Assembly: GCF_006345805.1 (NCBI RefSeq)
Contig: NC_043019.1
Coordinates: 11,655,360 to 11,719,359, forward strand
DNA length: 64,000 nucleotides
Direction: 5' to 3'
Source: Octopus sinensis
Taxonomy: Eukaryota
Positions within the stretch are counted from its first letter, which is position 1, and every line of letters starts with the position of its first letter. Below are positions 1 to 64,000 of the stretch, one piece after another. The notes beneath the pieces are model-generated. The model made no database searches and was not told where the DNA came from. It saw nothing but the letters and a program-made list of their open reading frames with translations. The position numbers and the translations under genes are program-made.

Positions 1-2
1 CG

Positions 3-1919
3 CTTCAAAGTCCAACTATCAGATTCGTTGACCTTCCAAATTGCGATCGTAGCATCTTTCGATGCTGATATCAAATATCGATCATCAGCCGAAAAAACCA
101 GGTGTGTAACATCGAGACTATGACAAGGATAATCAAAAAATTTCCCACTTAGCGATGGAGGACACTCGATGCCTTTTATATAACCATTATTAGTTCCTAA
201 AAATAATATAGAATTGGAAGATGACAGAGCAATTGATGTGTAAACGACGCCACTCGCTGGAAACGTTCGCAATATATCCGACTCGTGGATTTCTTTCAAA
301 GAATGATCCGAGCCGACGGCATAAACATTTTTGGTCTCGGGATTATAAACAACATCGTTATAGGCGCAGGATTTCAAAACACACTGACCGATTCGCTTCC
401 CGGTTTTTAACTCCCAGTCATAAACTGCTCCATCCAAACCACATGAAAGGAGGTGATTATCATCCATAAACCAGGCGGTAGTTTTAACTTTGTCGTTGTG
501 ACCCTTCAGGTTGACCACCATTTCGAAAGTAATCGACGAGTATACCTGTATAAAGTTGTTGTTGACCGCTGCGAACATATGACCACCTCGGCTGAAGTTG
601 CAATGTGTACACATACGGATATTGAATTCTTGAAACGATTTCAAATCATCCATAAGAATATGCATGAAACGTAATTTGTCGTTGAAGCCTGCCAGAAGAA
701 ATAATCCCATTGGGTGCATAGATATGCTGTAGACTTCTTCTGAAAAGTCTTTAGAAAATTCTAAGGTAAACGTTTCGTAGTTCCACAGTTTTATAGAACC
801 GTCCAGAGAGCTGGTTGCAATGAAAGGTTTCCACGTACAAACACAACATCCAGTGATAGATTTAAAATGGAAAGGTTGAACTAAGACATCAAACTCACTC
901 GTTTTATTCATATATTTCAATTCAGGCTCAACAATGCCCGCAGAATACATTTGTTTCATATCGGTGATAATAACGAGAACCTCCTCCGATGGACTCACCA
1001 CCATCCATTTTATGATCTGCTTGCATAGTTGGCCATTTTCCAAAACATCTGACGGCATCCAAACATTCCTGACAAACTCGTAAGTATCCTTATTTTCAAT
1101 TCTTCCAAAAAACTGTACACTTTTCGTACCACACGCTGTAATAAATCCTTTAGCGTAACTGGCGATTGCTGTTACTCCGTGGCTCATTATAGAATCGTCG
1201 GACGTGTCCAAATATTGGTATACCTTAAAGTCAATTACTAAATCCGTATCTTCGATAAATAACACTCGAGCGGTGTTTGTACCCACCAAAAGCCGGTTGT
1301 TCGTGTCCCAGCAATAGCATTTGAAATCTTCACTATCGATTTTGGGGAAAGTAAACTGATTCACAATGCCTTCTGCGATGCGGAGCGATTTTAGATGTCC
1401 ATTGCCAAACACATACAACTGGAGATTATCGTGAGGGTTAAAAGTAATATGATAAAGAATCTCCGGCACATCAGACGTCGTGACATTGCTTGATATAAGC
1501 AGTTTCGATTTTTCCCACGACCAGTAAAGTAACGTTCCTAATTGGTCATCACATAGGGTGATGAGATAGCGAGAATCGTTCGAGAAACACATACTAATGA
1601 TCTTGGCAGAAAGTAATTCTGGGTAAACTAGCGACTTACTTTTCCGCGATGTGTACAATTCAAAAATGTTTACCGACGGCGTGTCGCATTTCAAAGCAAT
1701 GGCCGTATAGTTGCGTTTAGTACTTATAGCAATAGCAGTTATTTCAGACCCTTTCTGTGAAGTTTTGAACAACTTCATCGTATTTTCTTCGATGTTATAT
1801 AAAACACAGTGACAACCGCACGTATAGAGGATCGTCTGCTCATCGAAATAAAAGACATTCGTAAAAATATCCGCGTTAACTCCGGACAAATATTTTAATG
1901 TTGCTGTAGAGATAGACAT
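3..1919 (-). CDS. CFAP57: Intronless CFAP57/WDR65-like WD40 protein, copy 1 (first 639 codons; continues past window edge)
   Basis: ATG at 1919 reads MSISTATLKYLSGVNADIFTNVFYFDEQTILYTCG..., then QPFHFKSITGCCVCTWKPFIATSSLDGSIKLWNYE, ending SKDATIAIWKVNESDSWTLK at base 3 in the same frame. Colinear with ORF 17711-21079. The ORF track lists no minus-strand ORF here, consistent with no stop inside the window. Confidence 0.9.
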   Translation of the reverse strand, partial: MSISTATLKYLSGVNADIFTNVFYFDEQTILYTCGCHCVLYNIEENTMKLFKTSQKGSEITAIAISTKRNYTAIALKCDTPSVNIFELYTSRKSKSLVYPELLSAKIISMCFSNDSRYLITLCDDQLGTLLYWSWEKSKLLISSNVTTSDVPEILYHITFNPHDNLQLYVFGNGHLKSLRIAEGIVNQFTFPKIDSEDFKCYCWDTNNRLLVGTNTARVLFIEDTDLVIDFKVYQYLDTSDDSIMSHGVTAIASYAKGFITACGTKSVQFFGRIENKDTYEFVRNVWMPSDVLENGQLCKQIIKWMVVSPSEEVLVIITDMKQMYSAGIVEPELKYMNKTSEFDVLVQPFHFKSITGCCVCTWKPFIATSSLDGSIKLWNYETFTLEFSKDFSEEVYSISMHPMGLFLLAGFNDKLRFMHILMDDLKSFQEFNIRMCTHCNFSRGGHMFAAVNNNFIQVYSSITFEMVVNLKGHNDKVKTTAWFMDDNHLLSCGLDGAVYDWELKTGKRIGQCVLKSCAYNDVVYNPETKNVYAVGSDHSLKEIHESDILRTFPASGVVYTSIALSSSNSILFLGTNNGYIKGIECPPSLSGKFFDYPCHSLDVTHLVFSADDRYLISASKDATIAIWKVNESDSWTLK

Positions 1920-1956
1920 TTTCCCAAACTTGCTCGATTATTGTTCCTAAGATTAT

Positions 1957-1978
1957 ATGCATACACACTTCTCTCTTC

Positions 1979-2072
<94 letters not shown>

Positions 2073-2180
2073 CATACACACACACCTTCTGTGTGTGTGT
2101 GTGTATATATATTATATATATATATATATATATATGTACAAAGCTATATTTCTTTCTTTCTCTCTCTCTCTCTCTCTCTC

Positions 2181-2236
<56 letters not shown>

Positions 2237-2296
2237 TACATATGTCTCTCTCTATATACACATATACATATCTCTCTCTATATATACACATATACA

Positions 2297-2376
<80 letters not shown>

Positions 2377-2400
2377 CATACATACACACACACGCAATAT
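1957..2400. repeat. Compound microsatellite (ATCT)n/(CA)n/(TA)n/(CT)n
   Basis: Directly visible; explains the low-complexity ORFs 1941-2458. Confidence 0.95.
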
Positions 2401-2445
2401 TAAAAAAAAAAAATGAAAAGTAGGCTGAACTGTAGATGATGCTGA

Positions 2446-2463
2446 TCACGTGATTCAAATGAC
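2446..2463. promoter_or_regulatory. E-box-containing motif TCACGTGATTCAAATGAC upstream of CFAP57 copy 1
   Basis: 17/18 identical to 21171-21188, which lies upstream of copy 2; contains palindromic TCACGTGA. Confidence 0.55.
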
Positions 2464-2521
2464 GGCCCTTTTTTTCTGCGTTTTTTATTTTCTTAGTTTT
2501 TTTTAATTAATTTCCGTCATA

Positions 2522-2563
<42 letters not shown>

Positions 2564-2660
2564 GCGCTAAAGTATGAGTACAGTTTATACTATGAGAAAA
2601 AGAAAGATACGAAACTAACATACACATGAATACAACGTTATGATTATTACAGCAGGTTTA

Positions 2661-2685
2661 TTACGTCACAATACGGATGACGTCA
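2661..2685. promoter_or_regulatory. CRE/ATF-like sites (TTACGTCA at 2661, TGACGTCA at 2678)
   Basis: ATTACGTCA is also present at 21330-21338 upstream of copy 2. Confidence 0.4.
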
Positions 2686-2887
2686 TCATCACCACCATTA
2701 TCATCATCTTCGTTTTAGCGCCCACTTTCCCATGATTATACGGGTCAGACGGATTTTATTGAGACAGATTTTTTTCACGGCGGATGCCCCCCTTTCTGTC
2801 GCGAAGCTGCACCCATTTCCAAAGAAGGTTATATTTCCTTATGGCCAGACGTGATCGCACAGAATGCTGGAAATAAATAACATTGCT

Positions 2888-3040
2888 TGTATGAGGGGCC
2901 AGTGAAATGTTTCTGGCTTTAAAAAATCGTGAAAGGCCTGTTTGGAAACTCAACCTTTCGAGTTATTTTACAGGACTTACAAAAACTGAAGGACCTTTGC
3001 AATGAGTGTGTGAATCTGAGAAGGAGAATATGTTGAATAT
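2888..3040 (+). mobile_element. Mariner-like non-autonomous relic
   Basis: TATGAGGG start and a degraded transposase tail (...CVNLRxEYVE-like); same family at 63225-63410. Confidence 0.55.
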
Positions 3041-3629
3041 ATATATAAAAGAGAGGTTGTGTGCTGTCTGTCTCCTACTATTTAGATTCCTAACTACTCC
3101 CACATTTTGCGGTGCAGTTTAACCAAAACTGGGTATCTTATAGTCGTGATTCATATCGAGCCCTTCTGGGTATTAGCGCGCGTCTACGATGAGTCTACGA
3201 TTAAAAAAAAAATTACCATCAATTTTTCCCATTTTTAATGCATTTTTGGCATATATAAGGTTAGTAAGGAGAGACACAAATAAGTGAGAAGAAAACAAAG
3301 GACCACTGATGCGGTCACAAGAGTGTGACGAAAGAACTCTGGCCGAAATAAGATTAAGATTAATGTAAAAAATAAATATCACTGAAGCAAAATAACACCA
3401 AATATATAGTGCGTGTGTTTTTATTGGCTAAACTGGCAATATGACCATTCCGAAATATAACAAACTCTCTAAAAATTTATTATTAAATCTCAGAACGTAA
3501 AAAGCTACAGTAACACCCCCCCCCCTTGTGGTTAGTCATATTGAGATGGCTATTATACTTTACATCTCTAAAAATGCTTATATAGTTATTTCCCTTACAA
3601 ACCCGAGCAACGCCGGGCGATACTACTAG
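3040..3629 (+). mobile_element. Non-autonomous Helitron-type element
   Basis: TATATATAAAA 5' end; 3' CCCG...CGGG hairpin (CCCGAGCAACGCCGGG) followed by CTAG|T; same 3' end at 5188, 21698 and 49007 (minus). Confidence 0.75.
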
Positions 3630-3820
3630 TGTTGAATAAAATCATAATATTAACTCATGTATTTTCTTTTACTCAAAACCAGGAACTTTTCAGTATCCTC
3701 TCGTATGACAACCATTTTACAATTACCATTCGATGTCAAGACAGGGGGACACAAACATGCACACCCTCACATACGAAACATACACTCACGTAAGCGCGCG
3801 AGCACATACACACACAGATA

Positions 3821-3865
<45 letters not shown>

Positions 3866-3874
3866 ACACACACA

Positions 3875-3935
<61 letters not shown>

Positions 3936-4157
3936 TACTTAAATACACATACATATGCACAAACGGCTTCTTTCAGTTTTCTTCGACTAAATTCAAATAA
4001 CCCGGGGCTATTGTAGGGGACATTTGCCCAAGATGCCACACAATAGGACTTGAACCCAGAACCATGTGATTAGGATGCAAAATTATTACTACACAGCCAG
4101 GCTTGCTTTATTGTAACAATTAATCAAATAATGAGTGTTTTTTAAGCCCTCTAATTG

Positions 4158-4532
4158 CAAGTGTGGTAAGTAGCTTGCTAACCAACCACATGGTTCCGGG
4201 TTCAGTCCCACTGCGTGGCATACTGGGCAAATGTCTTCTGCTATAGCCTCGGGCCGACCAAAGCCTTGTGAGTGGATTTGGTAGACGGAAACTGAAAGAG
4301 GCCTGTCGTATATATGTATATATATATATGTATGTGTGTGTATATGTTTGTGTGTCTGTGTTTGTCCCTCTAGCATTGCTTGACAACCGATGCTGGTGTG
4401 TTTACGTCCCCGTCACTTAGCGGTTCGGCAAGAGAGAGGTCGAAAGAATAAGTCCCGGGGTCAATTTGCTCGATTAAAGGCGGTGCTCCAGTATGGCCGC
4501 AGTCAAAATGACTGAAACAAGTAAAAGAGTAA
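4158..4532 (+). mobile_element. tRNA-derived SINE, family A
   Basis: A/B-box-like head (TGTGTGGTAAG...GGTTCAGTCCC), internal TA/TG microsatellite, AAAAGAGT tail; more than 10 related copies in the window. Confidence 0.8.
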
Positions 4533-4534
4533 CC

Positions 4535-5118
4535 TCTTTAAGTACTCGGTCTTGGTGAGCTCCGCATCTCCATCGCACTCAGAGTGTGAGCTGACGTTTG
4601 TGGAGAATGAGATGCCGCTGTGGTAGGCCCCTTGATCCTACAGGTCTTCGCGATCTGTCTTGCTGCCAAAATGCTGGTCGCTTCGCTCGTCACACCGAGC
4701 TAAACTTAATCATTAAGCGGGCCCTGGCTCGGATTAATATCCGCTCTGTTCTGCAGCTGTCGGGATTATCCAGAAGTGATGGGAAGAGACCAGATGGTCT
4801 TACCTTCTGTTCCTGGGTAAGAGGTAAGTGCCTCCATCTGGGACGTCACGGTTTGTGACGCTTTTGAACCCCCACCCCCTCCACCAACATCCTGGATGCT
4901 GCGGTAAATGGGAGGGTCACTACTACCGTAGCCGAACAGAGCTAAACCCTGAAGTACCGGGACCTGGCAGCGAACTATCTCTTCCAACCTGTGACGTTTG
5001 GTATGTGTGGAAGGTGCTGGGCCGCTAACGGCGAAGTCCTAGTTGTCGTTGGCGGCTCGCCTTACCGAGGTGTCTGGTGATGCCCGTGAGGGTACTTGGC
5101 TATTCCAACGCCTTGGCT
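4535..5118 (+). mobile_element. CRE-clade non-LTR retrotransposon 3' fragment (zinc knuckle plus restriction-like endonuclease), degraded
   Basis: CRCGRPLDPTG..LSC, RHTELNLIIKRAL, DGKRPDGLT, and WDVTVCD after a frameshift. Confidence 0.8.
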
Positions 5119-5188
5119 ATAACTCTCTAAAAATGCTTATATAGTTATTTCCCTTACAAACCCGAGCAACGCCGGGCGATACTGCTAG
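5115..5188 (+). mobile_element. Helitron-type 3' terminus
   Basis: Near-identical to 3565-3629 and 21630-21698; hairpin plus CTAG. Confidence 0.75.
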
Positions 5189-5785
5189 TATATATATAAA
5201 TCTGAAATTCGAAAAGTTTGTTTGTCTGCTTTGGGCATTGGAACGGGTTAAAGGCCACTAAATCCCGTCGGATTGACTCCAAAATTTAAAAGATGGGCAA
5301 TGTTGATGGAATATTTTCCACATCATACAGATGATATAGAGCTCACAGCGGCGGTGGAGGGAGCAGAGCCTGAGCTTTTTGAGTCGATCCCAATAGTCAA
5401 GGCTTGTCATGTCATCCTCCGCAGACCTCCGCCAAGCGGCTCATTTTAAGATAGGTACTCGAGTAAAATTACTAATAGAGAAATGAAAATAAACTTTGGA
5501 AACAGCAACGCCACCATAGGTTACGTGCAAACGATGTACGTGTTTTCAAGGGAGATAATCAAAGAACGTAACATTGTATTACTTCATGTAACAAATGAAA
5601 AATCCTTCAAGAATCCATAAAATTCCCGGATCATTACCAAAATTTCATCATCTGTTCCTTGTGTCATTACCAACATTTTCTGCAAGTTCCATCATATACC
5701 GTTCACAACTTTTTGAGTTATTTTGCACACAGACGGACAAACCAACGCCGATGAAAACATAACCTCCTTCCTTGGCGGAGGTAAT
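5189..5785 (+). mobile_element. Non-autonomous DNA-element fragments (Helitron-like 5' end; ACCTCC...GGAGGT terminal hairpin)
   Basis: The same ACCTCC...GGCGGAGGTAAT end occurs at ~34555-34583; superfamily not assigned. Confidence 0.5.
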
Positions 5786-5790
5786 ATATA

Positions 5791-6216
5791 TGTAACAGGA
5801 TCAGTTTCGGTATCACTGGAGGGGTGTCCGATCTGATCCCGTCACATTCAATTTTAGTTAAAATAACAGACAAGTCAGGCGATCTACGAACACAGCAAAA
5901 ATGTTGTTTATTTCTCGTCGTAATGTAGAACTGGTGTACGTGTTCTCTGGAGGGAAACCGACAGCCGAATCTGTAGTACTGATTCTTGTTTGTTAGTCGA
6001 AATGATTCGTCGTGGTTCGCTGCTTGGTTGATATGACGTCCTCAGAGACTGCCAGTACACGTCCGTTCACGAGTGCTGCCAGAAAAGATGAATGAGCGAT
6101 CCGCGTTTTAGGGGTCAGTTTCCCGCACATGCGCATGGGGAAGACTTCCGGTTGACAACCGGAAGTAATCTCATTCTGCGCATGTGCGCTGAACCTTACA
6201 CAGCAGCATCACTACA
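5791..6216 (+). mobile_element. 5' LTR of a Ty3/Gypsy retrotransposon
   Basis: TGTA...TACA termini; followed immediately by a PBS and then gag-pol; no second LTR in the window. Confidence 0.7.
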
Positions 6217-6231
6217 TGGCTCCCCCTCGAG
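6217..6231 (+). promoter_or_regulatory. Primer-binding site, tRNA-Asp-like
   Basis: TGGCTCCCCCTCGAG abuts the LTR end; 13/15 match to the complement of the eukaryotic tRNA-Asp 3' end (TGGCTCCCCGTCGGG, from memory). Confidence 0.6.
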
Positions 6232-6344
6232 TGCGGAAGTACGAAACAAGAAAATTGTAGTGGCTGCAGAAAACAGATTTGGTACACAATATGACACAAA
6301 AACAAGAAATTTAAAAGAAAGAAAGTCAAATATAAATTGTCTTT

Positions 6345-6773
6345 GAGAGTTTCTTGAGAGAGTTTCTGGAGAGAGCAGCCCGGCTGGCGTTTGTGAATGG
6401 GTTCCCCGACGATGTCGGGATTCACCTACAACGACTGCCCGGGATTAAAAAGATGGCGCTGAGCGAACTCGTGGCTCAGGCCCGCGTGTTGACGAGACAC
6501 TCTGGGCGGAAGGCGATAGCGATGGCGGTGACGGAGGCGCGTAAAGACGGGCGACGTCCTGAGAAAGACGTACAGAAGCTTATCATGCAACGAGAGCGGC
6601 CGTTCTCAGGACGGTGTTTTAGATGCCAGGGACCGCACATGGCGCGGGACTGTACGCAGCCGGGGCCCGTTTGCTATCGATGCAGGCAGACAGGGCACAT
6701 TGCCCGTGATTGCGACCAGGGAAACGACCGCAGGGAAGTTGCTGCCTCTCGAACTTTCCCCGCAAACGAGTAG
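6345..6773 (+). pseudogene. gag: Gypsy gag C-terminal part with two zinc knuckles
   Basis: CFRCQGPHMARDC and CYRCRQTGHIARDC; N-terminal gag is missing. Confidence 0.85.
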
Positions 6774-7582
6774 AGGCGCTATTGGAGACGCTACCATTGA
6801 TTGACGTGGAGGCCGAGGGGAAGACGTTCAAGGCCCTCGTGGATACGGGCTGTACGACCACCCTTGTGACTTCGAGGGTGACGAAGGAATGGAACGGGGT
6901 GAGTAGTGTCCGGGTGGTCGACGGCAGCGAAATCCGTTGCAGAAGCAGCAGCAAGGTAGAGATAGTGGTGCGCGGCGCGACGCTAAGGCTGTAGGCAATT
7001 GTGACCGAACGCGTGATAGATGGAGTTGATGTGGTGATGGGGATGGACGCAATCAACTGCCTCGGTGGCGTCAGTGTTGTGGGAAATGAGGTCACGTTCG
7101 GAATACTGGGGGCGTCGTGCACTGCGAGTCAGGATCGCCAGAGAGAGCAGAGCCCCGCGAGGGACTGCGCCGCTTACACCATCGAGGACAAAGACTTTCA
7201 GGCGGCGTTCGATGGTCAGCGGTGGACGATAGAGTGGCGATGGAAGGACGAGCCCCCGACGCTGGAAAACAGGGTGAGCTGTTACCAGCATATCCTGAAA
7301 GGCCACGCCAGGGTCGAGTTTGAAAACGAGGTGGAGAGGTGGATCGAGGAAGGGGTCCTTGTCCCTTGGAAGGAGGAGGTAGTGGGCGGAGTGCTACCCC
7401 TGATGGCGGTGGTGCAGCCTACGAAGGGAAGAGTCAGACCGGTGCTGGACTTCAGGGAGCTAAACCAGCACATATCGTGTCACACGGGAGGTGAGGTGAC
7501 AGACGTTTGTGGCGAGGTGTTACGTAAGTGGAGACAGTCGACCGAGGCAGCGACGATTGTCGACTTGAGATCGGCAGACTAA
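6719..7582 (+). pseudogene. pol: Gypsy pol: aspartic protease plus N-terminal RT, in-frame TAG at 6992-6994, truncated before the YxDD motif
   Basis: ALVDTGCTTTLV; VLPLMAVVQPTKGRVRPVLDFRELN; VDLRSA; -1 frame relative to gag. Confidence 0.85.
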
Positions 7583-7745
7583 AACAATACCTGTTGTCAT
7601 AGGTACCCTAAGAATGATAGCAAAAGGGGCTGATTCCTAGCTAGCTCAGATACCAGGAAGACCCCAAAATGGCAGAAATTAAAAAGATAGTGCTCCTGGG
7701 AACTGCCCATGTCCTACGTAAAATACTGTTTATGTAATCTCAAAT
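7580..7745 (+). mobile_element. R4/Dong-type LINE 3' end
   Basis: TIPVVIGTL...IPG...EIKKIVLLGTAHVLRKIL*; same family at 32230-32335. Confidence 0.7.
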
Positions 7746-7914
7746 TGTAAAACAAACTTATAATAACTTTCTAATGTTTTCTTAAGCATTCTCTAGAACA
7801 ATACTATGTGCAAAACCAAATATATGACACCCTAGGCATAACACCAACTTGAACTTCTAACTTGACTCCTGAGTTCTCTGGTTGACACACAGAGTCAACT
7901 TGTACAAATGATAA

Positions 7915-8042
7915 TAAATTAATAATAATAATAATAATAATAATTAATAATAATAAATGATAATAAATAATAATAAATAATAATAATAATAAATAAATTA
8001 TAATAAATGCTAATAAAAAATAAAAAATAATAATAATAATGA
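7915..8042. repeat. (AAT)n microsatellite
   Basis: Directly visible; abuts the satellite array. Confidence 0.95.
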
Positions 8043-8047
8043 TGCTA

Positions 8048-11000
8048 TGGCATGAACGCCATGGGTACGGCATGAACGCCCAGGGTATGGTATGAAACTG
8101 TATCTGGTTGTGGGGTCACGACGTGAGAAGAACGCCGTGGGTACGGCATGAACGCCCAGGGTATGGTATGAAACTGCATCTGGTTGTGGGGTCACGACGT
8201 GAGAAGAACGCCGTGGGTACGGCATGAACGCCCAGGGTATGGTATGAAACTGAATCTGGTTGTGGGGTCACGACGTGAGAAGAACGCCGTGGGTACGGCA
8301 TGAACACCCAGGGTATGGTATGAAATTGCATCTGGTTGTGGGATCATGATGTGAGAAGAACGCCGTGGGTACGGCATGAACGCCCAAAGTATGGTATGAA
8401 ACTGAATCTGGTTGTGGCGTCACGACGTGAGAAGAAAGCCGTGGGTACGGCATGAACGCCCAAAGTATGGTATGAAACTGTATCTGGTTGTGGGATCATG
8501 ATGTGAGAAGAACGCCGTGGGTACGGCATGAACGCCCAAAGTATGGTATGAAACTGCATCTGGGTGTGGGATCATGATGTGAGAAGAACGCCGTGGGTAC
8601 GGCATGAACGCCCAAAGTATGGTATGAAACTGTATCTGGTTGTGGCGTCACGATGTGAGAAGAACGCCGTGGGTACGGCATGAACGCCCAAAGTATGGTA
8701 TGAAACTGAATCTGGTTGTGGCGTCACGACGTGAGAAGAACGCCGTGGGTACGGCATGAACGCCCAGGGTATGGTATGAAACTGTATCTGGTTGTGGGAT
8801 CATGATGTGAGAAGAACGCCGTGGGTACGGCATGAACGCCCAAAGTATGATATGAAACTGCATCTGGTTGTGGCGTCACGACGTGAGAAGAACAACGTGG
8901 GTACGGCATGAACGCCCAGGGTATGGTATGAAACTGCATCTGGTTGTGGCGTCACGACGTGAGAAGAACGCTGTGGGTACGGCATGAACGCCCAGGGTAT
9001 GGTATGAAACTGCATCTGGTTGTGGGATCACGATGTGAGAAGAACGCTGTGGGTACGGCATGAACGCCCAGGGTATGGTATGAAACTGCATCTGGTTGTG
9101 GCGTCACGACGTGAGAAGAACGCCGTGGGTACGGCATGAACACCCAGGGTATGGTATGAAACTGAATCTGGTTGTGGGATCACGATGTGAGAAGAACGCC
9201 GTGGGTACGGCATGAACGCCCAGGGTATGGTATGAAACTGCATCTGGTTGTGGCGTCACGATGTGAGAAGAACGCCGTGGGTACGGCATGAACGCCAAGG
9301 GTATGGTATGAAACTGAATCTGGTTGTGGGATCACGATGTGAGAAGAACGCCGTGGGTACGGCATGAACGCCCGGGGTATGGTATGAAACTGCATCTGGT
9401 TGTGGCATCACGATGTGAGAAGAACGCCGTGGGTACGGCATGAACGCCCAGGGTATGGTATGAAACTGCATCTGGTTGTGGATCACGATGTGAGAAGAAC
9501 GCCGTGGGTACGGCATGAACGCCAAGGGTATGGTATGAACTGCATCTGGTTGTGGATCACGATGTGAGAAGAACGCCGTGGGTACGGCATGAACGCCCAG
9601 GGTATGGTATGAAACTGCATCTGGTTGTGGATCACGATGTGAGAAGAACGCCGTGGGTACGGCATGAACGCCCAGGTATGGTATGAAACTGCATCTGGTT
9701 GTGGCGTCACGACGTGAGAAGAACGCCGTGGGTACGGCATGAACGCCCAGGGTATGGTATGAAACTGTATCTGGTTGTGGGATCACGATGTGAGAAGAAC
9801 GCCGTGGGTACGGCATGAACGTCCAGGGTATGGTATGAAACTGCATCTGGTTGTGGGATCACGATGTGAGAAGAACGCCGTGGGTACGGCATGAACGCCC
9901 AGGGTATGGTATGAAACTGCGTCTGGTTGTGGCGTCACGATGTGAGAAGAACGCCGTGGGTACGGCATGAACGCCAAGGGTATGGTATGAAACTGAATCT
10001 GGTTGTGGGATCACGATGTGAGAAGAACGCCGTGGGTACGGCATGAACACCCAGGGTATGGTATGAAACTGCATCTGGTTGTGGCGTCACGATGTGAGAA
10101 GAACGCCGTGGGTACGGCATGAACGCCCAGGGTATGGTATGAAACTGCATCTGGTTGTGGGATCACGATGTGAGAAGAACGCCGTGGGGACGGCATGAAC
10201 GCCCAGGGTATGGTATGAAACTGCATCTGGTTGTGGCGTCACGACGTGAGAAGAACGCCTTGGGTACGGCATGAACGCCCAGAGTATGGTATGAAACTGC
10301 ATCTGGTTGTGGGATCATGATGTGAGAAGAACGCCGTGGGTACGGCATGAACGCCCAGGGTATGGTATAAAACTGCATCTGGTTGTGGGATCACGATGTG
10401 AGAAGAACGCCGTGGGTATGGCATGAACGCCCAGGGTATGGTATGAAACTGCATCTGGTTGTGGGATCACGATGTGAGAAGAACGCCGTGGGTACGGCAT
10501 GAACGCCCAGGGTATGGTATGAAACTGCATCTGGTTGTGGCGTCACGACGTGAGAAGAACGCCCGGGTACGGCATGAACGCCCAGGGTGTGGTATGAAAC
10601 TGCATCTGGTTGTGGGATCATGATGTGAGAAGAACGCCGTGGGTACGGCATGAACGCCCAGGGTATGGTATGAAACTGCATCTGGTTGTGGGATCACGAT
10701 GTGAGAAGAACGCCGTGGTACGGCATAAACGCCCAGGGTATGGTAATGAACTGCATCTGGTTGTAGCGTCACGACGTGAGAAGAACGCCGTGGGTACGGC
10801 ATGAACGCCCAGGGTATGGTATGAAACTGTATCTGGTTGTGGGATCATGATGTGAGAAGAACGCCGTGGGTACGGCATCAACGCCCAGGGATGGTATGAA
10901 ACTGCATCTGGTTGTGGGATCATGATGTGAGAAGAACGCCGTGGGTACGGCATGAACGCCCAGGGTATGGTATGAAACTGCATCTGGTTGTGGGATCACG

Positions 11001-14000
11001 ATGTGAGAAGAACGCCGTGGGAACGGCATGAACGCCCAGGGTATGGTATGAAACTGCATCTGGTTGTGGCGTCACGACGTGAGAAGAACGCCGTACGTAC
11101 GGCATGAACGCCCAGGGTATGGTATGAAACTGTATCTGGTTGTGGGATCATGATGTGAGAAGAACGCCGTGGGTACGGCATGAACGCCCAGGGTATGGTA
11201 TGATGCAACTGCATCTGGTTGTGTGGATGATGATGTGAGAAGAACGCCGTGGGTACGGCATGGACGCCCAGGGTATGGTATGAAACTGCATCTGGTTGTG
11301 GGATCACGATGTGAGAAGAACGCCGTGGTACGGCATGAACGCCCAGGGTATGGTATGAAACTGCATCTGCTCCGGTTGTGGCGTCACGACGTGAGAAAAA
11401 CGCCGTGGGTACGGCATGAACGCCCAGGGTATGATATGAAACTGCATCTGGTTGTGCGTCACGACGTGAGAAGAACGCCGTGGGTACGGCATGAACGCCC
11501 AGGGTATGGTATGAAACTGTATCTGGCTGTGGGATCATGATGTGAGAAGAACGCCGTGGGTACGGCATGAACGCCCAAAGTATGATATGAAACTGCATCT
11601 GGTTGTGGCGTCACGACGTGAGAAGAACGCTGTGGGTACGGCATGAACGCCCAGGGTATGGTATGAAACTGCATCTGGTTGTGGGATCACGATGTGAGAA
11701 GAACGCTGTGGGTACGGCATGAACGCCCAGGGTATGGTATGAAACTGCATCTGGTTGTGGCGTCACGACGTGAGAAGAACGCGTGGGGTACGGCATGACA
11801 CCCAGGGTATGGTATGAAACTGAATCTGGTTGTGGCGTCACGACGTGAGAAGAACGCCGTGGGTACGGCATGAACGCCCAGGGTATGGTATGAAACTGCA
11901 TCTGGTTGTGGGATCATGATGTGAGAAGAACGCCGTGGGTACGGCATGAACGCCCAGGGTATGGTATGAAACCGCATCTGGTTGTGGGATCACGATGTGA
12001 GAAGAACGCCGTGGGTATGGCATGAACGCCCAGGGTATGGTATGAAACTGCATCTGGTTGTGGCGTCACGACGTGAGAAGAACGCCGTGGGTACGGCATG
12101 AACGCCCAGGGTATGGTATGAAACTGTATCTGGTTGTGGGATCACGATGTGAGAAGAACGCCGTGGGTACGGCATGAACGTCCAGGGTATGGTATGAAAC
12201 TGCATCTGGTTGTGGGATCACGATGTGAGAAGAACGCCGTGGGTACGGCATGAACGCCCAGGGTATGGTATGAAACTGCATCTGGTTGTGGCGTCACGAC
12301 GTGAGAAGAACGCCGTGGGTACGGCATGAACGCCCAGGGTGTGGTATGAAACTGCATCTGGTTGTGGGATCATGATGTGAGAAGAACGCCGTGGGTACGG
12401 CATGAACGCCCAGGGTATGGTATGAAACTGCATCTGGTTGTGGGATCACGATGTGAGAAGAACGCCGTGGGTACGGCATAAACGCCCAGGGTATGGTATG
12501 AAACTGCATCTGGTTGTAGCGTCACGACGTGAGAAGAACGCCGTGGGTACGGCATGAACGCCCAGGGTATGGTATGAAACTGTATCTGGTTGTGGGATCA
12601 TGATGTGAGAAGAACGCCGTGGGTACGGCATCAACGCCCAGGGATGGTATGAAACTGCATCTGGTTGTGGGATCATGATGTGAGAAGAACGCCGTGGGTA
12701 CGGCATGAACGCCCAGGGTATGGTATGAAACTGCATCTGGTTGGGATCACGATGTGAGAAGAACGCCGTGGGAACGGCATGAACGCCCAGGGTATGGTAT
12801 GAAACGCATCTGGTTGTGGCGTCACGACGTGAGAAGAACGCCGTACGTACGGCATGAACCCCAGGGTATGGTATGAAACTATATCTGGTTGTGGGATCAC
12901 GATGTGAGAAGAACGCCGTGGGTACGGCATGAACGCCCAGGTATGGTATGAACTGCATCTGGTTGTGGATCATGATGTGAGAAGAACGCCGTGGGTACGG
13001 CATGGACGCCCAGGGTATGGTATGAAACTGCATCTGGTTGTGGGATCACGATATGAGAAGAACGCCGTGGTTACGGCATGAACGCCCAGGGTATGGTATG
13101 AAACTGCATCCGGTTGTGGCGTCACGACGTGAGAAAAACGCCGTGGGTACGGCATGAACGCCCAGGGTATGATATGAAACTGCATCTGTTGTGGCGTCAC
13201 GACGTGAGAAGAACCCGTGGGTACGGCATGAACGCCCAAAGTATGGTATGAAACTGCATCTGGTTGTGGGATCATGATGTGAGAAGAACGCCGTGGGTAC
13301 GGCATGAACGCCCAGGTATGGTATGAAACTGCATCTGGTTTTGGGATCACGATGTGAGAAGAACGCCGTGGGTACGGCATGAACGCCAGGGTATGGTATG
13401 AAACTGCATCTGGTTGTGGCGTCACGACGTGAGAAGAACGCGTGGGGTACGGCATGAACGTCCAGGGTATGGTATGAAACTGTATCTGGTTGTGGGATCA
13501 TGATGTGAGAAGAACGCCGTGGGTACGGCATGAACGCCCAGGGTATGGTATGAAACTGCATCTGGTTGTGGATCATGATGTGAGAAGAACGCCGTGGGTA
13601 CGGCATGAACGCCCAGGGTATGGTATGAAACTGCATCCGGTTGTGGCGTCACGACGTGAGAAAAACGCCGTGGGTACGGCATGAACGCCCAGGGTATGGT
13701 ATGAAACTGCATCTGGTTGTGGCGTCACGACGTGAGAAGAACGCCGTGGGTACGGCATGAACGCCCAGGGTATGGTATGAAACTGTATCTGGTTGTGGGA
13801 TCACGATGTGAGAAGAACGCCGTGGTACGGCATGAACGTCCAGGGTATGGTATGAACGCATCTGGTTGTGGGATCACGATGTGAGAAGAACGCCGTGGGT
13901 ACGGCATGAACGCCCAGGGTATGGTATGAAACTGCATCTGGTTGTGGCGTCACGACGTGAGAAGAACGCCGTGGGTACGGCATGAACGCCCAGGGTGTGG

Positions 14001-16697
14001 TATGAAACTGCATCTGGTTGTGGGATCATGATGTGAGAAGAACGCCGTGGGTACGGCATGAACGCCCAGGGTATGGTATGAAACTGCATCTGGTGTGGGA
14101 TCACGATGTGAGAAGAACGCCGTGGGTACGGCATAACGCCCAGGGTATGGTATGAAACTGCATCTGGTTGTGGCGTCACGACGTGAGAAGAACGCCGTGG
14201 GTACGGCATGAACGCCCAGGGTATGGTATGAACTGTATCTGGTTGTGGATCATGATGTGAGAAGAACGCCGTGGGTACGGCATCAACGCCCAGGGATGGT
14301 ATGAAACTGCATCTGGTTGTGGGATCATGATGTGAGAAGAACGCCGTGGGTACGGCATGAACGCCCAGGGTATGGTATGAAACTGCATCTGGTTGTGGGA
14401 TCACGATGTGAGAAGAACGCCGTGGGAACGGCATGAACGCCCAGGGTATGGTATGAAACTGCATCTGGTTGTGGCGTCACGACGTGAGAAGAACGCCGTG
14501 GGTACGGCATGAACGCCCAGGGTATGGTATGAAACTATATCTGGTTGTGGGATCATGATGTGAGAAGAACGCCGTGGGTACGGCATGAACGCCCAGGGTA
14601 TGGTATGAAACTGCATCTGGTTGTGGGATCATGATGTGAGAAGAACGCCGTGGGTACGGCATGAACGCCCAGGGTATGGTATGAAACTGCATCTGGTTGT
14701 GGGATCACGATGTGAGAAGAACGCCGTGGGTACGGCATGAACGCCCAGGGTATGGTATGAAACTGCATCCGGTTGTGGCGTCACGACGTGAGAAAAACGC
14801 CGTGGGTACGGCATGAACGCCCAGGGTATGATATGAAACTGCATCTGGTTGTGGCGTCACGACGTGAGAAGAACGCCGTGGGTACGGCATGAACGCCCAA
14901 AGTATGGTATGAAACTGCATCTGGTTGTGGGATCATGATGTGAGAAGAACGCCGTGGGTACGGCATGAACGCCCAGGGTATGGTATGAAACTGCATCTGG
15001 TTTTGGGATCACGATGTGAGAAGAACGCCGTGGGTACGGCATCAACGCCCAGGGTATGGTATGAAACTGCATCTGGTTGTGGCGTCACGACGTGAGAAGA
15101 ACGCCGTGGGTACGGCATGAACGTCCAGGGTATGGTATGAAACTGTATCTGGTTGTGGGATCATGATGTGAGAAGAACGCCGTGGGTACGGCATGAACGC
15201 CCAGGGTATGGTATGAAACTGCATCTGGTTGTGGGATCATGATGTGAGAAGAACGCCGTGGGTACGGCATGAACGCCCAGGGTATGGTATGAAACTGCAT
15301 CTGGTTGTGGGATCACGATGTGAGAAGAACGCCGTGGGTACGGCATGAACGCCCAGGGTATGGTATGAAACTGCATATGGTTGTGGGATCATGATGTGAG
15401 AAGAACGCCGTGGGTACGGCATGAACGCCCAGGGTATGGTATGAAACTGCATCTGGTTGTGGGATCATGATGTGAGAAGAACGCCGTGGGTACGGCATGA
15501 ACGCCCAGGGTATGGTATGAAACTGCATCTGGTTGTGGGATCATGATGTGAGAAGAACGCCGTGGGTACGGCATAAACGCCCAGGGTATGGTATGAAACT
15601 GCATCTGGTTGTGGGATCACGTTGTGTGAAGAACGCCGTGGGTACGGCATGAACGCCCAGGGTATGGTATGAAACTGCATCTGGTTGTGGCGTCACGACG
15701 TGAGAAGAACGCCGTGGGTACGGCATGAACGCCCAGGGTATGGTATGAAACTGTATCTGATTGTGGGATCATGATGTTAGAAGAACGCCGTGGGTACGGC
15801 ATGAACGCCCAGGGTATGGTATGAAACTGCATCTGGTTGTGGGATCATGATGTGAGAAGAACGCCGTGGGTACGGCATGAACGCCCAGGGTATGGTATGA
15901 AACTGCATCTGGTTGTGGGATCACGATGTGAGAAGAACGCCGTGGGTACGGCATGAACGCCCAGGGTATGGTATGAAACTGTATCTGGTTGTGGGATCAT
16001 GATGTGAGAAGAACGCCGTGGGTACGGCATGAACGCCCAGGGTATGGTATGAAACTGCATCTGGTTGTGGGATCACGATGTGAGAAGAACGCCGTGGGTA
16101 CGGCATGAACGCCCAGGGTATGGTATGAAACTGCATCTGGTTGTGGCGTCACGACGTGAGAAGAACGCTGTGGGTACGGCATGAACGCCCAGGGTATGGT
16201 ATGAAACTGCATCTGGTTGTGGGATCATGATGTGAGAAGAACGCCGTGGGTACGGCATGAACGTCCAGGGTATGGTATGAAACTGCATCTGGTTGTGGGA
16301 TCACGATGTGAGAAGAACGCCGTGGGTACGGCATGAACGCCCAGGGTATGGTATGAAACTGCATCTGGTTGTGGCGTCACGACGTGAGAAGAACGCCGTG
16401 GGTACGGCATGAACGCCCAGGGTATGGTATGAAACTGCCTCTGGTTGTGGGATCATGATGTGAGAAGAACGCCGTGGGAACGGCATGAACGCCCAGGGTA
16501 TGGTATGAAACTGCATCTGGTTGTGGGATCATGATGTGAGAAGAACGCCGTGGGTACGGCATGAACGCCCAAAGTATGGTATGAAACTGCATCTGGTTGT
16601 GGCGTCACGACGTGAGAAGAACGCCGTGGGTACGGCATGAACGCCCAGGGTATGGTATGAAAGTGCATCTGGTGGTGACGTCACGACCTGAGTAGAA
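8048..16697. repeat. 76-bp tandem satellite, roughly 113 monomers
   Basis: Consensus GGTATGGTATGAAACTGCATCTGGTTGTGGGATCACGATGTGAGAAGAACGCCGTGGGTACGGCATGAACGCCCAG; ORF starts recur every 76 bp. Confidence 0.98.
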
Positions 16698-17082
16698 CAG
16701 GGTTACCCTAAACTGCCACTATCTTTAGGTCGCCGTTGGGAAAAGTGTAGTACCTCTAAGCCCACCCCGAGACCTAGAAATACCATGTTGGCGTCCGGCG
16801 GAGTTAAGGCTGTCTCATGGTAGGAGTGGTCCCTTTAGCCTTGGTCTGCAATCCCTCTAGAAAGGTGACTCAATAAAAACACCGATCGTTGTGCTACCTC
16901 AACACCAAAATTCTTAGAATGTCAAATACGAAGATATAAAAAAAAATGTATGGAATGAGACTGGAACTAAAAACAGTGCACCCGAGGGTGTGTGTGGACC
17001 CCCGGAGCCTTGGCTACCAACTCAATGATTGCACAACTTTACAAATTCCATCTCTAAATGAGTAATGTAAAAATTAAATATA

Positions 17083-17456
17083 TAGGTGTAGGAGTAACTG
17101 TGTGGTAAGTAGCTGCTTACCAACCACATGGTTCCGGGTTCAGTCTCACTTTGTGGCACCTTGGGCAAGTTTCTTCTACTATAGCCTCGGGCCGACCAAA
17201 GCCTTGTGAGTGGATTTGGTAGACGGAAACTGAAAGAAGCCCGTCGTTATATGTGTCTGTGTTAGTCCCCCCAACGTGGCTTGACAACCGATGCTGGTGT
17301 GTTTATGTCCCCGTAACTTAGCGGTTCGGCAAAAGAGACCAATAGAATAAGTACTAAGCTTACAAAGAATAAGTCCTGAGGTCGATTTGCTCGACCAAAG
17401 GCGGTGCTCCAGCATGGCCACAGTCACATGACTGAAACAAAAGAGTAAAAGAGAAT
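17083..17456 (+). mobile_element. tRNA-derived SINE, family A
   Basis: Full head-to-tail similarity to 4158-4532. Confidence 0.8.
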
Positions 17457-17710
17457 AGCCACAACTGTGCTAACGGGACTGGAACTGTTAATAGTGAAGG
17501 TGTCGCGCCCGGCAGGTCGTCATCAAGCTATTGAGATGAAAGACTTCGGTGAGATTAACTTTATTAGTTATAACAATATTATTAAAAAATTCTTGCTTCG
17601 CAGCAGTTTTACTCTATGTAAAACAGACATATTGCAAAATATGATTCGTTTCGTTTCATTCAAATGATTATAGTGATATGAATAAATAAACAGGATCCAA
17701 TACGTAATTT

Positions 17711-20700
17711 TCATTTAGCTCTCTCGAGTATCGATTGCAAACGATGGTTTTGATGTCTGGCTTTCTGCAATATATCTCCTATGTTATTGCATTTCGTTAG
17801 CAAGCGATTAGTATCTCGAGAAACATGTTTTGTGGTGCTGTTCAGCTGATACTTTACTTTGTGTATGGTGTATTCGAAATGGTTCCGTTGCCGATTCCAT
17901 TCCAGTTGTACGCCGGGTTCTGTAATGACAATCTTATCGGTCTTCTCGATGTATTTTTTATAAAGAAATTTGATACTGTTCTTCAGCTTTTGCGGTTCTT
18001 GTAGGACGGACATGCAACTGAAAAGATCGGAGCAGAATAGGTTCAACACAGCTGTTTTTTTGTACAGCACCGTGCGTACTTGGTCCAGTTCTTGCGAGGT
18101 GGATGTTAACTTCTCTTTCGTTTCTGCTATCGTGTGGCCCATGGTGACAAACTGGTGGGCAAAGTATGCTAGTTCGGTTTCCATAGCGCTGATCTGCATT
18201 TTCAAGTTATCAATTGCCGTCTCCCTCACTTCGACTTGGCGTTTCAATTCGATGATATTTTTATGTTCCAGTTCACATTTTGACGCCTCGATTTCTTGAT
18301 TCTTCAACTTCAGGTCACAAAAACGTTTCTCTTCATCATTTAGCCCTTGAAATTGGATCTCTGTTTCGTTTAACAGGTGACTTATATCTTTCTCCAGATT
18401 ATTCTTAACAATGTTTAGTCTTTTTACTTCCATTTTGTATTTCTGGCATTCATCTTCACTATCTTTTAGTTCTTTGGGGAAAGCTAAGAGTTTCTTCTTC
18501 AAAACGTCATTTTGGTCTTTCGTATCAGAATTAGAATTTCTCTCGATATATAACTGTTTCTCATATTCGGTTTTTTTCTTGATATATTCTCTTTCGGCAT
18601 CCCTCTCTATCCGCTTCTCTTCCTTATCGTGTTCCCTCTGCTTTATCAAAATTTCTTCCTCGTACTTATCAATTTCTTCCTCTAAATCTTCGAGTTTCTT
18701 TTTGTATTCTTTTTCCAACTGTTCTTCTAGATATTCATGTTCTTCTACCATATCTTGTTCTTGTTGCTCCTGTTCTTCATGTAGTGTCACCATTCTTGCA
18801 CGGAGCTTCTTGTATTTTTCACATTCTTGCAATAACTTCTTATCACCAACACTATTGAGGGATTCTACGTCTGTGGAATGCTGTTCAATAATTTTTGCCA
18901 TTTGTTCGTCAAACATAGCCTTATCTCTGACTTTATCGCTCTCTAGAAATTTATTTTTGCTTACCAAATTTTCTTTTTCTTGAATATGATTTTCGCGTAT
19001 CCCATTTAATTTGACCTTGAAGCTCATGTCTCTGAGATACAATTCGTACAAGTTTTCATTGGAGAGGTTTTCTACACGGGATTTCAGATTTAAAATTTCA
19101 GAATTTTTTGTTTTCAATCCTTGGCTCGGATATAAAACTTCTTCTATCCAAATGGCACTCAGGTCCCGTCTGAAACTTCGACCTTCAGAATCACTAACGT
19201 TCCATATTGCAATCGAAGAATCTGTTGATGTTGAAATTAAATATCGATCATCGAGTGTAAAAATCACGTGCGTAATTTCGAGATTATGACAAGGATAATC
19301 AACATATTTTCCATTTAAAATTATAGGATACTCCATACTTCTTATATGACCATTATTAGTTCCCACAAATAGCACTGTATTGGACCATGACAGAGCAATC
19401 GATGTGTAAAGAACATTTTCCGTTCGCAATGCTCGTAATAATTGAGACTTGTAGATTTCTTTCAAGGAATAATCCGAACCAACGACGTATATTTTTTTCT
19501 CGAAATTCATTGCAAGATCGTTATAAGCGCATGATTTCAAGGCACAATGACTAATTCGCTTCCCGGTTTTTATTTCCCATTCGTAAATTGCTCCACCCAA
19601 GTCGCATGAGATAAGGTTATCATCATCCATACACCAGACGGTAGTTCGAATTTTGCTGTTGTGACCTTTTAGTTTAAATAGCCTTTCGAAATTAATCGCC
19701 GAGAACACTAGTATGAAGTTATTGCTGACCGCCGCGAACATTTGACCACCTCGACTGAAGTTGCAATGCGTACACATGCGGATATCGAATTCCTTAAACT
19801 GTTTGAAGTCGTTCTTACGAATATACATGAAACGTAATTTGTCGCTGAAGCCTGCCAGAAGAAATAGTCCCATTGGGTGCATAGATATGCTGTAGACTTC
19901 TGATGAAAAATTTGCAGAAAATTCTAAGCTACACGTTTTGTAGTTCCATAGTTTTATAGAACCGTCTAGAGAGCTGGTTACAATGAAAGGTTTCCACGTA
20001 CAAACACAACATCCAGTGATAGGTTTAAAATGGAAAGGTTGAACTAAGACATCAAACACAATTACTTTATTCGAATGTTCTGTTCCTGGTGGATTAACTG
20101 GTGTAGAATACAGTTGTTTCATGTTGGTGCTAATAGCGAGAAAGTCCTCCGATGGATTCACCACCATCCATTTTATAATCTGGTCATGCAGGTCACTGTT
20201 GTCCAAAGCATGTGACGGCAGATATACACTCCTGACAAACTTGTAAGTATCCTTGGCCTCAACCCATTCAAAAAAGTGCACAGATTTACCACACGCTGTA
20301 ATAAACCCTTCAGAATAACTGGAAATAGCCGTTACTCCATATGACTTGACGGATTCGTCGGAAATATTCGTATATTGGAATACATTAAAGTCAAGTCTTA
20401 AATCCTTATCTTCGATAAACAACACTCGGCCACTGCCTGTACCCACCAAAAGACGTTGGTTCGCATCCCAGCAATAGCATTTGAAATCTTGAGGTACGAT
20501 CTTCGGAAAATTGAATTGTTTGTTTTCGCATCCTTCGAAGCGGAACAATTTAAGGAACTTGTTGCCAAATATATACACGTTGAAATGTGTTTGAGGGTTG
20601 AAAGTAAGGCAATAAAGAGTCTCCGGTGCCACAGAAACTGTCACTTTGGTCAAGAGAAGTAGTTTCGATCTTTTCCATGACCAGTAAATTAAGGTTCGTG

Positions 20701-21079
20701 ATGGGTCGTCACACATGGCCACAAGATATCGAGATAAATATGAAAAAGCCAAACTAATGATCTTACAAGATTGCAATTCGTGGCAAATTAAAGTTTTTAT
20801 TTTCTGCACAGTTAACAAATCAAAAATGTTCACAGTTGGTTTCTCGGAATTCAAAGCAACGGCCGAATAGTTACGGTCCGGAGATACAGCCATGGCAGTT
20901 ATTTTAGTTCCTTTCTCTGATGCTATGAGAAACCGCATGTTTTTCTGTTCGGTGTTAAAAAGGACACAATAACAACCACACGTATAAAAGATAGTTCGTT
21001 CATCGAGATAAAAAAAAATGCTAGAAATATCCGAGTTGATTCCAATCAAATATTTTAAAGTCGCTTTAGACAAAGCCAT
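17711..21079 (-). CDS. CFAP57: Intronless CFAP57/WDR65-like protein, copy 2 (1122 aa; WD40 repeats plus coiled coil)
   Basis: Uninterrupted ORF. FYLDERTIFY, ITGCCVCTWKPFIVTSSLDGSIKLWNY, GFSDKLRFM, FSRGGQMFAAV, LKGHNSKIR, CALKSCAYN and VGSDYSLKEI match CFAP57 family motifs in order; Glu/Lys-rich coiled-coil C-terminal half. Confidence 0.92.
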   Translation of the reverse strand: MALSKATLKYLIGINSDISSIFFYLDERTIFYTCGCYCVLFNTEQKNMRFLIASEKGTKITAMAVSPDRNYSAVALNSEKPTVNIFDLLTVQKIKTLICHELQSCKIISLAFSYLSRYLVAMCDDPSRTLIYWSWKRSKLLLLTKVTVSVAPETLYCLTFNPQTHFNVYIFGNKFLKLFRFEGCENKQFNFPKIVPQDFKCYCWDANQRLLVGTGSGRVLFIEDKDLRLDFNVFQYTNISDESVKSYGVTAISSYSEGFITACGKSVHFFEWVEAKDTYKFVRSVYLPSHALDNSDLHDQIIKWMVVNPSEDFLAISTNMKQLYSTPVNPPGTEHSNKVIVFDVLVQPFHFKPITGCCVCTWKPFIVTSSLDGSIKLWNYKTCSLEFSANFSSEVYSISMHPMGLFLLAGFSDKLRFMYIRKNDFKQFKEFDIRMCTHCNFSRGGQMFAAVSNNFILVFSAINFERLFKLKGHNSKIRTTVWCMDDDNLISCDLGGAIYEWEIKTGKRISHCALKSCAYNDLAMNFEKKIYVVGSDYSLKEIYKSQLLRALRTENVLYTSIALSWSNTVLFVGTNNGHIRSMEYPIILNGKYVDYPCHNLEITHVIFTLDDRYLISTSTDSSIAIWNVSDSEGRSFRRDLSAIWIEEVLYPSQGLKTKNSEILNLKSRVENLSNENLYELYLRDMSFKVKLNGIRENHIQEKENLVSKNKFLESDKVRDKAMFDEQMAKIIEQHSTDVESLNSVGDKKLLQECEKYKKLRARMVTLHEEQEQQEQDMVEEHEYLEEQLEKEYKKKLEDLEEEIDKYEEEILIKQREHDKEEKRIERDAEREYIKKKTEYEKQLYIERNSNSDTKDQNDVLKKKLLAFPKELKDSEDECQKYKMEVKRLNIVKNNLEKDISHLLNETEIQFQGLNDEEKRFCDLKLKNQEIEASKCELEHKNIIELKRQVEVRETAIDNLKMQISAMETELAYFAHQFVTMGHTIAETKEKLTSTSQELDQVRTVLYKKTAVLNLFCSDLFSCMSVLQEPQKLKNSIKFLYKKYIEKTDKIVITEPGVQLEWNRQRNHFEYTIHKVKYQLNSTTKHVSRDTNRLLTKCNNIGDILQKARHQNHRLQSILERAK

Positions 21080-21170
21080 TTGAAATCGTTCCCCAAACTT
21101 ACCCGATTACTGTTCTGAGGAATATGTTCTGTGGATGATCTTCGCAAAACGAGGCTTTAAATAAAGTTAG

Positions 21171-21188
21171 TCACGTGATCCAAATGAC
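21171..21188. promoter_or_regulatory. E-box-containing motif TCACGTGATCCAAATGAC upstream of CFAP57 copy 2
   Basis: Conserved with 2446-2463. Confidence 0.55.
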
Positions 21189-21365
21189 AAACCCCTTTTT
21201 GCATTTTTACTGTTAGTCTTTTAATTATTTCGTCATTATTACACACACCATACGCAATATTCATACACATTCATACATACACGCGCGCACAGACACAGAC
21301 ACACATTGATGATCTAATTAGATATAACTATTACGTCATTACCGATAGGCTTTTCAAAACTCGTA

Positions 21366-21698
21366 TCTAGCGTCAGATTTTTCTGTGTCTGTTAGGTTGT
21401 ACCCTCACCCTGACCACGGCTTTCAACCGATTCTGATGAAACTTGACACACACATAGCCCAATGTCATAATTCAAAACTAACGCAGCGAAAATTTTGAAA
21501 AGTTCCCCCAGTTCTGAAAAAAATCGATAAATTCGACATGGGGTCGAGAATCAGAAACACAAACCACAGACTGTCTAGGGGACGCAACTCGACCTTTTTA
21601 ACTAAAAAAAATTTACCATCATTTTTTGGCTATAACTCTAAAAATGCTTTATAGTTATTTCCCTTACAAACCCGAGCAACGCCGGGCGATACTGCTAG
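21366..21698 (+). mobile_element. Non-autonomous Helitron-type element
   Basis: A|TC 5' end, hairpin plus CTAG|T 3' end. Confidence 0.75.
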
Positions 21699-22204
21699 TT
21701 CCTTATAAAAAGGATACATAGAGGGGACAAACAAGGACATATAAGGGTCAGACACGCTCTTACAACAGATTGAAAACGAATGAGTTTATGGATATGAATG
21801 CCGAATGATATATAGTTAAAAGTTTAGATGTTAAATTATTACTATTTACGGGGTTCGGGTTAGTGACCTTACCCGCCGGTTGATTTCCTTTTGGTAATCT
21901 TTTCAGGGATCTTTTCGGTTTGAACGGCAGTTTTTTCTAGCGGTGTTGTATGAAATTGTCACCCATAATTATGACCCTGGTATCATTTCAATCTATTTTA
22001 GGGTTAGAGTTAGTTAGGGTTAGGGTTAAGGATGGGGGGAATGGTATCTTTTTTTCTTCAGAAATGTAAATAAACCCAATCTATTTCTTAAACGAGGGAC
22101 ATATTCATACGACACAGAATGTTTTCACCTCAATAGACGTCAGTGATTGGTTGAAATTGCAGAAATTGAAGGAAAAAAACAACAAATATCTTACAAACTA
22201 TAGA

Positions 22205-22657
22205 ATTTTCTCAATAAAGCCATCTTTTTCCAAATACTCTTTGCAGCAGGCTCTTCCTCTCCAGGCAGATCTTGCTGGAGAGATGGGCAGCAAAGTAATT
22301 CACCAGCCCACGCCCGGAGATAAATCGGCCTGTCGCGATCCCCTTCACTCGCGTCTTCCATACCACGTCTTCCAATATGGTTATTACGCAGAGGAATACG
22401 GCCTTCTTTTCTTTGGCGAAAGAGGAAGGTGGTACAATCTTTATCATGGACTCAGTCGAGAGCCATACTCTTTCTGCATCCGACATCAGCTTTTCGGCAA
22501 AGGCCATCAACTCCCTCAATTCCTCACAGTGTATGAAGGCGTGCGTGACCGTTTCACTGGCACGCCCGCACCTCGGACACGTGGGGGAAGTGACATAACC
22601 ATGCCTTGACAACCTTTCCCGAACCGGTACTAGACTATTCCAATAATCATATATCAA
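22205..22657 (-). mobile_element. Tx1/L1-clade LINE 3' fragment (zf-RVT)
   Basis: LPVRERL-like motif (LVPVRERL), CPRCGRASETVTHAFIHC, VWKTR. Confidence 0.8.
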
Positions 22658-23044
22658 GGTTCACTGAAAGCAGGGATTTCTCCAACCTATTTTGATGCGG
22701 AAATCATATAATTTTCCCCCAAATCTGGAAACCGATACCAGCATATTGCACAGACAACGCCCGCTATCTTAATGTTCATAAAACATTAAATGAAACAAAC
22801 ATTGTTTTAGAAAGAGAATTATTGCTTACAAATTTTGGAAATTTTGGCACAAGGCCAACAATTTGGGGGGAGGGAGTAAGTCGATTACATCGACTCCAAT
22901 TTCTTTATTAGCCACAAGGGCCCAAACCTAGAGGGGGGACAATACAGCCTGATTGGCGTCAGACACACAATGATTATATCACTTTTAAAATTTTACAAAA
23001 TATAATGAAATCGAATGAAATCGAATGAGATACAACAAGGACGA

Positions 23045-23315
23045 AATACAAACGAGATGAAGTAGAGAGATGGCTTACGCTCCGACCCCACGAGCCCCAT
23101 TCTCCTACTGAAACTTTTGTATGCAGACTTATGACTTGTTCACGAGGAATCTTTCATTCCCAGCACCCTCGCAACATGCAACCATCTTTCTCTGAACATT
23201 TTCTTTGACAGGCATCTTCTTTCCAGCCTCACCTTCCTTTTAAGGGGGAAGATAAAATATCTCACCAACCCGAAACCGGAGATGAGGTTGCCTGTCGCCA
23301 AACCTTTCATTCGAC
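23045..23315 (-). mobile_element. Second Tx1/L1-clade 3' fragment
   Basis: RMKGLATGNLISGFGLVRYFIFPLKRKVRLERR aligns with RVKGIATGRFISGRGLVNYF...LERK at 22.3 kb. Confidence 0.7.
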
Positions 23316-24392
23316 TCCAGTCCTCAACTGGTACTTATTTTATCGACTCCGAAAGGATGAAAGACAAAGTCAACCCCGACGGTATTTAAACTCAGTAAAG
23401 ATAGACGAAATGCCTCAATGCATTTGTAGCGGCACAAGCAGTCAGCGCCGTATTGGACGAGATCTCGCGGCAGCCATTGCCATCTCCAAGACTGGAGCGA
23501 GACCTCACCTGCATCCATTTGCCATGCGCGAGATCACAACGAAGCTCGCGATGGAAAACTGTATATAAGGGAAAACCCGATTCAGACCTGTCTCTTTTGG
23601 TGCCACTTCACAGCAGTGCTTGCTGAAGACACACCACTGGATGGGCCTGTCTGCATGTTGTACATCCAGAGGCAATTTGCATTCACCTCATTAATGTCCG
23701 TGTCCAGCCTGCAAAGCTACCTTACTCTATGTACTGCCTTTATGGCAAATTTGATAAAATAAAGTAGTCTTCACTAGATGCCGTATGGTATATCTATGTG
23801 CATAGCAACAGAACTGTCCCAGATGTGAGAGCAGCACTCCATTGTGACCCAGCTGCATTGGCCTTTGCCTTTCACTTGGATAACATCAGTGACATGGAGA
23901 CGGGAAGCTGGTATGCATGGGCGACTGCTGGTCTTCCATAAACAACCTTGCTCAAACTTGTGCCTCGGAAAGGAACTTTTCAGGTGCAATCCCATGGTCA
24001 TTCCTGACCAGAAGGGCCTCCCCGCCTTTTTTTTTGGGGGGGGGGTTATGGTGCAAGGAAAGGAAGGTGGTAAAGATGATAGAACTTACAGTTCCTTGGA
24101 AAGCAGATATCAAAGATGCTTTCTACAGTTCAATAATTAATGCAAGTAAAAAAAAAAAAATTATAGTCTTGTGATTAATTCTCAGACATTTTCAACAACT
24201 TGAAATACAAAATAAATGTTAAGCCTTTTGTTTTTTTTTTTCATTATTTATTGATATGATGATAAAAAAAAAAAAAAAGACAAACCCAAAAAACATATTG
24301 ATAATATCATTCGTTTGAAGCTTTTCAAGGAAAGTGAGGGTTATACAGTGAATTGTGGGTTGGCAAAGCAAAATATCCATCCAAAAAATCAT

Positions 24393-24407
24393 TCATAAGC
24401 AGGTTCC
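24393..24407 (-). CDS. TTLL7: TTLL7 candidate terminal coding exon (GTCL*)
   Basis: Long pyrimidine tract plus CAG acceptor; phase 0 matches the previous exon; AATAAA at 24252-24247 downstream. No homology support. Confidence 0.4.
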   Translation of the reverse strand, partial: GTCL

Positions 24408-24889
24408 CTGAAAATAAGAAAAGAAAAAAAAATACCAAAGAAATTTTCTCAACAAACAGAACAAGATTGTCATATAGGGTGTTTTTGAGTTTTTTGGCAT
24501 CAGTTTTTTTTTTTTCCACCTTACTTTTCAGTAAGGCTTAGTGGTTAGGGTTATCAGCTAACAATTGTATGGTCATAAGTTCAATTCCCGTTGGTGAGTC
24601 GTTTTGTTGTTTGTTCCTTCTCGAGCCATACCTGGCTCATAAGGGCCAGTTTTCCCGGTTTATTTGGCATATAGGTTCCCCACCTGGACGAGACGCCGGT
24701 CCGTCGCAGGTGAGCTGCAAGATGCAGGAGGAAAGAGTGAGAGAAAGTTGTGACGAAAGAGTCAGCAGAAGCCCTATTCAATTGATGCTAACTTATGACC
24801 AAAGGTCACTTCAAATAATGTGGGCCTATGACCACATGCTCCTTAATGTTGGCCTTTGAACATTGGTCCATCCAATTAATGTAAACTTG

Positions 24890-25080
24890 TTATCGTAAAT
24901 CTGTTCAATTAATGCGGACATTTGATCAGAGGTCAGTTTTACTAATCCTAACCTTTAATCATAGCTCTATTCACCTGATCCTGACCTGTGGGTCATAAGT
25001 CTGTCCAACAAACTCTGATCTTTAGTCATAAGTCTATTTGGTTAATCTTGACCTTTGGTCATCAATCTGTTTGACTAAAA
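24890..25080. repeat. Degenerate ~35-bp tandem repeat (TGACCTTTGGTCATAAGTCT-like)
   Basis: About five diverged units seen by eye. Confidence 0.45.
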
Positions 25081-25417
25081 CTCATCATCATCATCCTTTA
25101 ACATCTGCTTTCCATGCTAGCATGGGTTGGATGATTTGACTGAGGACTGGCGAACCAGATAGCTGCGCCAGGCTCCAATCTTGATCTGGCAGAGTTTCTA
25201 CAGCTGGATGCCCTTCCTAATGCCAACCACTCCGAGAGAGTAGTGGGTGCTTTTACGTGCCTAATACTGACTGTTAATAATAAGTCTGTTCAATTACTTT
25301 TGACCCTTCACCTTAGGTCAAACTCAATGCTTTTCGGTTGCCATTGTCTTTGGAACTGGGACCCATTTAAAAGACAGCTGTCTCACACACCACCCAATAC
25401 AAACAAGTTTTACTTAC

Positions 25418-25501
25418 GTGACTTGGATAATTTGTTTCTTTAAATGTTTTCTTCATTTCAGCAGCTTCACATTCTGCCAGCATATTCAGGATTTCGTCTT
25501 C
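25418..25501 (-). CDS. TTLL7: TTLL7 coding exon 10 (EDEILNMLAECEAAEMKKTFKETNYPSH)
   Basis: TAG acceptor, GTAAGT donor, phase 0-0; resembles the EEDILDLLEQCE segment of TTLL7. Confidence 0.8.
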
Positions 25502-25659
25502 CTATGACCACGCCAAAAGCAACAAGTATAGAAATGATACCAATGTGTGTTGACTTATACGTTTTTTCATTCAATTATCGTTAATTCTGTTGTGTCTGGG
25601 GAGAGTCATTTTCTTTTTGTGCCTTACCAGTAAAATTTCCACTTATTTCTTATTTTTAT

Positions 25660-25890
25660 TCTCCTGTGACGATTTCATCTCAATAGAAGGAGAGGAGCTT
25701 TCTCCGTCCGGGTTGCGGATCCGTGGAACAAGCTGCCAGACGAGATGGTGAAGATGCCGACGACCGCTTTGTTCAAAGTCTCCCTTGACCTCAAATGGCC
25801 TGAACTCTTTACATGAACACCACCCTGTACTTAACTCCATGTCCCCCTACATGACCTTGCTATTTGCTTTTGAGCCAAATTAACTAACTA
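25660..25890 (+). mobile_element. CR1-clade LINE 3' end
   Basis: FSVRVADPWNKLPDEMV; short tandem tail; second copy at 37085-37350. Confidence 0.75.
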
Positions 25891-26091
25891 ACTAAAATTT
25901 TACCGATGTGTGTGTTACATTATAAGGCACAAAAAGAAAATGACTCTCCCCAGACACAACAGAATATGCTTCAATACACGAAGGGGTCAATAAAATAAGT
26001 ATCAGTAGATTACTGGGGTTGATGTAATCAACTTATCCCTTTTAGCCTTGTACCAAAATTTTGAACCAATATAAGGAATACAGTCTCTCAC

Positions 26092-26304
26092 CTGCCAAAG
26101 GTAACTGAAGTCGTAATGTTTCCCTTTTGTCATGGAAGATTTAATGTCGTTTTTAAACACAGAAAAGGCATAGGCCATCCACGTTGAGTACTTCTGTTGC
26201 TGCAGTTTGTCATCGGAGGGAAATATCCGGAAAAAACCACCGCAATTTTCATTTTCATAGATTTCTTGGGAAGCATTGGTTTGCAATCGGTTCAACAAAT
26301 TTTT
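26092..26304 (-). CDS. TTLL7: TTLL7 coding exon 9 (KNLLNRLQ...ENENCGGFFRIFP...YLWQ)
   Basis: AG/GTGAG boundaries, 213 nt, phase 0-0; matches the post-cMTBD E..N.G.YRRIYP motif. Confidence 0.9.
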
Positions 26305-26429
26305 CTAAGAAAGCAGAAAGGCAAAAACTTAAGAAGACAAAAAAATAAATGAAAAGACAAATAAAAAGCATGGCTGTGTCGTATGTGGTTCAGGCTCATC
26401 ACATGGCACCTTAGGCAAATATCTTCTGC

Positions 26430-26700
26430 TATTTTTCACGCTGAGAGTTGCTGAAACATGGAACAAACTGCCGGCATCAGTTGTTAGTTGTCAGAGCACT
26501 GCATCCTTCAAAACTTCCATGCTTCCTGAGATTCGCCAACACTACACCTGATTTTTTCCCCTCCATACACATGCAAGCATGTATCTGACTCATACATTGT
26601 TCGCTTTCCAGACATTTGTACATTACTGCATATACTTTATACGCACTTTCTGACAAGTTGTGGTGCACCTGAGCACTGTATACAATAATTTCATTATATT
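26430..26700 (+). mobile_element. CR1-clade LINE 3' end (second subfamily)
   Basis: FFTLRVAETWNKLPASVV. Confidence 0.7.
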
Positions 26701-26767
26701 ATATTATATGTGTATATATACATACATATATAAATATATATATACATACATATATATATATATAAAT

Positions 26768-26958
26768 TCTTCTTTTTATTTGTTTCAGTCATTTGACTGC
26801 AGACATGCTGGAGCACTGCCTTTAGTTGAGCAAATCAACCCCAGGACTGATTCTTTGTAAGCCTAGTACTTATTCTATTGGTCTCTTTCGCCAAACCGCT
26901 AGGTTACAGGGATGTAAACACACCACCATCGGTTGTCTAGCAATGTTGGGGGGGACAA

Positions 26959-26992
<34 letters not shown>

Positions 26993-27145
26993 GACGGGCT
27001 TCTTTCAGTTTCCATCTACCAAATCCACTCACAAGGCTTTGGTTGGCCCAAGGCTATAGTAGAAGACACTTGCCCAAGGTGCCACGCAGTAGGACTGAAC
27101 CCGGAACCATGTGGTTGGTAAGCAAGCTACTTACCACACACCCAC
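26768..27145 (-). mobile_element. tRNA-derived SINE, family A
   Basis: Reverse complement of the family A pattern. Confidence 0.8.
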
Positions 27146-27504
27146 TGCAATATTAGCACCAAGCAGTGTTTAGACATAAGCAAAGTTTAGGTTAGTTAAA
27201 ATATGTTTGTGACATATTTCAACTGGTAAAAGGAAAATTTATGCAGCTCCTGTCAAACCATCCTACCCATGGAAATCAGATGTTAAATGATGATGATCAT
27301 GATGATATATACATACATACACACACACATATATATAAGTTACAAGGATGGAAACACACCAACACTGGTTGCTAAGCAGTGGTGGGGAACAAACACAGAC
27401 ACAAAGACACACCCCACTCACAAGCACACACATATATGTATGTATGTGTCTATATATATATGTGTGTGTATATATATGTGTATGTATGTATGTATGTATG
27501 TATG

Positions 27505-27554
<50 letters not shown>

Positions 27555-27859
27555 CATAGATTCAGATGAATATGGTACTTAATTTGAGGCACCAGAATTT
27601 GGTACGGTTTTATCCATACAATTTCAAAGTAAGGTGATTAAAATCAAAATAAGCAACAATATCACTGGATATCCTTGTTGCTTATTTTGATATATATATA
27701 TATATCTCAAAATAAGCAACAAGGATATCCAGTGACGCCCGTGACTATAATATTTACACATAACTCTCTTTTACTCTGTGTATTTAGAAACACTATATAC
27801 CACTAGTACAGTCCCTTGTACTGCTTTGAAGCTAAAAGACCAATATTCATAATACGTAC

Positions 27860-28007
27860 CAATTCCATTTTTCTCTTTGTTGCTACTAGTTTACTCTGAC
27901 TAACTTTTCCATTTATATCAAACTTGGGGTTCCTTCCAACTTTACTAAACAGTCTTTTCTGGGCTTCCGCTTTCTGGGCGGCAAGGGTTCTGGTTTTGTC
28001 ACTGCTC
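27860..28007 (-). CDS. TTLL7: TTLL7 coding exon 8 (SSDKTRTLAAQKAEAQKRLF...KRKMEL; cationic microtubule-binding domain)
   Basis: CAG acceptor, GTACGT donor, phase 2-0; QKAEAQ.RL motif. Confidence 0.92.
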
Positions 28008-28042
28008 CTGCAAACAGAACAAATCACAAAGAAGCAAGTCTG

Positions 28043-28105
<63 letters not shown>

Positions 28106-28216
28106 TACATATATATAGTTAATCCAAACAAGAAAGCACAAAAAAAACACAACAACGCGAGGACGTGGAACAAATATAGTATTATTGGACACTCAGGAAA
28201 GAAGGAAAGAAGGAGG

Positions 28217-28251
28217 GTTTAACATTTCGAGTGGAGCTCTTCGTCGGAAAC
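28217..28251 (-). ncRNA. Minimal type I hammerhead-like motif, core CCGACGA
   Basis: GUUU-CCGACGA-A-GAG cucca CUC-GAAA-UGUU-AAAC; stems I and II pair. Activity untested. Confidence 0.55.
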
Positions 28252-28430
28252 ATAGGAGAAGGAAAGATCCAGAGAGGGGAAGACAGAGGAAAAAAAATCG
28301 CCAACGGTACACACGAGGTCACATTTTGAATATATATATAGGGAGAGTTTACGGAAAAAACAAAAGACGAAGACAGGTGGTGTACAAAACAAACAGATGT
28401 ATTAGTATAATGCTCAGGAATAGAAAAAGT

Positions 28431-28466
28431 CTTTTACGTTTCGAGCCTATGCTCTTCTACAGAAAG
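28431..28466 (-). ncRNA. Minimal type I hammerhead-like motif, core CUGUAGA
   Basis: CUUU-CUGUAGA-A-GAGC auag GCUC-GAAAC-GUA-AAAG; stems I and II pair, ACGU palindromic helix III. Activity untested. Confidence 0.6.
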
Positions 28467-28517
28467 GGATACAGAAAAAACAAGGAGAGAAAAAAATGTG
28501 TGTAGTGGCTAACGATC

Positions 28518-28548
<31 letters not shown>

Positions 28549-28916
28549 ACATTGTATATATTGGTATGGTAGTATCCATATAATTCAAAATGGGGTGATT
28601 GTAATCAAAATAAGCAACAAAGATATCCAGAGGGTAATTTTTACTTTGTACTTTGTGTAAACTGGCATTGCAAACAAAGTTGGTATAGAGACTATTGTAA
28701 ATAATCATTAAGGAAGTATTAAAGTCTTTGTTTGTCTAATTATTTGGATCATAGGCGTGGCTGTGTGGAAAGAAGCTTGCTTCCCAACCACATGGTTCCA
28801 GGTTCAGTCCCTTTGCATGACACCTTGGGCAAGTGTCTTCAACTGTAGCCTCAGGCTGACTAAAGCTTTGTGAGCAGATTTGGAAGGCGGAAACAGAAAG
28901 AAGCCCACTGTGTATA

Positions 28917-28962
<46 letters not shown>

Positions 28963-29204
28963 GGGTGCAATTGGTATATATATCATCATCATCATTTAAC
29001 GTCCGCTTTCCATGCTAGCATGGGTTGGACGGTTCAACTGGGGTCTGGGAAGCCAGAAGGCTGCACCAGGCCCAGTCTGATCTGGCAGTGTTTCTACAGC
29101 TGGATGCCCTTCCTAACGCCAACCACTCCATGAGTGTAGTATATATATAAAACCATTGCACCCATTGCATTATATATATTATATATATATATATATATAT
29201 AATG

Positions 29205-29252
<48 letters not shown>

Positions 29253-30412
29253 CACACACACACACACACACATATATAATTGACAAGATGAGGGATGTGT
29301 GCCCATATTTGTATATATATAAGCACATGTAAGTGTGTGAGTGTATGTATGCATGTATGTATGCTTGAACATATGTACAGGTGTGTGTATGTGAATATAT
29401 ATATATATGTGTGTGTGTGAGTGTTTGTGTGTGTATTGGTGTAGGCAGCCACCAAGTCTTAAGACAGGAATCACACCACCACCAAGATTCTTGACCACAC
29501 CGTTGCCCTTGACTGCCACAGCCAGCCAACATGCGCCTCCACATGGTATAGGGGTTCAATCCAACATCATAAACACCTCACCATTTACATTACATTTTTT
29601 TTGTATTTTTACCATTTTTTTAGCAAACACTTCTTGACCAAAACTATTACCCTCACCCCCCATTTACTTTAAATTTTTTATTTTCCTTACTTTTTTATCA
29701 ACCACTTCTTGACCACAACTTCCTCACATCGCCAAAATGTGTCTGAACTGCTAGCATCTCACCACCAGCATATAATCTTGGAGTGAAAACAAGATGCAAA
29801 TCTTATAACTTTTGAAGCATGTTACGTCACCTGATGAAGCTCTTTGCACTGTGCATTGCATCTGATGTCATTACATCATCCCACACCCACTAGGAAGCAG
29901 TGCAGAATGAAGCTGAAATGATTGTTGTGCTAATAAAACTTCTAGATACCCTCCATCTTTTGTATCAACCACTTAAAATATACCCAACCTGGATCTAGGA
30001 ATTCTAGATGTAGATCCAGCGACGAATGCACAGTAACATTGATGACACCTGGTAGCCGTAAGTGGTGAATTTGCTTTGCAGGCACACTACCTGGGACTTA
30101 CCTGAAACAAGGTTTGGTTACTGCATTTAATGCCTCCTTTCTAAATCTTAATGGACTGTTGAACTCTGCACATTTTTTTTCTCTCTCTGTTTATAAATAT
30201 ATATATATATAGCACCCACTGCACTCTCAGAGTGGTTGGTGTTATGAAGGGCATCCAGCTGTAGAAACTCTGCCAGATCAAGACTGGAGCCTGATGTAGC
30301 CATCTGGTTCGCCAGTCCTCAGTTAAATCGTCCAACCCATGCTAGCATGGAAAGCGGACGTTAAACGATGATGATGATATGTATATATATATATATATGT
30401 ATGTATGTATGT

Positions 30413-30720
30413 GGAGGCGCAATGACCTAGTGGTTAGGGCAGCAGACTCGCGGTCGTAGAATCGCGGTTTCGATTCCCAGACTGGGCGTTGTGAGTGTTT
30501 ATTGAGCGAAAACACCTAAAGCTCCACGAGGCTCCGGCAGGGGGTGGTGGTGATCCCTGCTGTACTCTTTCGCCACAACTTTCCCTCACTCTTTCTTCTG
30601 TTGGCCTGCTCGCTTAGCCAGCGGGGTGGCGTCATTTGAAGGCTAAAACAATGCGAAGCGCATTGTGACCAGCGATGTGTAACAACATCTGACAGCCTGG
30701 TTGGTCACGGTGATCACGGT
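30413..30720 (+). mobile_element. tRNA-derived SINE, family B
   Basis: A box TGACCTAGTGG, B box GGTTTCGATTCC; related copy at ~62450-62770. Confidence 0.75.
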
Positions 30721-30957
30721 GATGTATGTATGTATGTATGTGTGCCTTTGTGTCTGTGTTTGTCCCCTTACCACTGCTTGACAACTGGTATTGGTGTGTT
30801 AATGTCCCTGTAAAAGGAACTGGTAGTCTAAGTACTAGGCTTTAAAAAAAGTCCTGGGGGTCGATCTGCACAATTAAAAAAAAAGCTCTACAAGGCAGTG
30901 CCCCAGTATGGCCACGGTCAAATGACTGAAAGAAGTGAAAAAAAAAAAAATACTTAC

Positions 30958-31052
30958 TTGATATGTAGAAGTGTTATTGTGTCTTCTAACAGTCTTGACT
31001 TCACATCAAGATCAATGTTTTGGTCTGTGTTTAGACTTGGAGATCTGTTCAC
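30958..31052 (-). CDS. TTLL7: TTLL7 coding exon 7 (VNRSPSLNTDQNIDLDVKSRLLEDTITLLHIK)
   Basis: TAG/GTAAGT boundaries, phase 0-2; LEVNRSPS with Arg is TTLL7-type. Confidence 0.92.
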
Positions 31053-31382
31053 CTACAAAATGGCAAGACACTCATCAAAACTAGGAATTGGTTTGTTCTT
31101 ATGTGTGTATGTGTGCATGTATGTATGTATGTATGTATGTATGTATGTATGTATGTATGTATGTATGTATGTGTGTGTGTGTATGTATGTATGCATGTAT
31201 GTATGTATGTATGTATGTGTGTGTGTGTGTATGTATGTATGTTTGTATGTATGTATGTATGTATGTATGTATGTATGTATGTATGTATGCATGCATGTAT
31301 GTATGTATGTATGTTTGTATGTATGTATGTATGTATGTATGTATGCATGCATGTATGCGTGCGTGTGTGTATGTATGTATGT

Positions 31383-31546
31383 ATAGGTGCAGGTGTAGCT
31401 GTGTGGTAAGAAGCTTGCTTCCCAGCCACATGGTTTGGGTTCAATCCTACTGTGTGGTACTTTAGGTAAGTGTCTTCTACTATAACCTTGGACCGACCAA
31501 AACCTTGTGAGTGAGTTTGGTAGTCAGAAACTGAAAGGAGTTTGTC

Positions 31547-31591
<45 letters not shown>

Positions 31592-31686
31592 ATAATATAT
31601 ATATATATGTATGTATGTATATATGTATGTATATATGTATGTATATATGTATGTATATATGTATATATATATATATATATATATAC

Positions 31687-31732
<46 letters not shown>

Positions 31733-31990
31733 ATATATATATATTATATATATATATAATATATATGTAAGTATATATCTGTGTGTCTCTTTGACCCTCC
31801 CATCACTGCTTAACAATTGGTGTTGGTGTGTTTATATCCCCATAACTTAGCAGTTTGGCAAATGTGACCAATAGAATAAGTACCAGGCTTAAAAAAATAA
31901 GAACTGGGTTCAATTCATTCAAATAAAAATTCAAGGCTGTACCCCAGCATGGCCTCAGTCTAATGACTGAAACAAGTAAAAAAATAAAAG
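31383..31990 (+). mobile_element. tRNA-derived SINE, family A, with expanded internal (TA)n
   Basis: Head and tail match the family; ~250 bp TA-rich insert. Confidence 0.75.
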
Positions 31991-32229
31991 ATAAAAGATA
32001 AAAGATATCAAAGAAATGCTGAAGATGTTGCAGCCCCAGTGCATGTCTGCACATCATTAGCCATGGAACGCCCAGTCCTCCACTCAGCAGCTGCTGACAA
32101 CAGATGGACCATTTGACAAGCAGAACATGTCCCTTCCATGGAGGGGACATGTAACACAATAAACAATTAACAACTTTTGGAGACAAAAATTAAAGGAACA
32201 AACTTATAAGGGAAAAAGGCATGCCTGCT

Positions 32230-34270
32230 GCTAAACTAAGATACCAGGAAACCCAAAAATGGCAGAAATTCAAAAGATAGTGCTCATGGGAACTGCTCAT
32301 ATCCTACGCAAAATACTTTCTATGTAATCTCAGGGTTTAAAACAAACATAATTTTCGTTTTTTTTTTTTTCCTTTTTGGACATTCACAAGTAAAACACCA
32401 AAAAAAAAAAAACCAAATATATGGCACACTAGGCATAACAACAACATGAACTTCCAACCTGTTGTCTCTTGAGGTCTCTGGGTGAGACTTGGAGCCAACT
32501 TGTACAAATATAAAGCAAAAGTCAAACAGAATAATAATAATAAAATTATTAACATTGAGCCCTCTGTGGCAGATGTAGAGACGGTTGTTGTCTCTGCTAC
32601 TATTCTCAACTCTGTTACAATTACTTTAACCTTGCCATTACAGCATTGTTCATCATCAGTTAACCACCAATAGTGCCTTTTAATGTGGCACAAATATGTC
32701 TTACAACACAAAAAGGAGAACAACAATAGTACACCAGATCACTTGTCCTATGGTTAATCTGGAAGTGCATCCCCCAGGAGAGATCCAGCCTGGGGTTAAA
32801 AAGTCATCCACAGACACAGACTCTTCTCTGAATGCAAGCCTGGATGGACACTTGAATGGGAACTGCCCCAACTCGAGCCCTCCAAGTCCACTACCACACC
32901 CACCACAGAAAGAAAAATGTAAGAGGATCAAATGGTACTGAGAAGAGTATACAGAAGTAATACACGCCTATTCCTATGCATTAAGCAGGCCATCTGAAGA
33001 GAAACACATCACACACACTTATCAAATATGGAGAACACGAAATCAAGACAACAGATTATATTTGGATGAAAACAAGTTAGCAAATGTAGGGAGGGATATC
33101 TTCAGAAATAAAAGATTTACAGATAGTGAAATAACTGTGATCAAGCATGTAGCAGAAAATGACCTAAATATAAGACAGAATGGAAATGAAGAACCAGACG
33201 AAGAGAGCAACTCTCCACGAGTCTCAATTGAAAGAATGTCATCTGACCAGAACACACAAACGTCTGAAGAAATAAATTGTAATGAACCTGGTAAAGATAG
33301 CAAGGAAAGTGGTAAAGAAACAATATTTGAAGACTACACATTTACTGAAGAACAGAGTCTATGATAGAAGAACAGAGTCTATGATAGAAATGAAGCAGAA
33401 AATCTTGAATAAGCTTGCAGTTGTAAGACACGCCAATATGCATGATAGAAAATCACCTCATAAATTTTCAAATACAATCCAAAATAGAAAACAGATTAAA
33501 ATTGGAAACTATGTAACAAAAGAAATCATACAAGAACTAAAACCAAGTCTCACCGAATTAAATGAAATTATTTATGCGGCTGAGACAGTTGAAACCAGTT
33601 GTATGTCTCTGGAAAAAAAAAGAAAAACAAACCTGAAAAGAATTCCAAACAGGAAAAAGTAAAACTGAAAAAGAGATTGAAATAATGAGAGGTGAAAAAT
33701 CAATATTGAAAGGACTAATGTGTGGAAACGATGTAAAATCCAGGAAAGGAAGAATGATGAAGAGAAAACATAGATTTTCACCAAGAGAAGAACTGCTTTC
33801 AGTGAAAGAAACACTGCAACAAAAAGTCCAATCAAAATAATAATAATAATAATAATGATTTCATTTATTTGCCACCAGGGTGAAGGATGATGGGGACAAT
33901 ATAAAAACAGAAATAAAGTGTGGGGGCTTACATATAATGAAATGATGAAAAAAAAGGAGAAATACAGATTGCTAAAAGATGAAATTGTGAGAATGTTGGC
34001 AATGAGGAGAGGAACTGTTATCCCAGGAGTTGTAGGGGGCACTCAAAGCATTAACAACCAGGTTCGAGGAATATGTCGGAGAAATTGGAATTGACATGAG
34101 GAAAGAATTTACACACACCCCTGCAATATAGATGTGTAGCAGGTGATGCAGCAGAAATTTGCCTGAAACTACCAAATGTTGAACAATGGTAATAATTATA
34201 ACAAGAGCACTCAGAGAGTGCAAACCTCCACCAAGGCAACACCAATGTCCTCTCAATGATTAGCCAGAGA
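32230..34270 (+). mobile_element. R4/Dong-type LINE relics (3' end, then N-terminal region and a deleted C-terminal piece)
   Basis: EIQKIVLMGTAHILRKIL; RIKW..EEYTEVIHAY...QIWR...ENKLANV.RDI; TVIPGVVGG; multiple stops and frameshifts. Confidence 0.65.
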
Positions 34271-34615
34271 TGAATTTTAAAATGATGAGAATATCTGAAA
34301 TAAACTTGACTGCTCTCACAAACGAGAATACTAAAATGAACCCAACTACTCTCAAAATTTAAGTAAAAAAAAACAGGAAAAATAATCCAGAATCCTTGTC
34401 CAGTGCCAGATTGATCCCAAAATCTGATAAGTTTGTGCCAGTCACGCGGCCAAACATCCTTGAAAGTTTCATCTGAATCCATTCAGTGGTTCTTGAGTTA
34501 TTTTGTCCACGGACAAACCAACAAAAAAAACAAACAAATAATACTGAAAACGATACCTCCGCCTTTGCTAAGGCGGAGGTAATAATAGTAATGGTGAGGT
34601 TGAAATAGTACATAC

Positions 34616-34939
34616 TTCCAGTAACCATGGTTTCAGATTTGAGTCAACAAGTACATCAAAACCGAGTATCTCAAAGCAAACACTGGCACTGCCCGGCTGA
34701 GCGCCAGGCCGGCAGTTACGATACGCATGCAACAGGTGTGGTTCAGCCATGATCATCGTTTTTGCAATTAGGTCGTAGATTTGTTGCCACAACTGAGTAA
34801 CATCGTAGTCATTCTGGCGGAGGTACTGGTTCAGATACTTGAAAGATCGTTTGATGCCATCCTTGGGAGATGTTGACTTCTCATAGGAGTTATTGCGCTT
34901 ATTAATCGAGTAATTTGTTAGGTGCATAAACAAGTTCTC
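34616..34939 (-). CDS. TTLL7: TTLL7 coding exon 6 (HLTNYSINK...KRS...CFEILGFDVLVDSNLKPWLLE)
   Basis: Core TTL-domain motifs; CAG/GTATGT boundaries; 324 nt, phase 0-0. Confidence 0.95.
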
Positions 34940-34971
34940 CTGAAAGAAACAAAAAAAACAAACAATATATA

Positions 34972-35190
34972 TCTATTATATAAAATCTGTTCTGTCCGTC
35001 TGTCTGTGTGTCTTCTAGGATCTTGGGCATCCTCCATCTGATTGCACTCAAATTTGATAAGTAGATACTGATGGTATCGGAGTGTGTATAAGTCTTGAAA
35101 ATGCACCTGTTTGAGTGCAATCGGATGGAGGATGCCCGAGGTCCTAGAAGACACACACACAGACAGACAGAACGGATTTTATATAATATA
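34972..35190. mobile_element. Foldback/MITE-like element with ~80-bp inverted arms
   Basis: 34974-35052 is approximately the reverse complement of 35110-35188. Confidence 0.8.
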
Positions 35191-35238
35191 TATATATATA
35201 TATATATATTCTCTATATTTTTGCTCCATCTATACCGG

Positions 35239-35665
35239 ATGTCGCTTCTCCCACCACCATTATAGGTGTCTACTCTTCGAACCCCCCTCTTCAATACGCT
35301 ATTTCACCATGCATTACCCCTCTCGTGATATCCTACGTTCTACTTGTCTAGAACCTGTCATCGTTTCTCCGAACACCCCTCCCCACTGGTGCTCCCCTAT
35401 ATTTCTGCACCCTCCCCCCACATAAAAAGCACCATCCAAACGTGGCCGATGCTAGACCCCTCTGGCACCTGTGCAGGTGGCACATAAAAAGCACCCACTA
35501 CACTCGCGGAGTGGTTGGCGTTAGGAAGGGCATCCAGCTGTAGAAACACTGCCAGACCAGACTGGAGCCTGGGGCAGCCCCTGGCTCCCCGGACCCCGGT
35601 CGAAACCATCCAACCCGTGCTAGCGCGGAAAACGGATGTTAAACGATGATGATGATGATGATGAT
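35239..35665 (+). mobile_element. SINE family C with a ~180-bp unique head
   Basis: GGAAGGGCATCC domain and (GAT)n tail; near-identical inverted copy at 63481-63970. Confidence 0.75.
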
Positions 35666-35744
35666 GACGATATATATATATCAAGTGAAAATGGACAAAA
35701 TGGACAAAATCAAAAGCAAACTCGATGAACATTAATGGAATTTG

Positions 35745-36072
35745 TAGTTTTGTGGTACCAGTGCCGGTGGCACATACGAAAACCATCCGAACGTGGCCGT
35801 AGCCAGTACCGCATTGACTGGCCTCCGTGCCGGTGGCACGTAAAAAACACCATCCGAGCGTGGCTGTTCGCCAGCCTCGTCTGGCACCTGTGTCGGTGGC
35901 ACATAAAATCACCCACTACACTCTCGGAGTGGTTGGCGTTAGGAAGGGCATCCAGCTGTAGAAACACTGCCAGATCTGACTGGCCTGGTGGAGCCTTCGG
36001 GCTTCCCAGACCCCAGTTGAACCGTCCAACCCATGCTAGCATGGAAAGCGGACGTTAAATGATGATGATGAT
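35745..36072 (+). mobile_element. SINE family C
   Basis: Internal GTGGCAC..AAAA..CACCATCC repeats and (GAT)n tail; other copies at ~25.1, 29.0, 30.2, 44.0 and 46.2 kb. Confidence 0.75.
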
Positions 36073-36603
36073 GATATATATATTTCATTACACACACACA
36101 CACACACACAACTGAAACACCGTTAAATTAAAATAGCAATCTATGTTTCATTCTTTAGATATATATATACACTGCTAAAAGGCATGATGTTGCAGTTTTT
36201 GTCTGAGAGAAAATCTCTTCCTAGGCCTACTGTGTTAGAAATGCAATATATATCAGAGATAGATGAAAAATTATCCAGGTAGAGATTCATGAGAACCTCA
36301 AATGTATTTCAGCCTCACTAGGCCCTGGCAGTGACATGTACTTGTAAGTCACTTGATCAGGTGAAATCTATCCCTGTTAATTTATAGGAAACAATGAATA
36401 AAATGCTTGCTGACATTGCAAACAGTCAGTGGGCTGAGTAAAAAGTTTGTGTATGCAATTTGAATAGCATTATATTAAAATATACTTTATGTGCATACAA
36501 ACCTCACCATCACTTGATACACTGTTGTTGGTTTGTTTATGTTTCCATAACCCAGCAGTTATTTTGTTGGTCTCTATGGCAAAAGAGACCAACAAAATAA
36601 GTA

Positions 36604-37380
36604 CCGTAAATCCTTGAGTATAATCCGCACTTTTTTCCCAAAAGTTAAAGCTCGAAATCCCTAGTTCGTACTATATACGAGGTTAAACATGAAAAATATT
36701 TTCTAAGCAATGTCCGGGTCTCTATTTGCTGTCTGGCAATGTTTATTCAAATGCATTTTGTGATGTCGGGCACAAAAATACCTTAAGCTAAGCTTGAAAG
36801 CTATAAAGTCATAAAAGAATCATCCATAACTTGCAGTAGGCAACATTTATTACAATAAAAGTATTCAGAACACAGAATAACATGTAACAAAAACAATTTG
36901 CAAACATATTTACATTCCCATATAACAGTTAAGAACATCACCGTTATTGTATTACGCATGCGCAGAAGTGTTTGTTCGACTTGGTGCTACTGGCTTAATT
37001 ACACACAACTCAAGTTAGAGCAGGGGTGAGTATTATACACAAGATCTAGGTTTTTCAGAAGTACAGAGCCCTAAAAATCCCCTTGCGGGGTCACTCCGAA
37101 AAGCTCTATCTGCGACGATTTCATCTCAATTGAAGGAGAGGGGCTTTCTCCGTCCGGGTTACGGATCCATGGAATAAGCTGCCAGATGAGATAGTGAAGA
37201 TGCCAACGACCACTTGGTTCAAAGCCTCTCTTGACCAGAAATGGCCTGAACTCTTTGCATGAACACTCTCCATGTACATAACTCCATGCTCCCCTACATG
37301 GCCTTGCTTTTTGCTTTTTGAGCCAAAAAATTAACTTAACTTAACTTACTCAAGGGCGGACTATACTCAAGGATTTACGG
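36604..37380. mobile_element. Non-autonomous Tc1/mariner-superfamily (pogo/Tc2-like) MITE carrying a CR1 insertion
   Basis: TA|CCGTAAATCCTTGAGTATA...TATACTCAAGGATTTACGG|TA terminal inverted repeats with TA flanks; partial copy at ~50985-51220. Confidence 0.85.
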
Positions 37381-37522
37381 TACTAGGTTCAAAAAACAGT
37401 ACAGGGGTCGATCTGTTCAACTAAACCCTTCAAGGTGATGCTATGGCACGACCACAGTCGAGCGAATGAAACAAACAAAACATAAAAGACAAAACTACTT
37501 TGAAGAAGAGAATCATTCTTAC

Positions 37523-37739
37523 CAAATTGTCTTCTGCTGGTGGGAGGTATTTCTCAGTACTTAGACGAACCAAACCCTCCTTGTAGACAAACACGCGCAA
37601 GGGGTCACAAGTCGTGATCAAGACGTACAGACGCAAGTCAAATTTTACATTGTTGATGAGAAGTGGTTTGTGAACGTATTCCTGTATAATGGCACTCTCC
37701 CCAAAGTGGAGCTTCTCGAGACTGTTACATAAATAAATA
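37523..37739 (-). CDS. TTLL7: TTLL7 coding exon 5 (IYLCNSLEK...IQEYVHKP...KFDLRLYV...GLVRLSTEKY..P...NL)
   Basis: CAG/GTAAGA boundaries; phase 2-0. Confidence 0.93.
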
Positions 37740-38014
37740 CTGAAAAAGAAAATTAAGGGTCAGAAGAAGAAAAAAAAAAAGAAAACATTTTAAAAAAAGC
37801 ATGTCGTTTATGTCCATGCCCCTGCACACAATCTGTCCTCGACAAATTTCTCCCCGCACAACTCTCCTTCCAAACATTCTCCCCCCCCCGGCACTTTACC
37901 TGTAATCACCACCCCAATGCATTCCATTCTATCCCCCTTTTCAATCCCTCCGCTGCTCTCCTGTCACAAAGGTAACTTTGTAAAAAAAAAAAAAAAGAAA
38001 CGAACATTATTGCG

Positions 38015-38705
38015 ATACCACCACCTTCACCACCACCACCACCATAACCATCATCACTATCATGACACATTACAACTACCACCACCACCACCATCACTAC
38101 CATCATCACCACTACCACCTCACCACCACCACCACTACCACCTCACCACCACCACACCACCACCATCACTACCACCACTACCATCATCACCACTACCACC
38201 TCACCACCACCACCACTACCACCTCACCACCACCACCACTACCACCTCACCACCACCACCACCACCATCACTACCACCACTACCATCATCACCACTACCA
38301 CCTCACCACCACCACCACTACCACCTCACCACCACCACCACCACCATCACTACCACCACTACCATCATCACCACTACCATCATCACCACTACCACCTCAC
38401 CACCACCACCACTACCACCTCACCACCACCATCACTACCACCTCACCACCACCACCACCACCATCACTACCACCACTACCATCACCACCACTACCACCAC
38501 CACCACCATCACTACCACCACTACCATCACCACCACTACCACCTCACCACCACCACCACTACCACCTCACCACCACCATCACTACCACCACTACCATCAC
38601 CACCACTACCACCACCACCACCATCACTACCACCACTACCATCACCACCACTACCACCTCACCACCACCACCACCACTACCACCTCACCCCCACCACCAC
38701 CACTC
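38015..38705. repeat. Compound (CAC/CAT/CAC-TAC)n trinucleotide tract
   Basis: Directly visible; similar tracts at 39010-39195 and 41625-42195. Confidence 0.95.
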
Positions 38706-39066
38706 ACCCTGTCTTATCCCCTCATCTACTTCTATTCAACCCCTTATAACTTCAGGGTACACCCTGATACACCTTCACTACCAGCCTCTCTCACTTCTCT
38801 CTCTCTGATCCTCTCTTCTCTCTTCTTTTTCAACTGGGGTAGGTGGGTAGCTACGTATCTCCTTTATGGCAAGACAACTGTTTCTGTTCCTTTATTATAG
38901 GTGCAGGCATGGGTGGTGAGGTGAGAAGCACTTACTTCCTCACCACATGGTTCCAGGTTCAGTCCCACTGCATGATATTTTGGTCAAGTGTCTGCTACTA
39001 AAGTCATGGGCCATCACCATCATCATCATCATCACCACCACCACCATCACCATCACCATCATCACC

Positions 39067-39097
<31 letters not shown>

Positions 39098-39239
39098 CCA
39101 TCACCATCATCATCACCATCACCATCATCATCACCACCATCACCATCACCATCATCATCATCACCACCATCACCATCATCATCATCACCATCAGAGGTGA
39201 TGAATGATAACTTCCAATCACAAAATAATACTGAGAGCA

Positions 39240-39540
39240 GCAGAAATATTGGTTTCAAATTTTAGCACAAGGCCAGCAATGTTGGGGGAGGGAGTAAGTC
39301 AATTACATTGACCCCCAATCCTTAGTTGGTACTTATTTTTTTTTCTTTTCTACTCTAGGCACAAGACCCAAAATTTTGGGGGAGAGGGCCAGTTGATTAG
39401 ATCGACCCCAAGATGCAACTGGTACTTAATTTATCGACCCTGAAAGGATGAAAGGCAAAGGCGACCTCAGTGGAATTTGAACTCAGAATGTAAAGAGGAG
39501 CAAAATGGTGCTAAGCATTTTGTCCAGTGTGCTAATGATT
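39240..39540 (+). mobile_element. SINE family D
   Basis: ATCGACCCC...GAAAGGATGAAAGGCAAAG..GACCTC motif; also at ~23.3, 49.2 and 53.5 kb. Confidence 0.65.
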
Positions 39541-39839
39541 CTACCAGCTCACCATCTTGAGAGAAGCAGAAATATTGCAGGCATGGTTGTGTGGCAAGAA
39601 CTTGGCTCTCCAACCATATGGTTCCGGGTTCAATCCCACAGTGTGCCACTTTGGGCGAGTGTCTTCAACTCTAGCCTTGGGCTCACCAAAATCTTGAGTG
39701 GATTCGGTAGAGGGAAACTGAAAGAAGCCCATCATATATATCTATGTGTGTGTCTGTCTTTGTCCACCCAACGCTGCTTGACAACCAGTGTTGGTGTATT
39801 TATATTTCTGTAACTTAGTGGTTTGGCAAAATCTCTACA

Positions 39840-40395
39840 TTTTTTGTCTTTTCTGTTTATTTGGTGCTGTTTCTGTTTTTATGCTATTTCTGTGTTTTTT
39901 GATACTATGTATATTTTTATGCTATTTCTATTTATCTAAAGTTATTTTTGTTTATTTGGTGCTATTTTCTGTTATTTGGTGCTATTTCTGTTTTTAGGCT
40001 ATTTCTGTGTTTTTTGATACTATGTATATTTTTATGCTATTTCTATTTATCTAAAGTTATTTTTGTTTATTTGGTGCTATTTCTGTTTATTTGGTGCTAT
40101 TTCTGTTTTTAGGCTATTTCTGTGTTTTTTGATACTATGTATATTTTTATGCTATTTCTATTTATCTAAATTATTTTTGTTTATTTGGTGCTATTTCTGT
40201 TTTTTTATACTATGTATATTTTTATGCTATTTTTATTTATCTAAAGTTATTTTTGTTTATTTGGTGCTATTTCTGTTTTTATGCTATTTCTGTGTTTTTT
40301 ATACTATGTATATTTTTATGCTATTTCTATTTATTTGAAGTTACTTTTGTTTATTTGGTGCTATTTCTGTTTATTTGGTGCTGTTTCTGTTTTTT
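39840..40395. repeat. AT-rich ~95-110-bp tandem repeat, about 5 units
   Basis: Repeating TTATTTGGTGCTATTTCTG...GATACTATGTATATTTTTATGCTATTTC. Confidence 0.85.
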
Positions 40396-40498
40396 ATGCT
40401 ATTTCTGGGGTTGATTCATCTGACTAAAATTGTTTAATGCAGAGCCCCAGCATGGCCACAGCCTAATGGGTGAAACAAAATAAAATAGTCCTACTAAC

Positions 40499-40657
40499 CC
40501 ATGTCCTTGAGAGCCATTAAAAGGTTTGGCAATGTAAGTTTGGGTCTCTTGCTTCATCTCATGGCACCGAGGTCTCTGGGAAAGTTCAGAGAATTCAGAT
40601 GGCATCACCCATGTTTTGGGGTGGAAGCTAAATGCATCCCGATACATTTTCTGCATC
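40499..40657 (-). CDS. TTLL7: TTLL7 coding exon 4 (MQKMYRDAFSFHPKTWVMPSE...YIAKPFNGSQGHG)
   Basis: CAG/GTTAGT boundaries; phase 2-2; ATP-grasp xKP..G..G.G motif. Confidence 0.93.
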
Positions 40658-41104
40658 CTGCAAAAGAAAGAAAAAAAAGGGACTTGTCATATTTGGTCTG
40701 TTTACAAGTCACTCTAATTGCGTACTACGTCACCAAAATAGTAAAAGACATCAGAAAAATAGTGGACTACACACTATGTCACCAAATAGTTAAGACATTT
40801 GTGAAGTCTTTTGAGAAAATAGTTGACTTGAACCTCGTGTGTCCAGCTAACATCTAAGTGATAATCTCTATATATATAAATGGCAAAATGTCTGCGTGTG
40901 TGTCCTTTATACAAATCCACAATTTTTCAGTTAGATGGCTCGCACTTTCTATGGTCATTCAAAACCGTCCAAGGGTGGTCGTGCACATATTTACATTTCC
41001 CCAGTCACCCAGCAAAGCCATTAAAAAATCAATAGAAGTGACTTTTTTGTGAATTTTCTATCCAAAACCCAATCAAAATGCTTGAAACTTGATACCATAA
41101 AAAA

Positions 41105-41350
41105 AAAAAGGTAAAGGTTACCTTCCTGAGTCCCGCCAACTCATAAGGGTTGGTTTTCCCCTTTTTCCATGGTGTATAAATTCCCTACCTGGATGGGACG
41201 ACGGTCTATCACCGGATTACTGATTTTTGCTAGCAGAGTGGCCTGGAGCAAAGTGAAGTGAAGTGTTTTGCTCAAGAACACAATGCGTTGCCTGGTCCAG
41301 AAACTGAAACCACAATCTTACTACCCTAGTGACCCTAACCACTAAGCCAT
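41105..41350 (-). mobile_element. tRNA-derived SINE, family E
   Basis: tRNA-like head on minus strand plus TTGAGCAAAACACTT central domain; copies at ~49965-50150 and 62972-63213. Confidence 0.65.
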
Positions 41351-42261
41351 GCACCTCCACATACTGATACCATCCACCACTGTCACTTGGAAGAAGAGCT
41401 AACAACAAAACAGGTTTTCTAGAAGTGCTAGAAATAACAACCAAATCTCCATGATATCACACCGTGCTGTCTTAGAGTGAAAAAAAGAAAAGAAAGAGAA
41501 AAAGGAAGGACACACTGGGTAATGTAGTTCTGAATATGCAAATAGTTGAGATGGTCATGGTTGGAATAGCTTTGATCATAAGTCTGTTTGATGGGAACTA
41601 CCTTGGGCACTAAACACTACCACCACCACTGCTATACCACCACTACCACCACCACCACCATCAGTACTACCACCATCACTGCCTCCACCACCACCACCAC
41701 CACCATCACATTCGCTATCTTATCCCTATCACCACTACCATTACCACCACCATTACCTTCATTACCGCCATAACCACCACCACCACCACTACTACTATTA
41801 CTACCACCAACATAACTATCATCACTACCACAACACACTAACTACCACCACCATCATCATCACCACCACCACTACCACCATCACCACTACCATCATCACC
41901 ACCACTACGACCATCACCACCACCATCATCACTACCACCACCACCATCTCACCACCACCACTACCACCACCACCGTCTCACCAACACCACCACCACCACC
42001 ATCATCACCACCACTACCACTATCACCACCACCATCTTACCATCACCACCACTACCACCACCGTCTCACCACCACCACCACCACCACCACCACCACCATC
42101 ATCACCACCACTACCACCATCACCACCACCACTATCACCATCACCACCACTACTACCACCACCGTCTCACCACCACACCACCACCACCACCACCAGTAAC
42201 AACAGATGTGTCCAAGCACAGCAATAAATGTTGGGCTAGAATGCATAGAGAAGTGACTTAC

Positions 42262-42393
42262 TTGACAAAGTTGCGTGCCAGGTAATCCTTCCTGGTTATT
42301 TTTATCATTCCTGGGAAATGGTTGATTCTTTGGTAGTTCTGTAAGTCTGAAACTTTCTCATTGGACACATAGGCATCACTCCATATAAGGTAA
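42262..42393 (-). CDS. TTLL7: TTLL7 coding exon 3 (YLIWSD...LQNYQRINHFPGM..ITRKDYLARN)
   Basis: AAG/GTAAGT boundaries; phase 2-2; LQNYQRINHFPGM is characteristic of TTLL7. Confidence 0.95.
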
Positions 42394-42661
42394 CTTTGTA
42401 AAAAAAGAAAAAGAAAAGAAACGAACATTATTGTGATACCATCACACAACTGCTATTGTGTGTGTTTTGTAGGTGGTTCAGTTGATATGCAAGAAATAGC
42501 AACCAAACCATACCCTAATATTTTTTAAGAAAATGAAAGCAAGAACATTGGACCACCACTACCACCACCATCATCACCACCACCACCACCACACCTCTGT
42601 GTACCTCAATTACCTTCCTGCAGTCAAGCAGAAAGGATGTGAAAAAAATAGTTTGTCTTAC

Positions 42662-42719
42662 CTGGTAAAATCGTCATCCTCACTGATGGAGAAGTTCAGG
42701 TTATCCAAAACTTTCTTCA
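42662..42719 (-). CDS. TTLL7: TTLL7 coding exon 2 (VKKVLDNLNFSISEDDDFTS)
   Basis: TAG/GTAAGA boundaries; phase 1-2 bridges exons 1 and 3. Confidence 0.85.
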
Positions 42720-43315
42720 CTAGAAAGAAACAAAACATAATTATAAAATTAGTGATCTGTATGCATACTTAAAGCATGTGGGTTCAGTCCCACAGCGTGT
42801 TACCTTGGGCGAGTGCCTTCTACTATTGTCCTTGGCTAACCAAAGCCTTGAGAGTAAATTTGGTAGACTGACTAAAAGAAGCTTGTTGTTTATGTAAATA
42901 TGTGTATGGGTGAGATGAATCTTGTCTGTTTGGCTGCCACTTTTCAATTTCTTCAATTTTTGTTCCAATTGATTTCATATTTTGGTGTATTGGAGTAGTT
43001 GTGTATGGCAGTCATTGACATGAAATTCATTTTCACCATAAATGAATAAATATAAAAAGAGTTAATAGCTTTTGAAAGTTGCAAATTTTGGGTAATTTTA
43101 GCCATTCAAAAGCCACAGACATACCGGTGCCTGTTTCCATAGTAACAAGCCAAGCTATTACCAAGCTGCTTACGCACATGGTCGTTTTTCACTTATTAAA
43201 TGCTTAAATAGCACCAAATAAACAAAAATAAATTCAAATAAATAGAAAGTCAAGCTGTCCAACCCATACCCAGCATGGAAAGTGGACATTAAATGATGAT
43301 GATGATGTATGTATG

Positions 43316-43349
<34 letters not shown>

Positions 43350-43429
43350 TGTATATATGTATGTATGTATGTATGTGTGTATGTATGTGTGTATGTATGT
43401 ATGTATGTATGTATAAATATATGTATATG

Positions 43430-43545
43430 TATAATATTTATAATAACTACTTCGTCTTCAAAGACAACTTCTATCGACAAAAATCGGGGACTGCAATGGG
43501 TATGAAAATGGCCCCCTCCTTTGCTAACCTAGTCATGGGATACTA
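43430..43545 (+). mobile_element. Short Penelope-like RT fragment
   Basis: FVFKDNFYRQKSGTAMGMKMAPSFANLVMGY; duplicate of 46340-46460. Confidence 0.8.
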
Positions 43546-43746
43546 AAAACATACACAGTATCAAAAACACATGAAAATAGCATAAAAACAGAAACAGCAC
43601 GAAATAAACAGAAAAGACAAAAACTAAGGGAGATAAACATCTGTAGAACAAAGGATAGAAATAAGAAGCAGAAGAGAGAGAGAGAGGGGGGAGGAGAGAG
43701 ATTACGGGGTGAGGGTGGAATGCGAGAGAAACCTCAAAGTACTCAC

Positions 43747-43906
43747 CTAATTTAAAACGGGTTCCAGCAATATTTGCTGAAACAGCTCTTTTGTTTTGCT
43801 TTTCTCTTTCTTTGTAATTTTCAGCAGTCACACCATTCATTACAATATCAAAGCACTCATTACCTGTAGCTTTTTCAATAGACATGGTCAGGTAGACAGG
43901 CATCAT
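43747..43906 (-). CDS. TTLL7: TTLL7 coding exon 1 (..KQNKRAVSANIAGTRFKL); start codon uncertain (43906, 43903, 43885 or 43840)
   Basis: SANIAGTRF resembles TANVAGTKF; GTGAGT donor; candidate acceptor at 43947 implies an upstream UTR exon. Confidence 0.75.
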
Positions 43907-44679
43907 TGACAGTTTAACTGGGGCTAGCCATATACTCAATGACGACCTGTAAACATAATGTCATTAAGGAATTATAGATTTATAGAATTATAGTACTCAA
44001 TTATAGATTTATAGAATTATAGAAATCGAAATCGAATTGAACCAGCCAGGATCCCTGGTCTGGTGGCACGTAAAATACACCAATCCGACCGTGGCCGTTG
44101 CCAGCCTCGCCTGGCACCTGTGCAGGTGGCACGTAAAAAGCACCCACTACACTCACGGAGTGGTTGGCGTTAGGAAGGGCATCCAGCTGTAGAAACATTG
44201 CCAGATAAGACTGGAGCCTGGTGCAGCCTTCTGGCTTCCCAGATCCCCGGTCGAACCGTCCAACCCATGCTAGCATGGAGAACGGACGTTAAACGATGAT
44301 GATGATGATAGATGCACTGGTGGTGGCTGTATGGTTATATATATGGTTTATTTTCTGGACTACGTGGTTGTTCTGAGATCAGTGTCACTGTGTGGAGCCT
44401 TGAGAAAGTGTCTTCTACCATAGTTCCTGACTGCCCAATATCTGGTGAAGGGGTCTGGTTGATGGAAACTAACAATTTATATTAATGTTTTTTAATAACT
44501 ACTTGTATTCTTATCTTAAATATATTGAATTTTATACTGTATATATGTATGTTATTATGGTTGTAGTTTTGATAATTGAATAAGGCAACATTCTAATATC
44601 CTAAAGCTGATAAACCAACTAATGTGTTTCTCCATTTTCTTATTTGTAATAAATATATATATATATACATATACTCTAA

Positions 44680-44873
44680 CTCTTTACTCTTTTACTAGTT
44701 TCAGTCATTTGACTGTGGCCATGCTGGAGCATCACCTTTAGCCGAGCAAATCGACCCCAGGACTTATTCTTTGGAAGCCTAGAACTTATTCTATCAGTCT
44801 CTTTTGCCGAACCACTAAGTTACGGGGACGTAAACACACCAGCATCGGTTGTCAAGCAATGTTGGGGGGACAA

Positions 44874-44908
<35 letters not shown>

Positions 44909-45072
44909 CAGCAGGCTTCTTTCAGTTTCCACCTACCACATCCACTCACAAGGCTTTGGTTGGCCTGAGCTTATAGCAGAAAACACTTGCACAAGGTGCC
45001 ACGCAGTGGGACTGAACCCAGAACCATGTAGTTCGTAAGCAAGCTACTTACCACACAGCCACTCCTACGCCT
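44680..45072 (-). mobile_element. tRNA-derived SINE, family A
   Basis: Reverse-complement full-length copy. Confidence 0.8.
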
Positions 45073-45508
45073 ATATTATATTATAATTCTAATATATATT
45101 TATATATATATATATATATACTTCTAATATAAGGATAAGATTTTATAAGTAGCTAGCATATGAAAAATACCTTTTAAAGTGAAAATTATAAATACAATTA
45201 TAAATAAGGGCAAAAAGAAAAAGTTTTCTTTGCCAATATGCTGAAAAACAGACACTAAATCATCTAACCACATTTTCAGCATATTGGCACAGAGAATTTT
45301 TTTCTTTTTGCCCTTATATATATATATAAATATAGGTATAAAAATTATATGGTACGAACACGGAAAACAGACGGGTCATTCGAAGCCTTTAATCTTCAGT
45401 CAGAAACCGGATCATCATAGCAAATTTCGGCTGATACCGGAGTAAACACATAAATGTGAAACAAGGTGGAAAAAAAGAGTACTCAAATACCAGTGGTAGA
45501 GTAATATG

Positions 45509-45666
45509 CTTTATTTAAAGCAGCAGAAAATTCAACAAAACCTGTTACTCTGAGTTTCCCGTTGCCGTTCATAGGACAGTTTTTTCTAGCAAAAACTGTC
45601 CGATGAACGGCAACGGGAAACTCAGAGTAACAGGTTTTGTTGAATTTTCTGCTGCTTTAAATAAAG
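45509..45666. repeat. Near-perfect 158-bp palindrome (76-bp arms, 6-nt loop, one mismatch)
   Basis: Arms 45509-45584 and 45591-45666; the only mismatch is A45573/G45602. Confidence 0.95.
45590..45639 (+). ncRNA. Minimal type I hammerhead-like motif, core CCGAUGA
   Basis: Stem I 9/10 paired (CAAAAACUGU/ACAGGUUUUG); stem II CG-GCAA-CG; GAAA; helix III ACUC-A-GAGU; GUA cleavage triplet. Activity untested. Confidence 0.6.
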
Positions 45667-45669
45667 TAT

Positions 45670-45731
<62 letters not shown>

Positions 45732-46339
45732 ATACATACATACATACAAACATATATATATATACACAAAAATTTTATAATTATGAGTATAATTATAATT
45801 AGGGTTCAGCAAAAATTTGCTTCACCACATACCGAAATTTAGAAATAGCAGTTAAAAACTACTATTCTACTACCATAAGAAAATCTCCCAGACAGCAATA
45901 CTCTACAACTCACACAGGTAAAGAGAAAAAAAATAACGAATCTACCGGGCTCTGAACCCTAATTATAATTGTACTCATAATTATAGAATTTTTGTAAGTC
46001 TACCGATATTGGTTCTTTTAACATACCAAACTACTTGGTAAAATTATTAATTAATTAATTTTACCCTTTATTATTATTGATATATATATATATAATATAT
46101 ATATGATAGCATGATCTTCAAATGTTGGGGCTCAAATGTAGTCGTGGCATGTAACTGGCATGTAAAATAATTGTTGGCGTTAGGAAGGGCATCCAGCTGC
46201 AGAAACCATGCCAAATCAGACTGGAACCTGATGTAGCCCTCCAGCTCACCAGTTCTAGTCAAGCTGTCCAACCCATGCCCAGCATGGAAAGTGGACATTA
46301 ATGATGATGATGATGTATGTACGTATGTATAAATATATG

Positions 46340-47602
46340 TATATGTATAATATTTATAATAACTACTTCGTCTTCAAAGACAACTTCTATCGACAAAAAT
46401 CAGGGACTGCGATGGATACGAGAATGGACCCCTCCTTTGCTAACCTAGTCATGGGATATCTAAAAATTAGTCTTTATTGTAAGGTTCTAGAAAAATACAG
46501 CAACCCATTCTCCCCCTGCATAGAAAATAACTGGAAGAAATACCTGGATGACTGTTTCATTCTTTGGCATGAAAATATAGAGAAACTTAAAGAATTCCAA
46601 GTACTTATAAATGGACTTGACATAAACATTCAATTCATGATGGAATATAGCCATCAACAACTTCCCTACCTCAACATCCTCATTAAGAAATCTAACAATG
46701 TAATAGAAACAGACTTATACTATAAGCCCACGAACTCCAAGCAATATCTCCCATTCAACTCATGCCACCCCAGACACACCAGAATGAATATACCCTTCAA
46801 CCTAGCAAAAAGGATATGTACTATAGTTTCTAATGCAAACAGCAGAGACACACGACTACATGAACTAAAGGATACACTCATCACCAGGGACTACCCACCT
46901 TCACTAATTGACATATGCTTTCAACGTGCCCTTCAACTCAACATCCAGGAACTCAGACATCCCAAATTAAAGAAGGATTTACAACCAAAAGCCCTACCAT
47001 ACATGTCCACACACAACCCTCTCAACAATGAAGCCTTCGACATCATCCTTCAAAACATTCCCCTGCTAAAAAAGGACCACAGAATTAACTTAGTCCTCCA
47101 AACACACACCATCATAAAAAGCAAGAGACAACCCAAATCTATGAAAAGTCTCTTAACACAAGCCCAAATACGCTCAACAACAACACAGAAGCTGCCAGTA
47201 AAAAAATGTGGAAGACCCAACTGTGGGATATACGTCAATTTAATTGAGGGATCAGAGTTCTCCTTCAAACAGGGACAATGCTTCACAGTGAAAAGCAACT
47301 TCACATGTGCTTCAGAGAACCTGATATATGCACTAACCTGCTCTAGGCGTCAAGAGCAATACATAGACCAAACAAAAAACAGTCTACATAAAAGAATGGC
47401 TCTGCACAGATCCAAGATCAAAATTCCCCAAAACAGAAAAATAGCATTCAACCAACACATTGACATTTGTGCCAACAACAAAAATCCAAGCTTCAGAATT
47501 TTTCCCCTCATTATAACAAAATACAGACCCCTTTTGAACATGTCTACAACAACTGACATATCTACCATGGCCTTGGAAAACACAAACACACGTAAATATT
47601 AA
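46340..47602 (+). mobile_element. Penelope-like element, 5'-truncated RT plus GIY-YIG endonuclease
   Basis: GTAM..M.PSFANL, YLDD, TDLYYKPTNSKQYLPFNSCHP, FTC.SENLIYALTC, Y.DQT.N.L.KRM.LHR. The ORF's apparent N-terminus is microsatellite. Confidence 0.9.
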
Positions 47603-47944
47603 AAATGATACACTCAAGAGATTCCCAAGAATTCATTAAAAAACAGTTCCAGTCACTGCTATAATCCATAACCATTCACTTTTAGGTCACTTGACCATTT
47701 ACCACCCTACTACTATCATACTACCTACATTCCTTCTTATTCTCCTTACTCTTTCTCCTTCTTCTTCCTCTCCGCCACCTCCTTCCTAACTTTACCACTA
47801 TTGCTGTTTAGAATAACACCTACACAAATTTTATAAAAACATTCAAAAGAGATGTCTCAAGAAGTCAATCACTACTATAATCCACAACGGGTCACTTCCA
47901 GGGCACTTGACCATTTAGTATACTACTATCATGGCTCTCTCGCA

Positions 47945-48145
47945 TCATTATTATTACTATTAATTATTATTATTATTATTATTACTATTAATTATTATTA
48001 TTATTATTACTATTATTATTATCATTATTATTACTATTAATTATTATTATTATTATTATCATTATTATTACTATTATTATTATTACTATTAATTTTTATT
48101 ATTATTATTATTACTATTAATTATTATTGTTGTTGTTGTTGTTCT
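47945..48145. repeat. (TAT)n microsatellite
   Basis: Directly visible. Confidence 0.95.
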
Positions 48146-49006
48146 TTTTCTTCTTCCTCCCAACCAAGAATTCATAACGACCTTGAACCCACAAGAGAGA
48201 CAGAGACAGGCAGAAACGGAAAATGCCCCTTGTATTTGAATACTATACAAATATTCTTTTAGAAAACTTTTCTTTTAATTTTTCCAAAATTTAATTGTTT
48301 TCCATACTTACAGTTGAAAAAGTCTCAATAACTGAAACCAGTACTGAAATGTTTTTTATAAAATTGTTTTAGCATTTTCTACCTTGACTTTTTTTCCGTG
48401 TCCGTGGTGTGTGTGTGTGTGTGTGTGTGTGTGACTGTGTTTGTCTCCCCACCATTGCTTGACAACCGATTTGGTTTGTTTGCATCCCCATAACCTAGCA
48501 GCTCGGCAAAAGAGACCAATAGAATAAGTACCAGGCTTACAAAGAATAAATCTAAGGGTTAATTAAGTATGTGATTCTCATCATCAGCTACATCTCAAGA
48601 CTACATTTCTTCAAAAATTTATCAGTGAAGACGAGAAACACTTCAAGCGATTGGAAGAAATTTCCCAAGATCCGAGGGCTTTAAACCAATCTTGAATGGA
48701 CATTCATTTTCCTGTGACAACACGTACGATTGAATATGAACAACGTTGTTATCAAAATCAAACTGATCTTCTAGGAAAAACAAAGCTAAACATAATAATG
48801 TATCGATTTTACACAATCAAAACAAGGTGTATTATTTTTACAGCCAACGACAGTGATGTTCAAAGACTACGCTTACGAAAAATAAACAAGAAATACGATT
48901 TATTTATGAGAGAGTTTTTTAGGTGAGAAAAGTTTAAGGTTGATACAATGCTGGTGCCATGGTCGGCACAAGTTTAAAAAAAGGACGGCATCAATAATAG
49001 ATAGCA

Positions 49007-49575
49007 CTAGCAGAATCGCTCGGCGTTGCTCGGGTTTGTTTTGACCCTTTAGAATTGGAATTTTTGAAAAGTAAAAATTTTGCATTATGTAGCTTGTTTT
49101 TCTCTTGAAATACACCGAATAATTATTTCTTTACTACCCACAAGGGGCTAAACACAGAGGGGACAAACAAGGACAGATATCGACCCCAGTGCGTAACTGG
49201 TACTTAATTTATTGACCCCGAAAGGATGAAAGGCAAAGTCGACCTCGGTGGAATTTGAACTCAGAACGTAACGACAGACGAAATACGGCTACGCATTTCG
49301 CCCAGCGCGCTAACGTTCCTGCCATGGCCACACAGCAGTCAAAAAATCGTAAAAAAATAGAGATTTTCATAGAAAAAAAAGCATCTTTTTGATGCAAATA
49401 ATTTTTGGTGATAACATGGTCCGATTTGAATTTTATCTTCTACGGAAGGAAGAGCAAACCTTCTTCTATCATACTCTCAATTTTGGTCAACTTGCACCGC
49501 AGGGTCTCGGAGGAGATAGTGTTAGTTGAAGGCTACCAAACCTGCCACACAGACAACTTCAGCTTTATATATAGA
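49007..49575 (-). mobile_element. Complete non-autonomous Helitron-type element with a nested family D SINE (~49130-49320)
   Basis: A|TCTATATATAAAG 5' end; hairpin plus CTAG|T 3' end; A/T target. Confidence 0.8.
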
Positions 49576-50173
49576 TAGCATAGCATTACTCAATCAAGAT
49601 TGACCCAGGGTCACACAATGACAACAGCATTGCTTCTGTATTATACAAGATGTTAATTGAAGCTTCGAGTGACTGATCTGTCGGGTGGGGATTAAGCAGA
49701 CGTATCTCATTAATTACAAAAACATTATTACTGGTTGTCGTTAAATTCTCCCTTCATGTCGACATGTACGAGATCTCTTTCCTTTTGAACTTTTCTTGGC
49801 ACAGCGCTAACAAAAACACTCGACAGATTATGTAAGAAAAATTGCGCGCGCGCGGATGTGTACACACACACAAACAAACAGAACCACGGACTAACTGCGA
49901 TGCGCACATCCATCCATCCACCCATCCAGTATATATATTATATAATATAAATAAATGTCACCCTTTTAAAGCCTAGCCAAGCTCATGGGCCCGGTTTCCC
50001 GGTTTCAATGGCGTATGTGTTCCCCAGCTGGACTGGAGCAACGCGAAATGAAGTGTTTTGCTCAAGAATACAACGTGTCACTCGGTCCAGGTATCGAAAC
50101 ACAATCTTACGATCATTCTGCTGACACCCTAACCACTAAGCCACGCACTTCCACACCCAGTATATATATATAC

Positions 50174-50303
<130 letters not shown>

Positions 50304-50648
50304 TACTATATATATATATTTAGAGACCCCTTCGGTCATGAGTGACCATGGGTTTGCACCTAGAGAGTTACCCTCTGAGGCACAAGTCTGGGCAAGGTTT
50401 TTTATGGAAGACCAGTAGTCGCGCCCATGCCATACCAGGCCTCCCCTCTCCACGCCACCACCAGTGTTATCCCAGGAGAAAGACAAGGGTCGATACAGCT
50501 TGGCACCAGTGACGTCGCAACTCATTTCTACAGCTGAGTGATACTGGAGCAACCTGAATAATGTCTTTGCTCAAGAACACACACACACACACATATTATC
50601 ATATATATATCTATATATATATTATATATATATATTATAATTATATAT

Positions 50649-50693
<45 letters not shown>

Positions 50694-51457
50694 ATAATAT
50701 TATATACTGAATTTATATTGAGTGCTCTATTGTATCAAAGTATTTATGTATTTAATACGAGCGATTATATATATATATATAATATATTATTATTAATCAG
50801 AAATCAATATTAGAAAATTCTTTAGAAAGATTATACGTGTGTAAATAAATGTTGTATTAAAAATATAAATATGTACATAGTATAAGTATAAATATATATC
50901 ATATATATGACAGTTAAAAGTTTTTGAATTAAGTTTTTAAGCAACTTACGATCGTTTCGCATAAGTGCTATCCCTATAATAGAATGTTGCTTACTGCGAG
51001 TTATGGATGATTCTTTTATGACTTCATTGCTTTCAGGCTTAGCTTAAGGTATTTTCGCGCCCGACATCACAAAATGCGTCTGAATAAACATTGCCGGACA
51101 GCAAATAGAGACTCGGACAGAAAAAAAATTTTCATTTTTAACCTCGTATATAGTACGCGCTAGGGATTTTGACCTTGAAATTTTGGGGGGAAAATGCAGA
51201 TTATACTCGAGGATTTACAGTATGTTTAGATATATAAATTCTATGCCCTAAACTGATACCTATTGATTGCTTGTTCATACTTTCATTCTACTGTACAATG
51301 ATAAACCTTATGGCCATTCATTGCTAAGCAGCTACAATAGCATTTTTTTTTTTGTTTTAGTCACAGTTAAAGTTGGAGTTTCAGGTGGAAAGTCAACCTG
51401 AGTACCTATTGTATATGCCTGTTACATTACGTCACTAGATTTTACCTGAACTATACA

Positions 51458-51488
<31 letters not shown>

Positions 51489-51899
51489 GTGTGGTGTGTG
51501 TGTGTGTGTATTTTATGATATATTTATTATTAATAATATCAGGAAATCAATATAAGAAATTTCTTCAGAAAGATATATACGTGTGTAAAATAATTATTGT
51601 ATTAAAAATATGAATATATATAAAAATATATGTAAACATATATATATTTATACATATTTATATTTTTAATACAACAATTATTTTACACACGTATATATCT
51701 TTCTGAAGAAATTTCTAATATTGATTTCTTGATATTAATAATAATATATTATATAAAATACAATATAATAACTCGTATTAAATACATAAATACTTTATAT
51801 TATTATTAATACTTTGATACAATAGAGCACTCAATATAAATTCAGTATATGAATTCTCATTGAATATATTTAAGAACGATTTATATATATATATATATC

Positions 51900-51931
<32 letters not shown>

Positions 51932-52006
51932 TACAAAATTAGAAAATGGAGAAACATATTTAAATCAATCAAACATCAACCATCAGATGATACCATTACA
52001 TAACAG

Positions 52007-52043
<37 letters not shown>

Positions 52044-52052
52044 ATATATATC

Positions 52053-52083
<31 letters not shown>

Positions 52084-52484
52084 AAGAAAAGAAAGAAATA
52101 GATACACACACACACACACGTATATCTTATGATCATTACACAACATTAAAACAAAAATCTATTTCGACATTATTCTGATTGATGTTATTGATTATCGATA
52201 TGAAATCGGAAGGCATAATGCACAAAAAAAAAATTTTTTTTTTAAACATTCCTAGTTTACGTTTGGCTTTTTAAACTTCAAACAAGATCAGAGAAATATT
52301 CAACGATACTAATAGCTTCTGATCAAGGCACAAGGCCAAAACTTTTAAGCGGGGTCGATTACATCCACTCCAAAACGTGACTGGTAACTTATTTGTATCG
52401 ACCCTCCAAAGCAGCCGATCCCAACCTTGGACCGGTTTCATGCATGACAATTTTTCCACGGATCAGGAGCAAAAAACGAAACCA

Positions 52485-52910
52485 TCAGGCGCAGTAGTGG
52501 CTGTGTGGTAAGTTGCTTGCTAACCAACCACATGGTTCCGGGTTCAGTCCCACTGCGTAGCATCTTGGGCAAGTGTCTTCTGCTATAGCCCCGGGCCGAC
52601 CAATGCCTTGTGAGTGGATTTGGTAGACGGAAACTGAAAGAAGCCTGTCGTATATATAGATATATATATATATATATATGTAGTTTGTGTTTGTGTGTCT
52701 GTGTTTGTTCCCCTAGCATTGCTTGACAAACCGATGCTGGTGTGTTTACATCCCGTCACTTAGTGGTTCGGCAAAAAGAGACCGATAGAATAAGTACTGG
52801 GCTTACAAAAAGAATAAGACCCGGGATCGAGTTACTCGACTAAAGGCGGTGCTCCAGCATGGCCGCAGTCAAATGACTGAAACAAGTAAAAGTGAGTAAA
52901 AGAGTAAGAG
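52485..52910 (+). mobile_element. tRNA-derived SINE, family A
   Basis: Full-length match to 4158-4532. Confidence 0.8.
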
Positions 52911-52993
52911 TATACCATAAAACTTAAGGCATACCTACAAAAGTGTCCGCCCCACTCTCACACCGACTTTCATTCCTCAAAGCTACAGAAAAA

Positions 52994-53093
52994 NNNNNNN
53001 NNNNNNNNNNNNNNNNNNNNNNNNNNNNNNNNNNNNNNNNNNNNNNNNNNNNNNNNNNNNNNNNNNNNNNNNNNNNNNNNNNNNNNNNNNNNN
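52994..53093. other. Assembly gap (100 N)
   Basis: Run of N; true distance and orientation across it are unknown. Confidence 1.
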
Positions 53094-54164
53094 TTAGCTC
53101 TAATCTGCCCCAAAACATAGAGACAGGTAACATGCTTGGACTGGTAATGTTATATTAGCCAATTAATGTTGAACAACACTTCTATGCTGTTGATAGAAGG
53201 ATTTAATCTTTTAAGAGTTGCTTTCTTAATCTTAAAATACCCAATATTTCAATCCGCGATTTAACTCTGGTGAATGTCAATGGTTTTTGTCCTTATTTAT
53301 TTATATATTTGGTACATGATAGTCATCATCATCATCAACATCATCATCATTTAACATCCATTTTCCATACTGGCATGGGTTCGACAGTTTGACAGAAGCA
53401 GTGAGCTGGCAGAAATGTTAACACACGCCGGGCAAAATGCTAAGCCGTATTCCATCTACTGTTATGTTCTGAGTTCAAATTCTGCCAAGGTTGACTTTGC
53501 CTTTCATCCTTTCAGGGCCGATAAATCGAAAAATTAAGTACCAGTTATGCACTGGGGTCGATGTAATCGACTTAATCCCTTTGTCTGTCCTTGTTTATCC
53601 CTTCTATGTTTAGTCCCTTATGGGCAATAAAGAAATAAGAAACTGGCAAGCTGAAGGGCTGCATCAGGCTCCAGTCGTCTGTTTTGGCATGGTTTCTATG
53701 GCTGGATGCTCTTCCTAATGCCACCGACTTTACAGAGCACACTGGGTGCTTTTATGTGGTATCAGTATGGCAGCATAGCTGCTTTTATGTGGTGCCACAG
53801 CAAGCACAGGTGTTATTTACATGGTAATAGTATTGGTGCTATTCATGTGTCACCAACATGGGTGCTTTGGAGGTTCAGATCATTTCTTGAAGATGAATTA
53901 AATCTGGTGCTTGTAGTAGAACATGGTTTCATTCCATTTGTTTAATACATTTTGTGTGAATATGTTGTATTTTTCTGTGATGCACAGAGAGCAAGTCCCA
54001 GAAGCATTTATGCACGAGGTTATAGAATCTAATCTTTCTCATTTTATGCTTGCAGTTACATCTGCAAGAATCAAATTACAAACAACCAAACCAAATGAGA
54101 AAAACAAGTCAGATCAAATCAAAGATGCATACACACTCATATGCGCATGTGTACACACACACTT

Positions 54165-54237
<73 letters not shown>

Positions 54238-54519
54238 ACACACATGCAGTGAAATGAAGGGGAGAAAGCCAAAATTTTGAAGTCAATAAATATGTATTCT
54301 TCAAAAAAGTAATGAGTGATCCTTCCATTTGTTTTTGATTATTCCATTTTAATATGACTTGATATAGAAAAAAACATTAATGTTCACTTTGGAAACACAC
54401 ATACACACACGTGTGTGACATAACATGTGTGTGTATGACATAATTAACATATATGAGAGTGTGTGTATGAGAGTAGTGTGTGTATGTCTGCATGCGTATG
54501 CACATTTGTCTGTAGTGGA

Positions 54520-57500
54520 GCAAGCATATATGTGTGTGAATGTGTGCTTGTGTGAATGTGAGTGCGTGTGTAAATGTGTGCATGTGTGAATGTGAGTACA
54601 TGTGTGAATGTGTGCATGTGTGAATGTGAGTGCGTGTGTGAATGTGTGCATGTGTGAATGTGAGTACGTGTGTGAATGTGTGCATGTGTGAATGTGAGTG
54701 CGTGTGTGAATGTGTGCATGTGTGAATGTGAGTACGTGTGTGAATGTGTGCATGTGTGAATGTGAGTACGTGTGTGTGAATGTGTGCATGTGTGAATGTG
54801 AGCGTGTGTGTGAATGTGTGAATGTGAGTGTGTGTATGAATGTGGGAATGTGTGCATGTGGGAATGTGAGTGCGTGTGTGAATGTGTGCATGTGTGAATG
54901 TGAGTACGTGTGTGTGAATGTGTGCATGTGTGAATGTGAGTACGTGTGTGAATGTGTGCATGTGTGAATGTGAGTACGTGTGTGAATGTGTGCATGTGTG
55001 AATGTGAGTACGTGTGTGAATGTGTGCATGTGTGAATGTGAGTACGTGTGTGAATGTGTGCATGTGTGAATGTGAGTACGTGTGTGAATGTGTGCATGTG
55101 TGAATGTGAGTACGTGTGTGAATGTGTACATGTGTGAATGTGAGTGCGTGTGTGAATGTGTGCATGTGTGAATGTGAGTACGTGTGTGAATGTGTGAATG
55201 TGAGTGTGTGTATGAATGTGGGAATGTGTGCATGTGGGAATGTGAGTACGTGTGTGAATGTGTGCATGTGTGAATGTGAGTACGTGTGTGAATGTGTGCA
55301 TGTGTGAATGTGAGTACGTGTGTGAATGTGTGCATGTGTGAATGTGAGTACGTGTGTGAATGTGTGCATGTGTGAATGTGAGTACGTGTGTGAATGTGTG
55401 CTTGTGTGAATGTGAGTACGTGTGTGAATGTGTGCATGTGTGAATGTGAGTAAGTGTGTGAATGTGTGCATGTGTGAATGTGAGTACGTGTGTGAATTGT
55501 GTGCATGTGTGAATGGAGTACGTGTGTGAATGTGTGAATGTGGAGTACGTGGTGAATGTGTGCATGTGTGAATGTGAGTACGTGTGTGAATGTGTGCATG
55601 TGGTGAATGTGAGTACGTGTGTGAATGTGTGCTTGTGTGAATGTGAGTACGTGTGTGAATGTGTGCATGTGTGAATGTGAGTACGTGTGTGAATGTGTGC
55701 ATGTTGTGAATGTGAGTACGTGTGTGAATGTGGAATGTGAGTACGTGTGTGAATGTGTGCATGTGTGAATGTGAGTACGTGTGTGAATGTGTGCATGTGT
55801 GAATGTGAGTACGTGTGTGAATGTGTGCTTGTGTGAATGTGAGTACGTGTGTGAATGTGTGCATGTGTGAATGTGAGTACGTGTGTGAATGTGTGCATGT
55901 GTGAATGTGAGTACGTGTGTGAATGTGTGCATGTGTGAATGTGAGTACGTGTGTGAATGTGTGAATGTGAGTGTGTGTATGAATGTGGGAATGTGTGCAT
56001 GTGTGAATGTGAGTACATGTGTGCATGGTGAATGTGAGTACGTGTGTGAATGTGTGCATGTGGAATGTGAGTACGTGTGTGAATGTGTTGCATGTGTGAA
56101 TGTGAGTACGTGTGTGAATGTGTGCTTGTGGAATGGTGAGTGAGTACGTGTGTGTGCATGTGTGCATGTGTGAATGTGAGTAGTGTGTGCATGTGTGAAT
56201 GTGAGTACGTGTGTGATGTGTGCATGTGTGAATGTGAGTACGTGTGTGAATGTGTGCTTGTGTGAATGTGAGTACGTGTGTGTGTGTGTGCTTGTGTGAA
56301 TGTGAGTACGTGTGTGAATGTGTGCATGTGTGAATGTGAGTACGTGTGTGAATGTGTGCATGTGTGATGTGAGTACGTGTGTGAATGTGTGCATGTGTGA
56401 ATGAGTACGTGTGTGAATGTGTGAATGTGAGTACGTGTGTGAATGTGTGCATGTGTGTGAATGTGAGTACGTGTGTGAATGTGTGCATGTGTGAATGTGA
56501 GTACGTGTGTGGAATGTGTGCATGTGTGAATGTGAGTACGTGTGTGAATGTGTGCAGGTGTGAATGTGAGTACGTGTGTGAATGTGTGAATGTGAGTACG
56601 TGTGTGAATGTGGTGATGTGTGAAGTGTGTACGTGTGTGAATGTGTGCATGTGTGAATGTGAGTACGTGTGTGATGTGTTGCGTTGTGTGATGTGGGTGA
56701 GTACGTGTGTGAATGTGTGCATGTTGAATGGAGTACGTGTGTGAATGTGTGCATGTGTGAATGTGAGTACGTGTGTGAATGTGTGGATGTGGAGTACGTG
56801 TGTGAATGTGTGCATGTGTGAATGTGAGTACGTGTGTGAATGTGTGCTTGTGTGAATGTGAGTACGTGTGTGAATGTGTGCATGTGTGAATGTGAGTACG
56901 TGTGTGAATGTGTGCATGTGTGAATGTGAGTACGTGTGTGAATGTGTGCATGTTGAATGTGAGTACGTGTGTGAATGTGTGCTTGTGTGAATGTTGAGTA
57001 CGTGGTGAATGTGTGCTGTGTGGTGAATGTGAGTACGTGTGTGAATGTGTGCTTGTGTGAATGTGAGTACGTGTGTGAATGTGTGCATGTGTGAATGTGA
57101 GTACGTGTGTGAATGTGTGCATGTGTGAATGTGAGTACGTGTGTGAATGTGTGAATGTGAGTACGTGTGTGAATGTGTGCATGTGTGAATGTGAGTACGT
57201 GTGTGAATGTGTGCATGTGTGAATGTGAGTACGTGTGTGAATGTGTGCATGTGTGAATGTGAGTACGTGTGTGAATGTGTGAATGTGAGTACGTGTGTGA
57301 ATGTGTGCATGTGTGAATGTGAGTACGTGTGTGAATGTGTGCATGTGTGAATGTGAGTACGTGTGTGAATGTGTGCTTGTGTGAATGTGAGTACGTGTGT
57401 GAATGTGTGCATGTGTGAATGTGAGTACGTGTGTGAATGTGTGCATGTGTGAATGTGAGTACGTGTGTGAATGTGTGAATGTGAGTACGTGTGTGAATGT

Positions 57501-58330
57501 GTGCATGTGTGAATGTGAGTACGTGTGTGAATGTGTGCATGTGTGAAGTGAGTACGTGTGTGAATGTGTGCTTGGTGTGAATGTGAGTACGTGTGTGAAT
57601 GGTGTGCAGGTGTGAATGTGAGTACGTGTGTGAATGTGTGCATGTGTGAATGTGAGTACGTGTGTGAATGTGTGCATGTGTGAATGTGAGTACGTGTGTG
57701 AATGTGTGAATGTGAGTGGGTGTATGATGTGGGAATGTGTGCATGTGGGAATGTGAGTACGTGTGTGAATGTGTTGCATGTGTGAATGTGAGTACGTGTT
57801 GAATGTGTGCATGTGTGAATGTGAGTACGTGTGTGAATGTGTGCTTGTGTGAATGTGTGTACGTGTGTGAATGTGTGCTTGTGTGAATGTGAGTACGTGT
57901 GTGAATGTGTGCTTGTGTGAATGTGAGTACGTGTGTGAATGTGTGCATGTGTGAATGTGAGTACGTGTGTGAATGTGTGCATGTGAGTGTGTGTGTGCAT
58001 GTGTGAATGTGAGTGTGTGTATGAATGTGGGAATGTGTGCATGTGGGAATGTGAGTGCGTGTGTGAATGTGTGCATGTGTGAATGTGAGTACGTGTGTGT
58101 GAATGTGTGCATGTGTGAATGTGAGTACGTGTGTGTAAATGTGTGCATGTGTGAATGTGAGTATGTGTGTGCATGTGTGAATGTGAGTGTGTGTATGAAT
58201 GTGGGAATGTGTGCATGTGGGAATGTGGGTGTGTGTGTAAATGTGAGTGCATGTGTGCATGTGTGGAACGTGTGCATGTGTGAATGTAAGTGTGTGTGTG
58301 AATGTGTGCATGTGGGAATGTGCACATGTG
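54520..58330. repeat. 34-bp minisatellite array (GTGTGTGAATGTGTGCATGTGTGAATGTGAGTAC), roughly 110 units
   Basis: Directly visible; generates three ~1330-aa artefactual His/Thr ORFs. Confidence 0.97.
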
Positions 58331-58874
58331 TGAATGTAAATGTGTGTGTATGTGTTTGTGTACATGCATCCAGTTGTTCCTTGTGCTCCTTCTCTGTTAG
58401 AGAGTGTGTATGTGTGTATGCACACACACTTACTAACATGTTTGTGTGTGTATCTATGTTTATGTGTATATCCTTGTAAGCATGTATAGATATATGTGTG
58501 TATGATTATTTCTATTTTGAATTATCCAAGTTCTTTTAAACAAAGTACTGGCCTCTAACAGAAAAACGAAAGCTTCATGTGTAGATTTTGCTTAATAACA
58601 ACAGTAACTGATACATGCTAAACTTTAGAAAAGTCTTGTATAATTATACTGTTCCAATTATATATTTTATCTATAAAGTGATTTCTAGCTCATCTCTTTC
58701 TTTGCCTTTCAAATCCTAGCTTTCCCAGGCTGTCTCTTGAACATTTAATAACATAACTAAATGCACCATTAATTACTGGTATAAATGTATAATAAGCAAA
58801 GATGAAGTTGTGTGGTAAAAGAAGTTATCTTTGTAACCAAATTGTTTAAGGCTCAGTCCCAATGTGTGATACAT

Positions 58875-59114
58875 TGGGCAAGTATTTTCTGGCCTCTTAA
58901 TTTCCTTAATTGTAATCTCATTGATTACTCTATGAGTGGGGGTATAGTTGAGAAAGTCACCAAACGCTCTACAAGCAACACCAAGGCCAAGATGGTGGCC
59001 AAGATCAAGGAGGTATTTGAAGATCCTCTGAAGGACTCAGTAAGGAATGCATGTGCCAGGCTTTGGGACCATCTTGAGGCAGTGGTGGAAGCTGAGGGCA
59101 GCTGCTTTGAGTAA
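58875..59114 (+). mobile_element. Tc1/mariner transposase C-terminal relic
   Basis: Degraded SPDLNPLDYSIW-like motif (CNLIDYSM) followed by AKIKEVF...VRNACARLWDHLEAVVEAEGSCFE*. Confidence 0.75.
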
Positions 59115-59276
59115 ACAGTTATCTCCTGGTCATAATCTAGTTCATATTTTGATTTTTTTCAAATAATTTTATTTTTGGATGGTATATTAAGTTTTCTTTT
59201 CTTTTTAAGCACACTGTCAAATTTAGACCAAACACCCTATATATACATAAGTATACACACACACATGCATACTTAC

Positions 59277-59320
<44 letters not shown>

Positions 59321-59565
59321 TCTTTTATTTTTTACTAGTTTCAGTCATTTGATTGCTGACATGCTGGAGCACCACCTTGAAGGGTTTCAGTTGAACAAAT
59401 TGACCCCTGGACTTATTTTATTTTTAAAGCCTAGTACTTATTCTATCAGTCTCTTTTGCCAGACTACTAGGTTACAGGGACATAAATACACCAACACCAG
59501 TGTCAAGTGTTAACAGGGAGACAAACATAGCCACAAAGACACACACACATGTATGTATATATATA

Positions 59566-59683
<118 letters not shown>

Positions 59684-59902
59684 ATATATTATATATATAT
59701 ATACATATATATATATTATATATATATATATATTATATATATATATAGATATATATATATACATATATATATACATATAATATATATATATATTATATAT
59801 AGATATATATATATATCTATTATATATATTACCCAGTAGAACCGTCCAACCCATGCTAGCATGGAAAACGGACGCTAAATGATGATGATGATGATGATGA
59901 TG

Positions 59903-59942
<40 letters not shown>

Positions 59943-59951
59943 ATATATAAT

Positions 59952-59986
<35 letters not shown>

Positions 59987-59989
59987 CTA

Positions 59990-60050
<61 letters not shown>

Positions 60051-62253
60051 CATATATACTATATATAATATATATATATATATATAATATATATATATAT
60101 TGAGCTTCTTTCTGTTTCTATGAAATTCACTCAGCTCGAGGCTATAGTAGAAGACACTTGTCCAGGGGCCATGCAGTGGAACTGAACCTGGAACCATGTG
60201 GTTAAGAAGCAAGCTTTTTACCATGTAGCCATACCTTTTTACCACATAGTCACACCTACATGTATGTGTGTATGTATGTATGTATGATTTTATGTGTGTG
60301 TGTGTGTGAATGGATGCTTATGTGCAAATGTGAATGAGTGTGTATATGTGTGCATGTGTTTGTGTATTTGTGCGCTTGCATCCACTTGTAGTTCCTTAGA
60401 TTTAACCTTCCACCCGTCTTAGTCTCCTGCCACTGCATACGATGCCACGAACGCAGCAAGAACCAATTGGATGACGCTATGTATTGGAAGCAAAAGATTT
60501 TTGAATATCCGCAACTGTAAAAAGAAAGAAGAAAAATATGAAAATAAACAGCATAAAAATTAGATAAAAAAAAAGATAATAATGGGGCTTATTTAATGCA
60601 TATGTGCAGTTACTGCTATATATTTAACAATTTCAGAATATCCATAAAAGTAGTTACAGTTGAGAATGTAACCACCATCTATAAAATTATTTTTAGTTAA
60701 ATTCACTTCTCACTTAATAATCGAACATTTGGAACCAATTGAATTGTTACAGCTGAAGTAGTCCTGTTTCTGAAGGAATGAGTATGTAGGTAATACCTAT
60801 TCTTTAGACTGGCAGTGTACATGCTGTAAGTCAGCTGGATCAGAGCTGACTTGAACTTATGCAATAAACAAGGAAAACAACAACAAAATCAACAATTAAA
60901 TTATGGAACAGGTGATGAAAAATATTTGGCTCATTAATGTAACTGACCTTGTCGATGCTCTTATCTCTGCATTTGCGATTATTGTTTAAATAATCTGTGG
61001 GGAGAATTTAAAAGAGAAAAAATAAGAAAGAATTGAAAATGGAGCAAGAAAACTTACAAACAAAAGAAAAAATGTATTGCTCAAGTTGAGATAACTACCA
61101 CAGCATCACCACTACAACCACTCCTATGACCACACTGCTACCCCCTCTACTATTACCAATACCACTATTATTTCTACTGCTACAACAACAACTATTACTA
61201 TTGCTACTAATCCTCTTTCTCCTTCCCTCTTCCTCATCCACTACCTCCTCCTTTCTTGTTTCTTTTCCTCTTCCTCCTTTCTTTCACTTCCTCCTCTTCC
61301 TCCTCCTTTTTCTTCCTCCTTTCCTCCTTTTCTCCCCATGTCTTCTTCCTTCCCCTTCTCCCTCTTCTCTTCTCTCCTCTCATGGCTTCAGCAGACAAAA
61401 TGGAAAAGCTGCTGTCTCAGAGGATGGTGAGGGAGATGCAGTGAACCAGCCACTCTGACTCGTGAAGCTTGCACTTATGGACAGCAATCCCCACAGTTTG
61501 CTTTTCACAGCCTGATGAGCAGTGGTACTTGGGTTGGTAGCTGAACACACCAAGTTGTCATGGAAAAGGTGTCACGGCATGTGACATCTCAGATGAAGAG
61601 TCCACTGCTACAGAACAAGAAAATTGTTAAACTGTCTAATCTTTAAAAGTTAATAATTTTCCATTATTATTATATTTTATTCAAAAACTTTAATTTTCAT
61701 AACTAGCAGACAAAAACTTCATCTGTGTGGAAATTCTCACTATGACCAAGTTCTGTGAATCAGACACAAAAGATAACCTTTTGTTCATAGGCCTGCTGCT
61801 TCAGTAGATCTACCTTGGGATTAAACAACAACAACAACATCATCATCATCATCATCATCATCAATCATCATCATCATCAACAACAACAACAACAACAACA
61901 GCAACATGTGAATTACTTACACTTGTCAATGATGAATAGCATTATGTTTAATAAAACCATGTAAACCACATAAAAGATCATAAGCCCGTAGATCAGGTCT
62001 GTATAACTATTCAGTATATAGGCACCGGTGCAGATGGAGGCAACTGAAATAAATGAATGAATAAATAAATTAAATAAGTAATTAAGGTGCAGGGATGGTT
62101 GTGTGGTGAAAAGCTTGCTTCCCAACTACATGGTTCCAGGTTCAATTCCCCAGTGTGTACCACCTTGGGAAAAAAGTCTTCTACCAGCCTAGGGCTAACC
62201 AAAGGCTTGAGCATGGACTTGGTAGATAGAAACTGAAAGACTGGAAGATGCCT

Positions 62254-62295
<42 letters not shown>

Positions 62296-62449
62296 GTGTG
62301 TGTGTGTGTATGTGTGTGTGTGTGTGTGTGGTGTGTGGAAAGAGCACGTGTGTGTGAAGCTGAAAATGGCTGCCATTTAAGCGATGTCATTTTTCATATG
62401 TGATGTAGTGGTGTTGCAAAATTTGACTTGTGCATATTAATTTCCATTA

Positions 62450-62770
62450 TGGCCCAATGGTTAGGGCAGTGGACTCGCAGTCGGAGGATCGCGGTTTCGA
62501 TTCCCAGACCGGGTGTTAAGTGTGTTTATTGAGCGAAAACACCTAAAGCTCCATGAGGCTCGGCAGGGTGTGGTGGCGACCCTGTTTGTACTCTTTCGCT
62601 CTCCAACTTCTCTCACTCTTTCTTCTTCTGTTTGTCCCCGGATCCTTCCTATGCAACCGCTGAGCCTGGATGCGCATTCATCCATCCGTCGATGCTCTCA
62701 GTGTCGAGGGTTGACCTGCTTTCTCTTCTGCAGGTCTTACGAATAGCAAAGGACCACGTTTCGGACTTCT
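62450..62770 (+). mobile_element. tRNA-derived SINE, family B
   Basis: Matches 30413-30600. Confidence 0.7.
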
Positions 62771-63224
62771 CCCACTACATTTTGTATCAAAATTCCATGC
62801 ATTTATTTGTAAAGTTAAGGAAGTTATTCAAAATTGAAACCCATCAATGACTTTTGGAACACCCTGTACATACATAATTAGATTAATGTGAACATGCAGA
62901 TGTGCTTTATGTGGACATAGCTTGGATTGTAACACCTTATGTTCATGTATATATTAATTTAAGATAAATGTTCCTTCTCGAGCCATGCCAGGCTCATAAG
63001 GGCCGGTTTCCCGGTTTCAGTGGCTTGGAAATTCCTCACTTGGATGGGACGCCAGTCCGTCATAGAATTACTCATTTTTGCTAGCTGAGTGGACTGGAGC
63101 GAGAAATGAAGTGTTTTGCTCAAGAACATAATGCATCGCCCGGTCCAGGAATCGAAACCACAACCTTATGATCATGACTTCAACACCCTAACCACTAAGC
63201 CACGTGCCTCCACTTCATGTATAT

Positions 63225-63410
63225 ATGAGGGGGTGCTGTGAAGTTCCAGGCTTTAAGGGTACCATGAAAGGTCTGGTTGGAGGCCCAACCTTTCAAGTTC
63301 CTTTACAGCGCTTAAGAAAAACTGAAGGACCACTGCTATAAGTGTGTGAATCTGAGAGGGGAATGTGTTGAATGAAATCATAATTAACTGATCCTCCTGA
63401 ATTTTCTTTT
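63225..63410 (+). mobile_element. Mariner-like non-autonomous relic
   Basis: Same family as 2888-3040; KLKD...KCVNLRGE.VE* tail. Confidence 0.55.
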
Positions 63411-63480
63411 ACCCAAAGCTAGGGAATGTTTCAGCACTCCCATCTATATGTGCGTATTTATGTATGAATTTTTAATGTAA

Positions 63481-63970
63481 TCATCATCATCATCATCGTT
63501 TAACGTCCGTTTTCCGCGCTAGCACGGGTTGGACGGTTTCGACCGGGGTCTGGGGAGCCAGGGGCTGCCCCAGGCTCCAGTCTGGTCTGGCAGTGTTTCT
63601 ACAGCTGGATGCCCTTCCTAACGCCAACCACTCCGCGAGTGTAGTGGGTGCTTTTTACGTGCCACCTGCACAGGTGCCAGAGGGGTCTGGCATCGGCCAC
63701 GGTCAGTTGGTGCTTTTTATGTGCCACCTGCACAGAAGCCAGTCGGGGCGGTGCTGGCATCGACCACGTTCGGATGGTGCTTTTTATGTGGGGGGAGGGT
63801 GCAGAAATATAGGGGAGCACCAGTGGGGAGGGGTGTTCAGAGAAACGATGACAGGTTCTAGACAAGTAGAACGTAGGATATCACGAGAGGGGTAATGCAT
63901 GGTGAAATAGCGTATTGAAGAGGGGGGTTCGAAGAGTAGACACCTATAATGGTGGTGGGAGAAGCGACAT
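63481..63970 (-). mobile_element. SINE family C with a ~180-bp unique head (inverted twin of 35239-35665)
   Basis: Head differs from the 35-kb copy at one base, by manual comparison. Confidence 0.75.
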
Positions 63971-64000
63971 GCATATATATATGTAAAGACATAACATACA

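What the first reader, a model, noticed from the sequence alone, without database searches (positions are those of the whole stretch)
3..21079. Two tandem, open, intronless CFAP57/WDR65 paralogs, one invisible in the ORF track
Seen: a 1122-aa single-exon ORF and, ~16 kb downstream on the same strand, a second single-exon ORF of at least 639 codons running off the window. By eye they are about 55% identical at the N-terminus and about 85% in the central WD40s. Known: CFAP57 is a conserved axonemal inner-dynein-arm-associated protein, usually encoded by many exons (about 1250 aa in human). Inference: an old retrocopy or intron-loss allele was tandemly duplicated and both copies were kept under selection, possibly as sperm-flagellum-specialised paralogs. 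Copy 2 has a shortened C-terminus.
Basis: partly seen in the sequence, partly recalled or inferred. Interest (0 to 1): 0.7.

Follow-up and report, generated by a model that had tools for sequence, protein, structure and literature searches.

The report
Intronless CFAP57 gene cluster in octopus
Two neighbouring single-exon copies of the cilium/sperm-tail protein CFAP57 in Octopus sinensis are real and intact, and they belong to a five-gene fast-evolving octopus cluster that arose by ancient total intron loss followed by local DNA duplication; this is an interesting gene-family story, but the genes are already annotated and the mechanisms are known kinds.

Summary
Copy A (17711-21079, minus strand) is a 1122-codon single ORF. 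Copy B (3-1919, minus strand) is the first 639 codons of a 1123-codon single ORF that continues past the window edge.

The window is Octopus sinensis chromosome CM016881.1, and both proteins are already in RefSeq as 'CFAP57-like'. Both are full-length homologues of axonemal CFAP57 (E=1e-210 to human CFAP57 in PDB 8j07).

They are two of five clustered single-exon paralogs conserved in O. sinensis, O. vulgaris and O. bimaculoides. A sixth, canonical-type CFAP57 (1255 aa) lies 1.5 Mb away and is also intronless. No multi-exon parent was found. Scallop CFAP57 has at least 17 coding exons, and a cuttlefish relative is intronless, so the intron loss is ancient (coleoid-wide).

A 17-nt promoter motif, unique to the two upstream regions within the window, shows the cluster grew by DNA duplication rather than repeated retroposition.

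Copy B is under purifying selection (pN/pS 0.49). Copy A evolves at pN/pS 0.92, yet neutral simulation predicts about 15 stops (0 of 5000 runs stay open), so its frame is selectively maintained.

Sperm specialisation is untested. This is a new member of known kinds, of moderate interest.

The parts
17711..21079 (-). Copy A: complete single-exon CFAP57-like gene, 1122 codons plus stop (O. sinensis protein P0342; ortholog of O. bimaculoides P0002)
   Evidence: ORF. E=1e-210 to human CFAP57 in 8j07, collinear over residues 8-1080. Pfam tandem beta-propellers. The exact protein is annotated on CM016881.1. 78.6% identical to the O. bimaculoides ortholog, pN/pS 0.92, frame retained.
3..1919 (-). Copy B: N-terminal 639 codons of a single-exon 1123-codon CFAP57-like gene that continues beyond the left window edge (O. 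sinensis P0343; ortholog of O. bimaculoides P0004)
   Evidence: Open frame. Identical to P0343 residues 1-639. The full 3372-bp ORF is present in O. vulgaris locus L007. pN/pS 0.49.
21080..21383 (-). Conserved 5'UTR/promoter block of copy A, containing the shared motif CATTTGGATCACGTGAC at 21186..21170 (107 nt upstream of the ATG)
   Evidence: 93-94% identical to O. bimaculoides, i.e. more conserved than the CDS. The motif is identical in three species.
2436..2466 (-). Copy B copy of the same promoter motif (GTCATTTGAATCACGTGATCAGCATCAT; core at 2461..2445), 542 nt upstream of the ATG
   Evidence: With up to 3 mismatches this motif occurs only twice in both strands of the 64-kb window, each time sense-upstream of a CFAP57 copy.
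1963..2415 (.). Compound microsatellite tract (GATA, TA, GA, TG runs) that separates copy B's promoter motif from its 5'UTR
   Evidence: Sequence read directly. It is the source of the spurious 160-aa '+' ORF at 1941..2423.
1920..1962 (-). Copy B 5'UTR segment homologous to copy A's (..AACAATAATCGAGCAAGTTTGGGAAA|ATG versus ..AACAGTAATCGGGTAAGTTTGGGGAACGATTTCAA|ATG)
17454..17710 (-). Copy A 3'UTR block conserved with O. bimaculoides. AATAAA lies at 17565..17560, about 150 nt after the stop. A 41-nt stretch around it is 85% identical, at the same offset, to the 3' flank of paralog P0003.

Best explanation
The window is Octopus sinensis chromosome CM016881.1. It carries two adjacent members, A and B, of a cluster of five single-exon CFAP57-like genes, interrupted by a TTL-family gene. 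The cluster is conserved in O. sinensis, O. vulgaris and O. bimaculoides.

Origin. An ancestral cephalopod CFAP57, of the roughly 20-exon type that other molluscs have, lost all coding introns at once through an RNA intermediate. That was either retroposition with loss of the parent or recombination with a cDNA. The loss happened before the octopus-cuttlefish split. The intronless gene then duplicated into two lineages:
- a slowly evolving canonical-type gene (1255 aa);
- a divergent lineage that lost the C-terminal ~90 residues and part of a propeller-1 loop.

In octopods the divergent lineage expanded by local DNA-level duplications that carried the promoter and UTRs.

Function. All copies keep the CFAP57 architecture of two beta-propellers plus a ~430-aa coiled coil. 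By homology to solved axonemes, that architecture forms a dimeric filament along the 96-nm repeat and docks inner dynein arms g and d. I infer that the paralogs supply alternative or heterodimeric versions of this filament in particular axonemes, most plausibly the sperm flagellum. I also infer that the near-neutral amino-acid rate of copy A, together with strict ORF maintenance, reflects diversifying selection layered on structural constraint.

Shown here: identity, intron state, family structure, duplication mode, rates and ORF maintenance. Inferred: RNA-mediated intron loss, axonemal role, tissue specificity and positive selection.
For: Identity:
- E=1e-210 to human CFAP57, plus hits to the Chlamydomonas, Tetrahymena and Trypanosoma CFAP57 paralog chains.
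- beta-propeller Pfam families.
- coiled-coil length 426-433 aa and only 2-4 prolines in every copy.

Source and annotation: (L012 is identical to window 7711-31079).

Intron state:
- Single exons for A, B, P0002, P0003, P0004 and P0008.
- Single exons for Argonauta P0007, the cuttlefish-type P0010 and canonical P0300.
- Scallop has at least 17 coding exons.
- No cephalopod appears among the 120 best relatives of snail CFAP57.

Phylogeny:
- Octopod cluster 100% bootstrap; with cuttlefish 100%; with P0300 98%.
- The last grouping is robust to gamma correction at 95-100%.
- Cuttlefish and the octopod copies share the same deletions.

DNA-level duplication:
- All five genes lie within 150 kb of one chromosome.
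- The 17-nt motif occurs only upstream of A and B in the window, and also upstream of P0003 and P0008.
- 5'UTR and 3'UTR blocks are shared.

Selection:
- B has pN/pS 0.49, p=3e-7. A has 0.92. The A versus B difference has p=0.0017.
- Neutral simulations give 15 stops for A and 12 for B, with 0 of 5000 runs open.
- The A CDS has 2 indels, both of 3 nt, against 5 indels in 550 nt of flank.
- Ortholog identity runs 98, 97, 87, 79, 77 and 73% across the six orthogroups.

Role of CFAP57 and its paralogs: PMC7444499 and PMC10504270.
Against: - No expression or proteomic data could be examined. No paper mentions CFAP57 in octopus.
- The 90% clusters of A and B contain no member from SRA-derived (Logan) assemblies, whereas the canonical and cuttlefish-type clusters do. 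This is weak negative evidence for broad expression.
- No poly(A) remnant or target-site duplication is visible at copy A. None is expected after this much time.
- The canonical-type gene lies on the same chromosome, which suits in-situ cDNA conversion as well as retroposition.
- Positive selection is not demonstrated. Whole-gene omega of A is indistinguishable from 1. The shared hot spot at codons 601-750 (omega 1.65 in A, 2.09 in B) is borderline at p=0.053.
- The MK-like contrast (269N:75S against 6N:6S, p=0.033) rests on 12 differences between two closely related species.
- No RFX X-box was found upstream.
- The trees are distance-based only.
Confidence: 0.8

Rival explanations
1. Copy A (and the other fast paralogs) is an unconstrained duplicate drifting towards pseudogene status that merely happens to be still open.
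For: pN/pS of A between O. sinensis and O. bimaculoides is 0.92 (NG86) or 1.29 (YN00), not different from 1 (p=0.44). Amino-acid identity is only 78.6%, against 98% for the canonical gene. The A cluster has no SRA-derived protein members.
Against: Placing the observed 344 substitutions at random gives a mean of 15 stop codons, and 0 of 5000 runs stay open. The 1122-codon frame is intact in O. sinensis, O. vulgaris and O. bimaculoides. The only two CDS indels are 3 nt each, while the flanks carry 5 indels in 550 nt. The promoter block and motif are identical in three species. The coiled-coil length and low proline content are preserved.
Confidence: 0.04
2. Each copy arose by its own retroposition of a spliced CFAP57 mRNA, rather than by DNA duplication of an already intronless gene.
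For: Every family member is intronless. Reverse-transcriptase-bearing elements are abundant in the region.
Against: Five genes lie within about 150 kb in two same-orientation blocks. A, B, P0003 and P0008 share a promoter-proximal motif and flanking block that lie upstream of the coding region, and the motif occurs nowhere else in 2x64 kb. 5'UTR and 3'UTR blocks are shared at the same offsets. The copies share derived deletions, and the tree is nested as expected for serial duplication.
Confidence: 0.05
3. The first step was not retroposition to a new site with loss of the parent. It was in-situ replacement of the intron-containing gene by recombination with its own cDNA, or gradual intron loss. 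On this reading the canonical-type P0300 still sits at the ancestral CFAP57 locus.
For: The canonical-type gene is intronless, no separate parent is found, and it lies on the same chromosome as the cluster, 1.5 Mb away.
Against: Nothing tested here discriminates between the two. Synteny of P0300 with CFAP57 neighbours in scallop or abalone could not be examined because the look-ups were exhausted. Simultaneous loss of about 19 introns is classically explained by retroposition, and retrogene replacement is documented (amphioxus SYCP1, PMC5803294).
Confidence: 0.3
4. The paralogs are not sperm-specific. They are obligate heterodimer partners, or doublet- or region-specific variants used in all octopus motile cilia, or in different ciliated tissues (statocyst, olfactory organ, oviduct, embryonic epidermis).
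For: Tetrahymena uses a CFAP57A/C heterodimer (PMC10504270; PDB 8tid chains W and w). Trypanosoma has CMF5/CMF6 (9e5c). Chlamydomonas FBB7 is proposed to serve other doublets (PMC7444499). The shared promoter motif suggests co-regulation of the cluster copies.
Against: Rates of 73-79% ortholog identity at dS of about 0.12 are atypical for core components of somatic cilia and typical for reproductive proteins (general knowledge). The slow P0003-type (97%) and canonical (98%) genes could cover the somatic need. No expression data were available.
Confidence: 0.3

Closest known systems
Metazoan CFAP57 (WDR65; Chlamydomonas FAP57/BOP2), the inner-dynein-arm g/d docking filament of the 96-nm axonemal repeat (PDB 8j07, 9d2f, 8glv)
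   Same: Collinear full-length homology (E=1e-210 to 1e-141). Two N-terminal beta-propellers and a ~430-aa coiled coil. Nested inside the molluscan CFAP57 clade.
   Different: Single exon instead of about 20. Five clustered paralogs plus one canonical gene, where animals normally have one ('humans have no paralog', PMC7444499). Only 36-48% identical to abalone CFAP57, against 64% for the canonical octopus gene and 76-86% among other invertebrates. Lacks the C-terminal ~90 residues and 18 residues of a propeller-1 loop.
Protist CFAP57 paralog systems: Tetrahymena CFAP57A-D (A/C heterodimer, PDB 8tid), Trypanosoma CMF5/CMF6 (9e5c), Chlamydomonas FAP57/FBB7
   Same: Several CFAP57 paralogs in one genome. 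All were recovered as significant structural-database hits for copy A. They offer a precedent for heterodimeric or position-specific filaments.
   Different: Those paralogs are ancient and deeply diverged (FBB7 is about 24% identical to FAP57). The octopus paralogs arose within cephalopods, are tandemly clustered and intronless, and their assembly state is unknown.
Retrogene replacement followed by tandem expansion (e.g. amphioxus SYCP1 retrogene replacement, PMC5803294; teleost intron-less opsins, PMC10339062)
   Same: A multi-exon gene in relatives, only single-exon copies in the focal lineage, and no surviving parent.
   Different: Retroposition hallmarks (poly(A), TSDs, new locus) could not be shown. 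The later expansion was by DNA duplication that carried the promoter.

Membership tests
CFAP57/WDR65/FAP57 | Full-length collinear sequence homology to CFAP57 chains identified in solved axonemes | tested here: met
   human 8j07_i4 E=1.3e-210 (query 8-234 and 248-1080 against chain 8-235 and 284-1120); Chlamydomonas 8glv_Cp E=2.7e-141 over residues 2-1094.
CFAP57/WDR65/FAP57 | Architecture: two N-terminal WD40 beta-propellers followed by a long C-terminal coiled coil | tested here: met
   Pfam Beta-prop_EML_2 scores above its gathering cut-off in both copies, and Beta-prop_EML covers residues 59-296. The coiled-coil segment is 428 aa with 3 prolines and 50% E/K/Q/L/R.
CFAP57/WDR65/FAP57 | Phylogenetic placement inside the CFAP57 orthogroup | tested here: met
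   NJ bootstrap 98-100% for cluster + cuttlefish + canonical octopus CFAP57. With gamma correction, nested in Mollusca at 66-96%. All best non-cephalopod hits are CFAP57.
CFAP57/WDR65/FAP57 | Canonical C-terminal tail beyond the last coiled-coil segment | tested here: not met
   Copies A and B, all the other cluster members and the cuttlefish protein end about 93 residues before canonical octopus P0300, and about 65 before abalone. This is a variant feature and does not argue against homology.
CFAP57/WDR65/FAP57 | Axonemal localisation and requirement for inner dynein arms g/d | not testable with these tools
   Needs proteomics, cryo-ET or a knockout.
Processed retrogene | Absence of all introns present in orthologs of related taxa | tested here: met
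   Single ORFs against at least 17 coding exons in Pecten maximus.
Processed retrogene | Intron-containing parental gene elsewhere in the same genome | tested here: not met
   The only canonical-type octopus CFAP57 found (P0300/P0335) is itself a single 3768-bp exon. No other cephalopod hit appeared. Only annotated proteins were searched, not whole genomes.
Processed retrogene | Poly(A) remnant and target-site duplications at the insertion | tested here: inconclusive
   None is visible downstream of copy A. An AATAAA lies 150 nt after the stop, followed by a SINE-like repeat. These marks are expected to have decayed given the age of the event (before the octopus-cuttlefish split).
Tandem (DNA-level) gene duplicates | Adjacent, same orientation, with homology extending into non-coding flanks or the promoter | tested here: met
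   A and B are on the same strand, 15.8 kb apart. The shared 17-nt motif with its flanking block occurs only upstream of the copies. 5'UTR and 3'UTR blocks are shared.
Pseudogene | Frame disruption or evolution indistinguishable from neutral in every respect | tested here: not met
   Substitution ratio near 1 for A only. However, 0 of 5000 neutral simulations keep the ORF, the indels are in-frame only, and the frame is intact in three species.

The most novel reading that the evidence does not exclude
Octopods have turned the normally single-copy axonemal 'address' filament CFAP57 into a multi-paralog system. In this reading, sperm-expressed copies (A and the P0177/P0178 types) are driven by sexual selection to diversify, especially at the junction between propeller 2 and the coiled coil. 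They would assemble as alternative or heterodimeric filaments that re-specify which inner dynein arms dock where. That would be an animal counterpart of the ciliate and trypanosome paralog heterodimers, and a case where the waveform-determining axonemal scaffold itself is a target of sperm competition.
Probability: 0.2. Interest if true: 0.65.

Novelty: new member of a known kind. Interest (0 to 1): 0.4.

Why it matters
CFAP57 is a conserved single-copy gene in animals. Its loss causes primary ciliary dyskinesia and inner-dynein-arm defects.

A lineage with six intronless copies evolving at widely different rates (98% down to 73% ortholog identity over the same species split) is a natural experiment. 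It bears on how the 96-nm-repeat docking filament tolerates or exploits sequence change. It also bears on whether paralog heterodimers, so far known only in protists, can arise in animals, and on retrogene replacement followed by tandem expansion in cephalopod genomes.

It gives concrete, testable candidates for sperm-flagellum specialisation in octopus. It is not a new kind of element: the genes are already machine-annotated, and the evolutionary processes are well known.

Tried and rejected
1. Further CFAP57 fragments or a multi-exon parent inside the window. tblastn finds only A and B.

2. An intron in O. bimaculoides P0005 (5968-bp gene span). It is an assembly gap of Ns spliced out by the gene model, not evidence of an intron.

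3. Retroposition hallmarks at copy A. There is no A-rich tail or TSD.

4. An RFX X-box upstream of eight family members. No match to a strict consensus.

5. Literature on CFAP57 in octopus or cephalopods, octopus retrogenes, and testis expression. Nothing relevant was found.

6. My first regex for the promoter motif missed copy B because of two substitutions. Reading the sequence directly and rescanning with fuzzy matching corrected this.

7. Long-branch attraction as the cause of the grouping of P0300 with the divergent lineage. The grouping persists at 95-100% with gamma-corrected distances and with only the slowest divergent members. No ML or Bayesian tree could be run.

8. Pfam on other long ORFs in the window. 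The 195-200-aa ORFs at 9.2-14.5 kb and the three overlapping ~1330-aa ORFs at 54.3-58.4 kb are read-throughs of satellites. Others gave no hits.

Full report
OBSERVATION

The ORF list shows a 1122-aa ATG-started ORF at 17711..21079 on the minus strand. Translating the minus strand at the left edge gives a frame that is open from a stop at 1938-1940 down to base 3, with an ATG at 1919. That is 639 codons running off the window. It is absent from the ORF list only because edge-truncated ORFs are not listed.

The two products are 62% identical over 640 residues. No other CFAP57-like fragment exists in the window.

WHAT THE GENES ARE

Copy A matches human CFAP57 in the axoneme structure 8j07 at E=1.3e-210. 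The match is collinear over residues 8-1080. It also matches the CFAP57 chains of mouse or sea-urchin type entries, Chlamydomonas (8glv), Tetrahymena (8tid W/w) and Trypanosoma (9e5c CMF5/CMF6). Pfam finds the two EML-type beta-propellers in both copies. The ~430-aa C-terminal segment has the composition of a coiled coil, with 3 prolines and 50% E/K/Q/L/R.

SOURCE AND ANNOTATION STATUS

The exact 1122-aa protein is encoded on Octopus sinensis GCA_006345805.1 chromosome CM016881.1. The fetched locus is base-for-base identical to window 7711-31079. Copy A (P0342) and copy B (P0343, 1123 aa) are both already present in NCBI and UniRef. The window fragment of B equals P0343 residues 1-639. In the 96-99% identical O. 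vulgaris assembly, B is a single uninterrupted 3372-bp ORF. So B does not break outside the window.

A LARGER FAMILY

Homology searches and genomic look-ups show five orthogroups of ~1100-aa CFAP57-like genes within about 150 kb of one chromosome in O. bimaculoides:
- P0005, P0008 and P0003 on one strand at 11.66-11.69 Mb;
- P0002 (the A ortholog, 78%) and P0004 (the B ortholog, 88%) on the other strand at 11.80-11.81 Mb, with a TTL-family gene just upstream of A.

O. sinensis and O. vulgaris have the same set. Consecutive O. vulgaris accessions CAI9739337, -338, -339 and -341 give the same order.

P0002, P0003, P0004 and P0008 are single exons. The apparent intron of P0005 is an assembly gap. 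Argonauta hians has at least two members, and P0007 is a single exon.

P0010 is a 1093-aa single-exon gene on an ENA contig. It belongs to the 90% cluster of Sepia (Acanthosepion) pharaonis CAE1241817.1, so it is a cuttlefish gene.

NO MULTI-EXON PARENT

With a snail CFAP57 as query, the 120 best hits were all at least 50% identical. They spanned gastropods, bivalves, a chiton, annelids, cnidarians and vertebrates, but included no cephalopod.

Querying with the cuttlefish protein revealed P0300. This is a 1255-aa O. vulgaris protein, with O. bimaculoides ortholog XP_014784883.1 at 98% identity. It has the canonical Pfam signature and 64% identity to abalone CFAP57. It lies 1.54 Mb from A and B on the same chromosome and is itself a single 3768-bp exon.

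Scallop CFAP57, by contrast, has at least 17 detectable coding exons over 10.4 kb. So intronlessness is not mollusc-wide. It does apply to every cephalopod CFAP57 gene I could examine.

PHYLOGENY AND ORDER OF EVENTS

NJ trees with bootstrap give:
- the octopod cluster monophyletic at 100%;
- cluster plus cuttlefish at 100%;
- that clade plus canonical P0300 at 98%.

The last grouping survives gamma correction and restriction to the slowest members (95-100%). All cephalopod sequences then nest inside Mollusca (66-96%).

Cuttlefish and all octopod cluster copies share two derived deletions relative to P0300 and to other animals. One is 18 residues of a propeller-1 loop. The other is the entire C-terminal tail, about 93 residues.

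B groups with Argonauta P0009 (98%), so the A/B split predates the Octopus-Argonauta divergence.

The most parsimonious history has three steps:
1. one complete intron loss in the cephalopod or coleoid stem;
2. duplication into a canonical and a divergent lineage before the octopus-cuttlefish split;
3. expansion of the divergent lineage in octopods.

MODE OF EXPANSION

The 17-nt element CATTTGGATCACGTGAC, allowing up to 3 mismatches, occurs exactly twice in both strands of the 64-kb window. One hit is at 21186..21170, 107 nt upstream of A's ATG. The other is at 2461..2445, 542 nt upstream of B's ATG. Both are in sense orientation.

In B the element has been displaced by a ~450-bp compound microsatellite. 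The element, with similar flanking sequence (...TTTAAAGCCTCGYTTT...), is also found upstream of O. bimaculoides P0008 (exact match) and P0003 (3 mismatches). It is identical upstream of A in three species. It is absent within 1.5 kb of P0300, the cuttlefish gene and Argonauta P0007.

A and B also share about 40 nt of 5'UTR. A and P0003 share a 41-nt block around the AATAAA at the same offset after the stop. These shared non-coding blocks, together with the clustering, indicate DNA-level duplication of an already intronless gene together with its promoter. They argue against repeated retroposition.

SELECTION

Between the O. sinensis/vulgaris lineage and O. bimaculoides (dS about 0.12), copy B has pN/pS 0.49, significantly below 1 (p=3e-7). 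Copy A has 0.92 by NG86 and 1.29 by YN00, not different from 1 (p=0.44). A is significantly higher than B (p=0.0017).

However, distributing A's 344 observed substitutions at random yields a mean of 15 stop codons, and none of 5000 simulations stays open. For B the figures are 12 stops and 0 of 5000.

A's CDS has only two indels, both of 3 nt. Its 550 nt of flanks have five. The frame is intact in three species. The coiled-coil length is held at 426-433 aa in all paralogs. So A is maintained as a protein while its residues turn over at about the synonymous rate.

Ortholog protein identity over the same species split runs as follows:
- canonical: 98.0%
- P0003-type: 97.0%
- B: 86.8%
- A: 78.6%
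- P0178/P0008 type: 77.3%
- P0177/P0005 type: 73.2%

Both A and B show their highest omega at codons 601-750, the junction between propeller 2 and the coiled coil. The values are 1.65 for A and 2.09 for B, and the combined test against neutrality gives p=0.053. In B the region differs from the rest of the gene at p=0.0007.

An MK-like contrast gives 269N:75S long-term against 6N:6S between O. sinensis and O. vulgaris, p=0.033. These results suggest positive selection but do not demonstrate it.

HOW IT LIKELY WORKS (INFERENCE FROM HOMOLOGY)

CFAP57 forms a dimeric coiled-coil filament that spans the 96-nm repeat. Its propellers sit near the I1 dynein base and its C-terminus near RS1 of the next repeat. 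It is required for docking of inner dynein arms g and d (PMC7444499, PMC10504270).

Tetrahymena uses a CFAP57A/C heterodimer, and Chlamydomonas FBB7 is thought to serve other doublets. Humans have no paralog.

The octopus copies keep the full architecture but lack the C-terminal tail. I therefore infer that they build variant filaments, either homo- or heterodimeric, in particular axonemes. The rate pattern points to sperm flagella for the fast copies, with the canonical and P0003-type genes plausibly serving general cilia. None of this could be tested. No paper mentions CFAP57 in octopus. The protein clusters of A and B contain no SRA-derived members, unlike the canonical and cuttlefish clusters.

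COMPARISON AND VERDICT

By sequence, architecture and phylogeny these are members of the CFAP57 family. They have a variant C-terminus. Their origin fits RNA-mediated intron loss, although the retrogene criteria of a surviving parent and poly(A)/TSD marks are not met or are inconclusive. Later growth was by tandem or segmental DNA duplication.

The genes are already machine-annotated and the processes are familiar. The family as such appears undescribed in the literature I could search. I rate it a new member of known kinds, with moderate interest (0.4).

Noticed in passing
window 8054-16698: An 8.6-kb satellite of 76-bp units (about 114 copies, 93% matches, GC 0.53, strong G>C skew) fills most of the spacer between copies A and B. 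The five or so 195-200-aa minus-strand 'ORFs' at 9.2-14.5 kb (MQFHTIPWAFMPYPRRSSH...) are read-throughs of it. The array looks shorter in the O. vulgaris assembly: the fetched locus L007 shows about 2.2 kb of it, and the A-B spacer there is about 10.5 kb against 15.8 kb in the window.
   Followed up: partly
window 24393 to beyond 31079, minus strand: The 3' part of a multi-exon tubulin-tyrosine-ligase-like (PF03133 TTL) gene with a 534-aa product lies immediately upstream of copy A. It is in the same position in O. bimaculoides. It is another tubulin/axoneme-related gene sitting inside the CFAP57 cluster. Co-expression was not examined.
   Followed up: partly
window 54532-58337: A 3.8-kb GT-rich satellite (34-bp unit GTGTGTGAATGTGTGCATGTGTGAATGTGAGTAC, about 114 copies; GC skew up to 0.75). 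It produces three overlapping stop-free 'ORFs' of about 1330 aa on the minus strand. These are artefacts, not genes.
   Followed up: yes
window 17093-17453 (and L001 525-919, 7360-7731): A ~360-bp SINE-like interspersed repeat directly downstream of copy A's 3'UTR. Related copies lie elsewhere in the window (26764-27146, 28757-28941) and in the O. bimaculoides locus, at 74-88% identity.
   Followed up: no
window 22211-22657 (minus) and 7001-7582 (plus): Retroelement debris flanks the genes. One is a zf-RVT (zinc-binding in reverse transcriptase) fragment 1.1 kb upstream of copy A (Pfam E=9e-8). The other is an RT-like ORF (…RPVLDFRELNQHI…) in the A-B spacer that gave no Pfam hit at E<=1e-3.
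   Followed up: partly
O. bimaculoides/O. sinensis paralogs P0005/P0177 and P0008/P0178 (loci L004, L005): Two further cluster members evolve even faster than copy A (73% and 77% ortholog identity). In O. vulgaris they are annotated only as ~520-530-aa C-terminal fragments (CAI9739337, CAI9739338). P0008 and P0178 are also N-terminally shorter (983 and 1086 aa). Whether any of these is decaying was not resolved.
   Followed up: no
window 38017-38708 and 41636-42195; 31100-31778; 59552-60100: Long (ACC)n, (TATG)n and (TA)n microsatellites. The 327-aa '+' ORF at 37917-38900 is a read-through of the (ACC)n tract.
   Followed up: no
L007 21524-23231 (O. vulgaris, downstream of copy B): A Wntless (WLS_GOLD/WLS-like_TM) gene lies on the opposite strand, about 8 kb beyond the 3' end of copy B. 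It marks the distal boundary of the cluster.
   Followed up: no
gene models P0001, P0006 (O. vulgaris), P0007, P0009 (Argonauta): Several deposited gene models start at the internal Met48 rather than at the conserved first ATG. The 47 upstream codons are open and homologous to the CFAP57 N-terminus, so these annotations are probably N-terminally truncated.
   Followed up: yes
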